From: a virus | Taxonomy: Duplodnaviria; Caudoviricetes | Strand: one strand, 5' to 3' | Length of the DNA: 64,000 nt | Virus record (IMG/VR): IMGVR_UViG_3300029305_000181 | Span: 3,097 to 67,096 of that record | Shown here: positions 1-64,000 of the stretch, piece by piece | How the letters are laid out: the number at the start of each line of letters is the position of its first letter | Position numbering within the stretch: position 1 is the stretch's first letter | Program-made: the position numbers and the translations under genes | Notes under the pieces: generated by a model | Databases searched by the model: none | What the model saw: only the letters and a program-made list of their open reading frames with translations | Told to the model about the DNA's origin: nothing

Positions 1-2
1 TA

Positions 3-2288
3 ACCCGAGATGGTGGCGAGACTTTCGAAAAGAAGTTCCACTATCCCGAAAGCATGGACTCTAGTCGTATTAAGATTCGCTATAACGAAGAAGGCGGTCT
101 TGAAAAAGATGGTATTGTTGAAATAAGAAGAGGAGTTAACGACCTTTCCCTTGGCGAATCTAAATATTCTCAGGTTCGTATTCTTGTAGACGGTACACAT
201 TACATTAAGGGTATGGCAGTGTATTCTGACAACATGCCAGATGGTGTTGATGTTATCTTTAACACTAACAAGCATAGTGGTACTCCGATGACCAAGGTCC
301 TCAAAGAGATTAAGAAAGATCCCGATAATCCTTTCGGGTCTGCTATTAAGGATGCGGATCAGGGCGGTCAGTATTGGTATGACCCCAAAACCGGAAAGCA
401 TGTTAGTTCTAGTACACCTGGCGCTAAACTTGGCCTTATTAATAAGCGTGCTGATGAAGGCGATTGGAGTGAATGGAGTAATTCGCTCCCCTCTCAGTTC
501 TTAGCTAAGCAGAATCTTAGCCTTGCTAAGAAACAGCTTGGTATAGCCAAGGCCGATAAAGTAGCCGAGTATGAAGAGCTGTGTGCTCTTAATAATCCTA
601 CCATCAAAAAACATCTTCTTGCTAAGTTTGCCGATGAATGCGACTCCGCTGCCGTACATCTTAAGGCCGCCGCTCTTCCTGGTCAACAGTACCATGTTAT
701 AGCGCCTATTAATTCATTAAAGGATAATGAAGTATATGCACCTAATTATAAGGATGGCACTAAGTTAGCTCTTATCCGTTATCCTCATGGCGGTACTTTT
801 GAAATCCCAATCCTTACTGTAAATAATAAGAACGCGTTAGCGAAGGATATTTTAGGTACCGATACTGGCGATATTGTTGGTATTAGTAAAAAAAATGCAG
901 ACCGTTTATCTGGTGCGGACTTCGATGGCGATACCGTTATGTGTATTCCTACTCATAATGGTAAAGTCAAGATTACTTCTACCCCTCCTCTTAAAGGTCT
1001 TGAGAACTTCGAAGCGAAGGATATTTATGGCCCAGCTAGTTATGAAGGCAAGTCTGTTCGTTTAATGTCTAAGAAAGCTACCCAAACTCAAATGGGTATC
1101 ATTTCCAACCTTATTACCGATATGACTCTACATGGTGCTACTGATGATGAACTTGCTGCTGCTGTTAGACACAGTATGGTTGTTATTGATGCTGAAAAAC
1201 ATAAGCTTAACTATAAACAAAGTGAAATCGATAACAACATAGCGGCTCTTCATAAGAAGTACCAGGGTAAGTCTACTGGTGGCGCTTCTACTATTCTGTC
1301 TAAAGCCAAAGGCGAGTATTCTGTACCTAAGAGACAAGGCAGCCCTTATACAAACCTTAAAGGTAAAGAAGGATACGATCCTAACAGACCTGAGGGTGCT
1401 CTCATCTATAAGAAGGCTGACCCTGAGAATCTGTACAAACCAAAGTATACTACAAATAAGAAGACTGGTATTCGTACTTATACTACTATCGACGGGCAGA
1501 AGATTAAATTCGACCCCAACGATGCAGAAGCTAGAGCCGAGTATAGTCATGTTAAGAAAGTAAACAAAGATACTGGCGAAGTTACCTACACTAGTAAGAA
1601 TGGTAAGTACACCTATGCTTTGGAGGAGCGAACCCAAAAGAGCACTAAGATGGCAGAGACTGACGATGCATACACCCTGGTGTCTAAAGCTAGGCGTCCT
1701 ATGGAAATTGTCTATGCCGATTATGCTAATAGTATGAAGGCCCTGGCTAATCAAGCCCGTAAGGAAGTAGCTAGTACCGGTAGACTCGTGTACAACAAGA
1801 ATGCCGCCGCCACCTATAGTAAAGAAGTATCCTCCCTCAATGCTAAACTTAATACCGCCCTACTTAATACCACTAGGGAACGTGCCGCCCAGCGTCTTGC
1901 GAATGCTGACGTGCAAGCTAAACTGGACGCCGGTCAATTAGAAAAGGGTGATGTCAAGAAAGCAGGCCAAAGGGCACTTACTAAGTATAGGCAGGAAGTG
2001 GGCTCTGTCAATAGAAGAGACCGCAATATTAAGATCACAGACCGAGAATGGGAAGCTATTCAGGCCGGCGCTATTAGCGATAATACCCTTAAGAAGATAC
2101 TTAATAATGCAGACACCGATGTACTTAGACAGAGAGCTACACCTAGATCTACTACCACCCTTAGCACCGCCCAGATTAGTAGAGTTAAATCTATGCAAGC
2201 CCGAGGTTTAACACTAAGCCAGATGGCGGATAAACTTGGCGTATCTCCCACTACTGTATCTAACGCTTTGAAAGGAGTGAATGAATAA
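3..2288 (+). CDS. Single-subunit double-psi beta-barrel RNA polymerase-like protein (YonO / eukaryotic RdRP-related), 5'-truncated by the window edge, with C-terminal HTH
   Basis: GADFDGDT at nt 918-932 (DxDGD Mg-binding motif of two-barrel polymerases), upstream LIRYPH, C-terminal LSQMADKLGVSPTTVSNAL HTH. The frame is open from nt 3 (TRDGGETFEKKFHYPES) to the track's Met at 54. Confidence 0.75.
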   Translation, partial: TRDGGETFEKKFHYPESMDSSRIKIRYNEEGGLEKDGIVEIRRGVNDLSLGESKYSQVRILVDGTHYIKGMAVYSDNMPDGVDVIFNTNKHSGTPMTKVLKEIKKDPDNPFGSAIKDADQGGQYWYDPKTGKHVSSSTPGAKLGLINKRADEGDWSEWSNSLPSQFLAKQNLSLAKKQLGIAKADKVAEYEELCALNNPTIKKHLLAKFADECDSAAVHLKAAALPGQQYHVIAPINSLKDNEVYAPNYKDGTKLALIRYPHGGTFEIPILTVNNKNALAKDILGTDTGDIVGISKKNADRLSGADFDGDTVMCIPTHNGKVKITSTPPLKGLENFEAKDIYGPASYEGKSVRLMSKKATQTQMGIISNLITDMTLHGATDDELAAAVRHSMVVIDAEKHKLNYKQSEIDNNIAALHKKYQGKSTGGASTILSKAKGEYSVPKRQGSPYTNLKGKEGYDPNRPEGALIYKKADPENLYKPKYTTNKKTGIRTYTTIDGQKIKFDPNDAEARAEYSHVKKVNKDTGEVTYTSKNGKYTYALEERTQKSTKMAETDDAYTLVSKARRPMEIVYADYANSMKALANQARKEVASTGRLVYNKNAAATYSKEVSSLNAKLNTALLNTTRERAAQRLANADVQAKLDAGQLEKGDVKKAGQRALTKYRQEVGSVNRRDRNIKITDREWEAIQAGAISDNTLKKILNNADTDVLRQRATPRSTTTLSTAQISRVKSMQARGLTLSQMADKLGVSPTTVSNALKGVNE

Positions 2289-2548
2289 TGGCAAGCGATT
2301 GCATGCTTACTACTTATGACAATCCTTATGATCCGTTCGAACAGTTCACTCTTTGGTGGCTGTTCGATATAGAAAAAGGTTACAATTCTTGTAGTCGATT
2401 AGCAAGAATAGTTAATCTTTCTGATGACATGTCACAGCATGAGATCGACATTGAAACAGAAAGAGCAATTGATGAAATTATTAAATACGATTTCTTAGAT
2501 GTTTATAAGAAAGTAATTAAAAGTTCTAATGAAGAACCGATTAACTGA
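2288..2548 (+). CDS. Hypothetical protein (86 aa)
   Basis: SD AAGGAG upstream; start overlaps the RNAP stop. Confidence 0.7.
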   Translation: MASDCMLTTYDNPYDPFEQFTLWWLFDIEKGYNSCSRLARIVNLSDDMSQHEIDIETERAIDEIIKYDFLDVYKKVIKSSNEEPIN

Positions 2549-2671
2549 GGGAGTTAAACGAATAATGTACATTCCTGTATAAACATTCATCTAAGTTATG
2601 AGTTTAGTAATTAATCGAGCAATACAAAAACAATTAGTACATTAAAACTTATCTATGATGCATAAAGCATA

Positions 2672-2737
2672 GGGGAGGGGGTCGCAAAAAATACACCCCC
2701 TCCATACATCGCCGCCCTCCTAAATTTTTCTCCGGAG
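2672..2737. other. GC-rich hairpins upstream of the packaging module; possible genome-end/packaging site
   Basis: GGAGGGGGT(2674-2682)/ACCCCCTCC(2695-2703) and CCTCC/GGAGG stems in AT-rich intergenic DNA; function inferred from position only. Confidence 0.4.
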
Positions 2738-2760
2738 GGATATTTTTGAAAAGCATTTCG

Positions 2761-2917
2761 ACTTTAATAGCATATACGAGGGCTTACGAGGTTCGTGGTT
2801 GTGTCCATATTTCTCTCCACTCCTACCTTTTCTTTCTCTCTCCTTTCAAGTGATCTAAGAAGCGGCCTCGTAAGTCTTCTTATATGCTATTAAAGTTGTT
2901 AGAAAAGAGAGAGAAAG
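2761..2917 (+). repeat. 31-bp imperfect inverted repeat with loop/3' complementarity (candidate structured RNA)
   Basis: Arms 2761-2791 and 2866-2896 differ at 3 positions; loop 2832-2847 is complementary to 2902-2917 at 15/16 positions. Confidence 0.8.
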
Positions 2918-2961
2918 TATACGAAGACTATATTTGAAACTTAAGAAAGGAGGCAGTAAGT

Positions 2962-3297
2962 ATGGCGAAAGTAAAAGCGCCTGGTCCAACTAAGAAGATT
3001 AGACCCGCGTTATCTCCGGAAGCAAGACAGAATCAGTTGATATCTTTAGCTATTGATCTGGTAGAGCAGCGATTAATTGACGGAACTGCCTCTGCTCAGG
3101 AGACTGTGCATTTTCTAAAGCTCGCAACCCCAAAGTATAAGGTCGAGCAAGAAATTCTCGAGCGGGAGAAAGATTTAGTTAGCGCTAAGACTGAGGCTAT
3201 TAAGTCTACTGAAGAGCTTAAAGGGATTTATACCGAAGCGATTAAAGCTATGCGAAACTATAGCGGACAAGGTGATCCGGATGAGTACGAGAATTAA
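2962..3297 (+). CDS. Helical protein upstream of HNH; possible terminase small subunit
   Basis: SD AAGGAGG; position at the start of the packaging module; no diagnostic motif. Confidence 0.4.
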   Translation: MAKVKAPGPTKKIRPALSPEARQNQLISLAIDLVEQRLIDGTASAQETVHFLKLATPKYKVEQEILEREKDLVSAKTEAIKSTEELKGIYTEAIKAMRNYSGQGDPDEYEN

Positions 3298-3703
3298 AAG
3301 ATATTCTGAGCTGATACAATTACCAACTTTTAAAGAGCGCTATGAATACTTGAAACTTGATGGGCGAGTCGGTGAAGACACTTTCGGATTCGATCGTTAC
3401 CTCAATCAGATATTTTACCGTTCGCAAAAATGGAAGCGCATTCGTAATCAGGTAATCGTAAGAGACAATGGATGCGATCTTGGAATTGAAGGTTACGAAA
3501 TTAATGAGCGAATATTAATTCATCATATGAATCCGGTATCGCTTAAAGACGTCGAAGAAGAAACCGAATTTCTTTTAGATCCCGAGTATCTTATATCTAC
3601 AACTCACAATACTCACAACGCTATACACTACGGCGATTCGGGTCTACTCATTTTAGATCCGATTGTTAGAACAAAAAACGATACGTGTCCGTGGAGACAC
3701 TAA
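3281..3703 (+). CDS. HNH endonuclease (packaging-associated type)
   Basis: VRDNGCDLG...LIHHMNP...THNTHNAIH motifs; located before terL. Confidence 0.8.
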   Translation: MSTRIKRYSELIQLPTFKERYEYLKLDGRVGEDTFGFDRYLNQIFYRSQKWKRIRNQVIVRDNGCDLGIEGYEINERILIHHMNPVSLKDVEEETEFLLDPEYLISTTHNTHNAIHYGDSGLLILDPIVRTKNDTCPWRH

Positions 3704-3722
3704 AAATTTTTAGGAGGAAATT

Positions 3723-4085
3723 ATGAGTCACAAGAACTATAATAATTATTCCAAGCCTTATAGCCGTCCCGTTGAACCTGAAACTGTGATCGAGGAAGTC
3801 GAGACTATTCCGGTCGAGGAAACTCCCGAAGAGCCTTCCATGATCGAAGAGGCTCCCGTCGTTGAGTCCACTCCTATGATGGAAGTTACCGGCGTTGTTG
3901 TCGATTGCTCCAAGCTTAACATGCGATTCGAGCCTAGCTCTGATGCTGAGATTATGTGTACTCTGATTCGCGGCACCGAAGTGGTCATCGATGAAGCTGA
4001 GTCCACCGACGAGTTCTATGCAGTTTGCACTCCCGCCGGCATGGAAGGCTATTGTATGCGCAAGTACATTGAAGTCAATCCCTAA
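3723..4085 (+). CDS. Pro/Glu-rich N-terminus plus SH3b-like domain
   Basis: LNMRFEPSSDAEIMCTLIRGTEVVI...EGYCMRKYI resembles bacterial SH3 (LNVR...GWV) domains. Confidence 0.6.
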   Translation: MSHKNYNNYSKPYSRPVEPETVIEEVETIPVEETPEEPSMIEEAPVVESTPMMEVTGVVVDCSKLNMRFEPSSDAEIMCTLIRGTEVVIDEAESTDEFYAVCTPAGMEGYCMRKYIEVNP

Positions 4086-4096
4086 GGAGATTAATT

Positions 4097-4663
4097 ATGA
4101 CTAGTATACTGACATCAACTAAGAAACTTGCCGGTATGACAGAAGAGTACAAAGCCTACGACGATCAAATCATCATGTACATCAACAGTACGCTTCTCAG
4201 ATTAAAGCAGATTGGTGTCGGTCCTTCTGAAGGTTTTGTAGTTACCGGCTCTAGTGAAACCTGGGAACAGTTTATTCCTTATGATAAGTTTCTTCGTGAA
4301 TCGACTAAGGCATACATGGGCGCCAAGGTCCGAATGCAGTTCGATCCGCCTTCTGCCTCTTCTGCGCTAGAAGCGCTTAAGCAGATGATTAGCGAATACG
4401 AGTGGTGCCTTAATGCTGAAGCGGAAACTAAGATCATTGAATCTAGTCCCGAAGGTAAGACTATGGTCGGTATCGTTGTAGATTGTGTGAAGCTGGTTAT
4501 TCGAGTTAAGCCTGATCCTGATGCTGAAATCATAGGAGACATTCCTAAGGGAGCTCAGGTGATCATCAATGAAGATGAGTCGAATTCCGAGTTCTACATG
4601 GTGGTAACTTCTTCCGGTCTTAAGGGTTACTGTGATAAGGATTACATCGAGATTAAAACTTAA
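4097..4663 (+). CDS. Head-tail connector/adaptor-like protein fused to a C-terminal SH3b-like domain
   Basis: N-terminal SILTSTKKL...DDQIIMYIN...LKQIGVGP...VRMQFDPP helical adaptor pattern; C-terminus paralogous to 3723-4085. Confidence 0.55.
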   Translation: MTSILTSTKKLAGMTEEYKAYDDQIIMYINSTLLRLKQIGVGPSEGFVVTGSSETWEQFIPYDKFLRESTKAYMGAKVRMQFDPPSASSALEALKQMISEYEWCLNAEAETKIIESSPEGKTMVGIVVDCVKLVIRVKPDPDAEIIGDIPKGAQVIINEDESNSEFYMVVTSSGLKGYCDKDYIEIKT

Positions 4664-4668
4664 AAAGA

Positions 4669-5795
4669 AAGGAGGAATTCAAAATGGCGAACATTATTCC
4701 TATCGAGGTCAAGAAGACATGTTGTGATATGTTCGCAAGTGGGACCTCCTTAAGAGAAATCTATGATGATTACTTCGTCAACCAGTTTGATATTCCTCAA
4801 TCGTATAAAGCTTTTACAACTTCTATAAAGCGTTGGATGGATAAGAAGTATACAGAAGATCTCACTCTTGAGAAGGGTACTTATGAAGGCTTCATCGCTC
4901 ATGATGCTACGGTCCAGGTTAGCAAGGATGGCGAGATAATCCAGGCATGGATTAAGCAGCGAGCGGGAGACATTGATCTTGAGGAATTCCTGACCGGTGT
5001 CCGTGAAGCGGTCGAACCTTATGAGTATTCCGAGAAGACTTTCGAATCTTCTGACAGAATGCTCGAGATTCCTCTGTTCGATATGCATTGGGGTATAGCC
5101 TTTATGGATTACTATGAGCCGGTGCTTAATGAGATTCTCGGCATCATCAAAAGTCGGCACTGGGATTGCATCGTGATTCCTTTCGGTCAGGACTTCTTCC
5201 ACAATGACAGCATTGTAAATGGACAGACTACCAAGGGTACTGTAATTGAAAAAGTTGATATGGTTAGAGCCGTACGAGATGGCAAGCAGTTTATGTATGC
5301 TATCATCGATGCGGCTCTTTCTCATTCCAGCGAAGTGTCGGTTATGTACACCGCCGGTAACCATGACCGAAGCATCTCGTGGATGTTTGTCCAGGTGCTG
5401 CTCGAGCGCTATGGTAGCATCATTGTCGACGACTCTATTACTAATAGAAAAGTCGTAAGCTATGGCAAGAATGCTATCATGGTGACTCATGGCGATTCGA
5501 AGCAGGCTACTCCTAAGAATCTCGCTCAGATCTTCCCCGTTAGTTTCCCTACCGAGTTTGCTAATGCGACTGTTCGAGAGGTTCATGCGGGTCATCTTCA
5601 TCGTGAAGCTGAGTCTGACATTCATGGAGTTATGATCCGCAGACTGTCTACAGGCAGTAAGACCGATGAGTGGTCTGATAAGGAAGATTTCGTCGGTTCA
5701 CATAAAAGATTTATGCTGTTCGAATGGGATCTGAACAAGCTTAAATCCATCCATTACATATGAACATTCTCAGGGGAAGGAGGAATTCAAAATGG
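4669..5795 (+). repeat. 19-bp perfect direct repeats AAGGAGGAATTCAAAATGG flanking the phosphoesterase gene
   Basis: Copies at 4669-4687 and 5777-5795. Confidence 0.9.
4684..5763 (+). CDS. Calcineurin-like metallophosphoesterase
   Basis: Motifs DMHWG, GQDFFH, AGNHD, THGD, GHLH in canonical order. Confidence 0.85.
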   Translation: MANIIPIEVKKTCCDMFASGTSLREIYDDYFVNQFDIPQSYKAFTTSIKRWMDKKYTEDLTLEKGTYEGFIAHDATVQVSKDGEIIQAWIKQRAGDIDLEEFLTGVREAVEPYEYSEKTFESSDRMLEIPLFDMHWGIAFMDYYEPVLNEILGIIKSRHWDCIVIPFGQDFFHNDSIVNGQTTKGTVIEKVDMVRAVRDGKQFMYAIIDAALSHSSEVSVMYTAGNHDRSISWMFVQVLLERYGSIIVDDSITNRKVVSYGKNAIMVTHGDSKQATPKNLAQIFPVSFPTEFANATVREVHAGHLHREAESDIHGVMIRRLSTGSKTDEWSDKEDFVGSHKRFMLFEWDLNKLKSIHYI

Positions 5796-6304
5796 AGTAT
5801 GAATTATACCATCACGGTATCAAAGGCATGAAGTGGGGCGTTAGACGTTATCAGAACAAGGATGGCTCTCTGACCCCGGCTGGTAGAAAGCGCTACGATC
5901 GCGATATTAGCGAGAATAATGCTAAGAAGAAAGATAATCGCATTGTCATAGACGGCCCCGATGCTCGTCGTTGGGTTAAAGAAGATATTAGTAGAACTAA
6001 GAAAGTAGTAGATTCTACTTCCGATATGACTCGGCAGCTTAAGAACATCGAAAGTAGTACCAGAGGATCTTCTAAAAAACAAAAGCTGGATCTTAGTGGC
6101 ATGAGTGATCAGGAGCTTAGAGATCGTATTAATCGTGCCAATCTCGAGCGACAGTATAATGACTTATTCGCTCCGGAGCAAGCTCCTAAAATTTCTAAAG
6201 GCAGAGAGGTAGCTAGTTCTATACTCGATACCGCTGGCACTGTTCTTGCGGTTGGCAGCTCTGCTTTAGCTATAGCTCTTGCTATTAAGGAACTTAAGGG
6301 GTGA
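5792..6304 (+). CDS. HHGIKGMKWGVRR-leader protein 1 (DUF7211-like), hydrophobic C-terminal helix
   Basis: N-terminal YELYHHGIKGMKWGVRRYQNKDGSLTPAGRKRY. Confidence 0.75.
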   Translation: MEYELYHHGIKGMKWGVRRYQNKDGSLTPAGRKRYDRDISENNAKKKDNRIVIDGPDARRWVKEDISRTKKVVDSTSDMTRQLKNIESSTRGSSKKQKLDLSGMSDQELRDRINRANLERQYNDLFAPEQAPKISKGREVASSILDTAGTVLAVGSSALAIALAIKELKG

Positions 6305-6311
6305 ACCCAAA

Positions 6312-8078
6312 ATGGCATTATCAAACACTGCCACCCCGAAATACTATGGCATGTTTCGTGATGCCGTAATTCGAGGTGAAATACCTGTATGCGAAACCGT
6401 CTCTATGGAGATGAACCGAATAGATGCTCTAATCGCTAACCCTGGAATTTGGTATGACGACCAAGCTATCCAGGGTTTTGTTAATTTCTGCGAGAACGAG
6501 CTCACTCTTACTGATGGCTCAGACTTGCGGTTACTTGACACATTCAAGTTATGGGCAGAGCAGATATTCGGATGGTACTACTTTGTAGACCGAAGCGTAT
6601 ACGTACCCGATCCTAGCGGTCATGGCGGCCGTTATGTGAAGAAAACTATCAAGAAGAGACTTGTAAACAAGCAGTATCTTATCGTTGCTCGTGGTGCTGC
6701 TAAGTCTATGTATGCATCTTGTATTCAGAATTTCTTTCTGAACATCAACACTGCTACTACGCATCAGATTACTACTGCGCCTACTATGAAACAGGCGGAA
6801 GAGGTATTGTCGCCCATTCGTACTGCTATCACTCGAGCTAGAGGGCCTTTGTTCAAATTCTTAACTGAGGGTTCTCTCCAGAATACTACCGGTTCCAGAG
6901 CCGAACGTATGAAACTCGCTTCTACTAAGAAGGGTATTGAAAACTTCCTTACTAATTCTCTATTAGAGATTCGCCCCATGTCTATCGATAAGCTTCAGGG
7001 CTTACAGGTCAAGTGCGCCACGGTTGATGAATGGCTTTCTGGCGACATTAAGGAAGATCCTATTGGCGCTCTCGAACAGGGTGCCACCAAGGAACAGGGC
7101 GGTGCCGACCAGGACAACGACTATCTGATCGTTGCTATTAGTTCCGAAGGTACTGTCCGAAACGGATGCGGCGATACAATCAAAATGGAGTTAATGGACA
7201 TTCTCAAAGGAGAATACCAGAATCCTCACGTCTCTATCTGGTGGTACAAGCTCGATTCTATCGATGAAGTAGCGGAGCCCGAGATGTGGCTTAAAGCTAA
7301 TCCGAATCTTGGTAAGACTGTTAGCTATGAAACTTACCAGCTCGATGTCGAGCGAGCTGAGAAAGCACCTGCTGTCAGAAACGATATTCTGGCTAAACGA
7401 TTCGGTATCCCGATGGAAGGTTATACATATTACTTCACTTATGAAGAAACCCTTCCGCATCGAAAAAAAGAGTTCTGGGGTATGCCGTGTGCACTTGGCG
7501 CCGACCTTTCGCAAGGCGACGACTTCTGTGCGTTCACGTTTATGTTCCCATTAACGAATGGATCGTTTGGCATAAAGACTCGAAACTATATCACTTCCAA
7601 TACTCTTATGAAACTCCCTTCGGCAATGCGTATGAAATACGACCAATTTGTCAAAGAAGGTAGTCTGATAGTTCTCGAAGGAACCGTGTTGGACATGATG
7701 GAAGTTTACGAGGATCTTGATGACCATATTGTTCGAACCGAATACGATGTTCGTTGCTTCGGTTACGACCCATATAACGCCCAAGCATTTGTTAAACGTT
7801 GGGTTGACGAGAATGGCCCATTTGGTGTCGAGAAAGTTATTCAGGGTGCTAAAACGGAGTCTGTACCTCTCGGCGAATTGAAGAAACTTTCTGAAGAGAG
7901 AATGCTCTTGTTTGATGAAGAGCTTATGACCTTTGCAATGGGCAACTGTATCACTCTCGAAGATACAAATGGTAACCGTAAACTTTGGAAGAAGCGATAT
8001 GATCAGAAGATCGACGCCGTTGCCGCTATGATGGATGCTTATGTCGCTTACAAACTTAATAAAGACGCCTTTGAGTAA
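6312..8078 (+). CDS. terL: Terminase large subunit
   Basis: Walker A VARGAAKS, Walker B ATVDEW, nuclease GADLS...KIDAVAAMMDA; start reassigned to MALSNT at 6312. Confidence 0.92.
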   Translation: MALSNTATPKYYGMFRDAVIRGEIPVCETVSMEMNRIDALIANPGIWYDDQAIQGFVNFCENELTLTDGSDLRLLDTFKLWAEQIFGWYYFVDRSVYVPDPSGHGGRYVKKTIKKRLVNKQYLIVARGAAKSMYASCIQNFFLNINTATTHQITTAPTMKQAEEVLSPIRTAITRARGPLFKFLTEGSLQNTTGSRAERMKLASTKKGIENFLTNSLLEIRPMSIDKLQGLQVKCATVDEWLSGDIKEDPIGALEQGATKEQGGADQDNDYLIVAISSEGTVRNGCGDTIKMELMDILKGEYQNPHVSIWWYKLDSIDEVAEPEMWLKANPNLGKTVSYETYQLDVERAEKAPAVRNDILAKRFGIPMEGYTYYFTYEETLPHRKKEFWGMPCALGADLSQGDDFCAFTFMFPLTNGSFGIKTRNYITSNTLMKLPSAMRMKYDQFVKEGSLIVLEGTVLDMMEVYEDLDDHIVRTEYDVRCFGYDPYNAQAFVKRWVDENGPFGVEKVIQGAKTESVPLGELKKLSEERMLLFDEELMTFAMGNCITLEDTNGNRKLWKKRYDQKIDAVAAMMDAYVAYKLNKDAFE

Positions 8079-8091
8079 GGAGGTGAGCGAT

Positions 8092-9369
8092 ATTAGCAAT
8101 TATATTTTATACCATCATGGCATTAAAGGCATGAAGTGGGGCGTACGTCGATATCAGAATCAGGACGGTTCTTTAACCCCTGCGGGAAAGAAACGGTATT
8201 ACAATAATCCAGATCTTATCACGCAAAAGTCAGAATTAGATGCTGCTAAAAAGAGGATGAATGAATCTAGCAAAGTTGCGTCTAAAGCGTCAAACCGATA
8301 TCAAAATGTACCTACTCCTAAAAACTATCAAGTATACGAAGAAGCGCAAAAGCAATTTATATCGGATAGAACTAATTATAAGAATCTCAAACTGAAATAC
8401 GATACGAATAAAGAAGTTTCTAGAATTCGTGAAAAAGATATAGATTTTTCCGATAAATCCAAACATCGTTTGAAGCTAGAAGAACAGTATAAAAAGATGG
8501 GCATGAATGATGAAGAAGCTCAGGCTGCTGCTAACAATCGTATACGTACAGAAAAGCTGTTAGCTGCGTCCGCTGCGCTTACCATCGGTGCTTGTGCGGC
8601 ATATGCAGCTAATAAAGCCATTAAGAATAGAGTCGACGGTGTAATTAAGTCTGGTGATATTCTTCAGCGAATCGAGATGGAAGACACTAATGGTAAGCTT
8701 CACGATATGTTTTATGTCGCTAAAGGTAAACATGACAGTAAACGATATGAAGGTCTTCTTGGCATGGCTAGAAAGAATGAGACTGGTCATGCATATATGA
8801 TGAAGCTCGAAGCAATGGCGGATGTAAAAGTCGCATCTAAAGATAATGCGTCTAAGATATTCGGAGAACTTTATAAAAATGATCCAGAATTTAGATCTAC
8901 AGCTTCTAAATATGTCGGCGAGCATTTCTCGGGTCGTAATAAACTAGACCCCACAAATCTTAGCGATAGAAACATTAAGAAATTGTATGAAAATTTCAAT
9001 TCGAACATAATGTTTGTTCGTGAAGACGGTAAGGGCATAGATAAGCAATTTTATAGTAAGTTAAAATCCGCTGGTTATGGCGCTATTCAGGATATTAACG
9101 ATATGAAATTTAGCGGCTATAATGCTAAAAATCCTCTTATAATCTTTGATAACTCCAAGGGTAATATACTGGTTAAATCCTATAATGAGATGACAGAAAA
9201 TATTGGTAAAAAGGGCACCATCGAATCGATTAAAACGATTGGCGAGAGCTATACTAAAGAGTTTCTTAATAAAGGTTTACCGATGACAGCTATAGGTTTA
9301 ACTGGGGCTACAGCAGTTACATATAATAGCGATCCTAACAAGCAATACAAAAACTATAAAAGTAGGTGA
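8092..9369 (+). CDS. HHGIKGMKWGVRR-leader protein 2 with large C-terminal domain (possibly ADP-ribosyltransferase-like fold)
   Basis: Leader motif; SD AGGAGGTG followed by ATT at 8092 aligning with the paralogue's ATG; start uncertain (GTG 8083 is an alternative). Confidence 0.7.
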   Translation: MSNYILYHHGIKGMKWGVRRYQNQDGSLTPAGKKRYYNNPDLITQKSELDAAKKRMNESSKVASKASNRYQNVPTPKNYQVYEEAQKQFISDRTNYKNLKLKYDTNKEVSRIREKDIDFSDKSKHRLKLEEQYKKMGMNDEEAQAAANNRIRTEKLLAASAALTIGACAAYAANKAIKNRVDGVIKSGDILQRIEMEDTNGKLHDMFYVAKGKHDSKRYEGLLGMARKNETGHAYMMKLEAMADVKVASKDNASKIFGELYKNDPEFRSTASKYVGEHFSGRNKLDPTNLSDRNIKKLYENFNSNIMFVREDGKGIDKQFYSKLKSAGYGAIQDINDMKFSGYNAKNPLIIFDNSKGNILVKSYNEMTENIGKKGTIESIKTIGESYTKEFLNKGLPMTAIGLTGATAVTYNSDPNKQYKNYKSR

Positions 9370-9374
9370 TATTT

Positions 9375-10001
9375 ATGTCCGATTATGTTTTATACCACCA
9401 CGGTATTAAAGGCATGCGCTGGGGTGTACGTCGATATCAGAACAAAGACGGCTCTCTGACTCCGGCTGGTAAGAAGCGTCAGGCTAAGCAGGATTACCGT
9501 AACGCTAAAGATTCTGCGTTTGCTAAATATGAGAAAAGCATCGGCTCTATCGAAAAAGGTTATAAGCGTGGTCAGATGCTTTCTAAAAAAGATCAGGCTC
9601 GGGAAGAAGCAGCTGAGAATGAATACAATAAAGCTGCCGCGAAAGCCAAAAGCGATTATAAGAAGGCCAAGGCAGATATTAAGTCTGAAAAACGAGCTGC
9701 TAGACTACAGAAAAAGTATCCTGGAAAGAGCATAGAAAGCATCGATAAATACTATGATGAACAGAAAAAGTCGAGAAAGATGTTGAGGACAGCTGCCGGA
9801 GCTAAAATAGTCAGTCGTGCTATGAACGGAATGGGTCAGAGCTTGTACAATAAGTATAAAGATGGCGCTTCTCCGGCTGGTGTAAATGCTATAAGAGGTC
9901 TTGGTTACGCTTCTAAAGCTTTGAAACTTATCGGTGATGCTACTACGGTATCTGCGTATGCTAATCAATTTAAAGCGTATCAAGAGTTCATGCTGAGTTG
10001 A
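9375..10001 (+). CDS. HHGIKGMRWGVRR-leader protein 3, basic helical cargo
   Basis: MSDYVLYHHGIKGMRWGVRRYQNKDGSLTPAGKKR. Confidence 0.75.
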   Translation: MSDYVLYHHGIKGMRWGVRRYQNKDGSLTPAGKKRQAKQDYRNAKDSAFAKYEKSIGSIEKGYKRGQMLSKKDQAREEAAENEYNKAAAKAKSDYKKAKADIKSEKRAARLQKKYPGKSIESIDKYYDEQKKSRKMLRTAAGAKIVSRAMNGMGQSLYNKYKDGASPAGVNAIRGLGYASKALKLIGDATTVSAYANQFKAYQEFMLS

Positions 10002-10019
10002 TTGGGGTGAAACTTCAAA

Positions 10020-11273
10020 ATGGGTTTAATGGATAGACTCCAGCATGGCTGGAATGCTTTTGTAAACAATCGAGATCCTACGGAGTATCGCGATAGCGGT
10101 TATACATATTCTTATAGACCTGATCGTCCTCGTCTTTCTCGAGGCAACGAGCGTTCTATTGTGAATTCCATCTATAACCGTGTCGCTATGGACGTTGCGG
10201 CGATCAACATGATGCATTGCAAGCTCGATGATAATGGTCGATTCGATTCCGTTATCAATTCTAAGCTTAATAATTGTTTAACTCTTGAAGCCAATATCGA
10301 TCAGACAAGCAGAGCCTTCATTCAGGATGTAGTTGTGTCTATGTTCGATGAAGGTCATGTCGCAATCGTTCCTATCGATACTACTATTAATCCTAAAGAT
10401 AGTGGATCTTACGATATTGTATCCATGCGAGTGGGTAAGATTCTTGAATGGAGACCTGCTCACATTAAGGTTCGAGTCTATAACGACCGAACCGGTCTTA
10501 AGGAAGAAATTATTGTTCCTAAGAAAAACGCGGCTATTATAGAGAATCCTCTGTATGCCGTTGTTAACGAACCTAACTCTACTGTTCAGCGTCTGATCCG
10601 AAAGCTTAACCTTCTGGATGCTATCGATGAACAGAGCGGTTCTGGAAAGCTCGACTTGATCATTCAGTTACCTTATGTGATCAAGAGTGAAGCTCGTCGT
10701 CAACAGGCCGAAAGTCGGCGTAAAGATATAGAGATGCAGTTAGCTGGTTCTAAGTATGGCATCGCCTATACAGATGGCACCGAGCGTATTACTCAGCTTA
10801 ATCGACCCGTCGAGAACAACCTTTTGAAGCAGATTGAATACTTAACGAGCATGGCTTACGCCCAGTTAGGAATCACTCAGAGCGTAATGGATGGTACTGC
10901 CGATGAGAAGACTATGCTGAATTACTACGATCGAACTATCGAACCGATTATCTCGGCAATCGTTGATGAAATGAAACGTAAGTTTCTTACTAAAACTGCT
11001 AGATCCCAGTCGCAGTCGATTATCTATGTTCGTAATCCGTTCAAGCTCGTTCCGGTTAATGATCTTGCGGAAATTGCGGATAAGTTTACTAGAAATGAGA
11101 TCATGTCTTCTAACGAGATTCGTCAGATTATTGGCATGAAGCCTTCTAAAGATCCGAAGGCGGATCAGCTCGTTAATAGTAACTTGAATCAGCCTGAAGA
11201 AAAGGCTGCTCCTATCGACAAGACGAATGCGGTATCTAAGGAAGGAGAAGAAATTCAAAATGGAGATGTATGA
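10020..11273 (+). CDS. Portal protein (HK97-like)
   Basis: 417 aa between terL and protease; NSIYNRVAMDVA, GLTQSV-like and IMSSNEIRQIIG patterns. Confidence 0.88.
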   Translation: MGLMDRLQHGWNAFVNNRDPTEYRDSGYTYSYRPDRPRLSRGNERSIVNSIYNRVAMDVAAINMMHCKLDDNGRFDSVINSKLNNCLTLEANIDQTSRAFIQDVVVSMFDEGHVAIVPIDTTINPKDSGSYDIVSMRVGKILEWRPAHIKVRVYNDRTGLKEEIIVPKKNAAIIENPLYAVVNEPNSTVQRLIRKLNLLDAIDEQSGSGKLDLIIQLPYVIKSEARRQQAESRRKDIEMQLAGSKYGIAYTDGTERITQLNRPVENNLLKQIEYLTSMAYAQLGITQSVMDGTADEKTMLNYYDRTIEPIISAIVDEMKRKFLTKTARSQSQSIIYVRNPFKLVPVNDLAEIADKFTRNEIMSSNEIRQIIGMKPSKDPKADQLVNSNLNQPEEKAAPIDKTNAVSKEGEEIQNGDV

Positions 11274-13095
11274 TTTTAGCGGCTGGGCAACTAAGGCTAA
11301 TCTTAAGTGCTCCGATGGTCTTACTATCCTGAAGGACGCGTTTAAGCACAATAATGGCCAGACTGTTCCTCTTGTGTGGAATCATCAGCATAATGATCCC
11401 AATGAAGTTCTCGGTCATGCCCTGCTTGAGAACCGCGAAGAAGGCGTTTATGCCTATTGTAAGTTCAATGACACCGAATCCGGTCGCACCGCTAAGCTCC
11501 TTGTACAGCATGGCGATGTGGATGCACTGTCTATCTATGCTAACCAGCTCAAGAAGCAGAATAACTTCGTCTCTCACGGTAATATTCGTGAGGTGAGTCT
11601 GGTTCTTGCCGGTGCTAATCCCGGCGCGTTTATTGATTCTGTTATCAAGCATGGCGAAGAGTCTGATGAAGAGGCGGTTATTTATACCGATGAAACCATC
11701 AATCTGTATCATGCTGAAATTAAATCCGAAGAATCTAAGAAGGAAGAAAATAAGGAGGAAAAGAACATGGCTGAGGAAACCAAGCAGGTTAAGCCTGAGA
11801 GTGAAGAGACCGTCGAGGACGTGTTTAATACTCTTAATGAGAAGCAGAAGACCGTTGTGTATGCTATTATCGGTCAGGCTGTTGAAGATGCTAAGAATGA
11901 AGACAATGATGAGGAGGAATCTGAAATGAAGCAGAATGTTTTTGAGAACGATATGAAGGATCAGGGCCATGTTCTGAGCCATGCTGATCAGGAGGCCATC
12001 ATTGCTATGGCTAAGCAGTCCAATGTTGGTAGCTTTAAGCAGGCTCTCCAGCTCTTTGCCGAGGAGAGTGGCGCTATTCAGCACTCTGAGGATGGCGTGG
12101 GTATTTTCGAGGATTACGGTGTGCTCTTCCCCGAGCTTGAGCTTCTGAAGAAGGGCGAGCCCGAAACCCTGTACAAGTATGATCAGAGCTGGGTTACTCC
12201 CGCACTGGCAAAGATTCACAAGAGCCCCTTCAGCCGTATTCGTACCCGCTTTGCTGATGCTCGTACCGCTGAGCTGAAGGCAAAGGGCTACCAGAACAAG
12301 GGTGATCAGAAGACCATCATGGGTCAGATCAAGATGATCAACCGTGAGACCACCCCTCAGACTATCTACATCAAGGATGCTCTGCATCGTGATGACATCA
12401 TCGACATCACCGACTTCAGCATCGTTGACTATCAGTGGAAGCAGATGCGCATGGTACTGAACGAGACCATGGTTCTTGCAGCAATGGTTGGCGATCAGCG
12501 TGAGGATGGCGACCCCGATAAGATCAGTGAAGAGCACGTACGTCCTATCTGGAAGGACAACGATGAGTATACCATCCATACCGATGTTGACATCGCTGCC
12601 GCTAAGGCTGAGCTTCAGGGCTCCGACACCAGCGTACACTTCGGCGAGAACTACATCTATGCTGAATCCATCATCACCGCTGCTCTGTATTCTCGCGAGC
12701 AGTTCAAGGGTACCGGTACTCCCGACTTCTATTGCACTCCTCACCTGGTAAACGTAATGCTGCTCGCTCGTGACCTCAACGGCCGCCGCATCTACGACTC
12801 CAAGGCTGACCTGGCAAAGGCTCTGAACTGCAACTCCATCGTTGAGGTTGAGCAGTTCGAAGGTCTGACCAGAACTACCGAAGATGGCGACAAGAAGAAG
12901 CTCCTGGGTCTGTTCGTCAACCTGAACGACTACACCTTCGGTTCCACTCGTGGCGGCGAGATCACCCGCTTCGAGGACTTCGATATGGACTTCAACCTCA
13001 AGAAGTTCATGCTGGAAACCCGTCTGTCCGGCTCTCTCTACAAGCTGAAGTCTGCTATCGCTCTCGAGGAGCCTGTGGTTGAAGCTGCGGGCTAA
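11260..13095 (+). CDS. Prohead protease-scaffold-major capsid fusion
   Basis: N-terminal FSGWAT...PLVWNHQH...LSIYAN...REVSLV (HK97-type protease), acidic linker, capsid-like C-terminus with strong C-ending codon bias. Confidence 0.85.
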   Translation: MEMYDFSGWATKANLKCSDGLTILKDAFKHNNGQTVPLVWNHQHNDPNEVLGHALLENREEGVYAYCKFNDTESGRTAKLLVQHGDVDALSIYANQLKKQNNFVSHGNIREVSLVLAGANPGAFIDSVIKHGEESDEEAVIYTDETINLYHAEIKSEESKKEENKEEKNMAEETKQVKPESEETVEDVFNTLNEKQKTVVYAIIGQAVEDAKNEDNDEEESEMKQNVFENDMKDQGHVLSHADQEAIIAMAKQSNVGSFKQALQLFAEESGAIQHSEDGVGIFEDYGVLFPELELLKKGEPETLYKYDQSWVTPALAKIHKSPFSRIRTRFADARTAELKAKGYQNKGDQKTIMGQIKMINRETTPQTIYIKDALHRDDIIDITDFSIVDYQWKQMRMVLNETMVLAAMVGDQREDGDPDKISEEHVRPIWKDNDEYTIHTDVDIAAAKAELQGSDTSVHFGENYIYAESIITAALYSREQFKGTGTPDFYCTPHLVNVMLLARDLNGRRIYDSKADLAKALNCNSIVEVEQFEGLTRTTEDGDKKKLLGLFVNLNDYTFGSTRGGEITRFEDFDMDFNLKKFMLETRLSGSLYKLKSAIALEEPVVEAAG

Positions 13096-13132
13096 GAGCA
13101 TAGGCGATCATAAAAAATAGGAGGAATGACTA

Positions 13133-13429
13133 ATGGATAAGATTCTGTTTAACCACAAGGACGTCAACGTGGCTGGTACCTATGTGTACGTCGATAGCGG
13201 CGTCGCATACCAGGATTCCGAGTGTGAAAATGCTTTTAGCACGGAAGCCCTTAAGAATGTGTTTCTCAAGGGCGCTGTCATCGTGGCCGATGAAGCCATG
13301 TACAAGCCCATCAGCTTCACTCTGAATAGCGACGAGGTTGGTGTTCTGACCTACGTTACCGCCGATACTACCACCGCTACTACCGCGGTTCTTGCTACCG
13401 TGGTTGCGGTCGACGAGTCCGATTCCTGA
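13133..13429 (+). CDS. Small virion protein (possible capsid decoration/head fibre)
   Basis: SD AGGAGG; follows the capsid gene; high-expression codon style. Confidence 0.55.
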   Translation: MDKILFNHKDVNVAGTYVYVDSGVAYQDSECENAFSTEALKNVFLKGAVIVADEAMYKPISFTLNSDEVGVLTYVTADTTTATTAVLATVVAVDESDS

Positions 13430-13458
13430 GTAAACCAATCAAAATGGAGTGATTGTCA

Positions 13459-13782
13459 ATGGCTAAATGGTACGGAAGTATCGGCTACGCTGAGACAGTA
13501 GAAACGAATCCTGGCGTATGGGATGAAAAGATTACCGAACGTAATTATTACGGCGATGTATATCGAAATACTCGTAAACTTCAGTCTACTGAGTATCTTA
13601 ACGACAGTATTAATATCTCTAATGAGATCAGTATTGTAGCCGATCCGTACGCCAACGATCATATCTACTCCATGCGTTATATTACTTTCCAGGGGGCTAA
13701 ATGGAAGATTAATAATGTCGAAGTTAAGCCCCCTCGACTTACTCTTTCTATCGGGGGTTTGTATAATGGCGAGTCGAATTGA
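13459..13782 (+). CDS. Head closure / head-tail adaptor
   Basis: MAKWYGSIGY...NISNEISIVADPY...GAKWKI beta-barrel stopper pattern; synteny. Confidence 0.65.
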   Translation: MAKWYGSIGYAETVETNPGVWDEKITERNYYGDVYRNTRKLQSTEYLNDSINISNEISIVADPYANDHIYSMRYITFQGAKWKINNVEVKPPRLTLSIGGLYNGESN

Positions 13783-14074
13783 TTTACACAACGAACTGTG
13801 TACACTTCTCGGATCTAGAAATGTTTATTTCCAGCCCCCCGAGACGATTAAAATGTCGTATCCGTGCATTGTATATTCTCGAGACGATATCGATACTCAA
13901 TACGCCGATGACAGAATTTACAAGAATCGGAATCGATACGAGATTACGGTTATAGACTCCGATCCGGATAGTAAAACTCCGGATATGATTCTTATGCATT
14001 TTATGATGTGTAGATTCGACAGGAGTTTTGTATCTGAGAATCTCAATCATACTACTTTAATATTGTACTACTAA
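13766..14074 (+). CDS. Tail terminator / tail completion protein
   Basis: NVYFQPP...YPCIVY...RYEITVI pattern; directly before the major tail gene. Confidence 0.7.
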   Translation: MASRIDLHNELCTLLGSRNVYFQPPETIKMSYPCIVYSRDDIDTQYADDRIYKNRNRYEITVIDSDPDSKTPDMILMHFMMCRFDRSFVSENLNHTTLILYY

Positions 14075-14088
14075 AGGAGGACAAACAC

Positions 14089-14748
14089 ATGGCTAAACTT
14101 GTTTGGGATAATGTTGGCGAACGCTTTTATGAAACTGGTGTAAAGATGGGCGTTCTGTACCCCATGACCAATGATGGTACTTACCCTAAGGGCGTTGTTT
14201 GGAACGGTCTGACTGCCGTTACTGAAAGCCCCTCTGGCGCTGAGTCTACTCCTCTTTATGCTGATGACATTAAGTATCTTAACATGGTGTCTGCTGAGGA
14301 GTTCGGTGCTACCATCGAGGCTTATACTTACCCCGATGAATTCCTGATGTGTGACGGTTCTGCCGAAATCGCCACCGGTGTTACCGTCGGTCAGCAGGCT
14401 CGTCAGACTTTCGGTCTTTGCTACCGTACCGCTTTCGGTAATGATATTCAGAACAATGACTATGGTTATAAGATTCATATCATTTATGGTGCTCTGGCTG
14501 CTCCTTCCGAGAAGGCTTATGCCACCATCAATGATAGCCCCGAAGCTATTACTTTCTCTTGGGAAGTTAAGACCACTCCCGTCGTCGTCACTGGCTTTAA
14601 GCCTACTGCTAGCCTCGTGATCGACTCTACTAAGGTTGATAAGACCAAGCTGGCTGCTCTTGAGGCTGTTCTGTACGGTAGTGAGTCCGCTGAGGCTCGT
14701 CTGCCCATGCCCGATGAGATCGTTGAGCTCGTTGGTACTGCTGGCTAA
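14089..14748 (+). CDS. Major tail protein (phi13-like)
   Basis: KLVWDNVGERFYETGV...WNGLTAVTESPSGAE...YADDIKY. Confidence 0.88.
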   Translation: MAKLVWDNVGERFYETGVKMGVLYPMTNDGTYPKGVVWNGLTAVTESPSGAESTPLYADDIKYLNMVSAEEFGATIEAYTYPDEFLMCDGSAEIATGVTVGQQARQTFGLCYRTAFGNDIQNNDYGYKIHIIYGALAAPSEKAYATINDSPEAITFSWEVKTTPVVVTGFKPTASLVIDSTKVDKTKLAALEAVLYGSESAEARLPMPDEIVELVGTAG

Positions 14749-14765
14749 TAACTAACTTTATATTT

Positions 14766-14805
14766 AGGGGGTCGTATTCAGGAAAGGCTGGCGACCCCTC
14801 TTTTT
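14766..14805 (+). terminator. Intrinsic terminator after the major tail gene
   Basis: AGGGGGTCG...CGACCCCTC followed by TTTTT. Confidence 0.75.
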
Positions 14806-14826
14806 AATTTGAAAGGAGATAATTAA

Positions 14827-15261
14827 ATGATTAAGAGAACCATTACTTACACCGATTTCGACGGTAAGGAGAGAACCGAAGACGCTTATTTCAACATGAC
14901 TAAGAGCGAACTTATTGAGTTTTCTTTTGGTCTTCCTGATGAAATGACTGAGACTGTCAAGAGTACAGACGATGTTAATAATGAAACTGCCAATAAGCTG
15001 ATTGAAAAGCTTGGTAATTCCGGTATTTTCAATTTCGTTAAGGAACTGATCGTTAAGTCTTACGGTGTGAAGTCTGCTGATGGCAGACGGTTTATCAAGG
15101 ACGAGAAGGCTACGACCGAGTTTATGCAGACTCTGGCTTATGATGAGTTCATCATCGATCTTTTCAGTAACGATATGAAGGCTTCTGAATTTATTAACGG
15201 TATCATTCCTGCCGATATGGCTAATAAGATGCCTACTAATACTTTTAGAGCCGTTAACTAA
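14827..15261 (+). CDS. Tail assembly chaperone
   Basis: Synteny after MTP; TYTDFDGKERTEDAYFNMTKSEL pattern. Confidence 0.65.
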   Translation: MIKRTITYTDFDGKERTEDAYFNMTKSELIEFSFGLPDEMTETVKSTDDVNNETANKLIEKLGNSGIFNFVKELIVKSYGVKSADGRRFIKDEKATTEFMQTLAYDEFIIDLFSNDMKASEFINGIIPADMANKMPTNTFRAVN

Positions 15262-15287
15262 CTACGAATATTCGGGAGGGTTGAGAG

Positions 15288-15830
15288 ATGCTCCAAATCA
15301 CAGTACCGGCTGTTGAACTATGGGATGAAAAAAGACAGCTATTCATCAACGTAAAAGAACATAAAATACAGTTGGAGCATTCTCTCGTCTCCATTTCAAA
15401 ATGGGAATCCAAATGGTGTAAACCGTTTCTATCGAGAAATGACAAAACTGTAGAGGAAGTCCTAGATTATGTTAAATGCATGACTATTACTCAGAATGTA
15501 GATCCTGAGATTTATAAGTATCTTACTGAAGAGAATGTCGCTGCGATAAACGAGTATATCGATGCGCCCATGACTGCGACTACTTTTTCGGAAGATGGAC
15601 TTAGTAAAACTAATAGGGAAATTGTCACATCCGAGCTTATTTATTATTGGATGATCTCGTTAAACATACCTATTAAATTCGAAAAATGGCATTTGAATCG
15701 TCTGCTTACTTTAATACGAGTTTGTAATATTAAGAACTCTCCGCCTAAGAAGATGAGCAGAAAAGAGATACTAGCTCGTAATGCTGCTTTGAATGCAGAA
15801 CGGCGAAAGAAACTAAATACAAAGGGGTGA
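15288..15830 (+). CDS. Second tail assembly chaperone-like protein
   Basis: Own SD GGGAGG; synteny; ELIYYWMI...WHLNRLLTL. Confidence 0.55.
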   Translation: MLQITVPAVELWDEKRQLFINVKEHKIQLEHSLVSISKWESKWCKPFLSRNDKTVEEVLDYVKCMTITQNVDPEIYKYLTEENVAAINEYIDAPMTATTFSEDGLSKTNREIVTSELIYYWMISLNIPIKFEKWHLNRLLTLIRVCNIKNSPPKKMSRKEILARNAALNAERRKKLNTKG

Positions 15831-15835
15831 TTCAT

Positions 15836-16210
15836 ATGCGAAAAGACGTAGGGTATCGATTAGGACAGTCGCCTATTAATTACTTTTCTGATTTGTTTAT
15901 CGTTGCGATGGTCGTTATGTGGATTGTGGATAATGTCTATCAGTCTATTATAGCGACTATCGTTACTATCAGTTCAGCTATCCTAAGTAAGGAAACTGGA
16001 ATGAATTGCTATGACACTTCGATGTGGGCTTCTATTGGTGCTAATGTAGCCATTCCTCTATCATGCGGAGGTGCTATATGGATGATTAAAAATTCCATAC
16101 AGCATGCTATTAGCAATCGACGAGGCGAACAAGCAAAAGAAGATTTTCCGGCAGTTCATCCTGAATGCGAAAACGAAGAAATCGAGCTAGAGTCTCGAAA
16201 TGAATTTTAA
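15836..16210 (+). CDS. Two-TM membrane protein in the lysis cassette
   Basis: Hydrophobic segments LFIVAMVVMWIV...IATIVTISSAIL and IGANVAIPLSCGGAIWMI. Confidence 0.55.
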   Translation: MRKDVGYRLGQSPINYFSDLFIVAMVVMWIVDNVYQSIIATIVTISSAILSKETGMNCYDTSMWASIGANVAIPLSCGGAIWMIKNSIQHAISNRRGEQAKEDFPAVHPECENEEIELESRNEF

Positions 16211-16228
16211 AGAAGGAGAAAATTCAAA

Positions 16229-16546
16229 ATGGTTAATATTGAAACTTTTATGATTGGTCTTCTTATTACTTCTACTCTTACGGGCCTAGTTACTGAGGCT
16301 ATCAAGAAGATCGCTACCGAACATAATAAGACCTATCGAGCCAATACCCTTGCGGGCGTTGTATCTATGGTTCTGTCTGGCGCCATCGGCGTTTGTTATA
16401 ACGTTATTGGCAATGTCGGCTTTACCCAGCAGTCCGTTATTTGTATCGTCGCTCTTGTCTTTATGAGTTGGCTTTGTGCGATGGTTGGTTACGATAAGGT
16501 TATCCAGGCTATTAGTCAGTTTAAAACTACCGAAAAGGGTGAGTAA
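16229..16546 (+). CDS. Holin
   Basis: 105 aa, three hydrophobic helices, GYDKVIQAISQ C-terminus, immediately before the endolysin. Confidence 0.75.
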   Translation: MVNIETFMIGLLITSTLTGLVTEAIKKIATEHNKTYRANTLAGVVSMVLSGAIGVCYNVIGNVGFTQQSVICIVALVFMSWLCAMVGYDKVIQAISQFKTTEKGE

Positions 16547-16548
16547 TA

Positions 16549-17319
16549 ATGAGCGTTACAGCTAAAGCAGTACTCGATGTTGCGAGAAGTTGGATTGGGT
16601 ATAGTGAAGCGAATGGTAAGTACAAAGAAATTCTGAAGATCTATAACAATAATACAAGTGGTTATGACATGACTAATTCAGACCCTTGGTGCGATTGCTT
16701 TGTATCTGCCGTAGCTATTAAAGCTGGTGCCGTCGACATTATCGGTACTGAAGTAGGTTGTGAGCGTCACATCGCTATCTTCAAGAAGCTTGGTATTTGG
16801 ATTGAAGATGGTAAGGTCAAGCCTCAAGTAGGCGACATTATTGTGTTTAACTGGGATGATAGCACCCAACCGAACGATGGTTTTGCCGACCATATTGGCT
16901 TTGTCGAAGCTATAAACGGTAATACTATTACCTGTATCGAGGGTAATATGAATGATGCTGTTGGCAGACGTAACATATACGCTGGCTGGGGGTACATTCG
17001 AGGTTATGCTAGACCCAAGTACGGGGCAAGCTCTAACACAACAACTAATACTACTAAAACGCAGACGGTAGCTACTAAGTCTACTGTTAAATGTACAGTT
17101 TCTATCAATCAACTTCAAAATGGAGATAAAGGCAATCAAGTCAAGGCTCTCCAGAAGCTTTTGATCAGCTATGGATATTCTTGCGGTAAATACAAGGATG
17201 ACGGCGAATTCGGTACAGATACTGAAGCTGCTGTTAAGAAGTATCAGAAAGCTAATAAGCTCGAAGTTGACGGCGTAGTTGGCATAAATACTTGGAATAA
17301 ACTTCTGGGCATTAAGTAA
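16549..17319 (+). CDS. Endolysin: CHAP domain + Thr-rich linker + peptidoglycan-binding domain
   Basis: PWCDCFVS...HIGFVE...IEGN (CHAP); VKALQKLL...DGEFG...VKKYQ...LEVDGVVG (PG_binding_1). Confidence 0.88.
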   Translation: MSVTAKAVLDVARSWIGYSEANGKYKEILKIYNNNTSGYDMTNSDPWCDCFVSAVAIKAGAVDIIGTEVGCERHIAIFKKLGIWIEDGKVKPQVGDIIVFNWDDSTQPNDGFADHIGFVEAINGNTITCIEGNMNDAVGRRNIYAGWGYIRGYARPKYGASSNTTTNTTKTQTVATKSTVKCTVSINQLQNGDKGNQVKALQKLLISYGYSCGKYKDDGEFGTDTEAAVKKYQKANKLEVDGVVGINTWNKLLGIK

Positions 17320-17339
17320 ATGAGTTAAGAGGTGGTTGT

Positions 17340-17717
17340 ATGATAACTTTCAAACACCGGGGTAACTTCTCTAAAACGACTCGTTTTTTAGAGAGAGCCA
17401 AAGAGGTCGTCAACCTCGGAGTCCTCGACAAATACGGTCGAGAAGGAGTTGCTGCTCTGGCATCTGCAACCCCTACTGATTCTGGTTTAACGGCTAACTC
17501 GTGGTACTACGAAATAGAGCGTGGTAGAGGCTATGCCACGATTACCTATAACAATTCGCATGTTAATAAAGGTGTTTCTATAGCCATCATTTTACAGTAC
17601 GGACATGGAACCGGAACTGGAGGCTGGGTACAGGGTCGTGATTACATCAATCCTGCTATCCAGCCTATTTTTGATAAAATCGCTAATGATGCATGGGAGG
17701 AGGTTACTAAATTATGA
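17340..17717 (+). CDS. HK97 gp10-like neck/tail component
   Basis: TPTDSGLTANSW...IILQYGHGTGTGGWVQGRDYINPA. Confidence 0.7.
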   Translation: MITFKHRGNFSKTTRFLERAKEVVNLGVLDKYGREGVAALASATPTDSGLTANSWYYEIERGRGYATITYNNSHVNKGVSIAIILQYGHGTGTGGWVQGRDYINPAIQPIFDKIANDAWEEVTKL

Positions 17718-20700
17718 GTAGATCAGTAGATGAAAGAATAGTATCGATGCAATTCGATAATCGACAGTTCGAAAGAAATGCCGCTACTAGTATGTCGACT
17801 CTTGAGAAACTTAAACAGAGTTTAAACTTTACTGGTGCTTCTAAAGGATTGGAAAATGTAAATTCTGCTGCTAAGAGCGTTAATATGTCTGGTTTAGGCA
17901 ACGCTGTTGAAACTGTCGCCGCTAAATTCTCAGCTTTACAAGTAATGGGAGTAACCGCCCTTGCTAACATAACGAATTCCGCAGTTAATACGGGTAAGAG
18001 AATGATCTCCGCATTAACTATAGATCCTATTAAAACTGGTTTCACTGAGTATGAAACCAAGATGAACGCTATCCAAACAATTATGTCCAATACTGCTAGT
18101 AAAGGCACAACTATGGATGACGTTACTAGAGTTATCGGTGAATTGAATACTTATGCGGATAAGACTATTTATAATTTCGCAGAGATGACTCGAAATATCG
18201 GTACCTTTACCGCGGCTGGTGTTGGGCTCGAAGAATCTGCTTCTGCAATTCAGGGTATAGCGAACTTAGCGGCTATGTCTGGTTCTAGTTCACAACAGGC
18301 ATCTACTGCAATGTATCAGCTTTCTCAGGCTATGGCCTCTGGCACAGTTAAGCTCATGGACTGGAACTCGGTCGTTAACGCTGGTATGGGCGGTGAATTA
18401 TTCCAGAATGCGTTAAAGGAAACTGCTAGAACTCATGGCGTAGCAGTAGATGAAATGATTAAGAAAAACGGTTCTTTTAGAGAATCGTTACAAGAAGGTT
18501 GGATAACGACTGATATTCTTACCGAAACTTTGTCTAAAATGACTAAGAGTGGCGCAGCTGAATATTTGTCCAACTTAACCGGCGTCGAACAAGATCAGAT
18601 AATTGCTGCACAGAAACTTGTTGCAGAAAATAAAAACGGAACAGCGTCTTATGATGAACTTGCTGAGAAACTTGCTGCCACTGGTAAAGTATCTAAAGAG
18701 CAGGCTATGGATATTCTTAAGATGGCTGATAATGCTGAAGACGCTGCAACTAAGGTAAAAACATTCACCCAGTTATGGGACACCCTTAAGGAATCCGCAC
18801 AGTCTGGTTGGTCACAAACTTGGGAAATTCTTATAGGCGACTTCGAAGAAGCAAAAGAGACATTAACCGAGATTTCCAAAGTCATTGGGTCGGTGCTTGA
18901 AGCGTCAGCTAAAGCTCGTAACGATCTACTTCAAGGATGGAAGGACGCTGGCGGTCGAGCTGATATAGTCGATTCATTATTTAATGTTTTTAAGGCGATC
19001 GGTAGTGTTGTTGCGCCGATAAAAGAAGCATTCAGAGACATATTTCCTCCGATTACAGTTAAGAATCTTAAAGATTTATCTGAAGGTCTTAAAAAGTTCA
19101 CCGAAAATCTTACGATTAGTTCCGATGTTGCCGACAAAGTAAAACGTATATTTAAGGGCGTATTCTCTATCATTGATATTGGTAGAAAGATTGTGGTAAG
19201 CGTAGCTGATGCATTTTTAAAGTTGGCTGGTTCTGACGGTATTGGCGGTCTTTCTAAATTCCTTTTAGATGCTACTGCGTCTCTTGGCGATTTCTTCACC
19301 TCTCTTAATGATGGTTTTGATGCCAGTGGATTATCTGGTTTTATGTCGACTTTAGTCGATTTGATATCCGATTTGATAGAAGGCACCCTCGGTCCGATTG
19401 AGAGTTTTGGCGATGCGATTGCGGCCATTGGCGGAGTTATTAAAAATGTTGCCAAATGGATATGGGATACGGTTAAACCCGTATTCGAATGGATTAGGGA
19501 TAACGTTTCCGCTGGCGATATTTTTGCAGGTCTCGCTGGCGGTGGTGTATTTGTAGCTGCTAAGAAAATAACAGGTTTCCTCGATAAGATTATTGAAGCT
19601 ATTAAAGGACTTTTCGGCGGAAAAGACGACGGTCCTAGCATTAAAGAGAAGTTGGCCGATCTTTTAGATGGTGTTAAAGACACACTTAATGCGTTTTCTA
19701 CCGGTATAAAGATAGGATCTATATTAGCTATTTCTATTGCTGTTGGTATTCTGTCTGCTGCACTTAAGTCCATTTCAGAAATCGATGTTGGGGCAGCTAT
19801 TAAATCTTTAACCGTTATAGGGGCTATGATGGGTATGCTGACATTAACAATGTCGACCATGACTAAGACATTGAATAAATTTGAGCCTAAAGGTCTCGGT
19901 AAAGCGGCATTCTCGTTGATATTAGTATCCACTGCAATTCTTATTTTATCATCTGCTATGGAGAAAATAGCTCAGTTATCTTTTAAAGAAATAGTTAAAG
20001 GTCTTATCGGTGTTGGTGGCGGTTTAATAATCCTTTCCGCCGGTCTTAAAATCATAGGTGAGACTAAAATCCCATTAAGTACTAGTATCGCGATGATAGC
20101 GTTAGCTAAGGCTTGTGAGATGCTCGGCGAAGCTATGCAAAAGTTTGCAACATTGACCTGGGAACAAATAGCTCGTGGTCTGTCCGCTATGGGCGGGGCT
20201 TTATTAGAGTTGACTGGCGTTATGGCTGTATTGCAGAAATTTGGAGGCTTTAAGTCTTTACTTAGTAGTATAGGTATATTTGTCGTAGTTCAATCTCTTG
20301 ATGACTTGGCCGCAGCTCTTAAAAGTTTCGGCGAAATGCAATGGGATGAAATCGGTCGTGGCTTAGCTGCCATGGGTGGTACCCTTGGCGAATTAGCTAT
20401 TACGTTAGGCGGTCTCGGAACATTGGCTGGATTTTCTAGTATATTCGCGTCTGGCGCGATATCTATAGTTATAACTAGTTTGGACGAACTTGCTATCGCA
20501 TTAAAAAGTTTCGGCGAAATGCAATGGGATGAAATAACTCGTGGTTTAGCAGCTATGGGTGGAGCTTTACTTGAAGTAAGCGGTTTTACAGGTGCTTTAG
20601 GTAAAATTTCTGGATTTTCGTCTATATTTGGAGCTGGCGCGATAGCTATAGTTATATCTAGTTTGGATGAACTCGCTAACGATCTTGTTAAATTTGGAGC

Positions 20701-23062
20701 AATGCAATGGGACGAAATAGGTAGAGGTTTAGTAGCCATGGGCGGAGCTTTACTTGAAGTAGCTGCTGTTAGCGGTGCTCTCGGTTATCTTACTGGTATA
20801 GCTGGAATATTTGGCGCTGGTGCTATTTGGCTCGCAGTTCAGGGTTTAAACGAACTCGCTATAAGTTTCCAGAAATTTGGTTCTATGACTTGGGATGAAA
20901 TCGGTCGTGGCTTAGCTGCTATGGGTGGAGCTTTACTTGAAGTAGCTGTTATATCTGGTGCGCTTGGCTGGGTCGGCGGATTAGCCGGCTTGGTTGGCGC
21001 CGGCACGTTGCTACTTGCGATTCAAGGTCTTGACGATTTAGCCGCAGCCCTTGAAAAGTTTGGCTCTATGTCCTGGCCTGAAATCGAACGCGGTTTAGAG
21101 GCTATGAGCAGGGCTATGGGCGAAGTGGCCCTTGGCGGTCTTGCTAATACCTTCTCTGGTATAGGCGCTGCCGCTATTGGCGAAATCGTAGAACCTCTTG
21201 CTAATTTAGCAGATTCCGTTAAGAAATGGTCTGATGTTACGGTCCCTGAATCTCTTGGTAGTCAGCTAAAGACATTAGCAGAAGGTGTAAAGGCATTCAC
21301 CTTTGGTGGTATGGGCGCTGGTGCATTAGCTGAAGTAGCTCCCGCATTAGGTATGTTAGCTGATGGCGTAAATAAATGGAAAGACGTAACGATCCCCGAA
21401 GGTCTCCCTGATAAATTCGATAAACTGGCTGTGGCGGTACGTAAATTCTGGGATGCGAGTGTTGGAGCCGGAGTATTGGCGACATCTGCTGGACCTTTCG
21501 GCGATTTGGCTGATTCGGTCAAGAAGTGGTCTGACGTTACCGTACCCGAAAATATCGAAAGCGATTTAAAGAAAATAGCCAACGGTGTCGGCGCTTTTAC
21601 ATTTGCTTTTGCCGGTGGATGGTCCTTAGGTGCCATAATCGAGCCTCTTGGAAATTTCGCCGGTACTATTAAGAAATGGGTCGATGTAACTGTTCCCGAA
21701 GGTATTGAAACTGGCCTAAAGAGTATAGCTAATGGCGTATCCGCATTTAGCTTTGCATTCGCTGGAGGTTGGTCTTTAGAAACTATTGTCGGACCGCTTG
21801 GCGATCTTGCCGGTTCAGTTAAGAAATGGGCAGATGTTATATTTCCCGAAGGACTCGGAGCAAATCTTAAATCGTTGGGTAATGGTATAGCATCGTTCGG
21901 TATGATCGGAGACATTGCACATATTCCAACGTTTCTTAATAACTTAGCGGATTCGATTACTAAGTTTACTACAATTTCGTTCAGCACTATAACCACCGAT
22001 ATTAGCAATTTATTCACAACGTTGAATGGAATCAGTGTTAATGAATCGGTCATTGCATCTATTAATAATTTCGGATCATCTATTACTAATGGTCTGGTAC
22101 AATCTATCAATGATGCTGCTTCTGGAATGGCGGTTGCTGGTAGCAGTTTAGTCGATGGTCTTGTAACTGGTATCACTTCTAAGAAGGCGGTTTTAAATGT
22201 CACCTGTGTTCATATAATGACTCAGATGCTTAATTATATTAATGCACGTGCAGCCATGTTCGAACGGTCCGGTATTTATATTGTCAATGGTTTGAACACC
22301 GGTATTAAATCTGGAGTTATCAAGATTAAATTAACGATCAGTTCTGCCATAGCGCAGGCCGTTACTAGCGCTCGTAATTATTACAAGTCTTTCTCTAGTG
22401 CTGGCGCTTATTGTGTGAGCGGTTTCGTGAACGGTATTATAACTAATCAATACAAAGCCGCCTATGCTGGTAGCGCATTAGCTGCTGCCGCGTTGAACGC
22501 TGCTATACGCAGATTAGGTATAAGTTCACCTTCGAAGGAATTCTATAAAGTAGGCGATTTCTCCGGACAGGGGTTTATCAATGCACTTACCGACTACGAA
22601 AGTACGTCTTACAAAGCTGGTTCTGCTATGGCCGGATCGGCTATTGACGGCCTTGCTAATTCTATTTCTAAGATTAAGAGCGCCATCGATAGCAATGTAG
22701 ATACCAATCCCACTATTCGTCCGGTACTTGATCTGTCTAACATTCAAAATGGAGCTAATGCCATTGATAGTATGTTCGCTAATCGAACTCTTGATCTGGC
22801 CGGTATTAATGCTAGTCATGCTAACTTTAATTCCGAAACTAATCTTAACGACGTTATATTTAAGATTCAGAAGATGAACGATGATAGCAATCGCAGCGTG
22901 GTTAATGCCATTACTAATCTTCGTGGTGACTTTGGTTCTCTGGTGGAGGCAATCGGTCATATGCATATTCGTATGGATAGTGGCACTGTTGTTGGCGAAC
23001 TCATTGGTAAAATTGATAGCGGCTTGGGTCGCATTGCTACACACAAAGGAAGGGGGATTTGA
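17714..23062 (+). CDS. Tape measure protein (1782 aa)
   Basis: Tape-measure domain (ELNTYADKTIYNFAEM...QASTAMYQLSQA), long Ala/Gly amphipathic repeats, followed by Dit. Confidence 0.92.
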   Translation: MSRSVDERIVSMQFDNRQFERNAATSMSTLEKLKQSLNFTGASKGLENVNSAAKSVNMSGLGNAVETVAAKFSALQVMGVTALANITNSAVNTGKRMISALTIDPIKTGFTEYETKMNAIQTIMSNTASKGTTMDDVTRVIGELNTYADKTIYNFAEMTRNIGTFTAAGVGLEESASAIQGIANLAAMSGSSSQQASTAMYQLSQAMASGTVKLMDWNSVVNAGMGGELFQNALKETARTHGVAVDEMIKKNGSFRESLQEGWITTDILTETLSKMTKSGAAEYLSNLTGVEQDQIIAAQKLVAENKNGTASYDELAEKLAATGKVSKEQAMDILKMADNAEDAATKVKTFTQLWDTLKESAQSGWSQTWEILIGDFEEAKETLTEISKVIGSVLEASAKARNDLLQGWKDAGGRADIVDSLFNVFKAIGSVVAPIKEAFRDIFPPITVKNLKDLSEGLKKFTENLTISSDVADKVKRIFKGVFSIIDIGRKIVVSVADAFLKLAGSDGIGGLSKFLLDATASLGDFFTSLNDGFDASGLSGFMSTLVDLISDLIEGTLGPIESFGDAIAAIGGVIKNVAKWIWDTVKPVFEWIRDNVSAGDIFAGLAGGGVFVAAKKITGFLDKIIEAIKGLFGGKDDGPSIKEKLADLLDGVKDTLNAFSTGIKIGSILAISIAVGILSAALKSISEIDVGAAIKSLTVIGAMMGMLTLTMSTMTKTLNKFEPKGLGKAAFSLILVSTAILILSSAMEKIAQLSFKEIVKGLIGVGGGLIILSAGLKIIGETKIPLSTSIAMIALAKACEMLGEAMQKFATLTWEQIARGLSAMGGALLELTGVMAVLQKFGGFKSLLSSIGIFVVVQSLDDLAAALKSFGEMQWDEIGRGLAAMGGTLGELAITLGGLGTLAGFSSIFASGAISIVITSLDELAIALKSFGEMQWDEITRGLAAMGGALLEVSGFTGALGKISGFSSIFGAGAIAIVISSLDELANDLVKFGAMQWDEIGRGLVAMGGALLEVAAVSGALGYLTGIAGIFGAGAIWLAVQGLNELAISFQKFGSMTWDEIGRGLAAMGGALLEVAVISGALGWVGGLAGLVGAGTLLLAIQGLDDLAAALEKFGSMSWPEIERGLEAMSRAMGEVALGGLANTFSGIGAAAIGEIVEPLANLADSVKKWSDVTVPESLGSQLKTLAEGVKAFTFGGMGAGALAEVAPALGMLADGVNKWKDVTIPEGLPDKFDKLAVAVRKFWDASVGAGVLATSAGPFGDLADSVKKWSDVTVPENIESDLKKIANGVGAFTFAFAGGWSLGAIIEPLGNFAGTIKKWVDVTVPEGIETGLKSIANGVSAFSFAFAGGWSLETIVGPLGDLAGSVKKWADVIFPEGLGANLKSLGNGIASFGMIGDIAHIPTFLNNLADSITKFTTISFSTITTDISNLFTTLNGISVNESVIASINNFGSSITNGLVQSINDAASGMAVAGSSLVDGLVTGITSKKAVLNVTCVHIMTQMLNYINARAAMFERSGIYIVNGLNTGIKSGVIKIKLTISSAIAQAVTSARNYYKSFSSAGAYCVSGFVNGIITNQYKAAYAGSALAAAALNAAIRRLGISSPSKEFYKVGDFSGQGFINALTDYESTSYKAGSAMAGSAIDGLANSISKIKSAIDSNVDTNPTIRPVLDLSNIQNGANAIDSMFANRTLDLAGINASHANFNSETNLNDVIFKIQKMNDDSNRSVVNAITNLRGDFGSLVEAIGHMHIRMDSGTVVGELIGKIDSGLGRIATHKGRGI
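20280..21190 (+). repeat. Five 183-bp (61-aa) TMP repeats FGxMxWDEIxRGLxAMGG
   Basis: Equivalent codons at 20324, 20507, 20690, 20873, 21056. Confidence 0.85.
21200..21950 (+). repeat. Five 150-bp (50-aa) TMP repeats KKWxDVTVPE
   Basis: Equivalent codons at 21221, 21371, 21521, 21671, 21821. Confidence 0.85.
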
Positions 23063-23775
23063 TGTATCACTCTATAATTATCGGGGATAAAAATACCTGG
23101 GCGGATTGGCACTTATTTCCCTCTTCCCGCCCTGTCTTTAATCCTCCAGAAGTAAAGACTAAATATATTGATATTCCTGGCGCTGATTATCAGCTTGATT
23201 TATCTACAGTACTAACCGGCGATATCGCCTATGGCGCTCGAACCGGATCACTTGAATTTATAGTCGATAACGGTCATGAGGAATGGTATAACTTATATTC
23301 TAAGATTTTAGACTATCTACATGGTCAGATTCGCAAAGCTACTTTAGAAGACGAGCCCTCGTATTACTATGAGGGCCGTTTCACTGTTAATGAGTGGAAA
23401 TCCGATCCGCATAACTCTAAAATCGTTATCGATTATAATCTTGCTCCTTATAAGTATGATCAGTTTACTTCTTTGGAAGATTGGCTTTGGGACCCGTTTA
23501 GTTTTGAGACTGGGGTTATACGAGAGTATAAGGATTTAGTTGTTGACGGAAGTCTGCATATGACTATTATTGGACAACGTATGAGTGTAACTCCTACGTT
23601 TATTGTTAAAACTGACGATGGAAATGGTTTAAATGTTAACTTTAATGGTGTGGCATATCATTTAGCCGATGGCACATCTAGAGTTGTGAATATTGTAACC
23701 GTGGAAGGTGAGAATAAATTAATTTTTACAGGGCACGGAACCGTTTCTATCGAATATAGAGGAGGTCGTTTGTAA
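23062..23775 (+). CDS. Distal tail protein (Dit)
   Basis: Follows TMP; PEVKTKYIDIPGAD...YYYEGRF...PYKY. Confidence 0.8.
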   Translation: MYHSIIIGDKNTWADWHLFPSSRPVFNPPEVKTKYIDIPGADYQLDLSTVLTGDIAYGARTGSLEFIVDNGHEEWYNLYSKILDYLHGQIRKATLEDEPSYYYEGRFTVNEWKSDPHNSKIVIDYNLAPYKYDQFTSLEDWLWDPFSFETGVIREYKDLVVDGSLHMTIIGQRMSVTPTFIVKTDDGNGLNVNFNGVAYHLADGTSRVVNIVTVEGENKLIFTGHGTVSIEYRGGRL

Positions 23776-25694
23776 TGTATAAGATATACGCAGACGATCA
23801 ACTGTTGTATGCTCCGCATCTCGCTAATCAGGGGTGCGGAGTTTTTTCTCCTAAACTTACAGTTGAGTTAAATAAAGCGGGTGAGCTTGATTTTACAATG
23901 CCGCCACAAAATACTCTTTATAATAAACTCAATAAACTGAAAACGATTATCACCGCGTATCAAAATGAGGAAGAGATCTTTAGAGGTCGTGTACTACATG
24001 ACGAAAAAGATTTCTATAATCAGAAGCACACCTATTGCGAAGGAGAATTAGCGTTTCTTCTTGATTCTAAGCAGAGACCTTATTCTAAGCCCGAGGCCAC
24101 CCCTGGCGATATGCTTAAGTACTATATTTCAAATCATAATGCCAGAGTAGATAATAATAAGAAATTTGAAGTTGGATATATCACCGTTAGTGCAAAAGAT
24201 GTAGCTACTGAAACGGTAGCTGTAGTAGAAAGCGGCGTGGCCGAGGCTAGTACCACGGTGAAAGCGACGGTAGTTAAAAATGCTCAGTTTGCATCGTATA
24301 CTAGTGGCGAAACTTCTGATTTCGGTACACGATACATGCTCGGAGCTTCTCATAATGGCGTTTCACCAACAGGTTATCCTACGAATAAATTTAATTTATG
24401 GATGAGATATTCGATCACCGTTCCTAAAGATTGTTACGTGCTCGATTTTACTGCAAAGTACACTAAAGTTTTTGATAGTGTTCTTGCCGACGGTAGTTCA
24501 ATACCTATGGCGACAAGAAAAAAAATCGTTGCTAGAACTTTATTTCGTTATTCGATTGGCTCCGCTAATTCGCCAGGTAGTTCTTATCATACTTTTGCCT
24601 GGAATACCGACACTCAACAAATGACAGGATGCGTATACGGAGATTTCTCTGCCGGTGAAACTATTTATTTATGGTTTCATTATAATTATGCTAGTCAGGA
24701 TCTTTGTTATGTCCAAGGCGTTACTATTACTTCTGTTGTAGGTACCGTATATGAAGCTGGATCTTCCGGATCGTCTGGCGAAGAAACGGAAAAACCGTGG
24801 TTCTCCAATGACGACTATTCTGATACTTTAAGCGAGATACAGGATAAATTAATCAGTAGATATGGCGGATATTTGAAGACTCGTACTGAGAATGGTAAAC
24901 GTTATATCGACTGGACTGGTGAATCTGGTGGCGAAATTAATCAAACTATTGAATTCGGTAATAATCTTCTTGATATTTCCGAGCATATCACTGCTGAAAA
25001 TATTTATACGATAATCATACCGATTGGCGCAACTATATACGATAGTGAAGGTAATGCACAAGGTAAACTTAATATTTCGTCTGTTAACTCCGGAAAAGAT
25101 TATATCGAAAACGCTACGGCTATATCACTTTTCGGGCGAATAGAAGAAAAAGTTGAGTGGTCCGAAGTAGAGGATGCCTCGCAATTAAAGAATCTAGGCA
25201 CGAATACACTAAGTAAAAACATCGAAGCTTCTGTAACTTTAGACATAAAGGCTATCGATTTATATTTACTTAATGCTGACGCCGAACGTATTCATGTCGG
25301 CGATCTTGTGCGAGTTATATCTCTACCTCATAATTTGAATGCGTTATTCCAGTGCACAAAGATCGTATACGACATGACTAGTCCCGAGAATACGGAATAT
25401 ATATTCGGTATTCCTCCGGAAAGTATAACAGATAAACAGACCAACGGTGAAAAACAAATACGTAGTTCAGCTACAGTAGCTCAGACTGCCGTTGGTATGG
25501 CTAGTAGTAGCGCTAGTGCGGCAGCCCAAGCTAATGCAAGCGCTCAGTATGTAGTTGCTCAACTACCTAGCGAATACGTTCAAACTTCTGTATTCGAGGC
25601 GTATAAAAGCAATATCGAAGCGAACTATGTAACCCAAGCAGTTTTTAATACTCTTGTTGCTAGAGTAGAAACCTTAGAAGGAGGTACGACGTAA
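23775..25694 (+). CDS. Tail-associated (Tal/hub, endopeptidase-tail-like) protein with an internal inserted domain
   Basis: PKLTVELNKAGELDF, GGYLKTR, IEFGNNLLD, TIIIPIG, IHVGDLVRV motifs; about 195 extra aa at about 24200-24790. Confidence 0.75.
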   Translation: MYKIYADDQLLYAPHLANQGCGVFSPKLTVELNKAGELDFTMPPQNTLYNKLNKLKTIITAYQNEEEIFRGRVLHDEKDFYNQKHTYCEGELAFLLDSKQRPYSKPEATPGDMLKYYISNHNARVDNNKKFEVGYITVSAKDVATETVAVVESGVAEASTTVKATVVKNAQFASYTSGETSDFGTRYMLGASHNGVSPTGYPTNKFNLWMRYSITVPKDCYVLDFTAKYTKVFDSVLADGSSIPMATRKKIVARTLFRYSIGSANSPGSSYHTFAWNTDTQQMTGCVYGDFSAGETIYLWFHYNYASQDLCYVQGVTITSVVGTVYEAGSSGSSGEETEKPWFSNDDYSDTLSEIQDKLISRYGGYLKTRTENGKRYIDWTGESGGEINQTIEFGNNLLDISEHITAENIYTIIIPIGATIYDSEGNAQGKLNISSVNSGKDYIENATAISLFGRIEEKVEWSEVEDASQLKNLGTNTLSKNIEASVTLDIKAIDLYLLNADAERIHVGDLVRVISLPHNLNALFQCTKIVYDMTSPENTEYIFGIPPESITDKQTNGEKQIRSSATVAQTAVGMASSSASAAAQANASAQYVVAQLPSEYVQTSVFEAYKSNIEANYVTQAVFNTLVARVETLEGGTT

Positions 25695-27643
25695 TGGCTG
25701 ATGTTCAGAAGTTATTAAAAAATATTTTGTCGGCTGTATACGGCAAAGACGTTAGACAGTCGATTCATGACGCTATTAAACAGTGTTACTATGACGGTAA
25801 AGCTGGTGGTAACGATCTGGAGGCCAGAGATCGTGCCGCTGCGGCTGAAGCCAGAATGGACACTTTCACTAAGTTAGCAGCCGGTAGTACGACTGGCGAC
25901 GCTGAATTAATTGATATTCGAGTCGGTCTCGATGGTAAGACTTATGCTAATGCTGGTACTGCTGTTCGTGAACAAATTCGAGATACACATGTGATTGAGG
26001 TTTCGGAGACTGAGCCTACTCGTGACAATACTCAGGTATGGATCAACCCTAAGGAATATGAATCGTTTAGACTCCCAGAGATTAAGGACGATATCGTTAA
26101 TGGTGAAGATACTTGGAGTAGTACTAAGATTAAGTCGGAATTTTCAGTATTTTCCGAATTGTGCGAGAGCGGCGCAAAAAACGGTATTATCAATGTTAAT
26201 TACGTTGATACGGTAAATAAAACAGATTACGGAATCAGTAAATGTACTAGCTTGTTAGCAACACCATCTCAGGCTTATAGTAATGGTTTCATTGCTATCG
26301 GCGATATTTTAGTTCGTGGTTTTGAACTTAAGGCAGGAACTACGACTACGAATTTTACTTTGTTTGTTTTTGAAGCTGACGGATCTCTTGTAGAAACGTA
26401 TTCCGATATTACACCCTCTATTGAGAAAAATGTAGCGACTTTTGATATACCGATCGAACTTCAAAATGGTCAATATATGTTGATTCGTTTCCTTAATGGT
26501 AATGGTTTTTATGAAAAAATTGGTTCGTCTTCGTTGAAGGAATATCAGCCGGGTACAGGTTCCCTTATAAATTCTCCTATTAAACTGGGTATCGAATTTA
26601 TATATTCTACTAAAGGCTATAAATTCAGTACGTCTACTATGAAACTTAGTGATTATATTCTTCCGAAGTGTTTTAGTGTAGAAGGAGAGTACACGTATAT
26701 CGGAAGGTGGTTTGATAAGACGATCGATGGTGTTAGTAGAAAATGTACTAATGCTGATGGTAGCGGTATTTTGTTTAAAGTCAACGGTGCTAATGCGATT
26801 AATGTCGGTTTATACAGCATAACCGAACCTGCTTACACTCCGTATTTTGCTTATAGCATCGACGGCGCTCCGTTCATTAGACAGAAAATAAACAATACGA
26901 CTATTACTTTACCTGATAATAACGAGCATATAATTTGGATCATAGTAGATGGTATGGGCGAAAACGATCCGGTGCCCGGTGGTAAATGGTATGGTTCTGT
27001 CGGTGTTTATTTTGCTGGAATCACTAACGGCACTAAGACTGCGCTTTCGTATAGTAATCGTAATATCATGTTTATTGGCGATTCTATCGTTGAGGGTATC
27101 AATGTTCTTGGTGCTGGCGCAAACGCGGACGTTAACAGCGCAACTAATGGATTCGCATTTAAGACAGCACGTATGCTTAACGCCGTTCCGCTTATGTGCG
27201 GTTATGGCGGTACTGCTGTACTCGGAAATTCTTCTTTCCATAAACCGATAGAAGCTATCGATTATAATATGAACGGGGTTCCTGTCAACGAACAGCATCC
27301 AGACGTTATTGTTATCGAGCATGGTTACAATGACGGAACTCTTGTTACTTCTGGTGCTTATACCTCTACCGATTTTACTAATGCTTATAATGAGCTTATC
27401 GATAGAATAAAGGTGAAGTATCCTGGTGTACCGATCGTTTGTATGATTCCGTTTAAACAGTCGCTTGCAAATGAAATACGCGAATGCGCTAATTCCAGAA
27501 GTTATTGTTATATTATCGAAACATCTGATTGGGGTGTTAGTTATACAGATGACGCACATCCTAATATTGCTGGTTCTGATATCGCCGCTGTAAAATTAGC
27601 GAAATCGATTGTTGATATTTTCGGCAATATGTATTTTTGTTGA
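25694..27643 (+). CDS. Baseplate/tail protein with C-terminal SGNH/GDSL hydrolase
   Basis: N-terminal AVYGKDVRQSIHD...AELIDIRVG; C-terminal FIGDSIVEG, IEHGYND, DDAHPN blocks. Confidence 0.8.
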   Translation: MADVQKLLKNILSAVYGKDVRQSIHDAIKQCYYDGKAGGNDLEARDRAAAAEARMDTFTKLAAGSTTGDAELIDIRVGLDGKTYANAGTAVREQIRDTHVIEVSETEPTRDNTQVWINPKEYESFRLPEIKDDIVNGEDTWSSTKIKSEFSVFSELCESGAKNGIINVNYVDTVNKTDYGISKCTSLLATPSQAYSNGFIAIGDILVRGFELKAGTTTTNFTLFVFEADGSLVETYSDITPSIEKNVATFDIPIELQNGQYMLIRFLNGNGFYEKIGSSSLKEYQPGTGSLINSPIKLGIEFIYSTKGYKFSTSTMKLSDYILPKCFSVEGEYTYIGRWFDKTIDGVSRKCTNADGSGILFKVNGANAINVGLYSITEPAYTPYFAYSIDGAPFIRQKINNTTITLPDNNEHIIWIIVDGMGENDPVPGGKWYGSVGVYFAGITNGTKTALSYSNRNIMFIGDSIVEGINVLGAGANADVNSATNGFAFKTARMLNAVPLMCGYGGTAVLGNSSFHKPIEAIDYNMNGVPVNEQHPDVIVIEHGYNDGTLVTSGAYTSTDFTNAYNELIDRIKVKYPGVPIVCMIPFKQSLANEIRECANSRSYCYIIETSDWGVSYTDDAHPNIAGSDIAAVKLAKSIVDIFGNMYFC

Positions 27644-27659
27644 ACGGAGGATCATGTAA

Positions 27660-28307
27660 ATGAGAGAATTTAATACTGCCGTAGTTAGAGTTAAAGACGA
27701 TAGTGGTGGTTATAAAAGTTTATCCGCTTTGCGTGGTGAGTCTTCTTATGCTATAGCGGTTCAAAATGGTTTCGAAGGTACCGAAGAAGAATGGATGGAA
27801 TCTATCATCGGCGACGGTTGGATTGGTGCATTTCAGGACTTAGAAGTGCAGGTCAACAACGCCCAGGCTGCGGCTGACAAGGCTCAGGAAACGGCTGATA
27901 ATAACCAGTTGATAATCGAGAAAGAAGTAACTACTCTTATAACTCGTTCTAGGCTTGCCAAAGATGCGTTGTATAGTCCGATCAAATATGCGAACGAAGA
28001 TAGACTGATTACCGATGCGGATTTGGGCTACACACTAATGTCGACCAGCCGAGTTACTTTGACGGTATCAGCCGGGGATCTTATAGCGCTGCCAAATGGT
28101 TCAGAAATAGCGATTTGCAGTTGGACTACCAACGGAATGTATGTGAAATTTACCGGAACTACAGTTCCCTGCCACGTAGACGAGGGAAGACTCAGGACTG
28201 CAGATGATGCCGATGTGACTATCAAAATACCGTGTTACGGAATGATAGCGCTGAAGAAAATGTCTTCCACATCTTATCTGGTCACCGGTAACGTGGAGGT
28301 GGTGTAA
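27660..28307 (+). CDS. Minor tail protein
   Basis: GESSYAIAVQNGFEGTEEEW motif typical of tail proteins; synteny. Confidence 0.55.
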   Translation: MREFNTAVVRVKDDSGGYKSLSALRGESSYAIAVQNGFEGTEEEWMESIIGDGWIGAFQDLEVQVNNAQAAADKAQETADNNQLIIEKEVTTLITRSRLAKDALYSPIKYANEDRLITDADLGYTLMSTSRVTLTVSAGDLIALPNGSEIAICSWTTNGMYVKFTGTTVPCHVDEGRLRTADDADVTIKIPCYGMIALKKMSSTSYLVTGNVEVV

Positions 28308-29104
28308 TGCCTAATATCTACGTTTCCAGTGGCGGTAACCCCCTTAATTTCAAAGTCGTAGGAGGTACTACCCAGCCGAGCAATCCAAAAGAAAATACAA
28401 TCTGGGTCAATACGGATGCGGAAATCACGGAATGGCATATAGGCAAATATCCAAATCCTAACTGGAATGAAGTAGACGGAAAGGTGTTTATTAACATAGA
28501 AACCACATCCGATGTAAGCAGTCCTGCTTTTAATGCGCTGAAGAAAAATGGACTCCGGGTAAGGCCGTATGGTATAACACAACGTATTAGTGGCGTTTGG
28601 GTAAGAAAGGCCGGAGCCATATATCAAAATGGTGCGTGGGCGGTATTCAAAACCGTGCTCTTTGACGGTTCTAATGGCGGCGATGTTACTGCCATAACTG
28701 GAGGTTGGGACGGTGCGTATCGCAGCTCCGGTAGTGGCAGTGTAACCAGCACGGCGCTTGTTTCCGATAGTGCTAAAAATTATTCCCGCTATAATTTCCA
28801 GACGAAAAATAAAATCGATATGACACCGTATAAAACGGCTATTGCGTATTTTACGAAAACAACTTCAAGCTATGGGTCTCTTATTACTCGATATATCGGT
28901 CTGAATACAACGAAATACACTGGCGATCAATCGACTGCTTTAAATGATGCCTCGTTCTTAAATATACGTAATGGAGCGAACGACGCGAAGAGTGGAAACT
29001 TCACGTTGCAACTTGATTTGTCGAATGTCTCCGGAGCGTATTATTTTAACGTCTATTTTGGCTCGATAGCAGAAACGTGCTATAAAATCGAGCTGCTGTG
29101 TTAA
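28307..29104 (+). CDS. Receptor-binding-like protein, paralogue 1
   Basis: LNFKVVGGTTQPSNPKENTIWVNT N-terminus; beta-rich C-terminus. Confidence 0.6.
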   Translation: MPNIYVSSGGNPLNFKVVGGTTQPSNPKENTIWVNTDAEITEWHIGKYPNPNWNEVDGKVFINIETTSDVSSPAFNALKKNGLRVRPYGITQRISGVWVRKAGAIYQNGAWAVFKTVLFDGSNGGDVTAITGGWDGAYRSSGSGSVTSTALVSDSAKNYSRYNFQTKNKIDMTPYKTAIAYFTKTTSSYGSLITRYIGLNTTKYTGDQSTALNDASFLNIRNGANDAKSGNFTLQLDLSNVSGAYYFNVYFGSIAETCYKIELLC

Positions 29105-29115
29105 GGGGTGGTTGT

Positions 29116-29910
29116 ATGATTGTTAATTTGAACAGTGACGGCGGTGCATGGCTCAATTTCAAAGTCGTAGGAGGTACAACTCAACCTAGTAATCCAAAAG
29201 AAAACACTATCTGGGTGAATACGAGTGCGGAAATTACGTCATGGCAGTTGGGAGATTACCCCAATCCAGGCTGGGAAGAACCTGAGGGGAAGGTACTTAT
29301 TAACGCAGAAGCCTCGGCCAACGCCAACAGCCCTACTTTTAATGCGCTGAAGAAAAATGGACTCCGGGTAAGGCCGTTGTCTTTCTATCAACGTATTAGT
29401 GGTGTTTGGGTAAGAAAGGCCGGAGCCATATATCAAAATGGTCAATGGAATAACTTATTTACATGGCTCTATCAGGACGGCACGAACTTCACAAATATAA
29501 CAGGTGGATGGAAAACCGCTGGCGTAAGCGCAAACGATAACTGGACAGCAAAGGTACCGTCCATAGCTTACAACCCTACAAACATGACACTAACGCTGTC
29601 CGAAAACGGTCACTTAGTTTCCGGTATAGTCTATACGGCCAATAAAATAGACCTGACCAACGTCAGCAAAATATATTTCAACGGCAGCAGCGGTGGAGTG
29701 GATGATTATATGCGAAGCCTTGCCGTGTTTAGTGCAGCAACTTACGAAGGCAGGGTTGCGGCAGTAGGCGGAATTGTCAATGGGTCGGCGCTTGATGTTT
29801 CCTCGCTATCAGGTAGTTATTACGTTGGGTTTTATCTTGGCGCCGGTGGTGCGTATAACGCTGGCGAGATTACTTGTACAATCACCTGCGAACGACTTTA
29901 TATGCTGTGA
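29116..29910 (+). CDS. Receptor-binding-like protein, paralogue 2
   Basis: Same N-terminal region as 28307-29104; divergent C-terminus. Confidence 0.6.
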   Translation: MIVNLNSDGGAWLNFKVVGGTTQPSNPKENTIWVNTSAEITSWQLGDYPNPGWEEPEGKVLINAEASANANSPTFNALKKNGLRVRPLSFYQRISGVWVRKAGAIYQNGQWNNLFTWLYQDGTNFTNITGGWKTAGVSANDNWTAKVPSIAYNPTNMTLTLSENGHLVSGIVYTANKIDLTNVSKIYFNGSSGGVDDYMRSLAVFSAATYEGRVAAVGGIVNGSALDVSSLSGSYYVGFYLGAGGAYNAGEITCTITCERLYML

Positions 29911-29918
29911 GGTGGAAT

Positions 29919-30209
29919 ATGAAAACAATCTATATTGATTCGGATTTTAAATGCCACGTTTCGAATGATGATACAATGCGAGCCGTGGAGACAGATTTTT
30001 TTGACGGCAAATGCGAAGCGTACATCGAGGGTTACCGCTTTGTCCCGGAAGGTGAGAGTTGGACGAGAGATGACGGAGAAGTATTCACCGGCGAAATGAT
30101 TTCTCCGTGGGTTGACTGGCACGAATTGGATTCTGCTCAGCGAGTGTATGAGAAAACTATTCTCTCTGAATACGAAGAAGCGCTTAAGACGGTGGGGGTG
30201 GAAGTATGA
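29919..30209 (+). CDS. Small tail-associated hypothetical protein
   Basis: SD GAGGTGG; MKTIYIDSDFKCH start. Confidence 0.6.
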   Translation: MKTIYIDSDFKCHVSNDDTMRAVETDFFDGKCEAYIEGYRFVPEGESWTRDDGEVFTGEMISPWVDWHELDSAQRVYEKTILSEYEEALKTVGVEV

Positions 30210-30631
30210 CAGTATTAGAACAGGCAATTCTCATTAGAGAAGCTATGGACTTAGCTGGTGCCACTCTCACTGACGAGCAGGCGCTTGTATGCGTACACTT
30301 ATACAAGAAGTGGGAGATCGGCAAGAACTACAAGGTCGACGACTTCCTTGTATATGGTCAAAATGGAGTTGGCGATCCGCAGCTTTATAAGGTCGTACAG
30401 GCTCATACGAGTCAGGCCGAGTGGACTCCGGATCTCACTCCTGCGTTATATGTAGCGGTCGGTCTGGATAATGACGGTTATCCCATTTGGGCTCAGCCTA
30501 CCGGCGCTCATGACGCTTATAACACTGGCGATATCGTCAATTACAATGGTACTCTGTACATATCGAAAATAGACGGTAACGTATACTCCCCTGACGGGTA
30601 TCCTGCTGGATGGGAGGTATACAATGAGTGA
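30206..30631 (+). CDS. CBM5/12-like carbohydrate-binding protein
   Basis: YKVDDFLVY...LYKVVQAHTSQAEWTP and WAQPTGAHDAYNTGDIVNYNGTLYIS...GWE modules. Confidence 0.65.
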   Translation: MTVLEQAILIREAMDLAGATLTDEQALVCVHLYKKWEIGKNYKVDDFLVYGQNGVGDPQLYKVVQAHTSQAEWTPDLTPALYVAVGLDNDGYPIWAQPTGAHDAYNTGDIVNYNGTLYISKIDGNVYSPDGYPAGWEVYNE

Positions 30632-30866
30632 TGTAGTTATGGTCGGTCTGATGTCCTTAGCCGGGACGCTGATCGGTTCTCTGTTCGGCATCTTAGCAGC
30701 TAACAAGCTTACTAACTATCGTATTGAGCAGCTCGAGAAGAAAGTTGAGAAACACAACAACGTTATCGAGCGAGTTTATATGTTAGAAAAAGATGAAGCT
30801 GTTATGAAGGAAGAAATCACTACTAATAAGGAGAACATTCAGCATCTCCAGCAGTACCATACTTAA
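30624..30866 (+). CDS. Small N-terminal-TM coiled-coil protein (holin/hemolysin-like)
   Basis: VVMVGLMSLAGTLIGSLFGILA then YRIEQLEKKVEKHN. Confidence 0.55.
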   Translation: MSDVVMVGLMSLAGTLIGSLFGILAANKLTNYRIEQLEKKVEKHNNVIERVYMLEKDEAVMKEEITTNKENIQHLQQYHT

Positions 30867-30870
30867 ACAA

Positions 30871-30910
30871 AAAGAGGGGCTAGCGACTGCTACAACCCCT
30901 CTTCTTTTTG
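30871..30910. terminator. Intrinsic terminator at the end of the late operon
   Basis: AAAAGAGGGG...CCCCTCTTCTTTTT. Confidence 0.7.
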
Positions 30911-30912
30911 CT

Positions 30913-30942
30913 TTCGCGAATTATACAAGTCCTCTTATGGAA
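30913..30942 (+). promoter_or_regulatory. Phage motif copy 1 (TTCGCG-N6-ACAA-N6-TWATG)
   Basis: TTCGCG AATTAT ACAA GTCCTC TTATG. Confidence 0.7.
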
Positions 30943-30973
30943 GGAAGACATATCAAATAAAGGAGTGTTTATC

Positions 30974-31141
30974 ATGTTTGAAATGAAATTTAAAATCGTG
31001 CAAATCCTTGAGAACGGTGGTGTCATTACACACTACCTCAAAGGTAAACCAAGAGATGTAAAATTAGACATTTTGGACTTCAAGAAAGCTTCTAAGAAAT
31101 TTGAGATGTTCGGTAAAGAAGGAATGATTGTGTGGATGTAA
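30974..31141 (+). CDS. Small hypothetical protein (55 aa) behind motif copy 1
   Basis: SD AAGGAG; MFEMKFKIVQ start. Confidence 0.55.
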   Translation: MFEMKFKIVQILENGGVITHYLKGKPRDVKLDILDFKKASKKFEMFGKEGMIVWM

Positions 31142-31240
31142 TGTCCGCACGGTCTCTTCTTTTTTTTCTCCACAAACATTGATATAACGCTTTCGGTATC
31201 ATATAGGTCCCTATGAATGAGGGTCTAAAAGACCCCTAAA

Positions 31241-32878
31241 TTATTTATATTTAAGCTTCATTTTTAACTTATAAGGAGGAGTATGCCATTGCATTCCTTT
31301 GGACGTATCCACTTTATATTCTTTGGCGTTGGCTTTTGTAATTCTAATTGTCTCGCCTCGTTCGTATTCAATCCTATCAATTATATTTTTGAGGAACTGA
31401 TTCTTCACTTTAGCGTCTACATTTGGGTCTTCTAATGCTGTGATCGCATCTTCGAACTTTTTCTTTTCTTCCCTATAGTCGATAGGCTTTGGCATCGAAC
31501 CTTTAGCTTTAGCTAAGGATTTCTTTATTTCTTCTTTTTCAAGTAATAATTTCTCGTTTAATCGTTTAAATACTTCTTGCGGCAAACGCATATTTGGATC
31601 GGGGTCATATTGGGCTTCCCATTGAAGGACTTCCTTTTCTTCAAGTTCTTTTAATTTTTTCTCAAGTCTCGCTACTAGATCTTTATGGAGTTTAAAAGAA
31701 TCGTCCTTGTTATTCTCAATACGTATTACAAAATCTTGTATACAGTCCTTTATAGCTGAGCATACGTCCGTAAATATTTCATCGAACACTACTGAACCAG
31801 TCTTGCAATGAATCTGATTATTGCATACTAGTTTGGGAGGTGCATATTCGATTCCGTTTTTCCTATAGGTATTGTAACCCATTTTAGCACCGCATTTACA
31901 ATACATTATACCGCTGAATGGATTCTTTAATGTTAGGTCACGCTTAGTGCGGTGACGTTTGCCTTTTATTTCTCTAGCTTTATAGAAAAGTTCTTCTGAT
32001 ATGATGCCGTCGTGCTTACCTTCAAACACAAGATACTCATCAACCTTTGCTTTTGGCCGTAGTTTCCTAATTTCCTGGTCTTCTATTATCTTGATTGTCT
32101 TTCTCCAGTTCCAACGTACGCAGCCTATATAATGGACATTTTCAAGCATCGAGAATATTTGATACGTACGCCAGTATTTACCACCGGTCTTAGTTTTGAC
32201 TCCTAACTCTTCTAACCGTCGGCATATCGCTGTTACTCCAATGTCCTCATTACAATACCAGTTAAACACCATTCTTACCACATCTGCCTGATCTTTTCTT
32301 TCGATTAATGTGTGATAAGATTTCTTTCCATCCGTTTTCTCTATACGATCAAAACCGTATGGCGCAACTGATCCGACATAATTGCCTTCTTTAACGCTTG
32401 CCAATTTTCCGCGAGCTTGGATCTTCTTGAAGTACTCTAGATATTCGTTGCCGCGTTTTAGCTCTCGTTCGAAAGCATCTCTATCATATTCATCTCGTAA
32501 ATCATATATTTTCATAGGCGTTATTACATACGTATTAGTGTAGCGAAGTATCCTAATTAATCTACCGGCATCTTCAAGATCGCCACGGCTTAAACGTTGA
32601 ACTTCTACTACCGCTACTGCTTTTATAGCAGGATTTTCTATAGTTTTTAATAAACGTAGTATCTCCGGACGACTATCTAATGACTCGGCACTTCCTACTT
32701 CCCTATATTTATTCTCTTCCGGTATAGGACCACCCAAATGTTTCTCTGCATATTCTTCTATTATTTTGTCATGCTTGTCTAACACCTCTTCGACTGATAA
32801 AAGTGGGTCGTCAGTCCTTGATTTCCTTCCGTAGTCTAGTACTTCATAGTTGTAAAATCTTGGATATTCTTTATACAT
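31241..32878 (-). CDS. Large serine recombinase (integrase)
   Basis: YGRKSR catalytic motif, EVQRLSRGDL, GSVAPYGF, recombinase domain, CKCG...C...C zinc ribbon, coiled coil. Confidence 0.92.
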   Translation of the reverse strand: MYKEYPRFYNYEVLDYGRKSRTDDPLLSVEEVLDKHDKIIEEYAEKHLGGPIPEENKYREVGSAESLDSRPEILRLLKTIENPAIKAVAVVEVQRLSRGDLEDAGRLIRILRYTNTYVITPMKIYDLRDEYDRDAFERELKRGNEYLEYFKKIQARGKLASVKEGNYVGSVAPYGFDRIEKTDGKKSYHTLIERKDQADVVRMVFNWYCNEDIGVTAICRRLEELGVKTKTGGKYWRTYQIFSMLENVHYIGCVRWNWRKTIKIIEDQEIRKLRPKAKVDEYLVFEGKHDGIISEELFYKAREIKGKRHRTKRDLTLKNPFSGIMYCKCGAKMGYNTYRKNGIEYAPPKLVCNNQIHCKTGSVVFDEIFTDVCSAIKDCIQDFVIRIENNKDDSFKLHKDLVARLEKKLKELEEKEVLQWEAQYDPDPNMRLPQEVFKRLNEKLLLEKEEIKKSLAKAKGSMPKPIDYREEKKKFEDAITALEDPNVDAKVKNQFLKNIIDRIEYERGETIRITKANAKEYKVDTSKGMQWHTPPYKLKMKLKYK

Positions 32879-32949
32879 TGGTTAATTTCCTCCTCCTTTT
32901 GTCTTACTTTACAGAAAAGTATCCGATATTGCAAATGATTTGATAATTT

Positions 32950-33009
32950 AATCTAGATTTAAAATTCCGTGATATACCGTACGCAGGTGACAATGAACGT
33001 TGTTATATT
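32950..33009 (+). promoter_or_regulatory. Second regulatory unit, copy 1: palindrome AATCTAGATT + TACGCAGGTGAC-N9-TGTTATATT
   Basis: Same architecture repeated at 34390-34440; extended -10-like TGnTATATT. Confidence 0.55.
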
Positions 33010-33054
33010 ACAATAGTAATCGGCACCTGCCCCGGTGCTTATAGAGAGGTGAGT

Positions 33055-33222
33055 ATGGAGAAAGTATATAACTGCAAGAATGGAACAATTTACGTAACAA
33101 TACCGGAGACTTGTGATCGAGAAAAACTTCGAAAGGTGACCGAGGATTTTCTCAAGAAAGTTATTTATGGGGGAATAGAAAATGGCAACAGTAATACGCG
33201 CAAAAATTTCAGAGAAAAATAA
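33055..33222 (+). CDS. Small hypothetical protein (55 aa)
   Basis: SD GAGGTG; overlaps the next gene; below the ORF-track length cutoff. Confidence 0.5.
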   Translation: MEKVYNCKNGTIYVTIPETCDREKLRKVTEDFLKKVIYGGIENGNSNTRKNFREK

Positions 33223-33601
33223 ATACTATATCGATAAACATCGTTACTACGAACTAAAACATTTTTGTTTGCAGTATGGCGAATGGAAAAAAGCATATGC
33301 GAATTGTAACGAGTCTATTATATTTGCATCTAAGTTTGAGAAAGAATCTACAAGTAACGTTCCATCCGATATTACTGCAAAGTATGCGATTAAAAGAGCG
33401 TATTACGCAGGTCGAATTAAGATAGTGGAAAAAGCCGCTATGGAAGCCGATGAGTTCCTCTACCCTTATATTTTAAAGGGTGTAACTGAGGGTTTATCGT
33501 TTACTTACTTAAAATCTAGATTAGAAATTCCATGTAGTAGGGATACTTACTACGATAGATATAGAAAATTCTTCTGGCTACTCAGCGAGGCCAGAGGTTA
33601 A
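33182..33601 (+). CDS. Putative transcriptional regulator (ArpU/RinA-like, C-terminal HTH)
   Basis: ILKGVTEGLSFTYLKSRLEIPCSRDTYYDRYRKFF resembles the sigma4-like HTH of late activators. Confidence 0.55.
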   Translation: MATVIRAKISEKNKYYIDKHRYYELKHFCLQYGEWKKAYANCNESIIFASKFEKESTSNVPSDITAKYAIKRAYYAGRIKIVEKAAMEADEFLYPYILKGVTEGLSFTYLKSRLEIPCSRDTYYDRYRKFFWLLSEARG

Positions 33602-33610
33602 ATTATATTT

Positions 33611-33640
33611 GAGAGGGTCTTTATGGCTCTCTTTTTTTTT
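33611..33640 (+). terminator. Intrinsic terminator
   Basis: GAGAG...CTCTC followed by T9. Confidence 0.7.
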
Positions 33641-33668
33641 CGCGTTAAATACAGTTCCTCTTATGAGA
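33639..33668 (+). promoter_or_regulatory. Phage motif copy 2
   Basis: TTCGCG TTAAAT ACAG TTCCTC TTATG. Confidence 0.7.
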
Positions 33669-33690
33669 AAGTACTTAAAGGAGGAAGGAC

Positions 33691-33912
33691 ATGATGGAAG
33701 ACATGAAACTACAACCTGGGCGCTTTATGAAGAGTATTATTACTAAAATCATCAAAACGATGGTACGTAAAAAACTTGGATATGAACTTGATATTCAGGT
33801 TAATGCTATCAACGTTGTGACAGAAGAAGGTAAAGTACGACTTCATCTTGATGCCGAGGTTGAAACTACCACAGAAGAATTTGTCAATATTATTAGTACT
33901 TACATGGATTGA
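33691..33912 (+). CDS. Hypothetical protein (73 aa)
   Basis: SD AGGAGG behind motif copy 2. Confidence 0.7.
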   Translation: MMEDMKLQPGRFMKSIITKIIKTMVRKKLGYELDIQVNAINVVTEEGKVRLHLDAEVETTTEEFVNIISTYMD

Positions 33913-33940
33913 GCCTAAAGAAACTTAGGCTCTTTCTTTT
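33911..33940 (+). terminator. Terminator, repeated family
   Basis: GAGCCTAA-AGAAAC-TTAGGCTC-TTTCTTTT. Confidence 0.8.
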
Positions 33941-33969
33941 TCGCGAAATTTACAAATAGTATTATGAGA
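33940..33969 (+). promoter_or_regulatory. Phage motif copy 3
   Basis: TTCGCG AAATTT ACAA ATAGTA TTATG. Confidence 0.75.
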
Positions 33970-34002
33970 ATAAAACTTATATTTTGAAAGGAGATTTTAG
34001 AA

Positions 34003-34128
34003 ATGAAGGAACAGGCATTTGAGGGTAATAAGAGCATGGAACCTAAGGAGGAAAGAAAGGTTATCATGCCGGACGGCCAGATCGTGTCTTATGAGGAATT
34101 TCTGGAATGGCAAAAGAACGGTAGGTGA
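34003..34128 (+). CDS. 41-aa micropeptide
   Basis: MKEQAFEGNKSMEPKEERKVIMPDGQIVSYEEFLEWQKNGR; SD GAAAGGAG; paralogue at 34231. Confidence 0.7.
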   Translation: MKEQAFEGNKSMEPKEERKVIMPDGQIVSYEEFLEWQKNGR

Positions 34129-34141
34129 TTCTCAAAAGATT

Positions 34142-34172
34142 GAGTCTAAGAAAACTTAGACTCTTTCTTTTT
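34142..34172 (+). terminator. Terminator, repeated family
   Basis: GAGTCTAAG-AAAA-CTTAGACTC-TTTCTTTTT. Confidence 0.8.
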
Positions 34173-34200
34173 CGCGAAATTTACAAATAGTATTATGAGA
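34171..34200 (+). promoter_or_regulatory. Phage motif copy 4 (identical core to copy 3)
   Basis: TTCGCG AAATTT ACAA ATAGTA TTATG. Confidence 0.75.
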
Positions 34201-34230
34201 GAAATACATATTTTTAAGGAGGTTACTCTT

Positions 34231-34317
34231 ATGAACGAAAACACTAAGGTTGTGACGGCTGATGGTCGTGTAATCACGTGGGCTGAATTCATCGAGGAAC
34301 AGAAGGCAGATAAGTAA
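34231..34317 (+). CDS. 28-aa micropeptide
   Basis: MNENTKVVTADGRVITWAEFIEEQKADK; SD AAGGAGG. Confidence 0.7.
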   Translation: MNENTKVVTADGRVITWAEFIEEQKADK

Positions 34318-34330
34318 ATCTCAAAAGATT

Positions 34331-34360
34331 GAGTCTAAGAAAACTTGGACTCTTTCTTTT
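34331..34360 (+). terminator. Terminator, repeated family
   Basis: GAGTCTAAG-AAAA-CTTGGACTC-TTTCTTTT. Confidence 0.8.
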
Positions 34361-34389
34361 ATTTTTAATCTAGGTTAGAACTATTCTCT

Positions 34390-34440
34390 AATCTAGATTT
34401 ATATTTTCCATACGTAGGTTACCGGAAACGGTGCTAAATT
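34390..34440 (+). promoter_or_regulatory. Second regulatory unit, copy 2: AATCTAGATT + TACGTAGGTTAC-N9-TGCTAAATT
   Basis: Matches 32950-33009; extra TAATCTAG half-site at 34366. Confidence 0.55.
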
Positions 34441-34501
34441 AATAAAGTGAAAAATTCCCCGGTTGGAAATTTTGAAAAAACATTTTAGAAAGGAGTCTAA
34501 T

Positions 34502-34714
34502 ATGGAGTGGCTTATTTGGGTATGCGGGGTTTTCGTAGGGGTGTTTATTTCTATATTTTTGTCTAGAAAACTCAAACATGGGACCTTAAAAATCGATCAC
34601 TCAAATCCGGAAAAAGACGTATATCGTTTCGAGATTGATGATATCGATAAACTTAATAGTAAACGATATATTACGTTGAGAATCGACCACAACGCTGATC
34701 TTTCGCAAAATTAA
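34502..34714 (+). CDS. Small protein with N-terminal TM helix
   Basis: SD AAGGAG; MEWLIWVCGVFVGVFISIFL. Confidence 0.65.
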   Translation: MEWLIWVCGVFVGVFISIFLSRKLKHGTLKIDHSNPEKDVYRFEIDDIDKLNSKRYITLRIDHNADLSQN

Positions 34715-34731
34715 CAACCACTATTATGGAA
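34702..34731 (+). promoter_or_regulatory. Phage motif copy 5
   Basis: TTCGCA AAATTA ACAA CCACTA TTATG. Confidence 0.7.
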
Positions 34732-34759
34732 ACGTAATTAACGAAAGGAGAAATGCGAA

Positions 34760-35113
34760 ATGGAAATCGAATCTGTGCTGTTGAAGAGAATAGGTGACAA
34801 TCTCGAAAAACTCAACGGACTAGAAATGGATAGCGAAGAATACAAGGCTACCGTAAACGAATTAAACTGTTTCATAGACCGGGCAATCGAAATGGAAAAG
34901 ATTCACGTCGAATCTGAGAAAAATCAGAATGAGATGGCTGAAGAAAAGAAAAATCGATTGATCCAGAATGTGTTTACAGGCATTAATGTCGTAGGCGGTG
35001 TGCTGATTGTGATCTGGGGCACCAATAAGACGTTGAAGTTTGAAGAAACTGACATCGTTGCTACAACAGCAGGTAAGAAATTCGTTAACCGAATTTTTTC
35101 GTTCTTGCGTTAA
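34760..35113 (+). CDS. Coiled-coil protein with a single TM segment
   Basis: SD GAAAGGAG; INVVGGVLIVIWG hydrophobic segment. Confidence 0.7.
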   Translation: MEIESVLLKRIGDNLEKLNGLEMDSEEYKATVNELNCFIDRAIEMEKIHVESEKNQNEMAEEKKNRLIQNVFTGINVVGGVLIVIWGTNKTLKFEETDIVATTAGKKFVNRIFSFLR

Positions 35114-35120
35114 GCAAAGC

Positions 35121-35155
35121 GAGAGGTTATGAAAAACATAGCCTCTTCGTTTTTC
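35121..35155 (+). terminator. Intrinsic terminator
   Basis: AGAGGTTATG-AAAAA-CATAGCCTCT followed by T-tract. Confidence 0.7.
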
Positions 35156-35170
35156 CCGAGGAGATGATTT

Positions 35171-35530
35171 ATGCGTTACCATCATGAAAAACCTGCTATA
35201 TATTTATCCCTTTACGGAGATATATACGAGTGTGATCATCCAGCGTATAGAAAATGCACCTTATTCAAAATAGGTAATAAAGGACTGGCAGTTATACAAC
35301 AACGCTACGACGAACGTACGAAAACAACCTGGTGGACCGAAATAGATCCCTGGTTGACGGATGTTATATATTTACATAGCGAATTTATGAAGTTTTTCGA
35401 AGAGCGTGCAGGTCTGGCTACGGACGGTTTATATCCTACCGCTACTGTACGCCAAATAATGTGGGCTTTGAAGATGAAACCTCTTAAAAAAGAACGGTGG
35501 GAAACAACTTTCGATCGGCGAGCTATTTGA
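35171..35530 (+). CDS. Conserved phage hypothetical protein (119 aa)
   Basis: SD GAGGAG; full ORF. Confidence 0.7.
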   Translation: MRYHHEKPAIYLSLYGDIYECDHPAYRKCTLFKIGNKGLAVIQQRYDERTKTTWWTEIDPWLTDVIYLHSEFMKFFEERAGLATDGLYPTATVRQIMWALKMKPLKKERWETTFDRRAI

Positions 35531-35560
35531 TTCGCGAAAATTGCAATCGCCTTTATGAGA
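35531..35560 (+). promoter_or_regulatory. Phage motif copy 6
   Basis: TTCGCG AAAATT GCAA TCGCCT TTATG. Confidence 0.7.
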
Positions 35561-35584
35561 AACTATATTTGGAGGTTTTAACAT

Positions 35585-35716
35585 ATGAAGAACAAAATCA
35601 AGAATTTCTTGGCGATTATCGGATCGATTACGGTAATTAGCGCTTTGATCGTTTTTGGATTTCGGAAGAAAGTAATTGATATTTATGATCTTCAGGGTGT
35701 GATTTCCGAAGAATGA
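35585..35716 (+). CDS. 43-aa membrane peptide
   Basis: SD GGAGG; MKNKIKNFLAIIGSITVISALIVFGFRKK. Confidence 0.6.
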   Translation: MKNKIKNFLAIIGSITVISALIVFGFRKKVIDIYDLQGVISEE

Positions 35717-35723
35717 ATTCACA

Positions 35724-35756
35724 GAAAGGAACTCTTACAAAGGGTTCTTTTCTTTC
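35724..35756 (+). terminator. Intrinsic terminator
   Basis: GAAAGGAACTCT...AGGGTTCTTTTC followed by TTT. Confidence 0.7.
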
Positions 35757-35759
35757 AGT

Positions 35760-35789
35760 TTCGCGAAATTTACAAGCGGTATTATGAGA
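35760..35789 (+). promoter_or_regulatory. Phage motif copy 7, directly upstream of a tRNA-like RNA
   Basis: TTCGCG AAATTT ACAA GCGGTA TTATG. Confidence 0.75.
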
Positions 35790-35792
35790 GAG

Positions 35793-35865
35793 GAACAGTT
35801 AGCTCAATTGGTAGAGCAAAAGGAATAAAACCTTTAGGTTATTGGTTCGAATCCAATACTGTTTC
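35793..35865 (+). ncRNA. tRNA-like RNA with a non-canonical anticodon loop (AATAAAA), no CCA
   Basis: Acceptor GAACAGT/ACTGTTT, D arm GCTC-AATTGGTA-GAGC, AC stem AAAGG/CCTTT, T arm ATTGG-TTCGAAT-CCAAT. Confidence 0.75.
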
Positions 35866-35893
35866 TTTTAGCTTTTAAAAAATCCGAAAGGCG

Positions 35894-36664
35894 ATGATAT
35901 GTATGAATGCAAAGTTGTTACACCGTTCACGATTATTTGTAAAGAAAAATGCATCTACGATTCTAACAGGAATGGGAGCAGCCGGAGTAGTAGCCACTAC
36001 CGTGATGGCAGTAAAGGCTACGCCTAAAGCAATGGTTTTACTAGAGGCTGCTAAAGAAGAGAAAGGAGAGGAGTTAACCAAGCTCGAAAAAGTGTATGTA
36101 GCAGCACCGGTTTATATTCCAGCAGTATTGATTGGCGCTGGTACAATCGCCTGTATTTTTGGTGCTAATGCTTTGAATAAGCGTCAGCAGGCAGCTTTAA
36201 TGAGCGCTTATGCGTTACTTGATAACTCTTATAAAGAGTATAAGAAAAAAGTAGAAGACTTGTATGGCAAAGAAGTAGACGGCCATATCAAAGCGGAGAT
36301 TGCCAAAGATAAGTATGAGTTGTCTGATATTTTTACAGACGAAGACGCTCAATTATACTATGACGAGTACTCAGGTAGATACTTCGAGTCTACTGCTGCT
36401 AAGGTAAAACAGGCCGAGTATAATGTTAATCGGCTCTTACGAATGAAAGGTTATGCATGCCTTAACGATTTTTATGAAGAATTAGGAATGGAACTGATTT
36501 ATAGCGGATATGATTTAGGCTGGACTCCGTCATTTTTAGAGGAACATGCGTGGCAGTCATGGCTCGATTTCAACCATCAAAAAGTGATTTTAGATGATGG
36601 TTTAGAGGTTTATATTGTATCTTTCTATACCGATCCTACGCCTAATTTCTTAGACTTTGCTTAA
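35894..36664 (+). CDS. DUF6353-like protein, paralogue 1
   Basis: ILTGMGAAGVVATTVMAVKATPKA...YACLNDFYEELG...GWT; start may be 35903. Confidence 0.75.
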   Translation: MICMNAKLLHRSRLFVKKNASTILTGMGAAGVVATTVMAVKATPKAMVLLEAAKEEKGEELTKLEKVYVAAPVYIPAVLIGAGTIACIFGANALNKRQQAALMSAYALLDNSYKEYKKKVEDLYGKEVDGHIKAEIAKDKYELSDIFTDEDAQLYYDEYSGRYFESTAAKVKQAEYNVNRLLRMKGYACLNDFYEELGMELIYSGYDLGWTPSFLEEHAWQSWLDFNHQKVILDDGLEVYIVSFYTDPTPNFLDFA

Positions 36665-36679
36665 AGGAGGATTATATTC

Positions 36680-36802
36680 TTGAATAACTTTAAAAGATTC
36701 TATCTCAGACACGCTGATACTTTTGGACGTGTATATTTGACTATCGCGGTAGTTAGCTTCGGTTGCTTTTGTTATGAACTTAAGCAGTATATGGACATGT
36801 AA
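36680..36802 (+). CDS. 40-aa membrane peptide (TTG start)
   Basis: SD AAGGAGG 10 nt before TTG. Confidence 0.45.
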   Translation: MNNFKRFYLRHADTFGRVYLTIAVVSFGCFCYELKQYMDM

Positions 36803-36810
36803 GAACCGGA

Positions 36811-36840
36811 TTCGCGATATCTACAACTAGTATTATGGAA
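36811..36840 (+). promoter_or_regulatory. Phage motif copy 8
   Basis: TTCGCG ATATCT ACAA CTAGTA TTATG. Confidence 0.7.
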
Positions 36841-36854
36841 GGAGTGAATGAATT

Positions 36855-37007
36855 ATGGATTTCAAAAATATTCCTTGGAAAACGGTAATCAAATATGGAG
36901 CAGCTATTACTATGGCGGTTGCTTCAGCAGTTATGGATCAGCGAAAAGCTGAGGAATTAGATGAAATGAAAAAATTCATCAACAATCTCAAGGAGAAGGA
37001 GTCCTAA
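36855..37007 (+). CDS. 50-aa peptide
   Basis: SD AAGGAG; MDFKNIPWKTVIKYGAAITMAVASAV; followed by a terminator. Confidence 0.6.
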   Translation: MDFKNIPWKTVIKYGAAITMAVASAVMDQRKAEELDEMKKFINNLKEKES

Positions 37008-37026
37008 TCGGACTTCTTTTCTTTTT
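36995..37026 (+). terminator. Terminator, repeated family
   Basis: GAAGGAGTCC-TAATC-GGACTTC-TTTTCTTTTT. Confidence 0.7.
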
Positions 37027-37058
37027 AATCAGGTCACATATTTGAAAGGAGATAAATC

Positions 37059-37838
37059 ATGAGCAAACCCACAGTTACAAAGTTTTTCAAAACCGTGCAG
37101 ACAAAGGTTACCCAGTATAGTCCTGAGATTCTTACGGGCATTGGTATTGCTGGTATGGTCACTACTACCGTTCTGGCAGTCAAAGCCACGCCTAAGGCCA
37201 TGCGACTTATTGAGGATTATAAGGAGTGCGTGCTTCTTGAAAATGAGGAGATCACACCTATCGATGCCGTGAAGGTTGCTTGGAAGCCTTATATTCCGGC
37301 AGTAGTTACAGGCGTATTCTCTACTGCGTGCCTTATCGGCGCCAACTCCGTTAACGCACGTCGCAATGCGGCTCTTGCTACGGCTTATAAGCTTTCCGAG
37401 ACAGCTTTCTCTGATTACAAGGCGAAGGTAATCGAGACTATCGGCGAAAAGAAGGAACAGGTAGTCCGAGACGAGGTGGCGAAGGAGCGAGTAGAAAAGA
37501 ATCCGGTTAGTAAGTCCGAAGTGATTATTACCGAAAAAGGTAATACGCTTTGTCTAGATGTTATTTCCGGTCGATATTTCAAATCCGATATTGATAAGAT
37601 TAAGAAAGCCGAGAATAAGCTTAATTATCAGCTTTTGACATCTGACTATGTTTCTCTTAACGAATTCTATAACGAACTCGGTTTAGATAACACTCGAATC
37701 GGAGATGAACTTGGTTGGAATGTGGTCAATGGACTTATTGAAATTCACTTCAGTTCTACGATTGCCGAGGACGGAACGCCGTGTATCGTAATTGATTATA
37801 GCGTGGCGCCTAACCGAAACTACAATAGATATTCTTAA
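37059..37838 (+). CDS. DUF6353-like protein, paralogue 2
   Basis: PEILTGIGIAGMVTTTVLAVKATPKA...YVSLNEFYNELG...LGW. Confidence 0.75.
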   Translation: MSKPTVTKFFKTVQTKVTQYSPEILTGIGIAGMVTTTVLAVKATPKAMRLIEDYKECVLLENEEITPIDAVKVAWKPYIPAVVTGVFSTACLIGANSVNARRNAALATAYKLSETAFSDYKAKVIETIGEKKEQVVRDEVAKERVEKNPVSKSEVIITEKGNTLCLDVISGRYFKSDIDKIKKAENKLNYQLLTSDYVSLNEFYNELGLDNTRIGDELGWNVVNGLIEIHFSSTIAEDGTPCIVIDYSVAPNRNYNRYS

Positions 37839-37868
37839 TTCGCGAAATTTACAAGACATATTATGAGA
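37839..37868 (+). promoter_or_regulatory. Phage motif copy 9
   Basis: TTCGCG AAATTT ACAA GACATA TTATG. Confidence 0.75.
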
Positions 37869-37896
37869 GACAAACATTTGAAAGGAGTTTTTTAAA

Positions 37897-38124
37897 ATGG
37901 CAAAGGAAAACGTTATCGAAATGGACATGACTGAGGAAGTCGAAAACAAAGGTTTTGTGGCTAAGGTTAAGCAGTTTGGTAAGCAGCATGGTAAGGAGAT
38001 TCTCGCTGGCGCGGGTATCGTTACTGCTGCGGCAATCGGCTATCTCGTAGGCAAGAACTCTGTTGGAGAGATTCTCGAGGTCGTGGATGACTACGTTCCT
38101 GTCGAGGAAATCCTGGAAGGGTAA
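37897..38124 (+). CDS. 75-aa protein with a hydrophobic segment
   Basis: SD GAAAGGAG behind motif copy 9. Confidence 0.7.
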   Translation: MAKENVIEMDMTEEVENKGFVAKVKQFGKQHGKEILAGAGIVTAAAIGYLVGKNSVGEILEVVDDYVPVEEILEG

Positions 38125-38131
38125 GTCTACT

Positions 38132-38172
38132 AGAGGAGGACATCTTTAACAAGGTGTCTTCCTCTTTGTTTT
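38132..38172 (+). terminator. Intrinsic terminator
   Basis: AGAGGAGGACATCT...AGGTGTCTTCCTCT followed by T-tract. Confidence 0.7.
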
Positions 38173-38207
38173 ATGAAAAATAATTTTATACGAAAGGGTG
38201 CATACAA

Positions 38208-38372
38208 ATGAAAACTTGCATGAAGAACGTACTTATTTTTACAGGCGGTATAGCAGTCGGTTCGATGATTGGGTCTATTAAACTCGCCGAAAAGCTTATG
38301 AGCGACGAAGATATTAGAAAGGCGATCGTTTCGGCTATTTCTGATAAAATCTCTAAATGGTTATATGATTGA
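38208..38372 (+). CDS. 54-aa membrane-associated peptide
   Basis: SD GAAAGGG; NVLIFTGGIAVGSMIG. Confidence 0.5.
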   Translation: MKTCMKNVLIFTGGIAVGSMIGSIKLAEKLMSDEDIRKAIVSAISDKISKWLYD

Positions 38373-38419
38373 GTTACCGGAGCCTAAGCTTATTAATTGA
38401 TATTTACGAAAGGAATTAA

Positions 38420-38620
38420 ATGAACACTTATATTTACAAGGGTCCTGTTATGGAATTCGATCGCTGTATTGCTGATCGTTGGCAGGGTGAGACGCGAGCC
38501 GTCTCCGAGAAGAAAGCACGAACTAATCTCGCATTTAGATATAAGAGAGAATATGGCAAAGCAAATACTGCAAAGATTACTTTGCCTGGCAAGATTACTG
38601 TAATCGAGGAGGAGATTTAA
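38420..38620 (+). CDS. Hypothetical protein (66 aa)
   Basis: SD GAAAGGA; abuts the next gene. Confidence 0.7.
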   Translation: MNTYIYKGPVMEFDRCIADRWQGETRAVSEKKARTNLAFRYKREYGKANTAKITLPGKITVIEEEI

Positions 38621-39220
38621 ATGAGCGTTTATGAGCCTAACTCTCACCGTTCCAAGGAAGAAAAGGCTGAAACGAGAGAAAAAAGAGTAGAAAAGGTTAT
38701 CAAGGGTACGGCCAAAACTCGTAAGAAGAGCGAGATTTCTAAGATCGGCGAAGTATTTATTTCTGAGGATGTTAGTAAGGTTAAATCCTATGTTCTCATG
38801 GATGTGCTTGTGCCGGCTATTAAGAAGGCCATTTCCGATATTGTTACGAACGGTATTGACATGATTCTGTATGGTGAATCTGGTCATACCAAGAAGCGTG
38901 GATCTTCTAACTATGTCTCTTATCGAGATTATAGTAGACGAGATGATCGTCGTGATCGTGATGACGAGCCTAGACGAAATAGCTTCAATTGCGAGGATAT
39001 TGTATTTGAAAGTAAGGGTGAAGCACTGGCAGTTATTGACCAGATGAATGACCTGGTTGATAACTACGGTGAAGTTAGCGTTGCTGATCTGTACGATATG
39101 GTCGACCTTACCGCGCCTTACACCAGTAATAAGTATGGCTGGACTAGTGTCCGCTATGCGGAACCTGTAAGAGTTCGAGATGGTTATATTATTAAGCTTC
39201 CTCGAGCTCAAGTGCTTTAA
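38621..39220 (+). CDS. Conserved phage protein with a C-terminal region resembling the DUF6353-like terminal domain
   Basis: EVSVADLYDMV...YGWT versus LNEVYDML...GW in the paralogues. Confidence 0.65.
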   Translation: MSVYEPNSHRSKEEKAETREKRVEKVIKGTAKTRKKSEISKIGEVFISEDVSKVKSYVLMDVLVPAIKKAISDIVTNGIDMILYGESGHTKKRGSSNYVSYRDYSRRDDRRDRDDEPRRNSFNCEDIVFESKGEALAVIDQMNDLVDNYGEVSVADLYDMVDLTAPYTSNKYGWTSVRYAEPVRVRDGYIIKLPRAQVL

Positions 39221-39234
39221 TTAAGGAGGTTTAT

Positions 39235-39546
39235 ATGATTGTAGCGCATACGGATATGAATCGTGTTGATAAATGGGATATGTCTATCGCAGATTATCCA
39301 GACAATAAACCCGATATGGTAAACCACCCCGCACATTATATTTCCAAGAAGGGCATCGAGGTTATCGATGTCATTGAAGCATTCACTGAGGACCTTAAGG
39401 GTATCGAAGCTACCGATACCGGTAATGTCATCAAGTATATTTGCCGTTGGCCTCATAAGAACGGCGTAGAAGACCTTAAGAAGGCTCGTTTCTATATCGA
39501 GCATCTCATTAATCATATTGAAAAGGAGACTAATAATCATGAATAA
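39235..39546 (+). CDS. DUF3310 family protein
   Basis: VNHPAHY...IEVIDVI...GNVIKYICRWPHKNGVEDLKKARFY. Confidence 0.85.
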   Translation: MIVAHTDMNRVDKWDMSIADYPDNKPDMVNHPAHYISKKGIEVIDVIEAFTEDLKGIEATDTGNVIKYICRWPHKNGVEDLKKARFYIEHLINHIEKETNNHE

Positions 39547-40471
39547 ACTTGAGATTGTAAACAAGGCTACTAGAACCTTCCATCGTGTCGGTTTCAAGCT
39601 TAAGAAGCATAGCCCTGAGATTCTGTCAGTAGTTGGTGCTGTCGGCGCCGTCACTGGTGCTGTTATGGCTTGTAAGGCCACTACTAAGGTTGGCGCTATT
39701 CTTGAGGATAGCAAGGAACAGATTGATATTATCCATCAGGGTATGGAAGACGGTCACGTTCGTGACGTGGATTATACTGAGGAAGACGGCAAGAAGGACC
39801 TTGCTATTGTCTATGCTCAGACCGGTCTTAAGGTTGCTAAACTGTATGCTCCTGCTGTAATTGTCGGCGCTGCCGGTATCGCTTGCATGCTTGGCTCTAC
39901 TAATATTCTGCGTAAGCGCAATGTTGCTATCGCAGCTGCTTATACGACTATCGATAAGAGCTTCAAGGAGTATCGTGGTCGTGTTATCGAGCGTTTCGGC
40001 GAAGAACTTGACCGTGAGCTTAAGTACAACATCAAGGCTATGAAGATCGAAGAGAAGGTCGTTGATGAGAACGGTAAGGAAAAGAAGGTAAAGAAGACTG
40101 TACAGGCTATTGATCCTACTAAGTATAGTGCTTATGCTCGTTTCTTTGATGACGGCTGCCTTGGTTGGGATAAGGACGCTGAACTGAATCTCTTCACTCT
40201 GCATCAGGTTCAGGAACATGCTAATGATCTGCTTAAGGCTCGTGGTCATCTGTTCCTTAATGAAGTGTACGATATGCTCGGTTTCAAGCGTACGAAGGCC
40301 GGTAATGTTGTTGGTTGGATTTACGACGAAGAGCATCCGATTGGCGATAACTACGTTGATTTCGGTATGTACAATCTTTATAACGAGAAGGCTCGTGACT
40401 TTGTGAACGGCTATGAGCGAGTTATTCTTCTTGACTTCAATGTGGACGGAGAGATTCTACATCTGATTTGA
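39539..40471 (+). CDS. DUF6353-like protein, paralogue 3
   Basis: KKHSPEILSVVGAVG...ACKATTK...LFLNEVYDMLG...VGW. Confidence 0.75.
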   Translation: MNKLEIVNKATRTFHRVGFKLKKHSPEILSVVGAVGAVTGAVMACKATTKVGAILEDSKEQIDIIHQGMEDGHVRDVDYTEEDGKKDLAIVYAQTGLKVAKLYAPAVIVGAAGIACMLGSTNILRKRNVAIAAAYTTIDKSFKEYRGRVIERFGEELDRELKYNIKAMKIEEKVVDENGKEKKVKKTVQAIDPTKYSAYARFFDDGCLGWDKDAELNLFTLHQVQEHANDLLKARGHLFLNEVYDMLGFKRTKAGNVVGWIYDEEHPIGDNYVDFGMYNLYNEKARDFVNGYERVILLDFNVDGEILHLI

Positions 40472-40587
40472 AGTGGTCTCGACGCTCCTGGTTCTGGGAA
40501 CGTCTGGAGAGATATGTATGATTACTCCTCGATGTTGTACGGTTTCTAACAAAGAGGAGTAATTTACTCGAAAGGAGGCGAGAATAC

Positions 40588-40830
40588 GTGACCGGTAGAG
40601 ATCTGATTATTTATATTTTAAAGAATCATCTAGAGGACGAACCGGTGTTTAAGGACGGAGTATTTGTCGGCTTCCTGACTGTCGACGATGCTGCTGAAAA
40701 GATGTGCGTCGGTCCTGCTACGGTTTCGACTTTAACGAAGCTTGGTATGTTGGATAGTATCTGGGTCGATGGTGGCACTTATATTCAGGCGGATACGTTT
40801 CCTCAAATAGCGAAACACCTGGATATTTAG
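40588..40830 (+). CDS. Small DNA-binding protein (HTH/excisionase-like)
   Basis: LTVDDAAEKMCVGPATVSTLTKLGML. Confidence 0.55.
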   Translation: MTGRDLIIYILKNHLEDEPVFKDGVFVGFLTVDDAAEKMCVGPATVSTLTKLGMLDSIWVDGGTYIQADTFPQIAKHLDI

Positions 40831-40950
40831 GAAAGGGGAACAAAATAATGGATGATAAATTACAAATCATTTCCTATGTGTTTGCAACATTGTCTAGTGC
40901 ATGTTTGTTAGGAGGGATTGTTATTTTGTCCAGGGAAGGGAGAATTCCAT

Positions 40951-41142
40951 GTGTACAGACTCGAGGAGATATTATCAATGTTGGACCGAACATTAAATAG
41001 CCGAAGAAAAAGACATATAACTGGCGGTATACTTTTAAGTATCTCCATGCTTTTCGGCGGTATTGCAGTGACAATTTTAACAGTAAAAAATGAAGAAAAT
41101 CTTGACGAGGAGAGTTATGATGAATTATACCAGATCGAGTAA
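40951..41142 (+). CDS. Small membrane protein
   Basis: SD GGAAGGGAG before GTG; ITGGILLSISMLFGGIAVTILTV. Confidence 0.55.
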   Translation: MYRLEEILSMLDRTLNSRRKRHITGGILLSISMLFGGIAVTILTVKNEENLDEESYDELYQIE

Positions 41143-41728
41143 GTTTATCGCTTTCGCCATGGGCGCCGCTATCGGCTCCGTGGTTACTTGGCAGCTTCTC
41201 AAGACTAAGTATGAGAAGATCGCTGAAGAAGAAACTAGATCTATGGAAGAATATTATAAGAATAAGTATGAGCCTCAGGACGAGCCTGAAGAGGAGGAAC
41301 CTGAGGTAAAAAAGTCCAATGAGGTCAGCGAAGTTAGTGGTTTTTCGTCTGGCCTCAAGTTCCGTAAGCCCGGTCTTGATGAGTATGTCAATATGATCAT
41401 GGACGAGGGTTATTCTGAAAAGAAAGGGGATGTGGAGAACATCGACCGTCCCTATGTAATCGAGCCTGAAGAATACGGCGAGTATCACGGTTATGAACCT
41501 ATCAGTCTTAGCTATTATGCCGATGGTGTTCTTGCTGATGGTGTCACTGGCGATATCGTGGACGATGTCGAGGAGACTGTCGGCGCCGATTTCGCAGATC
41601 ATTTCGGTGAGTATGAGGACGATTCCGTGTTTATCAGAAATGATATTCGAAAGGCCGATTACGAGATTCTTATGGATGTGAGACGGTACGACGATGTTTT
41701 CGGCGAACATCCGTATGACGATGAATGA
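41120..41728 (+). CDS. Acidic protein with N-terminal hydrophobic anchor
   Basis: FIAFAMGAAIGSVVTW; PYVIEPEEYGE. Confidence 0.7.
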   Translation: MNYTRSSKFIAFAMGAAIGSVVTWQLLKTKYEKIAEEETRSMEEYYKNKYEPQDEPEEEEPEVKKSNEVSEVSGFSSGLKFRKPGLDEYVNMIMDEGYSEKKGDVENIDRPYVIEPEEYGEYHGYEPISLSYYADGVLADGVTGDIVDDVEETVGADFADHFGEYEDDSVFIRNDIRKADYEILMDVRRYDDVFGEHPYDDE

Positions 41729-42267
41729 TAAGAAAATTATATTTTGATTGGTTGTATGACATCGTATGTGGTGATAAGTTTTCACAAAGATATTCTTATC
41801 GAAAACTTTTACACCATCTAGATGGAATTGAATTTACGTGGCTTATACCAATGGATGAGAATCGAGCCGAAAAAGGCATGAGTTTAAGACGTCATTTTAT
41901 TCTCGACCAAGGTTATCAAAACGATGACGAATATGATGAAATGATGCTTGAACTCGAAAGACCTTGCAGCGTGCTCGAGATGATGATTGCTTTAGCCTCT
42001 GACTGCGAGCATATAATGGACGATTTCCTTTATGGCGATCGTACTGCTCAATGGTTTTGGGAAATGATCGTTAATCTCGGACTCGGTTCTATGTATGACA
42101 AAAAGTACGATCCTGTCTACATTGACGAAGTCATCGAAACATTTTTACTTCGTGAGTACGAGCCCGATGGAACTGGCGGTTTATTCACGATTAAGGATTG
42201 TGAACGAGATCTTCGTGATGAGGAAATCTGGACTCAATTATCCTGGTATTTAGGAACCATTATCTGA
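41725..42267 (+). CDS. Conserved phage hypothetical protein (180 aa)
   Basis: Overlapping start/stop coupling; CSVLEMMIALA. Confidence 0.7.
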   Translation: MIRKLYFDWLYDIVCGDKFSQRYSYRKLLHHLDGIEFTWLIPMDENRAEKGMSLRRHFILDQGYQNDDEYDEMMLELERPCSVLEMMIALASDCEHIMDDFLYGDRTAQWFWEMIVNLGLGSMYDKKYDPVYIDEVIETFLLREYEPDGTGGLFTIKDCERDLRDEEIWTQLSWYLGTII

Positions 42268-42283
42268 AAGGGGAAAAGACAAT

Positions 42284-45200
42284 GTGATTGATTTTCTTAT
42301 GATTGCAACGCGTAGCACTAAGCGAGGCGTTGTTGAAATCTATCCAAAATTTAAGATTATGAAAAGCAACGACCTCATGATTCGAGGCGGTGACTTTTAT
42401 GCTATCTGGCTTGAAGATCGTGGATTCTGGTCCACGGAAGAGCAAGATGCATTACAATTAATCGATAAAGAATTGGATAGATATGCAAAAGAAAATCGTC
42501 ATAAATACGAGGACAACGTGAAAGTCTTGTATATGTGGGACAGTGAAAACGGCATGATTGACCGTTGGCACAAGTATTGCCAGAAGCATATGCGAGACGA
42601 TTATCACATGTTGGACGAAAATTTGATATTCTCCAATACTGAAGTAACTAAGAAGGATTATGCCAGTAAAAGGCTGAATTATCCTCTCGAAGCTGGTGAT
42701 ATTACAGCATACGATAAGCTGATGTCTACTTTATATTCTCCTGAGGAGAGGCATAAGCTTGAGTGGGCTATCGGTTCTATCGTGTCCGGAGATTCTAAGA
42801 AGATTCAGAAATTCTTAGTCTTGTATGGCGCAGCTGGTACTGGTAAATCTACTGTACTTAATATTATTCAGCAACTATTCGAGGGATATTATTCAGTTTT
42901 TGACGCTAAAGCTCTTGGTTCTGCGAATAATTCGTTTGCGTTGGAAGCATTCAAAACCAATCCGCTTGTAGCAATTCAGCATGACGGTGACTTGTCTAAA
43001 ATCGAAGATAATACTCGACTTAATAGTTTGGTATCCCATGAGTTGATGACCGTAAACGAAAAGTTTAAATCGACATATTCTAGTCGTTTCAAGGCGTTCC
43101 TCTTCATGGGTACCAACCGACCTGTAAAGATTACAGACGGACGTTCGGGTCTTATTCGACGACTTATTGACGTGTCACCGTCAGGCAATAAAGTCAGTCA
43201 AAAGGAATACAAAACTCTTGTCAAGCAAGTTGACTTTGAGCTTGGCGCAATTGCACAACATTGTCTGGATGTATATTTGGCTAAGCCTAATGCTTATGAC
43301 GATTATATTCCTACGACAATGATGGGCGCATCTAACGATTTCTATAACTTTGTTATTGACTCGTACCATATATTTAAAAAAGAAGATGGTGTAAGCTTGA
43401 AGGCTGCTTGGGAGATGTATAAGACCTATTGCGATGAAGCGAAGGTTCCTTATCCGTTCTCTCAGCGTACCTTCAAGGAAGAACTTAAGACCTATTTTTG
43501 GGACTTTAACGATCGTTTCAGTCTCGAGGATGGGTCTAGAGTTCGTAGTTTCTATAGCGGTTTCCGTACTGATCGATTCGAAAATGAATCTGATAAAAAG
43601 AGCAAAAAGAAGGACACTCACAAGCCTAAGCTTATCGAGTTCGAATCTACTGATTCTATATTTGATAAGGAGAGAGCTGATTGTTCTGCTCAGTACGCTA
43701 CTGCTAATGAAACCCCGTCTAAAAAGTGGGAGAAAGTCAAGACTAAGCTGTCCTCGTTGGATACGACCAAGCTGCATTATGTCAAGGTTCCAGAAAATCA
43801 CATTGTGATTGACTTTGATATTCCGGATGGCAGCGGTAATAAATGCTTTAAACGTAACTTGGAAGAGGCTAGTAAATGGCCGCCTACGTACGCCGAACTT
43901 AGTAAGAGCGGACAAGGTATACATCTGCATTATATTTATACTGGAGACGTATCGAAACTGAGTCGAATTTATGATGATTACATAGAAGTAAAGGTATTTA
44001 CCGGAGGTAGTTCGCTTCGGAGAAAATTCACCAAATGCAACGACCTTCCCATAGCGTCTATTAGCTCCGGATTACCCTTAAAGGAGGATTCGAAGGTGAT
44101 AGACTTTGATGGTCTCAAAAACGAGAAGGCATTGCGGACTACTATCAAGCGCAATCTCAATAAAGAGTACCATGCAGCAACCAAGCCTAGCGTAGACTTC
44201 ATTTACAAGATTCTTGAGGATGCCTATAACACGGGTGTCAGCTATGACCTTACTGATATGAAGAATGCCGTATATGCATTCGCCGCGGGCAGTACGAATC
44301 AGGCAGACTATTGTCTCAAGCTTGTAAAGAAGATGCACTTTAAATCTGAGGAGGCTTCTCCTGGGATTAAAGAAAGTGATGCTAGTTTGATATTTTACGA
44401 TATTGAGGTGTTTCCGAACCTCTTCCTCGTTAACTGGAAGATTCAAGGTAAGGGTAAGCCTGTAGTTCGTATGATCAATCCCACTCCTGCTGAGATCGAA
44501 GAACTTCTCAAGTTCAGACTGGTTGGCTATAATTGCCGTCGTTATGATAACCATGTTCTTTACGGACGTTTGCTTGGTTATAGTAATGAGCAGCTTTACG
44601 AACTGTCTCAGAAGATTATCAGCGGTAGCAGGAATGCATTCTTTGGCGAAGCGTATAACCTCTCGTATACGGACGTTTACGACTTTGCTGCTAAGAAGCA
44701 ATCTCTTAAGAAGTGGGAAATCGAGCTTGGTATTCACCACCAGGAACTTGGTTTACCGTGGGATCAGCCGGTGCCTGAGGAAATGTGGCCTAAGGTCGCT
44801 GAGTACTGTGACAATGACGTATACGCTACTGAAGCGGTGTTCGACCATCTCAAGGGCGACTGGACTGCTAGACAGATTCTGGCTGAGCTTGCTGGTTTGT
44901 CTGTAAACGACACGACCAACTCGCTTACTACTAGAATTATATTTGGCAAGGAAAAGAAACCTAATCTGGTTTATACCGATCTGTCCGAGACATTCCCTGG
45001 TTACGAGTTCAAGGACGGTAAGAATATTTACCGTGGCACCGATCTCGGCTTCGGCGGTTATGTCTATGCGGAACCCGGCATGTATACGGACGTAGCACTG
45101 CTTGACGTAGCTTCTCTGCATCCGCATTCGATTATCGCTATGAATTGCTTTGGCGACTATACGCAGCACTTCAAGGATATTCTTGATGCTCGTATGTACA

Positions 45201-46165
45201 TAAAGCATGGTGACTTCGATTCTGCTCGTAAGATGCTTAGCGGACGGCTTGCTCCTTATCTGGATGATGAATCCAAGGCTAAGGACCTTGCTCAGGCGCT
45301 TAAGATTGCTATCAATAGCGTGTATGGTCTAACTGCTGCCAACTTCGATAATCCGTTCCGTGATATTCGTAATAAGAACAATATCGTAGCTCTGCGTGGT
45401 GCTCTGTTTATGCGGACTCTTCAGGATGAGGTCCAGCAGCGTGGATTTACTGTCTGTCATATTAAGACGGACTCTATCAAGATCCCGAATGCTACCCCTG
45501 AGATTATCCAGTTCTGTATGGACTTCGCTAAGGGCTATGGATACACGTTCGAACACGAGGCTACGTACGACCGCATGTGCCTTGTGAACGATGCTGTTTA
45601 TATTGCCAAGTATAAGGACGGTAAGGAAGCTGGTCAGTGGACTGCTACTGGTACTCAGTTCCAGGTTCCGTATGTATTCAAGAAGCTCTTTAGTCGTGAG
45701 GCTATCGAGTTCGACGATATGTGCGAAACCAAGTCTGTGACTTCGGCTCTGTATCTGGACATGAATGAAAGTCTGGCTACGGACGAGCATAACTACCACT
45801 TTATCGGTAAGGTTAGCCGGTTCTGTCCGATCAAACCTGGACACGGTGGCGGTGAGCTTCTGCGCGAAGGAAAAGACAAGGAAGGCAATGTCAAGTATTC
45901 CTCTGCTACTGGAGCGAAGGGTTATCGTTGGCTTGAATCTGAGATGGTCAAGTCTCTCGGTAAGGAGAAGGACATTGACCGATCTTATTACGATCGACTT
46001 GTGGACGAGGCGGTTGAGACTATTTCCCAGTATGGTGACTTCGAGTGGTTTATCTCGGATGATCCTAATGTCGCTCCGTGGTTTAAAGCGGAAGATCCGA
46101 ATGATCTGCCGTGGGATACGGACGAAGTAAAAAATCCAATTCTGTTGGATGACGAACCTGTTTAA
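42284..46165 (+). CDS. Fused SF3 (D5-like) helicase / primase-like / 3'-5' exonuclease / family-B DNA polymerase (1293 aa)
   Basis: Walker A LYGAAGTGKS; HIVIDFD...SKSGQGIHLHY (AEP-like); FYDIEVF, GYNCRRYD, YCDND (exo I-III); DVASLHP, KIAINSVYG, IKTDS (PolB motifs). Confidence 0.85.
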   Translation: MIDFLMIATRSTKRGVVEIYPKFKIMKSNDLMIRGGDFYAIWLEDRGFWSTEEQDALQLIDKELDRYAKENRHKYEDNVKVLYMWDSENGMIDRWHKYCQKHMRDDYHMLDENLIFSNTEVTKKDYASKRLNYPLEAGDITAYDKLMSTLYSPEERHKLEWAIGSIVSGDSKKIQKFLVLYGAAGTGKSTVLNIIQQLFEGYYSVFDAKALGSANNSFALEAFKTNPLVAIQHDGDLSKIEDNTRLNSLVSHELMTVNEKFKSTYSSRFKAFLFMGTNRPVKITDGRSGLIRRLIDVSPSGNKVSQKEYKTLVKQVDFELGAIAQHCLDVYLAKPNAYDDYIPTTMMGASNDFYNFVIDSYHIFKKEDGVSLKAAWEMYKTYCDEAKVPYPFSQRTFKEELKTYFWDFNDRFSLEDGSRVRSFYSGFRTDRFENESDKKSKKKDTHKPKLIEFESTDSIFDKERADCSAQYATANETPSKKWEKVKTKLSSLDTTKLHYVKVPENHIVIDFDIPDGSGNKCFKRNLEEASKWPPTYAELSKSGQGIHLHYIYTGDVSKLSRIYDDYIEVKVFTGGSSLRRKFTKCNDLPIASISSGLPLKEDSKVIDFDGLKNEKALRTTIKRNLNKEYHAATKPSVDFIYKILEDAYNTGVSYDLTDMKNAVYAFAAGSTNQADYCLKLVKKMHFKSEEASPGIKESDASLIFYDIEVFPNLFLVNWKIQGKGKPVVRMINPTPAEIEELLKFRLVGYNCRRYDNHVLYGRLLGYSNEQLYELSQKIISGSRNAFFGEAYNLSYTDVYDFAAKKQSLKKWEIELGIHHQELGLPWDQPVPEEMWPKVAEYCDNDVYATEAVFDHLKGDWTARQILAELAGLSVNDTTNSLTTRIIFGKEKKPNLVYTDLSETFPGYEFKDGKNIYRGTDLGFGGYVYAEPGMYTDVALLDVASLHPHSIIAMNCFGDYTQHFKDILDARMYIKHGDFDSARKMLSGRLAPYLDDESKAKDLAQALKIAINSVYGLTAANFDNPFRDIRNKNNIVALRGALFMRTLQDEVQQRGFTVCHIKTDSIKIPNATPEIIQFCMDFAKGYGYTFEHEATYDRMCLVNDAVYIAKYKDGKEAGQWTATGTQFQVPYVFKKLFSREAIEFDDMCETKSVTSALYLDMNESLATDEHNYHFIGKVSRFCPIKPGHGGGELLREGKDKEGNVKYSSATGAKGYRWLESEMVKSLGKEKDIDRSYYDRLVDEAVETISQYGDFEWFISDDPNVAPWFKAEDPNDLPWDTDEVKNPILLDDEPV

Positions 46166-46198
46166 TAAAAATTTATATTTAAAGGAGAAATGAAAACT

Positions 46199-46681
46199 AT
46201 GCATGTGACTTTTGCACCCAAGGATATTCTTCAGATTGATGACGCTCATATCATTTACCGCAACTTCTCTGGCGCACCTTCCAAGTTTAATCGTGAAGGT
46301 GACCGTAACTTTGCGGTGGTGATTCCTGATGAGGATATTAAGGACGCTCTTGTCGAGAGAGGTTGGAATGTTAAGATCAAGCCTCCTCGTGAAGATGGTG
46401 ATGAGCCGTTCATGACTATGACTGTTAAGGTTAAGTTCAACGACTATGGTCCTCGAGTGTATCTGAAGACCGGTAACAAGCTTAATACTCTCGACGAGGA
46501 TACTGTTGATATTCTTGACAATATCGACATCGAAAGCGTGGATCTTGATATTCGACCTTATGATTGGGAACTTAGTACTGGTAAGTCCGGTCGTACTGCA
46601 TATCTTCAGGGCATCAAGGTTATTCAGAAGATTGACCGGTTTGCCGCTGATCTGTCTGCGGACGAGTATCCTGAGGAATAA
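46199..46681 (+). CDS. ssb: Single-stranded DNA-binding protein
   Basis: IIYRNFSG...NFAVVI...aromatic/basic OB-like core and acidic tail ADEYPEE; directly after the polymerase; start could be 46190. Confidence 0.7.
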   Translation: MHVTFAPKDILQIDDAHIIYRNFSGAPSKFNREGDRNFAVVIPDEDIKDALVERGWNVKIKPPREDGDEPFMTMTVKVKFNDYGPRVYLKTGNKLNTLDEDTVDILDNIDIESVDLDIRPYDWELSTGKSGRTAYLQGIKVIQKIDRFAADLSADEYPEE

Positions 46682-46689
46682 GATTTATA

Positions 46690-46719
46690 TTCGCGAAAAT
46701 TACAAAGTGTTTAATGGAG
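46690..46719 (+). promoter_or_regulatory. Phage motif copy 10, ahead of the tRNA cluster
   Basis: TTCGCG AAAATT ACAA AGTGTT TAATG. Confidence 0.7.
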
Positions 46720-46755
46720 GGAGACCTGGGATTTACCTGGGTCTCTCTTTTGTTT
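46719..46755 (+). terminator. Terminator-like hairpin immediately after motif copy 10
   Basis: GAGACC...GGTCTC-TCTTTTGTTT. Confidence 0.6.
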
Positions 46756-46757
46756 AT

Positions 46758-46843
46758 GCCGGAGTGGTGGAATGGCAGACACAGCAGACTTAAAATCTGC
46801 GGCCTTGATAGACGTACGGGTTCGAGTCCCGTCTCCGGTACCA
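46758..46843 (+). tRNA. tRNA-Leu(TAA)
   Basis: GCCGGAG/CTCCGGT acceptor, GCAGA-CTTAAAA-TCTGC anticodon arm, long variable arm, TTCGAGT, encoded CCA. Confidence 0.95.
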
Positions 46844-46847
46844 ACAT

Positions 46848-46985
46848 GTCGTCCGGCCGGCGACCGCGTGGATAGCATTGTACGTATCCCGAGCGATTAC
46901 GGCGATAGAGACGGTTTATACCAAGTTCTCAGAAAGATCGCTCAACGGAGGACTAGCCGCCCTTCGATACATAAATAGCGGCTTT
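46848..46985 (+). ncRNA. Candidate multi-stem structured RNA
   Basis: Stems GGATA/TATCC, GAGCGAT/ATCGCTC, AGCCGC/GCGGCT, GTCC/GGAC in GC-rich intergenic DNA. Confidence 0.45.
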
Positions 46986-47008
46986 ATATTTGAAAGGAGA
47001 TAGAAAAA

Positions 47009-47290
47009 ATGACTGGTGGTATTAATCGGTATCGTAGCCGTTCAAAGGCGCTTCGTAAGTACAAAATCGATAAGTGTAGAGGTTATAGCAATATTTACGA
47101 TAACATTCATCAGTATTCGAAAAACAAGATTCATTGTAGTTGCCCTGGTTGTTCGCCTAAGACTCGTAACAAGGGTAAGCGCCGTGAAAAAATGGATGGT
47201 TATACCCCTTCTATCAATTACAAAATCTCCGATCTCAGAAAGGTTCAGGCTATGGAATATCAGGAAAGTAATCAGGGCGAGTTGGTGTAA
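47009..47290 (+). CDS. Basic Cys/His protein (HCSCPGCS)
   Basis: SD GAAAGGAG; 3' end overlaps tRNA-Gln. Confidence 0.65.
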   Translation: MTGGINRYRSRSKALRKYKIDKCRGYSNIYDNIHQYSKNKIHCSCPGCSPKTRNKGKRREKMDGYTPSINYKISDLRKVQAMEYQESNQGELV

Positions 47291-47350
47291 TAGCTAGCAC
47301 AGTAGTCTTTGACACTACTAGAGTTGGGGCAGAACCAACACTCGCTGCCA
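47276..47350 (+). tRNA. tRNA-Gln(TTG), atypical D and T loops
   Basis: GGCGAGT/ACTCGCT, GTAGT-CTTTGAC-ACTAC, T arm GTTGG-GGCAGAA-CCAAC, G-CCA end. Confidence 0.75.
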
Positions 47351-47430
47351 ATTAGGGATTATCCTGCAACACCGCAGAGAGCCTAATATCCCTCGTCGTA
47401 TTAGTGGCGTGATGCGACTAATTTATATTT

Positions 47431-47507
47431 GGTCCGTTAGCTCAATTGGTTCGAGCATCCGGCTCATAACCGGCAGGTTCTGGGTTCGAGTCCCAGGCGG
47501 ACCACCA
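47431..47507 (+). tRNA. tRNA with CAT anticodon (Ile2-like or elongator Met)
   Basis: GGTCCGT/GCGGACC, CCGG-CTCATAA-CCGG, TTCGAGT, A-CCA. Confidence 0.92.
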
Positions 47508-47510
47508 TAC

Positions 47511-47578
47511 GGGGTAGTAGTTCAACTGGTTAGAACAGCGTGACGACGTAGTTGTAGGTTCGAGCCCTACCTATCCCA
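47511..47578 (+). ncRNA. tRNA-like RNA with the anticodon arm shrunk to 4 bp + tetraloop
   Basis: GGGGTAG/CTATCCC, GTTC-AACTGGTTA-GAAC, GCGT-GACG-ACGT, GTAGG-TTCGAGC-CCTAC; ends ACA, not CCA. Confidence 0.75.
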
Positions 47579-47607
47579 CAAATAAACCCCACAAGGAGTG
47601 GATTCAT

Positions 47608-48045
47608 ATGAAAAGGCAAGAATATTTGGATTTTAAGAAGCAACAAGAAAGAGAGTTTGCAGAGTTTCCAATCGCGTATGCCTTTAATGAAAAGCAGTTC
47701 GAAGAAGCTTTAGAAAAGCTTGGAGCGACTAAGGAGGAATGCGTAACTGTATTCGGACACGGTGATATTGTCAAACGAGAAAACGCAAAAGCTTTAGTCA
47801 AGATGCTAGAAAAGCACACTGAGGATTTAAAGCAAAAGCTTATTGATGATGTTGAGTTTGCCGAAGCAGCATTTCTTTATGAAATGGATAATCACGAATA
47901 TGCAATCAACTGGAGTGCCGATGAGGACGTTTTAGGATGTTTTAGCATCAACTTCGATTTCATTCGTAAGCACGGTTTACAAGTGGCTTATGATAGTGCA
48001 CGTAATAAACACTTCAAACAAATGGAAGAATGGGGTGTTATTTGA
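47608..48045 (+). CDS. Hypothetical protein (145 aa)
   Basis: SD AAGGAG; FLYEMDNHEY. Confidence 0.7.
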   Translation: MKRQEYLDFKKQQEREFAEFPIAYAFNEKQFEEALEKLGATKEECVTVFGHGDIVKRENAKALVKMLEKHTEDLKQKLIDDVEFAEAAFLYEMDNHEYAINWSADEDVLGCFSINFDFIRKHGLQVAYDSARNKHFKQMEEWGVI

Positions 48046-48284
48046 TGGAAGATTGGGCTAAACACGAACCGAAATTCCGTTACATGATGCTCGATAGGCT
48101 TAGACAAGATTGTAATTACTATTTGACTTATGGGTATAAATCTCCGAATGCTTTATGGGCTAAAGACGAAAAAGAACAAATCGAGAATATGAAAGCTCTT
48201 TGGAAAACATTCAAACTCAAAGATACTCCTGAATGGCTGACTTGGGAGGATATTTTAGAGTTTGAAAGAAAGATGTGTAAGTAA
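48045..48284 (+). CDS. LPD11-like (large polyvalent protein-associated) stand-alone domain
   Basis: YMMLDRLRQDCNYYL...LWAKDEKEQIENMKALW...PEWLTWEDI. Confidence 0.7.
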   Translation: MEDWAKHEPKFRYMMLDRLRQDCNYYLTYGYKSPNALWAKDEKEQIENMKALWKTFKLKDTPEWLTWEDILEFERKMCK

Positions 48285-48290
48285 AATTTA

Positions 48291-48321
48291 GGGCCTGTCT
48301 ACGGACGGGCTCTTTATATTT
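48291..48321 (+). terminator. Terminator with C(UACG)G tetraloop, copy 1
   Basis: GCCTGTC-TACG-GACGGGC-TCTTT. Confidence 0.75.
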
Positions 48322-48340
48322 ATAAAGGAGCTGACCCAAC

Positions 48341-48550
48341 ATGGCCAAACGATTAATCGTAGTCAACAAATGCCCATTATGCGGCGAAGAGGTTGAGCAA
48401 GTCCAAGATTCCATTCTAAAGAAAACCCCTGGCTTTCATAACGCGGAACTGGTAATAACCAGAACAGGTTTTAAACAGTATATTCATAGTTCATGTTGGT
48501 ATAAAATGATCGAAGAAAAAAGACCGTATGACGGTAAGTTGTATTTGTGA
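48341..48550 (+). CDS. Small Zn-binding protein
   Basis: CPLCG...HSSC. Confidence 0.6.
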   Translation: MAKRLIVVNKCPLCGEEVEQVQDSILKKTPGFHNAELVITRTGFKQYIHSSCWYKMIEEKRPYDGKLYL

Positions 48551-48562
48551 AAGGAGAGAAAT

Positions 48563-48715
48563 ATGAAAGCTATCACCGTGACAAAGTTGATCGAGATTCT
48601 TAAGTCTAAGAATGAAGCTGGACTTATATTCGAAGATACTATGTCTAAGATTTTTAAAGAACACGGAGAAGACTGGTATATCGAAGGAAACCAGTGGGTT
48701 AAAGCTAGTGACTAA
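48563..48715 (+). CDS. 50-aa hypothetical protein
   Basis: SD AAGGAG. Confidence 0.55.
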   Translation: MKAITVTKLIEILKSKNEAGLIFEDTMSKIFKEHGEDWYIEGNQWVKASD

Positions 48716-48740
48716 GCCTGTCTACGGACGGGCTTTTTAT
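48715..48740 (+). terminator. Terminator with C(UACG)G tetraloop, copy 2
   Basis: AGCCTGTC-TACG-GACGGGCT-TTTT. Confidence 0.75.
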
Positions 48741-48761
48741 TTTTAAAAAGGAGAGAGAAAT

Positions 48762-49001
48762 ATGAAGTTTAAGATCGCTACATGCGGTTGCAAATCATGT
48801 ACGCAATGGCAAAGTAATCTAGATGTAACTAGTCATGCTTGTCTATCTTTCGGTTTTGTAATACGAATTCTTAAAAATATATTAAAATATGAATCCGACT
48901 ATTTATCGTCAATCCAAAAAGAGTCCATCGATACTGTAATAGATACTGTAGAAAAATTAGACGTAAAATTTAGAGAGTTAATAAAGGAGAGCCATGACTA
49001 A
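48762..49001 (+). CDS. Hypothetical protein (79 aa)
   Basis: SD AAGGAG. Confidence 0.6.
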   Translation: MKFKIATCGCKSCTQWQSNLDVTSHACLSFGFVIRILKNILKYESDYLSSIQKESIDTVIDTVEKLDVKFRELIKESHD

Positions 49002-49197
49002 CTGTCCAAATTGCGGCGCGCCTGTCACTTCTTACAAATGCGAGTATTGCGGTACTGTATTTGAACGCTTAATGGAGGCGGAATACCTAAAAAGTAAAAC
49101 AGAAGAACTTAAGCAATCTTTATATGTTAAAAGTCTTTATGCTGAAGCTATCAAAGCTATGAGAAATTACGGCAGTCTAACTACGAATGAATGTTGA
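48994..49197 (+). CDS. Zn-ribbon protein whose C-terminal helix matches the putative small terminase
   Basis: CPNCGAP...CEYCG; LYAEAIKAMRNY. Confidence 0.65.
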   Translation: MTNCPNCGAPVTSYKCEYCGTVFERLMEAEYLKSKTEELKQSLYVKSLYAEAIKAMRNYGSLTTNEC

Positions 49198-49237
49198 GAA
49201 GTAATAGGATTACCTAGAATTTAAAAAGGAGAGAAAT

Positions 49238-49597
49238 ATGAAAATTCGACCCGACGCCGAGCAGGTTTCAGCAGTTACCAAGCACATCGTTGACTACATG
49301 ATCAAAGAGGGCACCGAGAACACCACTAGCGGTAATTATATTTTTACCGTGAACGAGTTGAGTGAGATTTTTATGCTTGACTCGTCTTTTATTATTCGAC
49401 ACGAAGAGGATATTCTCAATGAACTTTGTAGTCGCGATGAGATCCTCGACGTTTGGATGGATAGAGACTCTGATTTCGCGATTGAATCTTTCGATCTGAA
49501 CTTCGGAACGGACTTTTGTCCCAATATCGAAGACGATGAAAATGGCTATATCGGTATGCTTTATGGCGTCAAGATATTTAAAGCAGTTAAGAAATAA
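49238..49597 (+). CDS. Acidic hypothetical protein
   Basis: SD AAGGAG. Confidence 0.65.
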   Translation: MKIRPDAEQVSAVTKHIVDYMIKEGTENTTSGNYIFTVNELSEIFMLDSSFIIRHEEDILNELCSRDEILDVWMDRDSDFAIESFDLNFGTDFCPNIEDDENGYIGMLYGVKIFKAVKK

Positions 49598-49618
49598 TAC
49601 GTGTTAAAGGAGAAAAAA

Positions 49619-49834
49619 ATGTACGACATTGAACTTACCGTAGAGAACATCCTTTGTGAGATCGATTATCCTACTACTTATGTCTTTATTTATGCTGACG
49701 ACGAATGCATGTACGCATATGAAAGCGACGGTCCGGTCATTAAAATGGTCAAGGATGATATTCTTCGTCGGCGAGTAAAGAAGTATGAATCCGCGTTTAA
49801 CGAAGGGATTCTTTACGTACGGATTTATACTTGA
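49619..49834 (+). CDS. Hypothetical protein
   Basis: SD AAGGAG; ATG 49619. Confidence 0.6.
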   Translation: MYDIELTVENILCEIDYPTTYVFIYADDECMYAYESDGPVIKMVKDDILRRRVKKYESAFNEGILYVRIYT

Positions 49835-49842
49835 GGTGATTT

Positions 49843-50547
49843 ATGAAAATGACAGATATGGACGATATTCAGAGATGGCTTAAACCTGGTTGGTATGATT
49901 ATGCAGTTGCGGCCAGACATTGCGGTAAGCCTTTATACCGAGCTCATAAATTTGTAGAGAATGTTGTAGAAAAGGAGAATAATATGATTAATAAGAATTG
50001 CGAAAATTTCGATAAGTGCATGCACGTTAGAGGCAAGGGCTCTTGCGATGGATGCGGTAACATGTTTAAAGGCATGTTCGACGAGGCATTCAAGAAGTAC
50101 GTTCAGCATGATATTGATACTTTAGTAAAAACTCAGAGTTATGTAACTTTCAAGAAACCCTCCAATCCTTTCGCTATCAAGAACGTTATCTTCAACCCTC
50201 CTGCTACTATTGTCTTTTGGGAAGACGGTACCAAGACCGTAGTCAAGGCCGGCGAGCATGACGAGTTCGATCCCGAGAAGGGTCTGGCTATGGCTATTTC
50301 TAAGAGAGCACTTGGCGGTAAGCACGATTATTACGAGCCCTTCGCTAAGTGGGTTGGTAAGTACGAGTACCAGTGTAAGAAGCAGATGCGTAAGTGTGAG
50401 AAAGCCTATGCCGATTTTTTGGCCAAGCGTCTTGGTAAGGTAGAAAAAGTCGAAGTAACAGATGATAGCGTCCGAGCCGAAATTTCGACCGAAGATGAGT
50501 GGTTTTCTAAATGGGCGAAACGTCATCTTGAAGGTAGTGATGACTAA
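49843..50547 (+). CDS. Conserved phage protein
   Basis: IKNVIFNPPATIVFWEDGTKTVVK...FDPEKGLAMAI. Confidence 0.7.
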   Translation: MKMTDMDDIQRWLKPGWYDYAVAARHCGKPLYRAHKFVENVVEKENNMINKNCENFDKCMHVRGKGSCDGCGNMFKGMFDEAFKKYVQHDIDTLVKTQSYVTFKKPSNPFAIKNVIFNPPATIVFWEDGTKTVVKAGEHDEFDPEKGLAMAISKRALGGKHDYYEPFAKWVGKYEYQCKKQMRKCEKAYADFLAKRLGKVEKVEVTDDSVRAEISTEDEWFSKWAKRHLEGSDD

Positions 50548-51765
50548 TTGGCAGGAATCTCATTACGTGACTACCAGCTAGATGCGGTCCAGCGAATACA
50601 TAATGGAAGTATCCTCTGCGGAGGCGTTGGATCAGGAAAGTCTCGAACATCCTTGGCGTACTATTATAAAGAACAAGGTGGAGACCTAAACAGTAAGAAC
50701 TATGCTAAGATGCGAGATCCAAGAGACTTATACATAATTACCACTGCTCGAAAACGAGATACGCTCGAATGGGAAGAAGAAATGCTGCATTTCAAACTCA
50801 CCACTCATCCGGAGGCGGCTATTTACAAGCATAAGGTGGTAGTCGACTCATGGAACAACATAAAAAAGTATAAGGATGTCTACGGAGCATTCTTTATATT
50901 TGACGAGCAGAGAGTTGTCGGGTCTGGCGCCTGGGTTAAAGCTTTTCTCAATATCGCTAGAAAAAACAAATGGATATTGTTATCGGCTACCCCAGGCGAC
51001 ACCTGGAGCGATTATATTCCGGTATTTGTAGCGAATGGCTTCTATAAGAATAAGACAGAGTTCATACGGGAACATGTCATATATTCTCGCTACACGAAAT
51101 ACCCGAAGATTGATCGCTATGTTAATACTGGTAAGCTGATACGGCTGAGAAATCAACTTCTCATTACTATGGACTTTGATAGACAGACTGTATCGCACCA
51201 TGAAGACATATATGTAAAGTATGATATTCCGAAGTATAAGGACGCTGCACGACTGCGCTGGGACCCGTTTAAAAACCAGCCTATGCAGAATGCATCTGAG
51301 TTGTGCTATGTCTGGCGGAAGATTGTTAATAGTGATGAGTCACGACAGGTAGCTTTGTTGGAGTTATACGAGAAACATCCTAAGATGATCATATTCTATA
51401 ACTTCGATTACGAGCTTGATATTTTGAAAGGATTGTATTATGGACAAGATGTACAAATCGCAGAATGGAACGGACATAAACACGAGCCAGTACCAAGAGG
51501 AAGATCTTGGGTCTACCTTGTTCAGTATACTGCCGGAGCTGAGGGCTGGAACTGCATACAAACTGACACCATCGTCTTCTATTCGCAAAACTATTCTTAC
51601 AAGGTTATGCAACAGTCCGCTGGGCGAATTGATCGACTGAATACGCCGTTCAAAGATTTATATTACTATCATTTAAAATCCAGGTCAGGTATTGACTTGG
51701 CTATTAGTCGTGCTTTGACTGAAAAAAGAAAATTTAATGAAAGTAGTTATGTGAAATGGAATTAA
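50548..51765 (+). CDS. SF2 (SNF2-like) helicase
   Basis: GGVGSGKS, FIFDE, LLSATPG, AGAEGWN, QSAGRIDR. Confidence 0.88.
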   Translation: MAGISLRDYQLDAVQRIHNGSILCGGVGSGKSRTSLAYYYKEQGGDLNSKNYAKMRDPRDLYIITTARKRDTLEWEEEMLHFKLTTHPEAAIYKHKVVVDSWNNIKKYKDVYGAFFIFDEQRVVGSGAWVKAFLNIARKNKWILLSATPGDTWSDYIPVFVANGFYKNKTEFIREHVIYSRYTKYPKIDRYVNTGKLIRLRNQLLITMDFDRQTVSHHEDIYVKYDIPKYKDAARLRWDPFKNQPMQNASELCYVWRKIVNSDESRQVALLELYEKHPKMIIFYNFDYELDILKGLYYGQDVQIAEWNGHKHEPVPRGRSWVYLVQYTAGAEGWNCIQTDTIVFYSQNYSYKVMQQSAGRIDRLNTPFKDLYYYHLKSRSGIDLAISRALTEKRKFNESSYVKWN

Positions 51766-51977
51766 AAGCGATTTATAAAAAGAAACCTGATTGCCAAAGT
51801 TGTATAGATCTTGGCTTATTTGATGCTCCAGATTGTATTACGTGCATAAAAATGAGCACCGAAGAGGTTGATATACTTACTTTCACTGGCGATAAAGCAG
51901 TAATAGCAAAAAAGTCTGGAGAATTAAGAGCAGTTTCATTAAGCGAGCTTACGATACAGAAAAAGGAGAGTTTATGA
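51756..51977 (+). CDS. Small Cys-containing protein
   Basis: CQSC...CITC. Confidence 0.55.
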   Translation: MELKAIYKKKPDCQSCIDLGLFDAPDCITCIKMSTEEVDILTFTGDKAVIAKKSGELRAVSLSELTIQKKESL

Positions 51978-52327
51978 ACCTACAAGCTTATACATGTAAA
52001 TGCTGCGGCGCTCCGATAGATGTCGTTCATATGCGATGTACATACTGCGGAACCGCATATGAAGACGAGTCGCTGAAGAAAATCGTGATCCGAACTGAGC
52101 GACCTGGCGAGCATGTTATCCGAGCTAATGTGGCTTTTGATACGGCTATGGTGGCCGGTGCTCCAGAAGAGGTATTGCGTGATGTGGCTCTTCGTGAACT
52201 TAGAAACCAGCTTGCTGATGGCTTGCTTGGGTTTATTAAGCTCACGACTAATCGCGACCCTCGTTTAATGATGGAGTGTATTCGTGGCGAGGTTCGAGTT
52301 ATAGATCCATATTTTGATGGGTATTGA
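51974..52327 (+). CDS. Zn-ribbon protein
   Basis: CKCCGAP...CTYCG. Confidence 0.6.
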   Translation: MNLQAYTCKCCGAPIDVVHMRCTYCGTAYEDESLKKIVIRTERPGEHVIRANVAFDTAMVAGAPEEVLRDVALRELRNQLADGLLGFIKLTTNRDPRLMMECIRGEVRVIDPYFDGY

Positions 52328-52339
52328 AAGGAGAAAAAA

Positions 52340-52537
52340 ATGCTTAAAGGTAAACTTCATGTTGGTCTGATTAATGGAACTGAAAAAGTAGTGGTTATCC
52401 ATACTTACGATTTAAATAAGCCGATCGATTTCATCAATATGATCATTTCAAAAGATTATTTTACTATCACGGATAATGGAAAAATCTTTGCTTTTCGCAA
52501 CTCAAACACTACGCATATTTATTTCGAGGAGGATTAA
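52340..52537 (+). CDS. Hypothetical protein (65 aa)
   Basis: SD GAAAGGAG. Confidence 0.6.
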   Translation: MLKGKLHVGLINGTEKVVVIHTYDLNKPIDFINMIISKDYFTITDNGKIFAFRNSNTTHIYFEED

Positions 52538-52539
52538 AA

Positions 52540-52704
52540 ATGCCTTGTCAAAACTGTAAAAATGCCCTGTTTAACGAACTGTGGGGCGAGTATAAATGTA
52601 AACTCAAGCAGATTGTTATTAATATACTTGAAGACCTTTGCCCTGATTTTGTAGAGGGCACACCCGAAGTATCCAAGGAAGATAGATATCCTGAAGAAGA
52701 TTAA
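52540..52704 (+). CDS. 54-aa Cys-rich protein
   Basis: SD GAGGAGG; CQNC...C...C; below the track cutoff. Confidence 0.5.
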   Translation: MPCQNCKNALFNELWGEYKCKLKQIVINILEDLCPDFVEGTPEVSKEDRYPEED

Positions 52705-52718
52705 GGAGGATAGTAAGG

Positions 52719-54992
52719 TTGACTGAATTTGAGTGGCTGGGCGAAGACAACCAGATAGGTATTGATATCTGGCGAAAAAAGTACCAGCGTAATGACGAAA
52801 CATTCGAACAGTGGCTTGATCGCGTGTCCGGCGGCAACCACGAAGTTCGAGAGCTGATCAAGGAAAAGAAGTTCCTGTTCGGCGGACGTATTCTCTCTAA
52901 TCGAGGGATGGATAAGTACGGCAAGAAGATCACATATTCTAACTGCTATGTTATCACGCCTCCCGAAGATAATATCGAGAGCATTTACGAGTGTGCTACT
53001 AAGCTGGCACGTACATATTCTTATGGCGGTGGTTGCGGTATTGATATTAGTAAGCTGTCTCCCAGAGGAGCTAAGATCAATAACTCTGCCGAGGCCACTA
53101 CTGGTTCGGTCTCCTTTATGGACCTGTATAATCTGACTACGGATCTTATCGGGCAGAACGGACGACGTGGAGCTATGATGATCAGTCTGACTTGCGATCA
53201 TCCGGACCTGGAGGAATTCATTGATATTAAGTCTGATCTGAGCAAGATCACCAAGGCCAATATCTCAATCAAGATTACGGATGAGTTTATGAAGGCGGTC
53301 AAGGAGGAAAGATATTTCGATCTGACCTTCACTCGAGATGAGACCGGCGAGACTATTACTAAGCGAGTGTTCGCTCCTGATATTTGGCGTAAACTCTGCC
53401 GAATGAATTGGGATTATGCTGAGCCTGGCATTCTGTTCTGGGATCGTATTCGTGATTGGAATCTTCTCAGTGAAGATGAGGAATTCGAGTATGCTGGAAC
53501 AAATCCCTGCGCAGAAGAGCCCCTGCCTGCTGGCGGTAGTTGTCTTCTCGGTAGTCTGAATCTCGCGGAGTTTGTCACACCTTTTGGCGAATTTGACTAT
53601 GAGGAGTTTAAACACGCTGTAATGGTCGCTGTGACGGCTCTGAATGAAGTTTTGGACGAAGGTATGCCTCTGCACCCTCTTCAGGAGCAACGCGATTCTG
53701 TGCGTGACTGGCGGCAAATCGGACTTGGTATCTTCGGTCTTGCTGACATGCTGATCAAGATGGGTATTAAGTATGGCTCTGATAGATCCTTGATTATTTG
53801 CGACAAGATCGGGTTCAATATGGCTAACCAGGCTATCCGCACTTCTGCAATGCTTGCTAGTGCTGGCGGTCCGTATCCGAAATATAAGCATTTGCCAGTG
53901 GTTAATTCCGGCTTCTATTGCCATAACACTGACTATACTACTAGCGAAGTTGTCAATCAGTACGGTCTTCGCAACTCCCAGCTTATGACTATCGCTCCTA
54001 CCGGTTCTCTGTCTACTATGCTCGGTGTGTCTGGTGGTATCGAGCCTATCTTCGCAAATTACTACGAACGTAAGACTGAATCCCTACATGGACATGACGA
54101 GTACTATAAGATCTACACTCCCATCGTAAAGAAGTATATGGAAGAGTATGATATCGATAATGTAGAGGATCTGCCTGATTTCTTCGTTACCGCGAGAGAC
54201 ATTAATTATAAAGAACGTATCGAAATGCAGGCCACTTGGCAAAATCATATCGACGCTTCTATCAGCTCTACTATTAATCTTCCTAATGATATTTCTATCG
54301 AACAGGTAGAAGATCTGTATAGATACGCTTGGGGGCGATGCCTCAAAGGCGTCACCATCTTCCGTGAAGGCTGTCAACGGACGGCTGTGCTGTCAACGGA
54401 CACTGAACAGAAGAATGATATTCCCGAGTATTCGGGTCCTGTCTGTCTCAATCGAGGAATCATCATTAAGGCTAACGACACTTGTGTAGGGAAGAAACGG
54501 ACGCTGCATACTGGCTGCGGTACTCTGCATTGTGAGGCGTTCTTTGAGCCTACTACTGGCGAACTGCGAGAAGTATATTTGAATAAGGGCTCCACCGGTG
54601 GTTGTAATAACTTTATGGTGGGTCTTAGTCGAATGATCTCTCTGGCAGCTCGTGGCGGTGTGAGTATCGATGATATTCTGGACCAGCTTGGTTCCTCTGG
54701 TACTTGTCCGTCCTATGCGGTACGTACTGGTATTAGGCATGACACTTCTAAGGGCTCTAGCTGTCCTGTGGCGGTTGGGAACGCTCTTAAGGAGATGTAT
54801 GAGGAGATGCAGGTGGAAGTTGGTAAGCGCGAGTGGCTGTCTGAGACGGTTCTATCTAATCTGTTTGAGCCTGACACCGTACCGCCTATGGTAGTCGCAA
54901 CTAATCCCGTATGCCCTGAGTGTGGCGGCAACCTTGTATTCGAAGGTGGCTGCAACACCTGTAAGGATTGTGGTTGGAGTAAGTGTGATTAA
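52719..54992 (+). CDS. nrdJ: Class II (adenosylcobalamin-dependent) ribonucleotide reductase
   Basis: FLFGGRIL, YSNCYV, TNPCAEEPL, QIGLGIFG, TIAPTGSLS, SSTINL; C-terminal CPECG...CKDCGWSKC. Confidence 0.92.
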   Translation: MTEFEWLGEDNQIGIDIWRKKYQRNDETFEQWLDRVSGGNHEVRELIKEKKFLFGGRILSNRGMDKYGKKITYSNCYVITPPEDNIESIYECATKLARTYSYGGGCGIDISKLSPRGAKINNSAEATTGSVSFMDLYNLTTDLIGQNGRRGAMMISLTCDHPDLEEFIDIKSDLSKITKANISIKITDEFMKAVKEERYFDLTFTRDETGETITKRVFAPDIWRKLCRMNWDYAEPGILFWDRIRDWNLLSEDEEFEYAGTNPCAEEPLPAGGSCLLGSLNLAEFVTPFGEFDYEEFKHAVMVAVTALNEVLDEGMPLHPLQEQRDSVRDWRQIGLGIFGLADMLIKMGIKYGSDRSLIICDKIGFNMANQAIRTSAMLASAGGPYPKYKHLPVVNSGFYCHNTDYTTSEVVNQYGLRNSQLMTIAPTGSLSTMLGVSGGIEPIFANYYERKTESLHGHDEYYKIYTPIVKKYMEEYDIDNVEDLPDFFVTARDINYKERIEMQATWQNHIDASISSTINLPNDISIEQVEDLYRYAWGRCLKGVTIFREGCQRTAVLSTDTEQKNDIPEYSGPVCLNRGIIIKANDTCVGKKRTLHTGCGTLHCEAFFEPTTGELREVYLNKGSTGGCNNFMVGLSRMISLAARGGVSIDDILDQLGSSGTCPSYAVRTGIRHDTSKGSSCPVAVGNALKEMYEEMQVEVGKREWLSETVLSNLFEPDTVPPMVVATNPVCPECGGNLVFEGGCNTCKDCGWSKCD

Positions 54993-54994
54993 GG

Positions 54995-55024
54995 TTCGCG
55001 AATCTTACAACTCCTATAATGAAA
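54995..55024 (+). promoter_or_regulatory. Phage motif copy 11
   Basis: TTCGCG AATCTT ACAA CTCCTA TAATG. Confidence 0.7.
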
Positions 55025-55037
55025 GGAGTGGATTAAC

Positions 55038-55229
55038 ATGCTTAAAAACATTTATAAGTATGTGTTGAAAAAGCTACATGATTTTCACCTTGATATGTCT
55101 GATTATTACTACGGAAAAATGGATGAATATGGTTCCGAGAATAATGACTATTATGGTGTGAAGGTAGCGAAGCACACACGCAAATGTTTGAAGATCATGG
55201 AGAAACTCGTAGCAATGGAAGAGTTCTAG
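55038..55229 (+). CDS. 63-aa protein behind motif copy 11
   Basis: SD GAAAGGAG; followed by a repeated-family terminator. Confidence 0.65.
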   Translation: MLKNIYKYVLKKLHDFHLDMSDYYYGKMDEYGSENNDYYGVKVAKHTRKCLKIMEKLVAMEEF

Positions 55230-55250
55230 TTTTAGGACTCTTCTCTTTTT
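55218..55250 (+). terminator. Terminator, repeated family
   Basis: GAAGAGTTCTA-GTTT-TAGGACTCTTC-TCTTTTT. Confidence 0.75.
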
Positions 55251-55252
55251 CT

Positions 55253-55282
55253 TTCGCGAAAAATGCAAACCACTTTATGAGA
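55253..55282 (+). promoter_or_regulatory. Phage motif copy 12
   Basis: TTCGCG AAAAAT GCAA ACCACT TTATG. Confidence 0.7.
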
Positions 55283-55309
55283 ATGTTTAAATCATAAGGA
55301 GGGTTTAGT

Positions 55310-55744
55310 ATGAAAATTACTATCACGATTGAAATGGACAAAAACGATCTCGAGATTAAGGAGAAGGAAACTGAAAGGAAACCTGTCAATAAAGCCAGCG
55401 AATACGCACGGTTTTTTGATGAGGGGTGTTTTGGATGGAGTAAAGAGCCAGAAATGAATTGTTACTATTTGAGGAGCACAGAAAATCATGCTAATGCTCG
55501 TCTTAAAGCAAATGGATATTTGTTTCTGAATGACGTTTACGACATGCTTGGAATTCCCAGAACAAAAGCCGGTCAAAGAATTGGCTGGATATATGACAAG
55601 GATAATCCTGTCGGTGATAATTATGTCGACTTTGGTCTCAACGATTCGAGTTCTGCCGATTTCGTGAATGGTCGAAGTAATGTCGTACTACTGGACTTCA
55701 ATGTCGATGGAGACATTTTAGACAGAATTGGAGAAGGGTCCTAA
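55310..55744 (+). CDS. Stand-alone copy of the C-terminal domain of 39539-40471
   Basis: SEYARFFDEGC...YLFLNDVYDMLG...VGDNYVDFG...LLDFNVDG aligns to the paralogue. Confidence 0.8.
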   Translation: MKITITIEMDKNDLEIKEKETERKPVNKASEYARFFDEGCFGWSKEPEMNCYYLRSTENHANARLKANGYLFLNDVYDMLGIPRTKAGQRIGWIYDKDNPVGDNYVDFGLNDSSSADFVNGRSNVVLLDFNVDGDILDRIGEGS

Positions 55745-55768
55745 TTGGGCTCTTCTCTTTTTATTTTT
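55731..55768 (+). terminator. Terminator, repeated family
   Basis: GAGAAGGGTCC-TAATT-GGGCTCTTCTC-TTTTT. Confidence 0.75.
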
Positions 55769-55782
55769 GAAAGGAGAGAAAT

Positions 55783-56148
55783 ATGAAAAGTCACGAACTC
55801 AAGGACATCCAGCTCTTCGAAGAAAATGGGCAGTATTATCTTAAGCTCAAATATATTATCGAGCGTGATAATCGTGTTGAGGAACTTGAGATTCCTAAAG
55901 TGAAGATTCCTTTTAACGAACGGTATTATCCGGAAATACAAACCGAGTATCATCCGTGGTCCACGCTGAATAAATGTATTTTATCGGTTGGTTGTAGACA
56001 GCCTTTGGATATTCTTCCAGGAGATACTCCGGAAGCGAAGGATACCTTCTATGTCACAAGAGTCATAGAAGAAAAACCGGTTGAAATGTCTGTATCCGAA
56101 ATCGAGAAGAAGCTCGGTTATAAGATTAAGATCGTTAACAAGGATTGA
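55783..56148 (+). CDS. Hypothetical protein
   Basis: SD GAAAGGAG; EMSVSEIEKKLGYKIKIV terminal motif. Confidence 0.65.
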   Translation: MKSHELKDIQLFEENGQYYLKLKYIIERDNRVEELEIPKVKIPFNERYYPEIQTEYHPWSTLNKCILSVGCRQPLDILPGDTPEAKDTFYVTRVIEEKPVEMSVSEIEKKLGYKIKIVNKD

Positions 56149-56161
56149 AAGGAGAGTACTA

Positions 56162-56563
56162 ATGCTTATTGTAGTTTTGGGAATTGCTATGGTTGTTAGC
56201 TTCATAATCTATTTGTACGCTAGTGATAAATGTATAGATATTCTCGAGGGTTTTGGAATTGTGTTTTCTATACTATTTTTTAGTGCTTTTATAGTATCGG
56301 TAGCCGCTATCCCCTTCTGTCACATAGGCATTGATGGCAAGATTGCTAGTTACGAGGCTCGGTATGAATCTCTAGTCTACCAGTATGAGAACGATATTTA
56401 CGATAACGACAATGATATCGGCAAGCGTGATCTTATGGAGGATATCGAGGCATGGAATACGGAGCTTGCTAGTAAGAAAACCAATCATGACGATCTCTGG
56501 ATTGGTATTTATATTCCTAATATTTACGATCAGTTTGAGTTTATTGAGTTGAAAGGAGAGTAA
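56162..56563 (+). CDS. Two-TM membrane protein
   Basis: SD GAAAGGAG; two hydrophobic helices. Confidence 0.65.
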   Translation: MLIVVLGIAMVVSFIIYLYASDKCIDILEGFGIVFSILFFSAFIVSVAAIPFCHIGIDGKIASYEARYESLVYQYENDIYDNDNDIGKRDLMEDIEAWNTELASKKTNHDDLWIGIYIPNIYDQFEFIELKGE

Positions 56564-56564
56564 C

Positions 56565-56987
56565 ATGGTTGACGTAAAGGAATTATATTCCGAAGAAGAA
56601 TATATAAGTCGTTACAGCGGTAAATATACCGAGCTTTACGATTATGATCCTATGATCAACGCTTTCGGCAGAGTGGCGGTTAGAGTGGATACGGATGATT
56701 ATAGTGGCGACACTTATATTCTCTACGACAACGGCAACAAGATCGGTCACCTGATATTCGGTTGGGGCTCTTGCTCTGGTTGCGATCCTCTTCAGCACTG
56801 CGAATCTATTGAAGAGGTTCAGGAGCTTTGCGATAAACTTGAGAATAGTATTGAGTGGTTTGGCAGTAAGGAAGAAGCTCTTAACTGGTTCGAAAACCAT
56901 GACTGGAAAGGTAATTGGTGCTGGTTCTATAAAGAATGTAGGGAGTATATAGAAAAAGCTATGGAATATTTGAAAGGAGAAAACTAA
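56565..56987 (+). CDS. Hypothetical protein
   Basis: FGWGSCSGCD motif. Confidence 0.65.
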   Translation: MVDVKELYSEEEYISRYSGKYTELYDYDPMINAFGRVAVRVDTDDYSGDTYILYDNGNKIGHLIFGWGSCSGCDPLQHCESIEEVQELCDKLENSIEWFGSKEEALNWFENHDWKGNWCWFYKECREYIEKAMEYLKGEN

Positions 56988-57748
56988 TGCTTACTATTGA
57001 AAGATTTTGCACCGCGTCCCCTGAACAGATGGAGTTCATTATTGACGGCATGCGTAACCCTATGAATAGCTGGGATATGAGTGATAGTTATATTACTCAT
57101 ATCGAAAACCAGACTACGGCTAACACTGCTGACTTTGCTTTCCATCTTGGTGAGAATGACGAGAAGCTTATGCGACAGCTTGCTGCTGGTGGTCCGGTGC
57201 ATGCTAAATATCGGCGTATGATGCCTGTGTGGGTTGATATTGTCGCTCCTCTATATTGGTACAAGGAGTTCGATACTTATAAGATCGGTACGGTAAACAA
57301 CAGTTGTAGCACTATGCATAAGATCCATGCGAAGGAGTTTACCTTTGATGACTTCAGTTGTGAACATCTGTTTGAGGATGATGAGCCGCTGGAGTTTATG
57401 TGTGACGGTGTTGAGAACTGGTATTCGAAGAATATTCTGGCGGCGACTATCTGTACTCTTAATACCTTTAGACAGAAGTATCTCAACTATCTCAAGCAGC
57501 CTACTAAGGATCTGAATGCTAAGGCCAAATATGTTAAGAAACTTTGGTGGCAGCTTATCCAGCTTCTCCCGAGTTCTTATAATCAGAAGCGTACGTACAT
57601 GCTGAACTACGAAGTTCTGTACAATATGTATCACTCTCGTAGACATCATAAGCTCGATGAGTGGCATGTGCTTTGCGATTGGATTGAGAAGTTGCCTTAT
57701 AGCTATCTGATTACTGGCGAAGCCGAGAATGACGCGGTTAGCGTCTGA
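56987..57748 (+). CDS. thyX: ThyX-like flavin-dependent thymidylate synthase (divergent)
   Basis: HAKYRR, VDIVAPLYWYKEFDTY...SCSTMH, QLLPSSY, NYEVL...RRHHKLDEW. Confidence 0.65.
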   Translation: MLTIERFCTASPEQMEFIIDGMRNPMNSWDMSDSYITHIENQTTANTADFAFHLGENDEKLMRQLAAGGPVHAKYRRMMPVWVDIVAPLYWYKEFDTYKIGTVNNSCSTMHKIHAKEFTFDDFSCEHLFEDDEPLEFMCDGVENWYSKNILAATICTLNTFRQKYLNYLKQPTKDLNAKAKYVKKLWWQLIQLLPSSYNQKRTYMLNYEVLYNMYHSRRHHKLDEWHVLCDWIEKLPYSYLITGEAENDAVSV

Positions 57749-57773
57749 AATATGAAGGATGAGGAAGATACCG

Positions 57774-57935
57774 ATGACTGAGCAAGAATTGTTTCGCGGT
57801 TTCTGTGCTTTACCACTTATTCCGAAAAATGATGATGAAAAAAGACAGGAACTGATCGACAAGCTTCATAAGATCATTAAGGATCTTGAGAATGGTTACG
57901 TCGGTTTTATGTATCTGTATGATGAACTTTGTTAA
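57774..57935 (+). CDS. 53-aa hypothetical protein
   Basis: SD GAGGA; fills the gap between genes. Confidence 0.45.
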   Translation: MTEQELFRGFCALPLIPKNDDEKRQELIDKLHKIIKDLENGYVGFMYLYDELC

Positions 57936-57947
57936 GGAGAACGAAAA

Positions 57948-58517
57948 ATGAAAAAGATTCCTACCCTGTTCACTCGCATTTTTGAAGGCCGTAAGATTGT
58001 TGGTATCAAGGATGAGATTACTCCTGGTTGTGAAGAAGCTTTTAAGTATGGTCGGGCGACAATTAAAGTCGATGGATCTTGTTGCGCGATTATTAATGGT
58101 GAGTTTTACAAGAGATATGACGCTAAGAAAGGTAAGAAACCTCCTGAGGGAGCCATTCCTTGTTGCGATCCCGATCCTGTAACAGGTCATTGGCCTCATT
58201 GGGTTAGGGTCGATCCGAATAATCCTGCCGACAAGTGGTTTGATCAGGCTAGAAACTCTAGATATACTACGATATTTACGGACGGTACGTACGAAGCAGT
58301 CGGTAAGCATTTTAATGGTAATCCATATAATTTGGATTTCGATTATCTTGTACCGCATGGTAAACAAAACGTATATGTTGAACGAGATTTCGAATCTATT
58401 TCTGAATGGCTTAATACACATGAGTCCGAAGGTATCGTCTTCTGGCTTAATGACGAACCGGTATGCAAGATTAAACGAACTGACTTTGGTTACGAATGGC
58501 CGATTAAAAAGGAGTAA
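57948..58517 (+). CDS. RNA ligase-like nucleotidyltransferase
   Basis: Motif I ATIKVDG, motif IV EGIVF, motif V KIK. Confidence 0.65.
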   Translation: MKKIPTLFTRIFEGRKIVGIKDEITPGCEEAFKYGRATIKVDGSCCAIINGEFYKRYDAKKGKKPPEGAIPCCDPDPVTGHWPHWVRVDPNNPADKWFDQARNSRYTTIFTDGTYEAVGKHFNGNPYNLDFDYLVPHGKQNVYVERDFESISEWLNTHESEGIVFWLNDEPVCKIKRTDFGYEWPIKKE

Positions 58518-58519
58518 AG

Positions 58520-58801
58520 ATGTATTTATTCGAGTACATAAACCGTCCGGAATCTGGGACATGGGTACCACGATACGAAATTATTCATGCTTTCAATGCA
58601 AATGAAGCTCTGATACAATTCTACGAATCTAGAGATAGTGTTCATAGTATCGATCTTGATCAATTTGCTAAAATCATCAGATATTTTTCTGTCGAAGAGG
58701 GTGTTAGACTATTTAACTCGATCCAAATTACATACGAGATTCATAAAATTTATTCTATAAGTCAAGAAATATATAATTCTAATAAGGAGAACGAAAAATG
58801 A
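58520..58801 (+). CDS. Hypothetical protein
   Basis: SD AAGGAG. Confidence 0.55.
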   Translation: MYLFEYINRPESGTWVPRYEIIHAFNANEALIQFYESRDSVHSIDLDQFAKIIRYFSVEEGVRLFNSIQITYEIHKIYSISQEIYNSNKENEK

Positions 58802-59010
58802 AAAAATCTACTATCGCTATTATCGGGTTTATTCTTACCGTCATCGCAGTCTTCGGAATTAGTTGGTTTGTCACTTGTGGCATTGTTAATCTGCTTTCCT
58901 GGTGCTTCGGTTTCACGTTTACCTGGAAGCTGGCTACTGGCGTCTGGGTTATTTGGCTTGTCTTGGCGGGACTCTTCGGTAAGAAACGTACGGTGAAGGT
59001 GGAGGAGTGA
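58798..59010 (+). CDS. Two-TM small membrane protein
   Basis: Hydrophobic; coupled start. Confidence 0.6.
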   Translation: MKKSTIAIIGFILTVIAVFGISWFVTCGIVNLLSWCFGFTFTWKLATGVWVIWLVLAGLFGKKRTVKVEE

Positions 59011-59282
59011 TGGTGAATATTTTTCTTATATTTTATGTCCTGCTCGGTTTATTCCTTATGTTCATATTATTTAAAAACAAAAATACATTTGATAAACATA
59101 TGAACATTACCAATGCTATTCATACATATAATCGGCTCTGTATAAAGAGACACGACTATATTGCGATGATTGATTATAAAGTCGTAGAAGACTATGATAC
59201 TACTCTTTTTCGTCTCTGGGACTGGGGCTACAAGCGTATGGTTCCTAAGGATATTTACGAACTGATTAAGGAGTATATTTGA
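59007..59282 (+). CDS. TM-anchored protein, tandem paralogue 1
   Basis: LFRLWDWGYKRMVPKDIYELIK. Confidence 0.65.
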   Translation: MMVNIFLIFYVLLGLFLMFILFKNKNTFDKHMNITNAIHTYNRLCIKRHDYIAMIDYKVVEDYDTTLFRLWDWGYKRMVPKDIYELIKEYI

Positions 59283-59554
59283 TGGAGAATATAGGTACTC
59301 TGTTAGTTCTATTATACATGTTAATCGTATTTAGGTATTTTGTCACATTAATTAATCGTGCTCGAATAGAAGACGCTATCCTCGGATACGACGTAAGTTT
59401 AATAGAAAAACCACTTGGTCATAAGTTTATAAACCCATTAGAAGTCATGGAGCCCGAATATAAAACTTTTTTGCGTATTTGGGATTGGGGATGTAAACGT
59501 ATAGTGGATAAGGAAATATACGAACTTGTAAAGGGTTATAAATTGTATGATTGA
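59279..59554 (+). CDS. TM-anchored protein, tandem paralogue 2
   Basis: FLRIWDWGCKRIVDKEIYELVK. Confidence 0.65.
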   Translation: MMENIGTLLVLLYMLIVFRYFVTLINRARIEDAILGYDVSLIEKPLGHKFINPLEVMEPEYKTFLRIWDWGCKRIVDKEIYELVKGYKLYD

Positions 59555-59595
59555 TACTAAACTAATATTTATTCTATGTTTTATGGAGGATTAAG

Positions 59596-59796
59596 ATGAT
59601 TAAGTTTAAGACGTTTCATGCTATCACTAATGACGATCTTAATGTTGCTTTTCAAGCTAATGAATGGGTCGCAAAGCATCCTTATATATCAGTTATAGAC
59701 ATGTCTTATAATTCGCAAATCAATCCGCTGACCATGAGTGTACAGGAATCACTTTGCATTATGTATGATGATTGGGGAGAAGATGTAGATGATTAA
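59596..59796 (+). CDS. Hypothetical protein
   Basis: SD GGAGG. Confidence 0.55.
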   Translation: MIKFKTFHAITNDDLNVAFQANEWVAKHPYISVIDMSYNSQINPLTMSVQESLCIMYDDWGEDVDD

Positions 59797-59808
59797 AGGA
59801 GAAAAAAA

Positions 59809-60405
59809 ATGAAAAAGATTATTGTTATTTGTATGGTTCTGGCTATGATGTTCACCATGATTGCATGCCTGCCTATTCAGGATAGCGGCTCCCGAGAAGA
59901 TGTCGCAGCTACGATGGCTGTGGCTAGTGAGCTTCAGGAAAATCAGCCTACCCCTACTGATATCGATTATTCTCTTGAGAGGTATAACCTTATTCGTAGA
60001 GCGTATTGGGTAAATGGCCAGCGTGAAAAGTCTGCATCTGTTGTATGCCAGATCGAGAAGCCTCTTGGATATATTGTCCTGTTTACTGAGAGCGGCAGCG
60101 TTGTCGGGCGGTTCGTTGTTGATGGTAAGGTGTCTAGTCTGAATAGTTTCCTTACTCCTGATAGCGAATATTATTCTGGCGAAGCCAGGGCGATTAATAC
60201 TACGAATCTGAGCGGTGATACTAGCGTTAGTAGCTATACACACGTAAACAATTGGATCGCTGACGTAGACGGCTCTTACGGTGAAAACGACAACGGCATC
60301 TTCTTCTTTACTCCCGATGGTAAGTACGTTGAGTGGACTGGCACTTATTTGTATTCTGATATTCCGTTTGAAATTACCGATCCTGTTGTGAAGATTGGAG
60401 AGTAA
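59809..60405 (+). CDS. Lipoprotein
   Basis: MKKIIVICMVLAMMFTMIA-C lipobox. Confidence 0.7.
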   Translation: MKKIIVICMVLAMMFTMIACLPIQDSGSREDVAATMAVASELQENQPTPTDIDYSLERYNLIRRAYWVNGQREKSASVVCQIEKPLGYIVLFTESGSVVGRFVVDGKVSSLNSFLTPDSEYYSGEARAINTTNLSGDTSVSSYTHVNNWIADVDGSYGENDNGIFFFTPDGKYVEWTGTYLYSDIPFEITDPVVKIGE

Positions 60406-60406
60406 A

Positions 60407-60793
60407 ATGAAAAAGTTTTTTATTGTCGTTCTTTGTGTACTCCTAGCTATCGGTATCAGCGCTTGTAATATCGCTTCCCGTTGGTTTAATACCGGTTTTG
60501 GAAACGCCGTCGATTATGTCGACCAGAAGATTGACGATGCTACAAACTATGACACTCGTAAGGAAGTCGAAGATAGCTGTCGAGCTATGGTGTCTTCTTA
60601 CGAAGCGGATAAACTTACTTGGGAGCAGTACAACGGCAGCGATAATAGCGAACAGCAGTCCTGGGCAGATCAGGCGAAGATGCGAGCTAATCGCACGGCT
60701 TCTACCTACAATAATTATATTCTGAAAAACTCTTACGTATGGGATGGTAATATTCCTAGCGATATTATGAGTAAGCTCGAATACATAGAATAA
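60407..60793 (+). CDS. Lipoprotein
   Basis: MKKFFIVVLCVLLAIGISA-C lipobox. Confidence 0.7.
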   Translation: MKKFFIVVLCVLLAIGISACNIASRWFNTGFGNAVDYVDQKIDDATNYDTRKEVEDSCRAMVSSYEADKLTWEQYNGSDNSEQQSWADQAKMRANRTASTYNNYILKNSYVWDGNIPSDIMSKLEYIE

Positions 60794-60808
60794 AAGGAGA
60801 GAAAAAAA

Positions 60809-61144
60809 ATGCTTGTTAATGACTATCAGCGTGCAGCGCTTAAGACTGCTAATCCTAATCTGAGTAATTTCGGGCTTCTTGAGAATGGCATCATGGGTCT
60901 TAATGGCGAGGCTGGCGAATGCATTGATATTATCAAGAAGCATAGGTTCCAGGGCCATCCTCTGAATCAGGAGCATATCGCTAAGGAGCTGGGGGATATT
61001 GCTTGGTATCTGGCTATTTCTGCTGAGGCTCTGGGATATGATCTCGAACATATTCTTCAGATGAATCTCGACAAGCTCGCTAAGCGTTATCCTGAGGGAT
61101 TCGATAGTGAGCGGAGTCTGCATCGGGAGAAGAATGATATTTAA
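60809..61144 (+). CDS. MazG-like NTP pyrophosphohydrolase
   Basis: GLNGEAGECID...ELGDIAWY...NLDKLAKRYP. Confidence 0.85.
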   Translation: MLVNDYQRAALKTANPNLSNFGLLENGIMGLNGEAGECIDIIKKHRFQGHPLNQEHIAKELGDIAWYLAISAEALGYDLEHILQMNLDKLAKRYPEGFDSERSLHREKNDI

Positions 61145-61160
61145 TTAAAGGAGAAAAAAT

Positions 61161-62303
61161 ATGCTGCTTACATATCAAAAGAAATTGAATGGGAGAAGTA
61201 TCGGCGTGGTGTTCGGTTCTTTCGCGCCTTTACATCAGGGTCATCTCGATTTGATAATGAGAGCAAAAAAGGAAAACGACGGTGGTTGTATTGTAATCGT
61301 GTGCGGTTATGACGGGGATAAAGGAGAGCCTCTAATGCCTCATAGTAAACGTTATCGATACGTACGTGAATTCTTTGCAGATGATGAACTCGTGGCAGTA
61401 TACGCGATAAACGATACCGAAAGTAGTCGGGCTCAGTATCCTGACGGCTGGGTTAGCTGGATGGAAGAGTTCGAAGATATTTGGAAAAAAGCGGTTATTC
61501 CAAGAGGACGATGCTATGACGAGGTATACTACCCCGAACGAGTCTGGTATGTTGGTGATGAAAACTACTACAATGACCTCATTAATATGTGGAACGAAAA
61601 AGCAGTTCTCGTCGATCGAGTAGCAGACAATCCTATCTCCGCTACAATGATTCGTCAGAACCCTATCAAACATTGGGATAAGATCGCTACTCCTTTCCGA
61701 AGAATTTTCAGTCATAACATCCTCGTCACTGGCACTGCTTCCGAAGGTAAGTCTATTCTTGTGAATGATCTCGGAAAGTATTTCAATGCCCCTCATAGTT
61801 GGGAGTGGCCTCGAGATTATATGGAAGAAAGCGGTGTTAGTGACTGGGAACTCGACGGGGCAGACTTTATCGCGTTTCTTGAAGGTCAGTATAACCTCAA
61901 TAAAAAGCTTATCAATTCTCCTGCAAATCATGGTGTGTTCTTCGCCGACAGTGATTCCATGACGACACGTATGTACGCCGAAATGTACGCTAAGGATGAT
62001 AAATTCACTATGACTATGGAAGAATTCGATAAGGTTGCTGTCGTTGCAGACGAACTTACCAGAAAGTCTCGATGGGATAAAATTTTTCTCGTAGCTCCTC
62101 ATGGCATATTCGTGGATGATCATTCTCGCTATATGGGACATGCTGATTTGAAGGAGCGAAAGGAGCTCTTTGATATTCTTTGCGAAGACATTAAGCGAAC
62201 GGGTAATTGGGATAAGGTTACTATTCTTTGTGGCAATTATTATGAAAACTTTATGGTCATTGTTAATTATGTAAAGGAGATTATGAATAATGGACGCAAT
62301 TAA
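61161..62303 (+). CDS. nadR: NadR-type NMN adenylyltransferase / nicotinamide riboside kinase (no HTH domain)
   Basis: FGSFAPLHQGH (HxGH), ISATMIR, P-loop GTASEGKS, FADSD. Confidence 0.88.
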   Translation: MLLTYQKKLNGRSIGVVFGSFAPLHQGHLDLIMRAKKENDGGCIVIVCGYDGDKGEPLMPHSKRYRYVREFFADDELVAVYAINDTESSRAQYPDGWVSWMEEFEDIWKKAVIPRGRCYDEVYYPERVWYVGDENYYNDLINMWNEKAVLVDRVADNPISATMIRQNPIKHWDKIATPFRRIFSHNILVTGTASEGKSILVNDLGKYFNAPHSWEWPRDYMEESGVSDWELDGADFIAFLEGQYNLNKKLINSPANHGVFFADSDSMTTRMYAEMYAKDDKFTMTMEEFDKVAVVADELTRKSRWDKIFLVAPHGIFVDDHSRYMGHADLKERKELFDILCEDIKRTGNWDKVTILCGNYYENFMVIVNYVKEIMNNGRN

Positions 62304-62985
62304 GAATTGGACTCTGAAGCATTTCTGGACCGGCTATAACACTTTCGAAAAACTGTTCCTGTTGTTCGGCGTACTTTTGCAAATTGTTGTGTTCATGATT
62401 ATTCCCGACACGCCTCTGAATATTATTGCCGGTTTGGCCGGAGTGGTATCGGTGGTTATGTGCGCTAAAGGACGTACGATGTTTTACTTTGTAGGCTTTA
62501 TTCAGACGTGCACATATTTGGTCCTAGCTTGGCAGAATAATTTCTATGGCGAAGTTCTTGAGAATCTCTTTTACTTTGTAACTATGATTTGGGGAATCTT
62601 CGTTTGGAAGAAAAATGAGGTTAAGAACGAAGACGGCACAGAAGATGTTTTGGCTAAGGTGTTTACCCCTTCTCAGTGGTTTTGGTCTATTTTCTGTACA
62701 ATTGTCGCTACTATTGTTATGGGATATTGGCTGAATAGTATCGGTAGTGCTCAGGCGTATACGGACGCTGCTACGAATGTTATGGCTATTTTTGCTCAGC
62801 TTCTTATGGTACGTCGTTATCGTGAGCAGTGGGTTTGGTGGCTGGTTATTGACGTGTTCTGCATTAAGCTGTGGTTTGTTGCTGGTAACTGGTCTATGGT
62901 CGCTATGTATATTTTCTGGACTGCTAATACTATTTACGGGTTTATTAACTGGAGTAAGCTTAATAAGATTCAGAATGATATTTAA
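62290..62985 (+). CDS. pnuC: PnuC nicotinamide riboside transporter
   Basis: Multi-TM; DAATNVMAIFAQLLMVRRYREQWVWWLVID; coupled to nadR. Confidence 0.88.
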   Translation: MDAIKNWTLKHFWTGYNTFEKLFLLFGVLLQIVVFMIIPDTPLNIIAGLAGVVSVVMCAKGRTMFYFVGFIQTCTYLVLAWQNNFYGEVLENLFYFVTMIWGIFVWKKNEVKNEDGTEDVLAKVFTPSQWFWSIFCTIVATIVMGYWLNSIGSAQAYTDAATNVMAIFAQLLMVRRYREQWVWWLVIDVFCIKLWFVAGNWSMVAMYIFWTANTIYGFINWSKLNKIQNDI

Positions 62986-63121
62986 TTGAAAGAAATCGTA
63001 TGATGTGTATCAAATTTATGTTGGCGGTTCTTATAAGCCTTGTGACCGATAGTATACATGTAGGACTAATTGCTTTGTTGATTGGCGAACTACTTTTTGA
63101 TTAATTAAAGGAGATAGAATT

Positions 63122-63649
63122 ATGCATATTTTTAGCAAGGAAAATCAGAGAAACATTCTGGTGTGGATGCTTGGGTTTCTCGCTATGCTGGTTATTGCAA
63201 GAGTCATGTTCGAAGAGCCTCGTGTCGAGTATGTGGAGGTTGAAGTGCCGGTCGTAAAGTATGTCGAGACTGCGGATCTCGTGCAGGTTAGTAAGACTAT
63301 TAATAATGATGCTGCGGACGTGGCTCGAGTACTTTACGGTCTTGCGGATTACAATCTCCCCAACTCTGCTAAGCGTGCCGTGATTGAAGTTATCCTGAAC
63401 CGCGTGGCGTGTACGTACGGAGAGTTCGGCGATACCATTCACGACGTTTGCAGTAAGCCTAATCAGTGGCAGGGGTACGTTGATGGTGGTCCTTATCTTG
63501 AGACCGACTACCAGCTTGCTGAGTCTGTACTGAGCGACACTTCCGGTGCTCGGGTAACTCCTGGCATGTGTCTGTTCCTCGTATGTAACTACGGCTCAGT
63601 TACTGTCCGTCCTCAGTGGGATGGCGGTAATGAGTGGACGATTGAGTGA
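63122..63649 (+). CDS. Membrane-anchored SleB/Hydrolase_2-like cell-wall hydrolase, catalytic Glu apparently absent
   Basis: VARVLYGLA...AVIEVILNRV...TIHDVCSKPNQW. Confidence 0.65.
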   Translation: MHIFSKENQRNILVWMLGFLAMLVIARVMFEEPRVEYVEVEVPVVKYVETADLVQVSKTINNDAADVARVLYGLADYNLPNSAKRAVIEVILNRVACTYGEFGDTIHDVCSKPNQWQGYVDGGPYLETDYQLAESVLSDTSGARVTPGMCLFLVCNYGSVTVRPQWDGGNEWTIE

Positions 63650-63668
63650 AGGATTGTGGCGGGCTTAG

Positions 63669-63980
63669 CTAAGGCTGGCTACGGACGAAAAAATAGGGGC
63701 GCTGGGATAACTGGCGCTCTTATTTTTAGCTTTTTGGGAGGATGTTGGAGGCTTGACTGAAGGGTTTCTAAGGCTGGCTACGGACGAAATTTGTGGTCAT
63801 TTTTGGCCACTTTTTGGTCAGAAAATTTGGCCAGTGGCCACTTTTATTTGGCCATTTGAGATTTTTGGCGATGAAAAAACGGGTTTGTGGCCACTTTTTT
63901 TGGCCAATTGGCCACTTTTGAAAATGAAAATGGCCAGTAAAAAACCTAGTGTTTTCAATGGTTTGCGGGCTTTCTGGCCA
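63669..63980. repeat. 22-bp direct repeats plus clustered TGGCCA palindromes; origin-like region
   Basis: CTAAGGCTGGCTACGGACGAAA at 63669 and 63768; TGGCCA at 63804, 63828, 63835, 63849, 63888, 63901, 63909, 63931, 63975. Confidence 0.8.
63695..63727 (+). terminator. Intrinsic terminator after the last gene
   Basis: AGGGGCGC...GCGCTCT-TATTTTT. Confidence 0.6.
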
Positions 63981-64000
63981 CTTTCCCACTTTTTTTTCAT

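Follow-up and report, generated by a model that had tools for sequence, protein, structure and literature searches.

Several phages encode single-chain RNA polymerases (RNAPs) of the two-double-psi-barrel superfamily, whose invariant residues include D479/D481/D483, R446 and P448 of Rpb1 (PMC2919709). YonO of the Bacillus prophage SPbeta, a Firmicutes siphovirus protein of about 100 kDa, is an active DNA-dependent enzyme of this kind; it transcribes the late genes of SPbeta as a single operon from a start upstream of a non-coding RNA, and its authors regard promoter finding by single-chain two-barrel RNAPs as an open question (PMC5467207). Likewise active and DNA-dependent are gp64 and gp96 of Thermus phage P23-45 as well as crAss gp66, and P23-45 gp64, P74-26 gp62 (non-virion), gp96 (virion, tape-measure-fused) and phi14:2 gp66 read promoter motifs of their own (PMC10770324).

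The protein analysed here matches phrog_4291 and, on this basis, belongs with Lactococcus phage 1706 gp75 and its relatives in Faecalibacterium phage Oengus and in actinophages of clusters BI, AU and DJ. Ruprich-Robert and Thuriaux placed the 1706 family among 'YonO-like' proteins (PMC2919709), and Koert et al. [quoted passage not shown] Family and layout are thus already known and not a new discovery; a literature search found neither a biochemical study of the family nor any mention of the three-box motif sequences described below. We read the 997-aa protein as a single-chain two-double-psi-barrel RNAP, with a probability of about 0.6 when the mechanistic steps proposed further below are included.

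Gene context and polymerase core

The window, i.e., the whole stretch of 64,000 nucleotides analysed, represents positions 3097-67096 of a viral record (G000) of 67,096 bp with 127-bp direct terminal repeats. Its first ORF has an open 5' end and translates into 761 aa. In agreement with the earlier note, which had placed the N-terminus outside the window and called for the full ORF, the complete gene was recovered at positions 2391-5384 of the record (L002); its ATG, located 9 nt 3' of AAGGAGG, lies 705 nt ahead of the window edge, and it encodes 997 aa, of which the window covers the C-terminal three quarters. Retranslation also returned all motifs listed in the earlier note, namely LIRYPH, DFDGD (within GADFDGDT, 912-935) and the terminal HTH, where LSQMADKLGVSPTTVSNAL is encoded at 2214-2270 (Table 1).

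Table 1. Features of the polymerase gene, its downstream neighbour and the three-box copies, in window coordinates (aa numbering of the complete protein).
Feature	Position	Strand	Basis
RNAP gene (997 aa), last 761 codons and stop	3..2288	+	phrog_4291, E=0
First (beta-like) double-psi barrel, aa ~255-330	57..284	+	model strand pattern, invariant columns
Second (beta'-like) double-psi barrel, aa ~465-552	687..950	+	model, structural alignment
LIRYPH, R495-x-P497 motif, equivalent to Rpb1 R446/P448	771..788	+	translation, invariant columns
DFDGD catalytic metal-binding loop, D542/D544/D546	918..932	+	translation, invariant columns, sub-threshold PF05183 match
Helices aa 593-657 after second barrel, position of bridge helix/trigger region	1071..1265	+	model, invariant columns
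Beta-rich, poorly conserved insertion, aa ~674-784	1314..1646	+	model, homologue alignments
Long C-terminal helices, aa 802-902, clamp position	1698..2000	+	model, structural alignment
Three-helix module ITDxEWEAIQAGAIS..., aa 912-948	2028..2138	+	model helices, conserved residues
Terminal HTH, aa 955-995	2157..2279	+	HTH_3, HTH_38, HTH_10 matches; pLDDT 66-78
86-aa gene (phrog_4303), ATG overlapping the RNAP stop codon (TAATG)	2288..2548	+	
Three-box candidate promoter, copy 1 (TTCGCG-N4-TTACA-N5-TATTAT-GAGA)	30913..30942	+	
Three-box candidate promoter	33639..33668	+	
Three-box candidate promoter	33940..33969	+	
Three-box candidate promoter	34171..34200	+	
Three-box candidate promoter	34702..34731	+	
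Three-box candidate promoter	35531..35560	+	
Three-box candidate promoter	35760..35789	+	
Three-box candidate promoter	36811..36840	+	
Three-box candidate promoter	37839..37868	+	
Three-box candidate promoter	46690..46719	+	
Three-box candidate promoter	54995..55024	+	
Three-box candidate promoter	55253..55282	+	

The phrog_4291 profile, named 'RNA-dependent RNA polymerase', is matched with E=0 and 1204.7 bits; residues 16-735 of the protein align with profile positions 7-708, and a second stretch matches as well. Of the 251 matching phage records, 249 contain a homologue that covers at least 80% of the length, nearly all at less than 60% identity (those listed at 37-45%), and the family comprises 921 clusters (50% identity) at E<=1e-30. 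It includes more than 250 cultured phages and, as a lower bound, more than 8,000 metagenomic proteins. Identity is 61% to the nearest deposited phage record and up to 76% to the nearest metagenomic proteins. Across 128 representatives sharing 44-63% identity, R495, P497 and the S539-G-A-D542-x-D544-G-D546 stretch are invariant, and R495, P497, D542, D544 and D546 are so in a set of 70 homologues too; together with the E value of 0, these residues place the family match far beyond chance. Compared directly, 1706 gp75, the 'putative RNA polymerase' of Oengus and homologues from actinophages BI, AU, DJ and CC are 37-45% identical to the query along 93-100% of its length. Common to all are the HTH-polymerase-HTH layout, the DxDGD loop, the three-box motif, the small downstream gene and a gene position between a Cas4-like exonuclease and the packaging genes. 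In contrast to these phages, the RNAP here stems from an uncultured 67-kb gut phage, where the 127-bp terminal repeats put its gene near the left end of the record and not near the right as in the cultured relatives.

The AF2 model of the complete protein (pLDDT 87.6, pTM 0.80) retrieved QDE-1 as top Foldseek match (E 3e-7), followed by RDR2, Thermus phage P32 gp64, P74 gp62 and P23-45 gp96 (E 1e-3), then Rpb1/beta', with a probability of 1.0 to QDE-1, RDR2 and gp64. VIA-align gave Z 15.2 against QDE-1 (2j7n; 376 aligned residues, rmsd 4.6, model residues 253-831), 15.1 against RDR2, 12.1 against gp62 and 11.8 against gp64, the latter two being phage single-subunit two-barrel RNAPs as well. 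A BFVD structure search matched phage 'RdRP' proteins, P23-45 gp64 and crAss-like proteins. Both double-psi barrels, the absence of which had been named as refuting the polymerase reading, are present in the prediction and arranged as in beta/beta' and QDE-1; the model aligns with QDE-1 and RDR2 over 251-831, while chains of beta' and Rpb1 superpose on aa 455-660 (Z about 11). With QDE-1 and RDR2, the protein has both barrels and the following helices in common (Z 15, about 340-380 aligned residues); these eukaryotic silencing enzymes differ, however, in sequence (12-15% identity) and in lacking HTH ends. The likeness to YonO, also a single-chain two-barrel RNAP, is drawn by description. By sequence, RdRP family PF05183 reached 15 bits (E 2.2e-4; aa ~534-639 on model positions 427-536 only) against a gathering threshold of 23.8 and was not among the hmmscan matches at E<=0.1, a PDB search with the single sequence gave no match, and one with a profile gave HTH proteins plus a borderline beta' match (E 1.2) from R-x-P to DxDGD. 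Given the high-confidence model matches and the unvarying catalytic residues, membership in the two-double-psi-barrel polymerase superfamily is well supported, as the earlier note had proposed.

The protein begins with an invariant peptide, followed by two HTHs and a winged helix. Next comes the beta-like barrel, which a helical connector separates from the beta'-like barrel, where R-x-P and DFDGD are located; bridge-like helices, the variable beta insertion, long helices and finally two HTH modules make up the C-terminal part. In the beta-like barrel, R258, G273, R278, Q293, R295, K305-G306, G317 and D319 are invariant. The equivalents of Rpb2 K979, K987 and D837 may be found among further invariant positions, the candidates being K305 (part of H-x-x-K-G), either R295 or K337, and either D319 or D299. 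The helices after the second barrel, with M600, G601, N605, D609, D632, K635 and H636 invariant, would be the bridge helix equivalent, an assignment made by position only. Many homologues align as two stretches that break at the beta insertion, and the long helices that follow have E804, Y807, Y841 and R899 invariant.

These conserved residues also bear on whether the protein might mainly be a DNA-binding regulator or a replication primase, its core then making only short primers or being vestigial. Most SEA-PHAGES records indeed name the homologue 'helix-turn-helix DNA-binding domain protein', and the location at the end of the replication module beside the exonuclease would suit such a role. 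However, the catalytic residues do not vary in the representatives of this family of more than 900 clusters, which indicates selection on the core for enzymatic function, and the phage already encodes a primase-polymerase (phrog_4210). Hence, this explanation is most improbable.

DNA-binding modules at both ends

The earlier note had described a fused sigma4-like HTH at the C-terminus. The terminal HTH as such is real, with 23.1 bits for Pfam HTH_3 against a cut-off of 23, whereas Sigma70_r4_2 reached only 11.7 bits (E 0.2; cut-off 25.7) and was surpassed by HTH_3, HTH_10 and HTH_38. Accordingly, the domain matches make it a generic HTH, for which 'sigma4-like' is too specific. Directly upstream, the conserved three-helix module (helices 916-923, 929-937 and 941-948; W919, A921 and I922 conserved) has no Pfam match of its own and is probably a further HTH.

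At the other end, outside the window, HTH_23 matches aa 103-135 with 33.4 bits. Here, Sigma70_r4_2 (31.0 versus 25.7) and Sigma70_r4 (27.0 versus 24.1) also exceed their cut-offs, with HTH_23 scoring higher. A sigma-70 region 4 accompanied by region 2 was not found, the domain search having detected no Sigma70_r2 anywhere in the genome. When the N-terminal domain was modelled alone, a winged helix became apparent at aa ~137-219 (Z up to 7.5); Foldseek gave no match at E<=1e-3, and the VIA-wide search only generic winged-helix proteins with Z not above 7.5. In the ESM Atlas, both termini as queries retrieved members of their own family only. The peptide preceding these modules, HYG..SGRYPxGSG..PYQH, is disordered in the model yet invariant. 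A relationship to the DUF7211 leader of three proteins around terL (window 5792, 8092 and 9375) was considered and rejected: hhalign aligned 11 columns (P 0.059), and an HMM of the peptide hit the three leader ORFs with E 7.5-32 only. In total, up to five modules of dsDNA-binding type are fused to the polymerase. Such fusions are not reported for YonO in the available part of its description (PMC5467207), and the Thermus phage and crAss RNAPs are much smaller or differently fused, none being described with HTH/wHTH arrays.

The fused modules are relevant to the RefSeq and PHROGs name, which taken literally implies a true RdRP that would use transcripts of the phage or its host as templates for dsRNA or antisense RNA instead of transcribing DNA. 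QDE-1 and RDR2 are the best structural matches, PF05183 is the only catalytic-domain Pfam family touched, and the RdRP name is in use. That name, however, derives from homology and not from an assay, up to five modules of dsDNA-binding type are attached, an RdRP has no known role in a dsDNA siphovirus, and the characterized phage members of the superfamily are all DNA-dependent (PMC10770324, PMC5467207). It counts against a DNA-templated reading that template preference is not readable from the sequence and that QDE-1 and RDR2, the closest solved folds, represent RNA-dependent or dual enzymes; QDE-1, for its part, accepts DNA templates as well (PMC9508822). [quoted passage not shown] The terms 'DNA-dependent' and 'one-chain holoenzyme' in the earlier note had been put forward by inference only; they gain indirect support from the lack of sigma region 2 in the genome and from a lineage-wide candidate promoter.

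The three-box candidate promoter

This candidate promoter is a 30-bp motif of three boxes, TTCGCG-N4-TTACA-N5-TAT(A/T)(A/G)T-(G)AGA, with 12 copies in the window against none in shuffled sequence. Four more are located outside, at positions 425, 768, 1266 and 1420 of the record, upstream of the exonuclease-RNAP operon. Every copy is on the coding strand, and the motif precedes early and middle genes as well as the RNAP's own operon. In the 9-kb early region, where 16 terminators were found versus 6.1 expected, the copies lie just downstream of terminators, and sigma70-type promoters are not enriched (23 versus 22.9 expected). The rigid spacing recurs in 10 IMG/VR contigs; nine of these carry the RNAP (55-68% identity), and throughout the motif is oriented like the RNAP gene. 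Copies were also counted in Lactococcus phage 1706 (12), Streptomyces phage Scap1 (5) and Arthrobacter phage Correa (6). MT835495, with an RNAP 61% identical, had seemed to be devoid of the motif, but a PWM scan located one strong copy (30.6 bits) and a second, weak one upstream of its RNAP gene. Phages of Streptomyces, Arthrobacter, Lactococcus and the gut that bear the RNAP conserve the three-box spacing exactly, which is one of the new observations of this study and makes the element the best candidate promoter for the RNAP. Promoter motifs of the Thermus phage and crAss RNAPs are unrelated to it. Among 13 phages, no clear covariation of HTH recognition helices with box sequences was seen, and as the link of promoter and enzyme is their joint presence in a single phage lineage, common descent by itself could account for it.

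Box 3 is a perfect sigma-A -10 hexamer (TATAAT/TATTAT), which leaves room for reading by host RNAP together with a phage activator. In a YonO-like scheme, host RNAP, alone or so assisted, would recognize the three boxes, the RNAP gene would be a middle gene, and its product would transcribe the ~28-kb co-oriented packaging/structural/lysis operon from a start in the gap that follows closely on its own gene (window 2548-2962). Besides the consensus hexamer and the SPbeta precedent, gene order suits this scheme, with the RNAP gene placed directly before the late operon and behind the strong copy at position 1420 of the record, and window 2288-30900 is devoid of three-box copies. The geometry, however, is unlike sigma-70, TTCGCG lying 14 bp and TTACA only 5 bp from the -10-like hexamer with the TG extension absent. 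Moreover, conservation of boxes 1 and 2 extends across phages of Actinomycetota and Bacillota and suggests a reader that is encoded by the phage and already there when early genes fire, and the 1706 homologue is labelled structural. A late-gene role of this kind is therefore unlikely, albeit a more serious contender than an RdRP.

Downstream gene, virion lead and mode of transcription

Also new is the observation that the 86-aa phrog_4303 gene is always found directly downstream of the RNAP gene; its product is a candidate accessory factor. A second new lead comes from phage 1706, where depositors labelled orf75 'structural protein', as they did small ORFs in the replication region; ReqiPoco6 gp106 carries the same label, copied from 1706. 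This label hints at the RNAP travelling in the virion, as the virion-packaged phage RNAPs N4 vRNAP, crAss gp66 and P23-45 gp96 do, an association going back, for the present family, to one unexplained annotation.

For the preferred reading as a single-chain two-barrel RNAP, the individual steps differ in strength. Probably, the protein would be an active DNA-templated enzyme transcribing the phage's own genes. Initiation at the three-box element appears slightly more likely than not, and the terminal HTH and wHTH modules might, at slightly less than even odds, provide the promoter contacts that sigma gives to cellular RNAP. More tentatively, some RNAP might be carried in the virion, which would let the three-box promoters fire at the start of infection. 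The furthest-reaching version is doubtful in its entirety: a sigma-independent, self-targeting RNAP whose HTH/wHTH arrays read the three-box promoter, which is packaged via its N-terminal peptide, transcribes its own operon and the early genes independently of host RNAP and employs the 86-aa protein as cofactor.

As the RNAP combines DNA-binding modules of its own with a sharp, conserved candidate promoter, promoter-specific initiation by a minimal relative of cellular RNAP, for single-chain two-barrel enzymes the question left open by the YonO authors, becomes testable with one protein and a short DNA. Easily cultured family members are at hand in L. lactis phage 1706 and the SEA-PHAGES Arthrobacter and Streptomyces phages, and a compact, rifampicin-insensitive, orthogonal RNAP-promoter pair could serve as a tool.

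Catalytic core and family of the predicted phage polymerase

The reading frame at window positions 3..2288 (plus strand) is open at its 5' end, and in the complete viral record (G000; 67,096 bp with direct terminal repeats of 127 bp, the window being its bases 3097-67096) the gene of this RNA polymerase (RNAP) extends from an ATG at position 2391, with AAGGAGG 9 nt ahead of it, to position 5384, encoding 997 aa. Hence, the N-terminus indeed lies outside the window as stated in the earlier note, and the two motifs and the terminal helix-turn-helix (HTH) highlighted there are all found in the frame (see table). An AlphaFold2 model computed with 70 homologues as input (mean pLDDT 87.6, pTM 0.80) retrieves QDE-1 as top Foldseek match in the PDB (E 3e-7, probability 1), followed by RDR2, the Thermus phage proteins P32 gp64 and P74 gp62, P23-45 gp96, with Rpb1 and beta' chains ranking next. 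VIA-align superimposes residues 253-831 on QDE-1 with a Z of 15.2 (376 residues, rmsd 4.6) and the model on maize RDR2 (Z 15.1), gp62 (Z 12.1) and gp64 (Z 11.8), while residues 455-660 match Rpb1 with a Z of about 11. Structure matches in BFVD are other phage 'RdRP' proteins, P23-45 gp64 and crAss-like proteins. Invariant alignment columns include R495, P497, S539-G-A-D542-x-D544-G-D546, Q293, R295, K305-G306, D319 and K337. Among the eight residues described as universal in two-barrel RNAPs (Ruprich-Robert and Thuriaux, 2010; PMC2919709), five can be placed by motif and the other three are residues of the beta-like barrel. The match of the Pfam RdRP model PF05183 to aa ~534-639 (15 bits) stays under the 23.8 bits set as its cut-off. 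With QDE-1 as best match of the predicted fold and the R495, P497 and DxDGD residues invariant, the proposed two-barrel RNA polymerase is a well supported prediction.

The full protein is assigned to phrog_4291, 'RNA-dependent RNA polymerase', in PHROGs (E=0). At least 8,000 family proteins are found by word-indexed search, many on contigs of 55-70 kb, and exhaustive search gives 921 clusters (50% identity) of homologues at E<=1e-30. In tblastn, 251 phage records match, and in 249 the match spans 80% of the length or more; the records are from phages of Arthrobacter (95), Gordonia (55), Streptomyces (54) and Lactococcus (13, 1706-like), also of Faecalibacterium, Rhodococcus and others; identity is nearly always below 60%, and 37-45% among the matches listed. 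These genomes share with the present one the order Cas4-like exonuclease, RNAP, packaging genes. In RefSeq, several members carry the name 'RNA-dependent RNA polymerase', and most SEA-PHAGES records read 'HTH DNA-binding domain protein'. The phage 1706 protein has been classified as one of five 'YonO-like' families (Ruprich-Robert and Thuriaux, 2010), and the same layout, with terminal HTHs on both sides, the DxDGD loop and similarity to PF05183 by HHpred, was described by Koert et al. (bioRxiv 10.1101/842583), who regard the gene as a signature of a supercluster of actinophages and Firmicutes phages and its product as one that 'could potentially have RNA polymerase activity'. As this layout is already published and no biochemical study of the family was found in the literature, the protein is a further member of a family known through sequence analysis and uncharacterised.

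Terminal DNA-binding regions and genome context

HTH models are the sole Pfam matches to the full RNAP and fall into two groups, one at each end. The arrangement of the N-terminal 240 residues was read from model helices and Pfam matches. Modelled separately, this region reaches a pLDDT of 95.5 and structurally matches generic winged-helix proteins only (TFIIIC tau138 eWH, GntR, MarR; Z <= 7.5). The first of its elements, ahead of the HTHs and the winged helix, is a peptide predicted to be disordered (pLDDT <50) that nevertheless has six residues invariant across the family (G25, S30, G31, R32, G36, G38) and resembles a short motif for binding or targeting. Kinship of this peptide with DUF7211 was tested and not supported. 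At the other end, the HTH is substantiated by HTH_3, HTH_38 and HTH_10, but the designation 'sigma4-like' is not earned, as Sigma70_r4_2 scores only 11.7 bits there; sigma region 2 was found nowhere in the genome. Both this label and the 'one-chain holoenzyme' of the earlier note are thus too specific, but the underlying idea is reasonable.

The 86-aa gene whose start overlaps the RNAP stop codon (TAATG) also directly follows the RNAP gene in 1706, ReqiPoco6, Scap1 and Correa (31-51% identity). It has 4,897 homologues, and its product is a candidate RNAP cofactor.

Further downstream, an SH3_3 domain ends both adjacent genes at window 3723-4085 and 4097-4663, the latter also bearing the phage connector domain PF24829. 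Around terL and the portal gene, three proteins have in common the N-terminal leader YHHGIKGMKWGVRRYQN, corresponding to Pfam DUF7211 (36.7-38.4 bits, cut-off 27). The sequence TCAAAATGG occurs 15 times, on the plus strand and in the virion-gene half only (window 4679-30366), about six copies lying on a start codon with a ribosome-binding site just before. In the related phage MT835495, 11 copies lie in the late half of the genome (9698-38748 of its record, L005), and two compared pairs stand in matching sequence context, one at a gene start. TGGCCA(C/G)T words between T-runs crowd the 127-bp terminal repeat and about 70 nt before it (window 63800-64000, G000 1-127) and may serve packaging or replication proteins as binding sites.

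Positions of polymerase features, candidate promoter elements and leader-bearing genes (G000/L002, whole record; L008, L128 and L129, records of relatives)
Feature	Position	Strand	Remark
LIRYPH	window 771-788	+	translation
GADFDGDT	window 912-935 (DFDGD 918-932)	+	translation
Terminal HTH LSQMADKLGVSPTTVSNAL	window 2214-2270	+	translation
N-terminal peptide HYG..(R/H)SGRYPxGSG..PYQH	G000/L002 2451-2525, aa 20-45		outside window
Two tri-helical HTHs	aa ~72-98 and ~100-135		model helices and Pfam
N-terminal Pfam HTH group	aa ~102-135		HTH_23, Sigma70_r4_2, Sigma70_r4, all above cut-offs
Winged helix	aa ~137-219		model helices and Pfam
Three-helix module ITDxEWEAIQAGAIS	aa 912-948		conserved, alongside terminal HTH
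C-terminal Pfam HTH group	aa ~955-995		HTH_3, HTH_38, HTH_10
86-aa gene	window 2288-2548	+	phrog_4303
DUF7211-leader proteins	window 5792-6304, 8092-9369, 9375-10001
Three-box motifs	window 30913-55282; G000 425-1449; L008 24036-42910; L128 22653-26890; L129 14473-17790 and 43464

A candidate promoter element and the timing of RNAP action

A 30-bp three-box pattern (TTCGCG-N4-TTACA-N5-TAT(A/T)(A/G)T-(G)AGA) has 10 matches in the early/middle region of the window versus none in shuffles. In a weight-matrix scan, all 12 window copies score 32-45 bits and nothing else exceeds 18; four more, at G000 425, 768, 1266 and 1420, lie upstream of the endonuclease-exonuclease-RNAP operon. Ten IMG/VR contigs from a 16-mer scan show the pattern with identical spacing, nine of them carrying the RNAP gene (55-68% identity), always on the motif's strand. 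Where the scan gave just one 16-mer hit per contig, the RNAP is encoded in only one contig out of four. The same spacing is found in Lactococcus phage 1706 (12 copies, e.g., TTCGCATGTTTTACATATACTATAGTAGAA), Streptomyces phage Scap1 (5 copies, CTCGCAAGTTTTACAGCCTCTATAGTGAGACC) and Arthrobacter phage Correa (6 copies, TTCGCGTAAATTACATGGGCTATAATAGAAG), so that the form TCGC[G/A]-N5-TTACA-N5-TAT[A/T][A/G]T-[G]AGA extends over RNAP-bearing phages of gut bacteria, Lactococcus, Streptomyces and Arthrobacter. The searchable literature gave no mention of these sequences.

Since exact spacing is kept in phages of two bacterial phyla, a conserved phage protein would be the simplest reader, and the obvious candidate for this role is the RNAP, which carries HTH arrays, judged from co-occurrence within one lineage. 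Alternatively, the sites might be read by the host RNAP together with a phage activator, as the third box is perfectly -10-like. The geometry, however, differs from that of a sigma-70 promoter, with box 1 located 14 bp and TTACA only 5 bp from the -10-like hexamer. Sigma-70-type promoters are at shuffle level (23 versus 22.9 in window 30000-39000, 17 versus 16.2 in the other scanned region), and intrinsic-terminator-like hairpins are enriched (16 versus 6.1 expected on the plus strand of window 30000-39000, 13 versus 4.1 in the other region).

If the three-box sites are targets of the phage RNAP, it would have to be on hand at the onset of early gene expression, suggesting that it is carried in the virion. 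This is supported by the depositors' label 'structural protein' for orf75 of phage 1706, a label also given to small ORFs of the replication region, in a pattern more like proteomics than homology; that of ReqiPoco6 gp106 is inherited from the 1706 record. A rival is a YonO-like late enzyme, that is, a middle gene product transcribing the long late operon starting right after the RNAP gene, and the gene position is compatible with both late action and virion carriage. The conserved candidate promoter makes this RNAP a good experimental target.

Follow-up and report, generated by a model that had tools for sequence, protein, structure and literature searches.

A fixed-spacing three-box motif accompanying a predicted two-barrel RNA polymerase in phages of Bacillota and Actinobacteria: a candidate promoter

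Phage RNA polymerases with private promoters (T7, N4, P23-45) are used as tools and as models of minimal transcription. Promoters of the T7 type are contiguous sequences of about 25 bp with fixed spacing, AT-rich directly before the start and with a purine at +1 that opens a purine-rich stretch, and they occur in many copies on the same strand. Another principle, sigma appropriation, operates at the middle promoters of T4, where the MotA box replaces the -35 element at a shorter distance from a TATAAT-like element; these promoters need sigma70 and an intact -10 that includes A-11, with transcription beginning some 7 nt further on.

The system closest to the one considered here is a family of proteins predicted from sequence as an "HTH-RdRP-HTH putative RNA polymerase" in an actinophage supercluster and in phages 1706 and FP_oengus (Koert et al., bioRxiv 10.1101/842583); a promoter is never mentioned in that work. 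With this system (PHROG 4291) our phage shares the protein family (37-45% identity), the DxDGD loop, the HTH at both ends of the protein and the succession of genes (exonuclease, polymerase, small gene, terminase region). It differs in having a candidate promoter of 27-30 bp and in being a temperate phage of gut Clostridia with a serine integrase. A sequence-only reading of this DNA, which proposed a self-contained transcription system, could not match it to a characterised one. As to the polymerase, the family had already been predicted; as to the promoter, our literature searches (motif strings; phage 1706, ReqiPepy6 and Arthrobacter cluster AM; YonO promoters) found no published description.

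Two other systems have been studied experimentally. Thermus phage P23-45 encodes a virion polymerase, gp96, and a non-virion one, gp64; both are two-barrel enzymes, and each has a promoter motif to itself, known from TSS mapping and ChIP-seq (PMC10770324). Common to both cases are phage-encoded single-chain polymerases, apparently of two-barrel fold also in our phage, conserved motifs as promoters or candidate promoters, and a structural match (gp64 and gp62; 8f72_A, 8f5m_A). However, a search of PDB sequences with our polymerase gave no match and thus no detectable similarity to the P23-45 enzymes, HTH modules are not mentioned in PMC10770324, the P23-45 motifs (AT-rich and GC-rich) are set apart from ours by their description only, and function was established there by experiment, whereas we infer that of the motif here. 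YonO of the Bacillus prophage SPbeta transcribes the late operon from one start site, and its promoter sequence was not yet determined in the 2017 paper (PMC5467207). YonO, a DNA-dependent RNA polymerase with both barrels in one chain, comes, like the predicted enzyme here, from a temperate siphophage; by its published description it serves a late operon, whereas the motif described below precedes non-structural genes and does not occur in the late block. The literature links YonO to the present polymerase family by distant motifs only.

The motif in the phage genome

The DNA analysed (64,000 nucleotides, hereafter the window) covers positions 3097-67096 of a virus record of 67,096 bp (G000; IMGVR_UViG_3300029305_000181). 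A pattern search of the window for TTCGCG-N6-ACAA-N6-TWATG gave eight exact matches. None of them is on the - strand, and 100 shuffles that preserve dinucleotides contained no match. When one mismatch was allowed, four further sites appeared (33639, 34702, 35531 and 55253), again on the + strand only, and all twelve coordinates listed by the sequence-only reading proved to be correct:

30913..30939, + strand: exact copy; after the terminator closing the late/lysis block, heads a 55-aa ORF (30974-31141)
33639..33665, + strand: one mismatch (ACAG); after terminator 33611-33633, heads a 73-aa ORF (33691-33912)
33940..33966, + strand: exact copy; after terminator 33911-33932, heads a 41-aa ORF
34171..34197, + strand: exact copy, the same 27 bases as at 33940; after terminator 34142-34163, heads a 28-aa ORF
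34702..34728, + strand: one mismatch (TTCGCA); heads a 117-aa ORF (34760-35113)
35531..35557, + strand: one mismatch (GCAA); 1 base past the stop of a 119-aa gene, heads a 43-aa ORF
35760..35786, + strand: exact copy; after terminator 35723-35753, upstream of a tRNA-like gene whose start is 6 nt past the motif
36811..36837, + strand: exact copy; SD GAAGGAG immediately 3' of TTATG, SD core 2 nt past position 27
37839..37865, + strand: exact copy; 1 base past the stop of a DUF6353 gene, heads a 75-aa ORF (37897-38124)
46690..46716, + strand: exact copy; after the gene of an ssDNA-annealing protein
54995..55021, + strand: exact copy; 3 nt past the ribonucleotide reductase stop, SD AAAGGAG immediately 3' of TAATG
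55253..55279, + strand: one mismatch (GCAA); after a terminator, heads a DUF6353-like 144-aa gene (55310-55744)

The 3.1 kb of the record outside the window hold two more full copies (G000:768 and G000:1420) and two weaker ones (G000:423 and G000:1264), which brings the genome to 14 full copies, exclusively on the + strand. A position-weight scan found none on the - strand and none in the late/virion block (window 2288-30866, 28 kb). The motif is 27 bases long, and the gap between TTCGCG and TATWAT amounts to 14 nt in every copy, as had been claimed. Two features absent from the first description are an 8-bp palindrome within the motif, TTCGCGAA, and a G that invariably follows TWAT and is itself followed by a run of purines.

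The copies head short units of the early, replication, nucleotide-metabolism and tRNA regions, usually after the terminator of the preceding unit. Six lie directly 3' of a hairpin with a T-tract; most of the others have a stop codon at most 10 nt before them, the copy at 36811 being situated in a non-coding gap, and downstream of every copy there is either an SD with a start codon or an RNA gene. With the remark on 36811, this agrees with the placement originally described, and so does the tRNA-like gene (35792/35793 to 35865/35866), which begins 7-8 nt past the TATTAT of copy 35760. At 46690, a hairpin with a T-tract (about 46717-46752) follows the motif, then tRNA-Leu (46758-46843) and further tRNAs. 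Terminators are enriched (15 found, 5.3 expected); sigma70-like sites are not (23 found, 22.9 expected), and ordinary promoters show no enrichment in the non-structural arm. A hairpin at about 2670-2708, between the polymerase operon and the late genes, carries boxes 1 and 2 in its loop and was considered as a late promoter, but it is not conserved in relatives.

The polymerase and its co-occurrence with the motif

The genes relevant to the question of what reads the motif are as follows:

3..2288, + strand: RNA polymerase gene, 3' three quarters (whole gene G000:2382-5384 = L009:2382-5384; 1000 aa)
2288..2548, + strand: gene of an acidic 86-aa protein (phrog_4303), coupled to the polymerase gene
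31241..32878, - strand: gene of a large serine recombinase (integrase); no other clear gene lies on this strand
33182..33601, + strand: gene of a 139-aa protein (phrog_11237), the first larger gene after the integrase, closed by a terminator

The integrase indicates that the phage is temperate. The polymerase operon (VRR-Nuc endonuclease, exonuclease, polymerase) is headed by the motif copy G000:1420, and the polymerase gene is the last of the non-structural arm, immediately ahead of the late genes. By sequence comparison the protein is a full-length member of the PHROG 4291 / 1706 ORF75-type family of HTH-flanked two-barrel polymerases (match to phrog_4291 with E = 0 and 1204 bits). The family is large: tblastn retrieved 251 records from phages of Actinobacteria and Bacillota, in all but two of which (249) the match extends over 80% or more of the query, and there are many gut prophages besides. 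Among 14 sequences from six lineages the catalytic GADFDGD (DxDGD) loop is invariant, and the recognition helices of the two HTHs vary little. The N-terminal HTH (aa 105-137) matches Sigma70_r4_2 and HTH_23, the C-terminal one (aa 958-998) HTH_3 and HTH_38. The AF2 model is of moderate quality only (pLDDT 70, pTM 0.48); its best Foldseek matches are QDE-1 (E 2.8e-4, probability 1.0), RDR2 and gp64/gp62 of the Thermus phage; the largest subunits of Pol II and Pol IV rank next. The model thus points to the two-barrel (double-psi beta-barrel) fold, as a partial match with TM-scores of about 0.2, and the family would represent, in a single chain, the same ancient fold as that of cellular polymerases.

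Two other assignments were rejected. The 1293-aa ORF at 42284-46165, considered as a polymerase, is a DNA primase/polymerase (DUF5906, phrog_4210). The DUF7211 capsid-cargo leader at the N-terminus of proteins 5792, 8092 and 9375, if shared by the RNA polymerase, would have hinted at its packaging into the virion; the sharing was not supported (BLASTP E = 7.8, hhalign probability 1.3%, no DUF7211 match).

A near-identity DNA search of the phage collection gave no close relative. The same three boxes with the same spacing form same-strand arrays in each of the examined relatives that carry the polymerase. With hosts from two phyla, these relatives comprise gut Clostridia phages as well as phages FP_oengus of Faecalibacterium (12 copies), 1706 of Lactococcus (10), HotFries of Streptomyces (6), Duffington of Gordonia (5) and Circum of Arthrobacter (8). 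The hosts of these named phages have 34-61% GC, and the spacing is identical throughout. In the opposite direction, among 13 IMG/VR contigs chosen solely for at least two motif copies, 11 encode the polymerase (43-68% identity), while completeness is 61% and 88% for the two that do not. The number of copies per contig ranges from 3 to 12, without exception on the polymerase strand, and a reversed control pattern gave 0. All nine tested bacterial genomes with motif-bearing prophage loci encode the polymerase too, although these co-occurrence counts come from related phages with partly shared ancestry and are not independent replicates. The link between motif and RNAP put forward by the sequence-only reading is supported by these comparisons.

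The record MT835495 has in common with our phage just the endonuclease-exonuclease-polymerase-86-aa module and the virion genes, and lacks the early region. Its only two copies of the motif both lie just upstream of the polymerase module, which suggests that the motif travels with this module. In a comparison of five genomes, only four non-structural proteins were common to all, namely two nucleases, the polymerase and the acidic 86-aa protein, which would leave few other candidate readers besides the polymerase. Being kept in all relatives compared, the 86-aa protein is a possible accessory factor.

The sequence-only reading had named host RNAP acting with the "ArpU-like" protein at 33182 as an alternative reader. 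The label was not confirmed in any search: this 139-aa protein has no Pfam match even at E = 1, ArpU and RinA included, its sole match being phrog_11237. We reject it as the reader on account of its distribution: of 19 phage records with the motif (18 of them with arrays), 7 gave a match to it and 12 did not. Searches with the protein from the window failed to detect it in four IMG/VR records with a completeness of 93-100% (G001, G002, G009 and G013) and in MT835495, 1706, HotFries, Circum and Duffington; among the named phages compared it was detected only in FP_oengus, also an integrase carrier.

Relation to sigmaA promoters and the proposed reading

As judged from its sequence, the motif fits no sigmaA promoter. 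The arguments are as follows. The gap of 14 nt in all copies differs from the 16-18 nt of sigma70/sigmaA promoters, and no TTGACA-like hexamer was found 16-18 nt upstream of TATWAT. In the TATWAT register, A at -11 is present in 7 of the 14 own copies, and no register gives these copies both A-11 and T-7; in FP_oengus, 9 of 12 copies read CTTTAT at this box. The extended -10 TG does not occur in the motif copies. If TTTACA is taken as a -35 element, its spacer to TATTAT is just 5 nt, and the sequence 17 nt further downstream shows no conservation; a MerR-type spacer of 19-20 nt fits only some of the single-copy sites of host genomes (see below), with a chance TTGTAA upstream. The window contains only one reasonable candidate for a sigmaA-type promoter, by consensus match only, which lies where the integrase gene has ended and the + strand genes have not yet begun:

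32987..33014, + strand: candidate sigmaA-type promoter, GTGACA-16-TACAAT

The positions of the SD sequences bear on the start site. The SD core lies 0-3 nt past position 27 at two own sites, five of FP_oengus and one of phage 1706, and 6 nt past it at six further sites of 1706. A start 5-9 nt past the box, as the sequence-only reading had expected, would cut off the SD and is probably wrong; the start would lie at the G/A directly after the box. T4 middle promoters share with the motif an upstream box in place of the -35 and the shorter distance to a TATAAT-like element, but A-11 is lacking in many copies here, and a start at about 7 nt is improbable for many. On the other hand, the third box is a perfect TATAAT in the actinophages and TATAGT in phage 1706, so a role for region 2 of host sigmaA is possible in these phages.

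Based on the comparative data, we estimate at about 0.6 the probability that the motif is a promoter and that the single-chain two-barrel polymerase of the phage itself reads it, with the start at the G/A after TATWAT. The initial idea of a promoter is retained as non-sigmaA and tied to the phage RNAP, and its variant with host RNAP and the 33182 protein is dropped. The two built-in HTH modules of the enzyme would read the upstream boxes, (T)TCGCG at positions 1-6 and ACAA at 13-16, on double-stranded DNA; the AT-rich TATWAT box (21-26) would be the melting region, and the RNA would start at the invariant purine in position 27 or 28, its first bases being mostly purines (GAGA/GGAA). Such a layout is closer to a T7-type promoter than to a -35/-10 one. 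The likeness to T7, T3 and SP6 is a working resemblance in promoter layout and not family membership, as these enzymes have the right-hand Pol I-like fold, whereas a two-barrel fold and recognition by HTHs are presumed here. As a motif copy heads the endonuclease-exonuclease-polymerase operon, positive feedback would result, and read-through from this operon may serve the virion block, whose 28 kb contain no motif copy. Some points speak against this reading. The polymerase gene itself stands behind a motif copy, so that its first molecules need another source, which could be a host promoter, read-through or a virion-carried enzyme; besides, YonO of SPbeta, the one relative studied for its function, serves late genes (PMC5467207), whereas the late block here lacks the motif.

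A sequence of 27-30 bp with fixed spacing, found from Streptomyces phages to those of gut Clostridia, is testable with one protein and one oligonucleotide: the questions are whether the enzyme initiates unaided, whether fused sigma-like HTHs replace a sigma factor, and at which position the start occurs. Were the enzyme to work alone, genes could be expressed orthogonally in Gram-positive and gut bacteria by means of a compact system.

Single copies in bacterial genomes and rival readings

In addition to the arrays, at least 98 loci with a single near-perfect copy of the motif were found in genomes of gut Bacillota, with single perfect copies in about 100 genomes of gut Clostridia, and these copies are oriented toward the downstream gene. 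All 30 single-copy genomes tested lacked both the polymerase family and the 139-aa protein, the positive controls being detected. There is about one perfect copy per genome, and one-mismatch matches do not exceed the level of the reversed control, so no host regulon is visible. The attribute "private" given to the promoter by the sequence-only reading is weakened by these copies; if they are active in uninfected cells, some host component reads the motif.

An unlikely alternative is that host RNAP is redirected by a phage factor bound at TTCGCGAA and ACAA, with TATWAT as the -10, the phage polymerase being confined, like YonO, to the late block. Such a factor could be the HTH-bearing polymerase in the role of an activator, but also the 86-aa protein or one that has escaped recognition. 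The palindrome would then be centred near -28, and the MotA box of T4 lies close to this position; the TATAAT and TATAGT variants of the third box also agree with a redirected sigma. The location of the polymerase gene directly before the late genes is what is expected of a late-gene polymerase, such as YonO (PMC5467207). However, no second conserved motif was found ahead of the late block, A-11 is missing in half of the own copies, CTTTAT replaces the third box in most FP_oengus copies, and an SD abutting the box leaves no room for a start 5-9 nt downstream. Moreover, the polymerase is the only DNA-binding protein common to all motif-bearing phages, the 86-aa protein being acidic, and the 139-aa protein is not found in 12 of the 19 records.

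Reading of the motif wholly by a sigma or transcription factor common to the host bacteria, from which the phages would have borrowed it, seems improbable to us. The oriented, near-perfect single copies in genomes without polymerase and 139-aa protein are what such a reader would explain, but with about one perfect copy per genome it would have no visible regulon, the downstream genes vary and many of them have an ordinary promoter nearby. Besides, Actinobacteria, Bacilli and Clostridia do not have the same alternative sigma factors, yet the motif is kept in the phages of all three, and arrays are never seen without the polymerase, apart from the two incomplete IMG/VR contigs. It is very unlikely that the motif is not a promoter at all and represents an oriented protein site (stoperator), a nuclease site for replication or recombination, or an RNA leader element. 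The palindrome does suggest a dimeric binder, and at some host single-copy sites there is an extended -10 upstream, from which the motif would be transcribed; yet a promoter agrees with the AT-rich box and its purine run, with the position between terminator and SD or right before tRNA genes, and with the presence of one copy for each short unit, and ordinary promoters, the possible substitutes, are not enriched in the non-structural arm. A lysogeny operator does not come into question, since lytic phages (1706 and the actinophages) carry the motif.

If, as we prefer, the phage polymerase reads the motif, bacteria or mobile islands could have wired genes of their own to its promoter, either as an infection sensor for defence genes or in a satellite-type parasitism. 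This idea, drawn from gene neighbourhoods, is doubtful. The wired genes would stay silent until a polymerase-carrying phage infects and would then be switched on at once; should the single copies be functional, hosts or satellites eavesdrop on a private transcription signal of the phage. The genes behind the single copies differ from genome to genome and are often candidate defence genes, with Xre-type regulators also among them. PDC-S30, a catalogued defence candidate, follows the motif at 12 loci; an uncharacterised 404-417-aa protein does so at nine, with a DUF6414 partner in one and GmrSD restriction genes adjoining another; MerR plus zinc-ribbon/DUF6591 operons are found at 18 and 13 loci. 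Often the motif would be a second promoter beside the ordinary one of the gene: many of these genes have a promoter of their own, which is either of MerR type, 40-60 nt past the motif, or an extended -10 that precedes the motif.

Motif copies and their genomic setting

The sequence-only reading had listed twelve copies of the 27-nt motif TTCGCG-N6-ACAA-N6-TWATG (box 1, TTCGCG, positions 1-6; box 2, ACAA, 13-16; box 3, TATWAT, 21-26), all on the + strand, and this was borne out. A pattern search of the window gave eight exact matches, all on the + strand, while 100 dinucleotide-preserving shuffles of it gave none; the four other listed sites, likewise on the + strand, were recovered when one mismatch was allowed. 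In the 3.1 kb of the virus record beyond the window (G000 denotes the whole record), further full copies stand at G000:768 and 1420, and weaker ones at G000:423 and 1264. According to a position-weight scan, neither the - strand nor the 28.6-kb virion and lysis block contains any copy. Six window copies directly follow a hairpin with a T-tract, most of the others are preceded within 10 nt by a stop codon, and downstream of every window copy there is either an SD with a start codon or an RNA gene. The base after TWAT is always G, followed by a purine run (GAGA, GGAA), and TTCGCGAA within the motif is an 8-bp palindrome.

The IMG/VR record (67,096 bp with a 127-bp terminal repeat, the window being its positions 3097-67096) belongs to a temperate siphophage with nearly all genes on the + strand:

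window 2288-30866, +, virion and lysis genes
window 31241-32878, -, serine integrase
window 35894-36664, 37059-37838, 39518-40471, 55310-55744 and, weakly, 38621-39220, four or five DUF6353 paralogs of the non-structural arm; also many small ORF cassettes
1293-aa DNA primase/polymerase, not an RNA polymerase
annealing protein, tRNAs, helicase, ribonucleotide reductase, nucleotide-salvage genes
across the record ends, VRR-Nuc endonuclease, exonuclease and a 1000-aa protein

The 1000-aa protein, encoded at G000:2382-5384 (window 3-2288 covers the final 761 codons), is the RNA polymerase meant by the earlier reading. Its match to phrog_4291, a family annotated as 'RNA-dependent RNA polymerase', has E = 0. 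The protein has two HTH modules, one similar to sigma70 region 4 (aa 105-137) and one at aa 958-998, and its GADFDGD loop does not vary among 14 homologs of six lineages. By tblastn, 251 phage records carry a homolog. The predicted fold (AlphaFold, pLDDT 70, pTM 0.48) appears most similar to the two-barrel polymerases QDE-1, RDR2 and Thermus phage gp64 and gp62, and next to the largest subunits of cellular polymerases. The segment at aa 24-48 (L009:2451-2525), HYG(M/V)xRRSGRYPWGSGxxPYQ, is almost the same in 10 homologs from gut phages, yet the model gives it very low confidence (pLDDT below 40).

Three unrelated proteins around the terminase gene have a common N-terminal leader (window 5792-5860, 8092-8160 and 9375-9440), which is Pfam DUF7211 (E about 1e-9). 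In tblastn these proteins matched FP_oengus and HotFries over a short stretch at a single place per genome (64-87% identity), probably the leader itself. A hint that the polymerase is packaged in the virion, from similarity of its N-terminus to the leader of these cargo proteins, was tested and found unsupported.

The motif and the polymerase gene in other genomes

The sequence-only reading had proposed co-occurrence in related genomes as a check on the tie between motif and polymerase, and the tie held. Of 13 IMG/VR contigs picked by the motif alone (at least two copies), 11 encode the polymerase at 43-68% identity, the two others being 61% and 88% complete; copies within one mismatch number 3-12 per contig, always on the strand of the polymerase, and a reversed control pattern had no match on the same contigs. 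The polymerase was also present in all nine tested bacterial genomes with motif-bearing prophage loci. Distant phages carry same-strand arrays of the three boxes at exactly the same spacing:

Motif forms in distant phages (phage; host; GC; copies; form)
FP_oengus; Faecalibacterium; 49%; 12; GACGCGAAAaa-.CAg-N6-TTTATG
1706; Lactococcus; 34%; 10; TTCRCA-N6-ACAT-N4-TATAGTAGA
HotFries; Streptomyces; 61%; 6; TCGCA-N7-.C..-N4-TATAGTGAGACCCCTAC
Duffington; Gordonia; 51%; 5; TCGCA-N6-ACAC-N4-TATAATGAGACCCC
Circum; Arthrobacter; 45%; 8; tCGCG-N6-ACA.-N4-TATAAT

HotFries and Duffington, the two phages of high GC, also conserve the 10-11 bases past the box, as would be expected of a fixed initial transcribed sequence.

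The gut phage MT835495.1 (L010+L011) is a mosaic, having the nuclease-polymerase module and virion genes in common with this phage (41-80% identity). It lacks all the genes for early functions, replication and nucleotide metabolism that this phage has, as well as DUF6353, and carries no more than two motif copies, both just ahead of the module, which indicates that the motif travels with the polymerase module and not with the early genes.

Comparison of all ORFs of this phage with those of FP_oengus, 1706, HotFries and MT835495 showed which non-structural proteins recur in each of the four: the polymerase, the pair of nucleases encoded ahead of it and, downstream, the acidic 86-aa phrog_4303 protein. 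FP_oengus, 1706 and HotFries also share DUF6353 paralogs, the primase/polymerase and the helicase with this phage.

Likely start site and candidate reader of the motif

The gap between TTCGCG and TATWAT is indeed 14 nt, short for sigma70/sigmaA as had been stated. The motif copies have no TTGACA-like hexamer 16-18 nt upstream and no extended -10 TG; A stands at -11 in only seven of the 14 copies, and A-11 and T-7 do not occur together in any register. Judged by these features, the motif is no sigmaA promoter. Consensus sigma70-like sites in the region are as frequent as by chance (23 observed, 22.9 expected), and terminators are enriched (15 against 5.3). The earlier expectation of a transcription start 5-9 nt after the TWAT box is probably wrong, since at several sites such a start would remove the SD: counted from motif position 27, the distance to its core is 2 nt at 36811 and 54995, 0-3 nt at six sites (five in FP_oengus, one in 1706) and 6 nt at six further sites in 1706. 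The likely start is therefore the purine that immediately follows the AT-rich box (position 27 or 28), a working layout resembling that of T7-type promoters, although the enzyme here is unrelated.

The motif is very probably a promoter, and we give a probability of about 0.6 to its being read directly by the phage polymerase. The near constancy in all lineages of both HTH recognition helices, and likewise of the promoter boxes, would fit such direct reading. That the host polymerase reads the motif after redirection by a phage factor is unlikely. The factor that had been proposed, an "ArpU-like" 139-aa protein (window 33182-33601, phrog_11237), has no Pfam match, and its distribution speaks against it: of 19 phage records bearing the motif, only 7 were found to have it. 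It was not found in four that are 93-100% complete, and among the named phages compared it turned up only in FP_oengus, which also has an integrase. Its gene stands behind the sole plausible sigmaA-type promoter (32987-33014), and the protein is a likelier candidate for a lysogeny or immediate-early function. Of the earlier proposal, the tie of a non-sigmaA promoter to the phage polymerase is supported by the arrays accompanying the polymerase gene, and the part assigned to this protein with host RNAP is unsupported.

Reading by host machinery alone is more improbable still. Single near-perfect copies do occur in bacterial genomes, but 30 such genomes, in which protein and profile searches found no polymerase (positive controls were detected) and which also lack the 139-aa protein, contain about one perfect copy each, with one-mismatch matches at control level. 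In actinophages host sigmaA may contribute, because the third box is a perfect TATAAT. Least credible of all is that the motif is not a promoter.

The polymerase operon is headed by the copy at G000:1420, and a copy heads it also in FP_oengus (at 27680) and MT835495. With the phage polymerase as reader this arrangement would provide positive feedback, and the late block, devoid of copies, would be reached by read-through from the operon. The source of the first round of polymerase would then be a point against self-reading. Among functional relatives only YonO of SPbeta has been studied; it transcribes late genes (PMC5467207), whereas here the late genes carry no copy.

Two hairpins deserve mention. 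The GC-rich one with a T-tract at window 46717-46752 comes directly after the copy at 46690 and ahead of tRNA-Leu. Transcripts started at that copy as predicted would enter this terminator-like structure within a few bases, and host and phage polymerases may differ in reading through it. The other (window about 2670-2708, GGGGAGGGGG/CCCCCTCC) has the polymerase operon on one side and the late genes on the other, and relatives do not conserve it; its loop TCGCAAAAAATACA matches boxes 1 and 2 at the right spacing, the third box being missing.

The system had been said to match no characterised one. Our literature search found no paper describing the promoter; the polymerase family, the closest described entity, had already been predicted from sequence as the signature gene of a group made up of an actinophage supercluster with Lactococcus 1706 and FP_oengus (bioRxiv 10.1101/842583), where a promoter is nowhere mentioned. 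The closest demonstrated systems are the two two-barrel polymerases of P23-45 with their private promoters (PMC10770324) and YonO.

Single copies in bacterial genomes

A search of 185,579 genomes of bacteria and archaea with a stringent motif form (17 fixed bases) gave at least 120 loci (L145-L264), mostly in gut Clostridia and other Bacillota, with about 17 chance matches estimated for uniform composition. Among the 120 loci listed, only 21 have homology to this phage, and 15, of which 14 are within these 21, have 2-11 same-strand copies, as expected for prophages. At least 98 loci are single copies without phage homology nearby; having been picked as near-perfect matches, they give no measure of conservation by their likeness. 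They are oriented towards the downstream gene, which recurrently is one of these:

MerR regulators, at least 18 loci, often with zinc-ribbon/DUF6591 proteins (at least 13 loci)
PADLOC defence candidate PDC-S30, at least 12 loci (E 1e-92 to 1e-98)
404-417-aa protein, at least 9 loci, beside GmrSD restriction genes in L190 and with DUF6414 next in L165
Xre regulators

Many such genes also have an ordinary promoter, either MerR-type downstream of the motif or extended -10 upstream of it. Some sites are back-to-back double motifs sharing the TTCGCGAA palindrome (TTGTAAATTTCGCGAAATTTACAA; L207:1500-1547, L147, L164, L170, L235), which would be divergent promoters from one site. Single copies with the same flanks recur in different genera, which suggests mobile DNA. 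A host factor may read these copies, or they may be relics of phage cassettes, or else the genes may be wired to the polymerase of an infecting phage, to which they would then respond.

A metagenome-assembled genome of uncultured Clostridia (MAG24, G054; L166, L182, L183, L221) has four separate polymerase genes and four genes of the 139-aa protein, and so contains several related prophages or several strains binned together. In polymerase-less genomes, ORFs of 1022-1063 aa match the phrog_4291 catalytic region weakly (about 21-23 bits; G019:C58:3407-3727, G022:C89:80723-80944, G036:C113:21410-21652) and may encode either the beta-prime subunit of the host enzyme or a remotely related single-chain polymerase.
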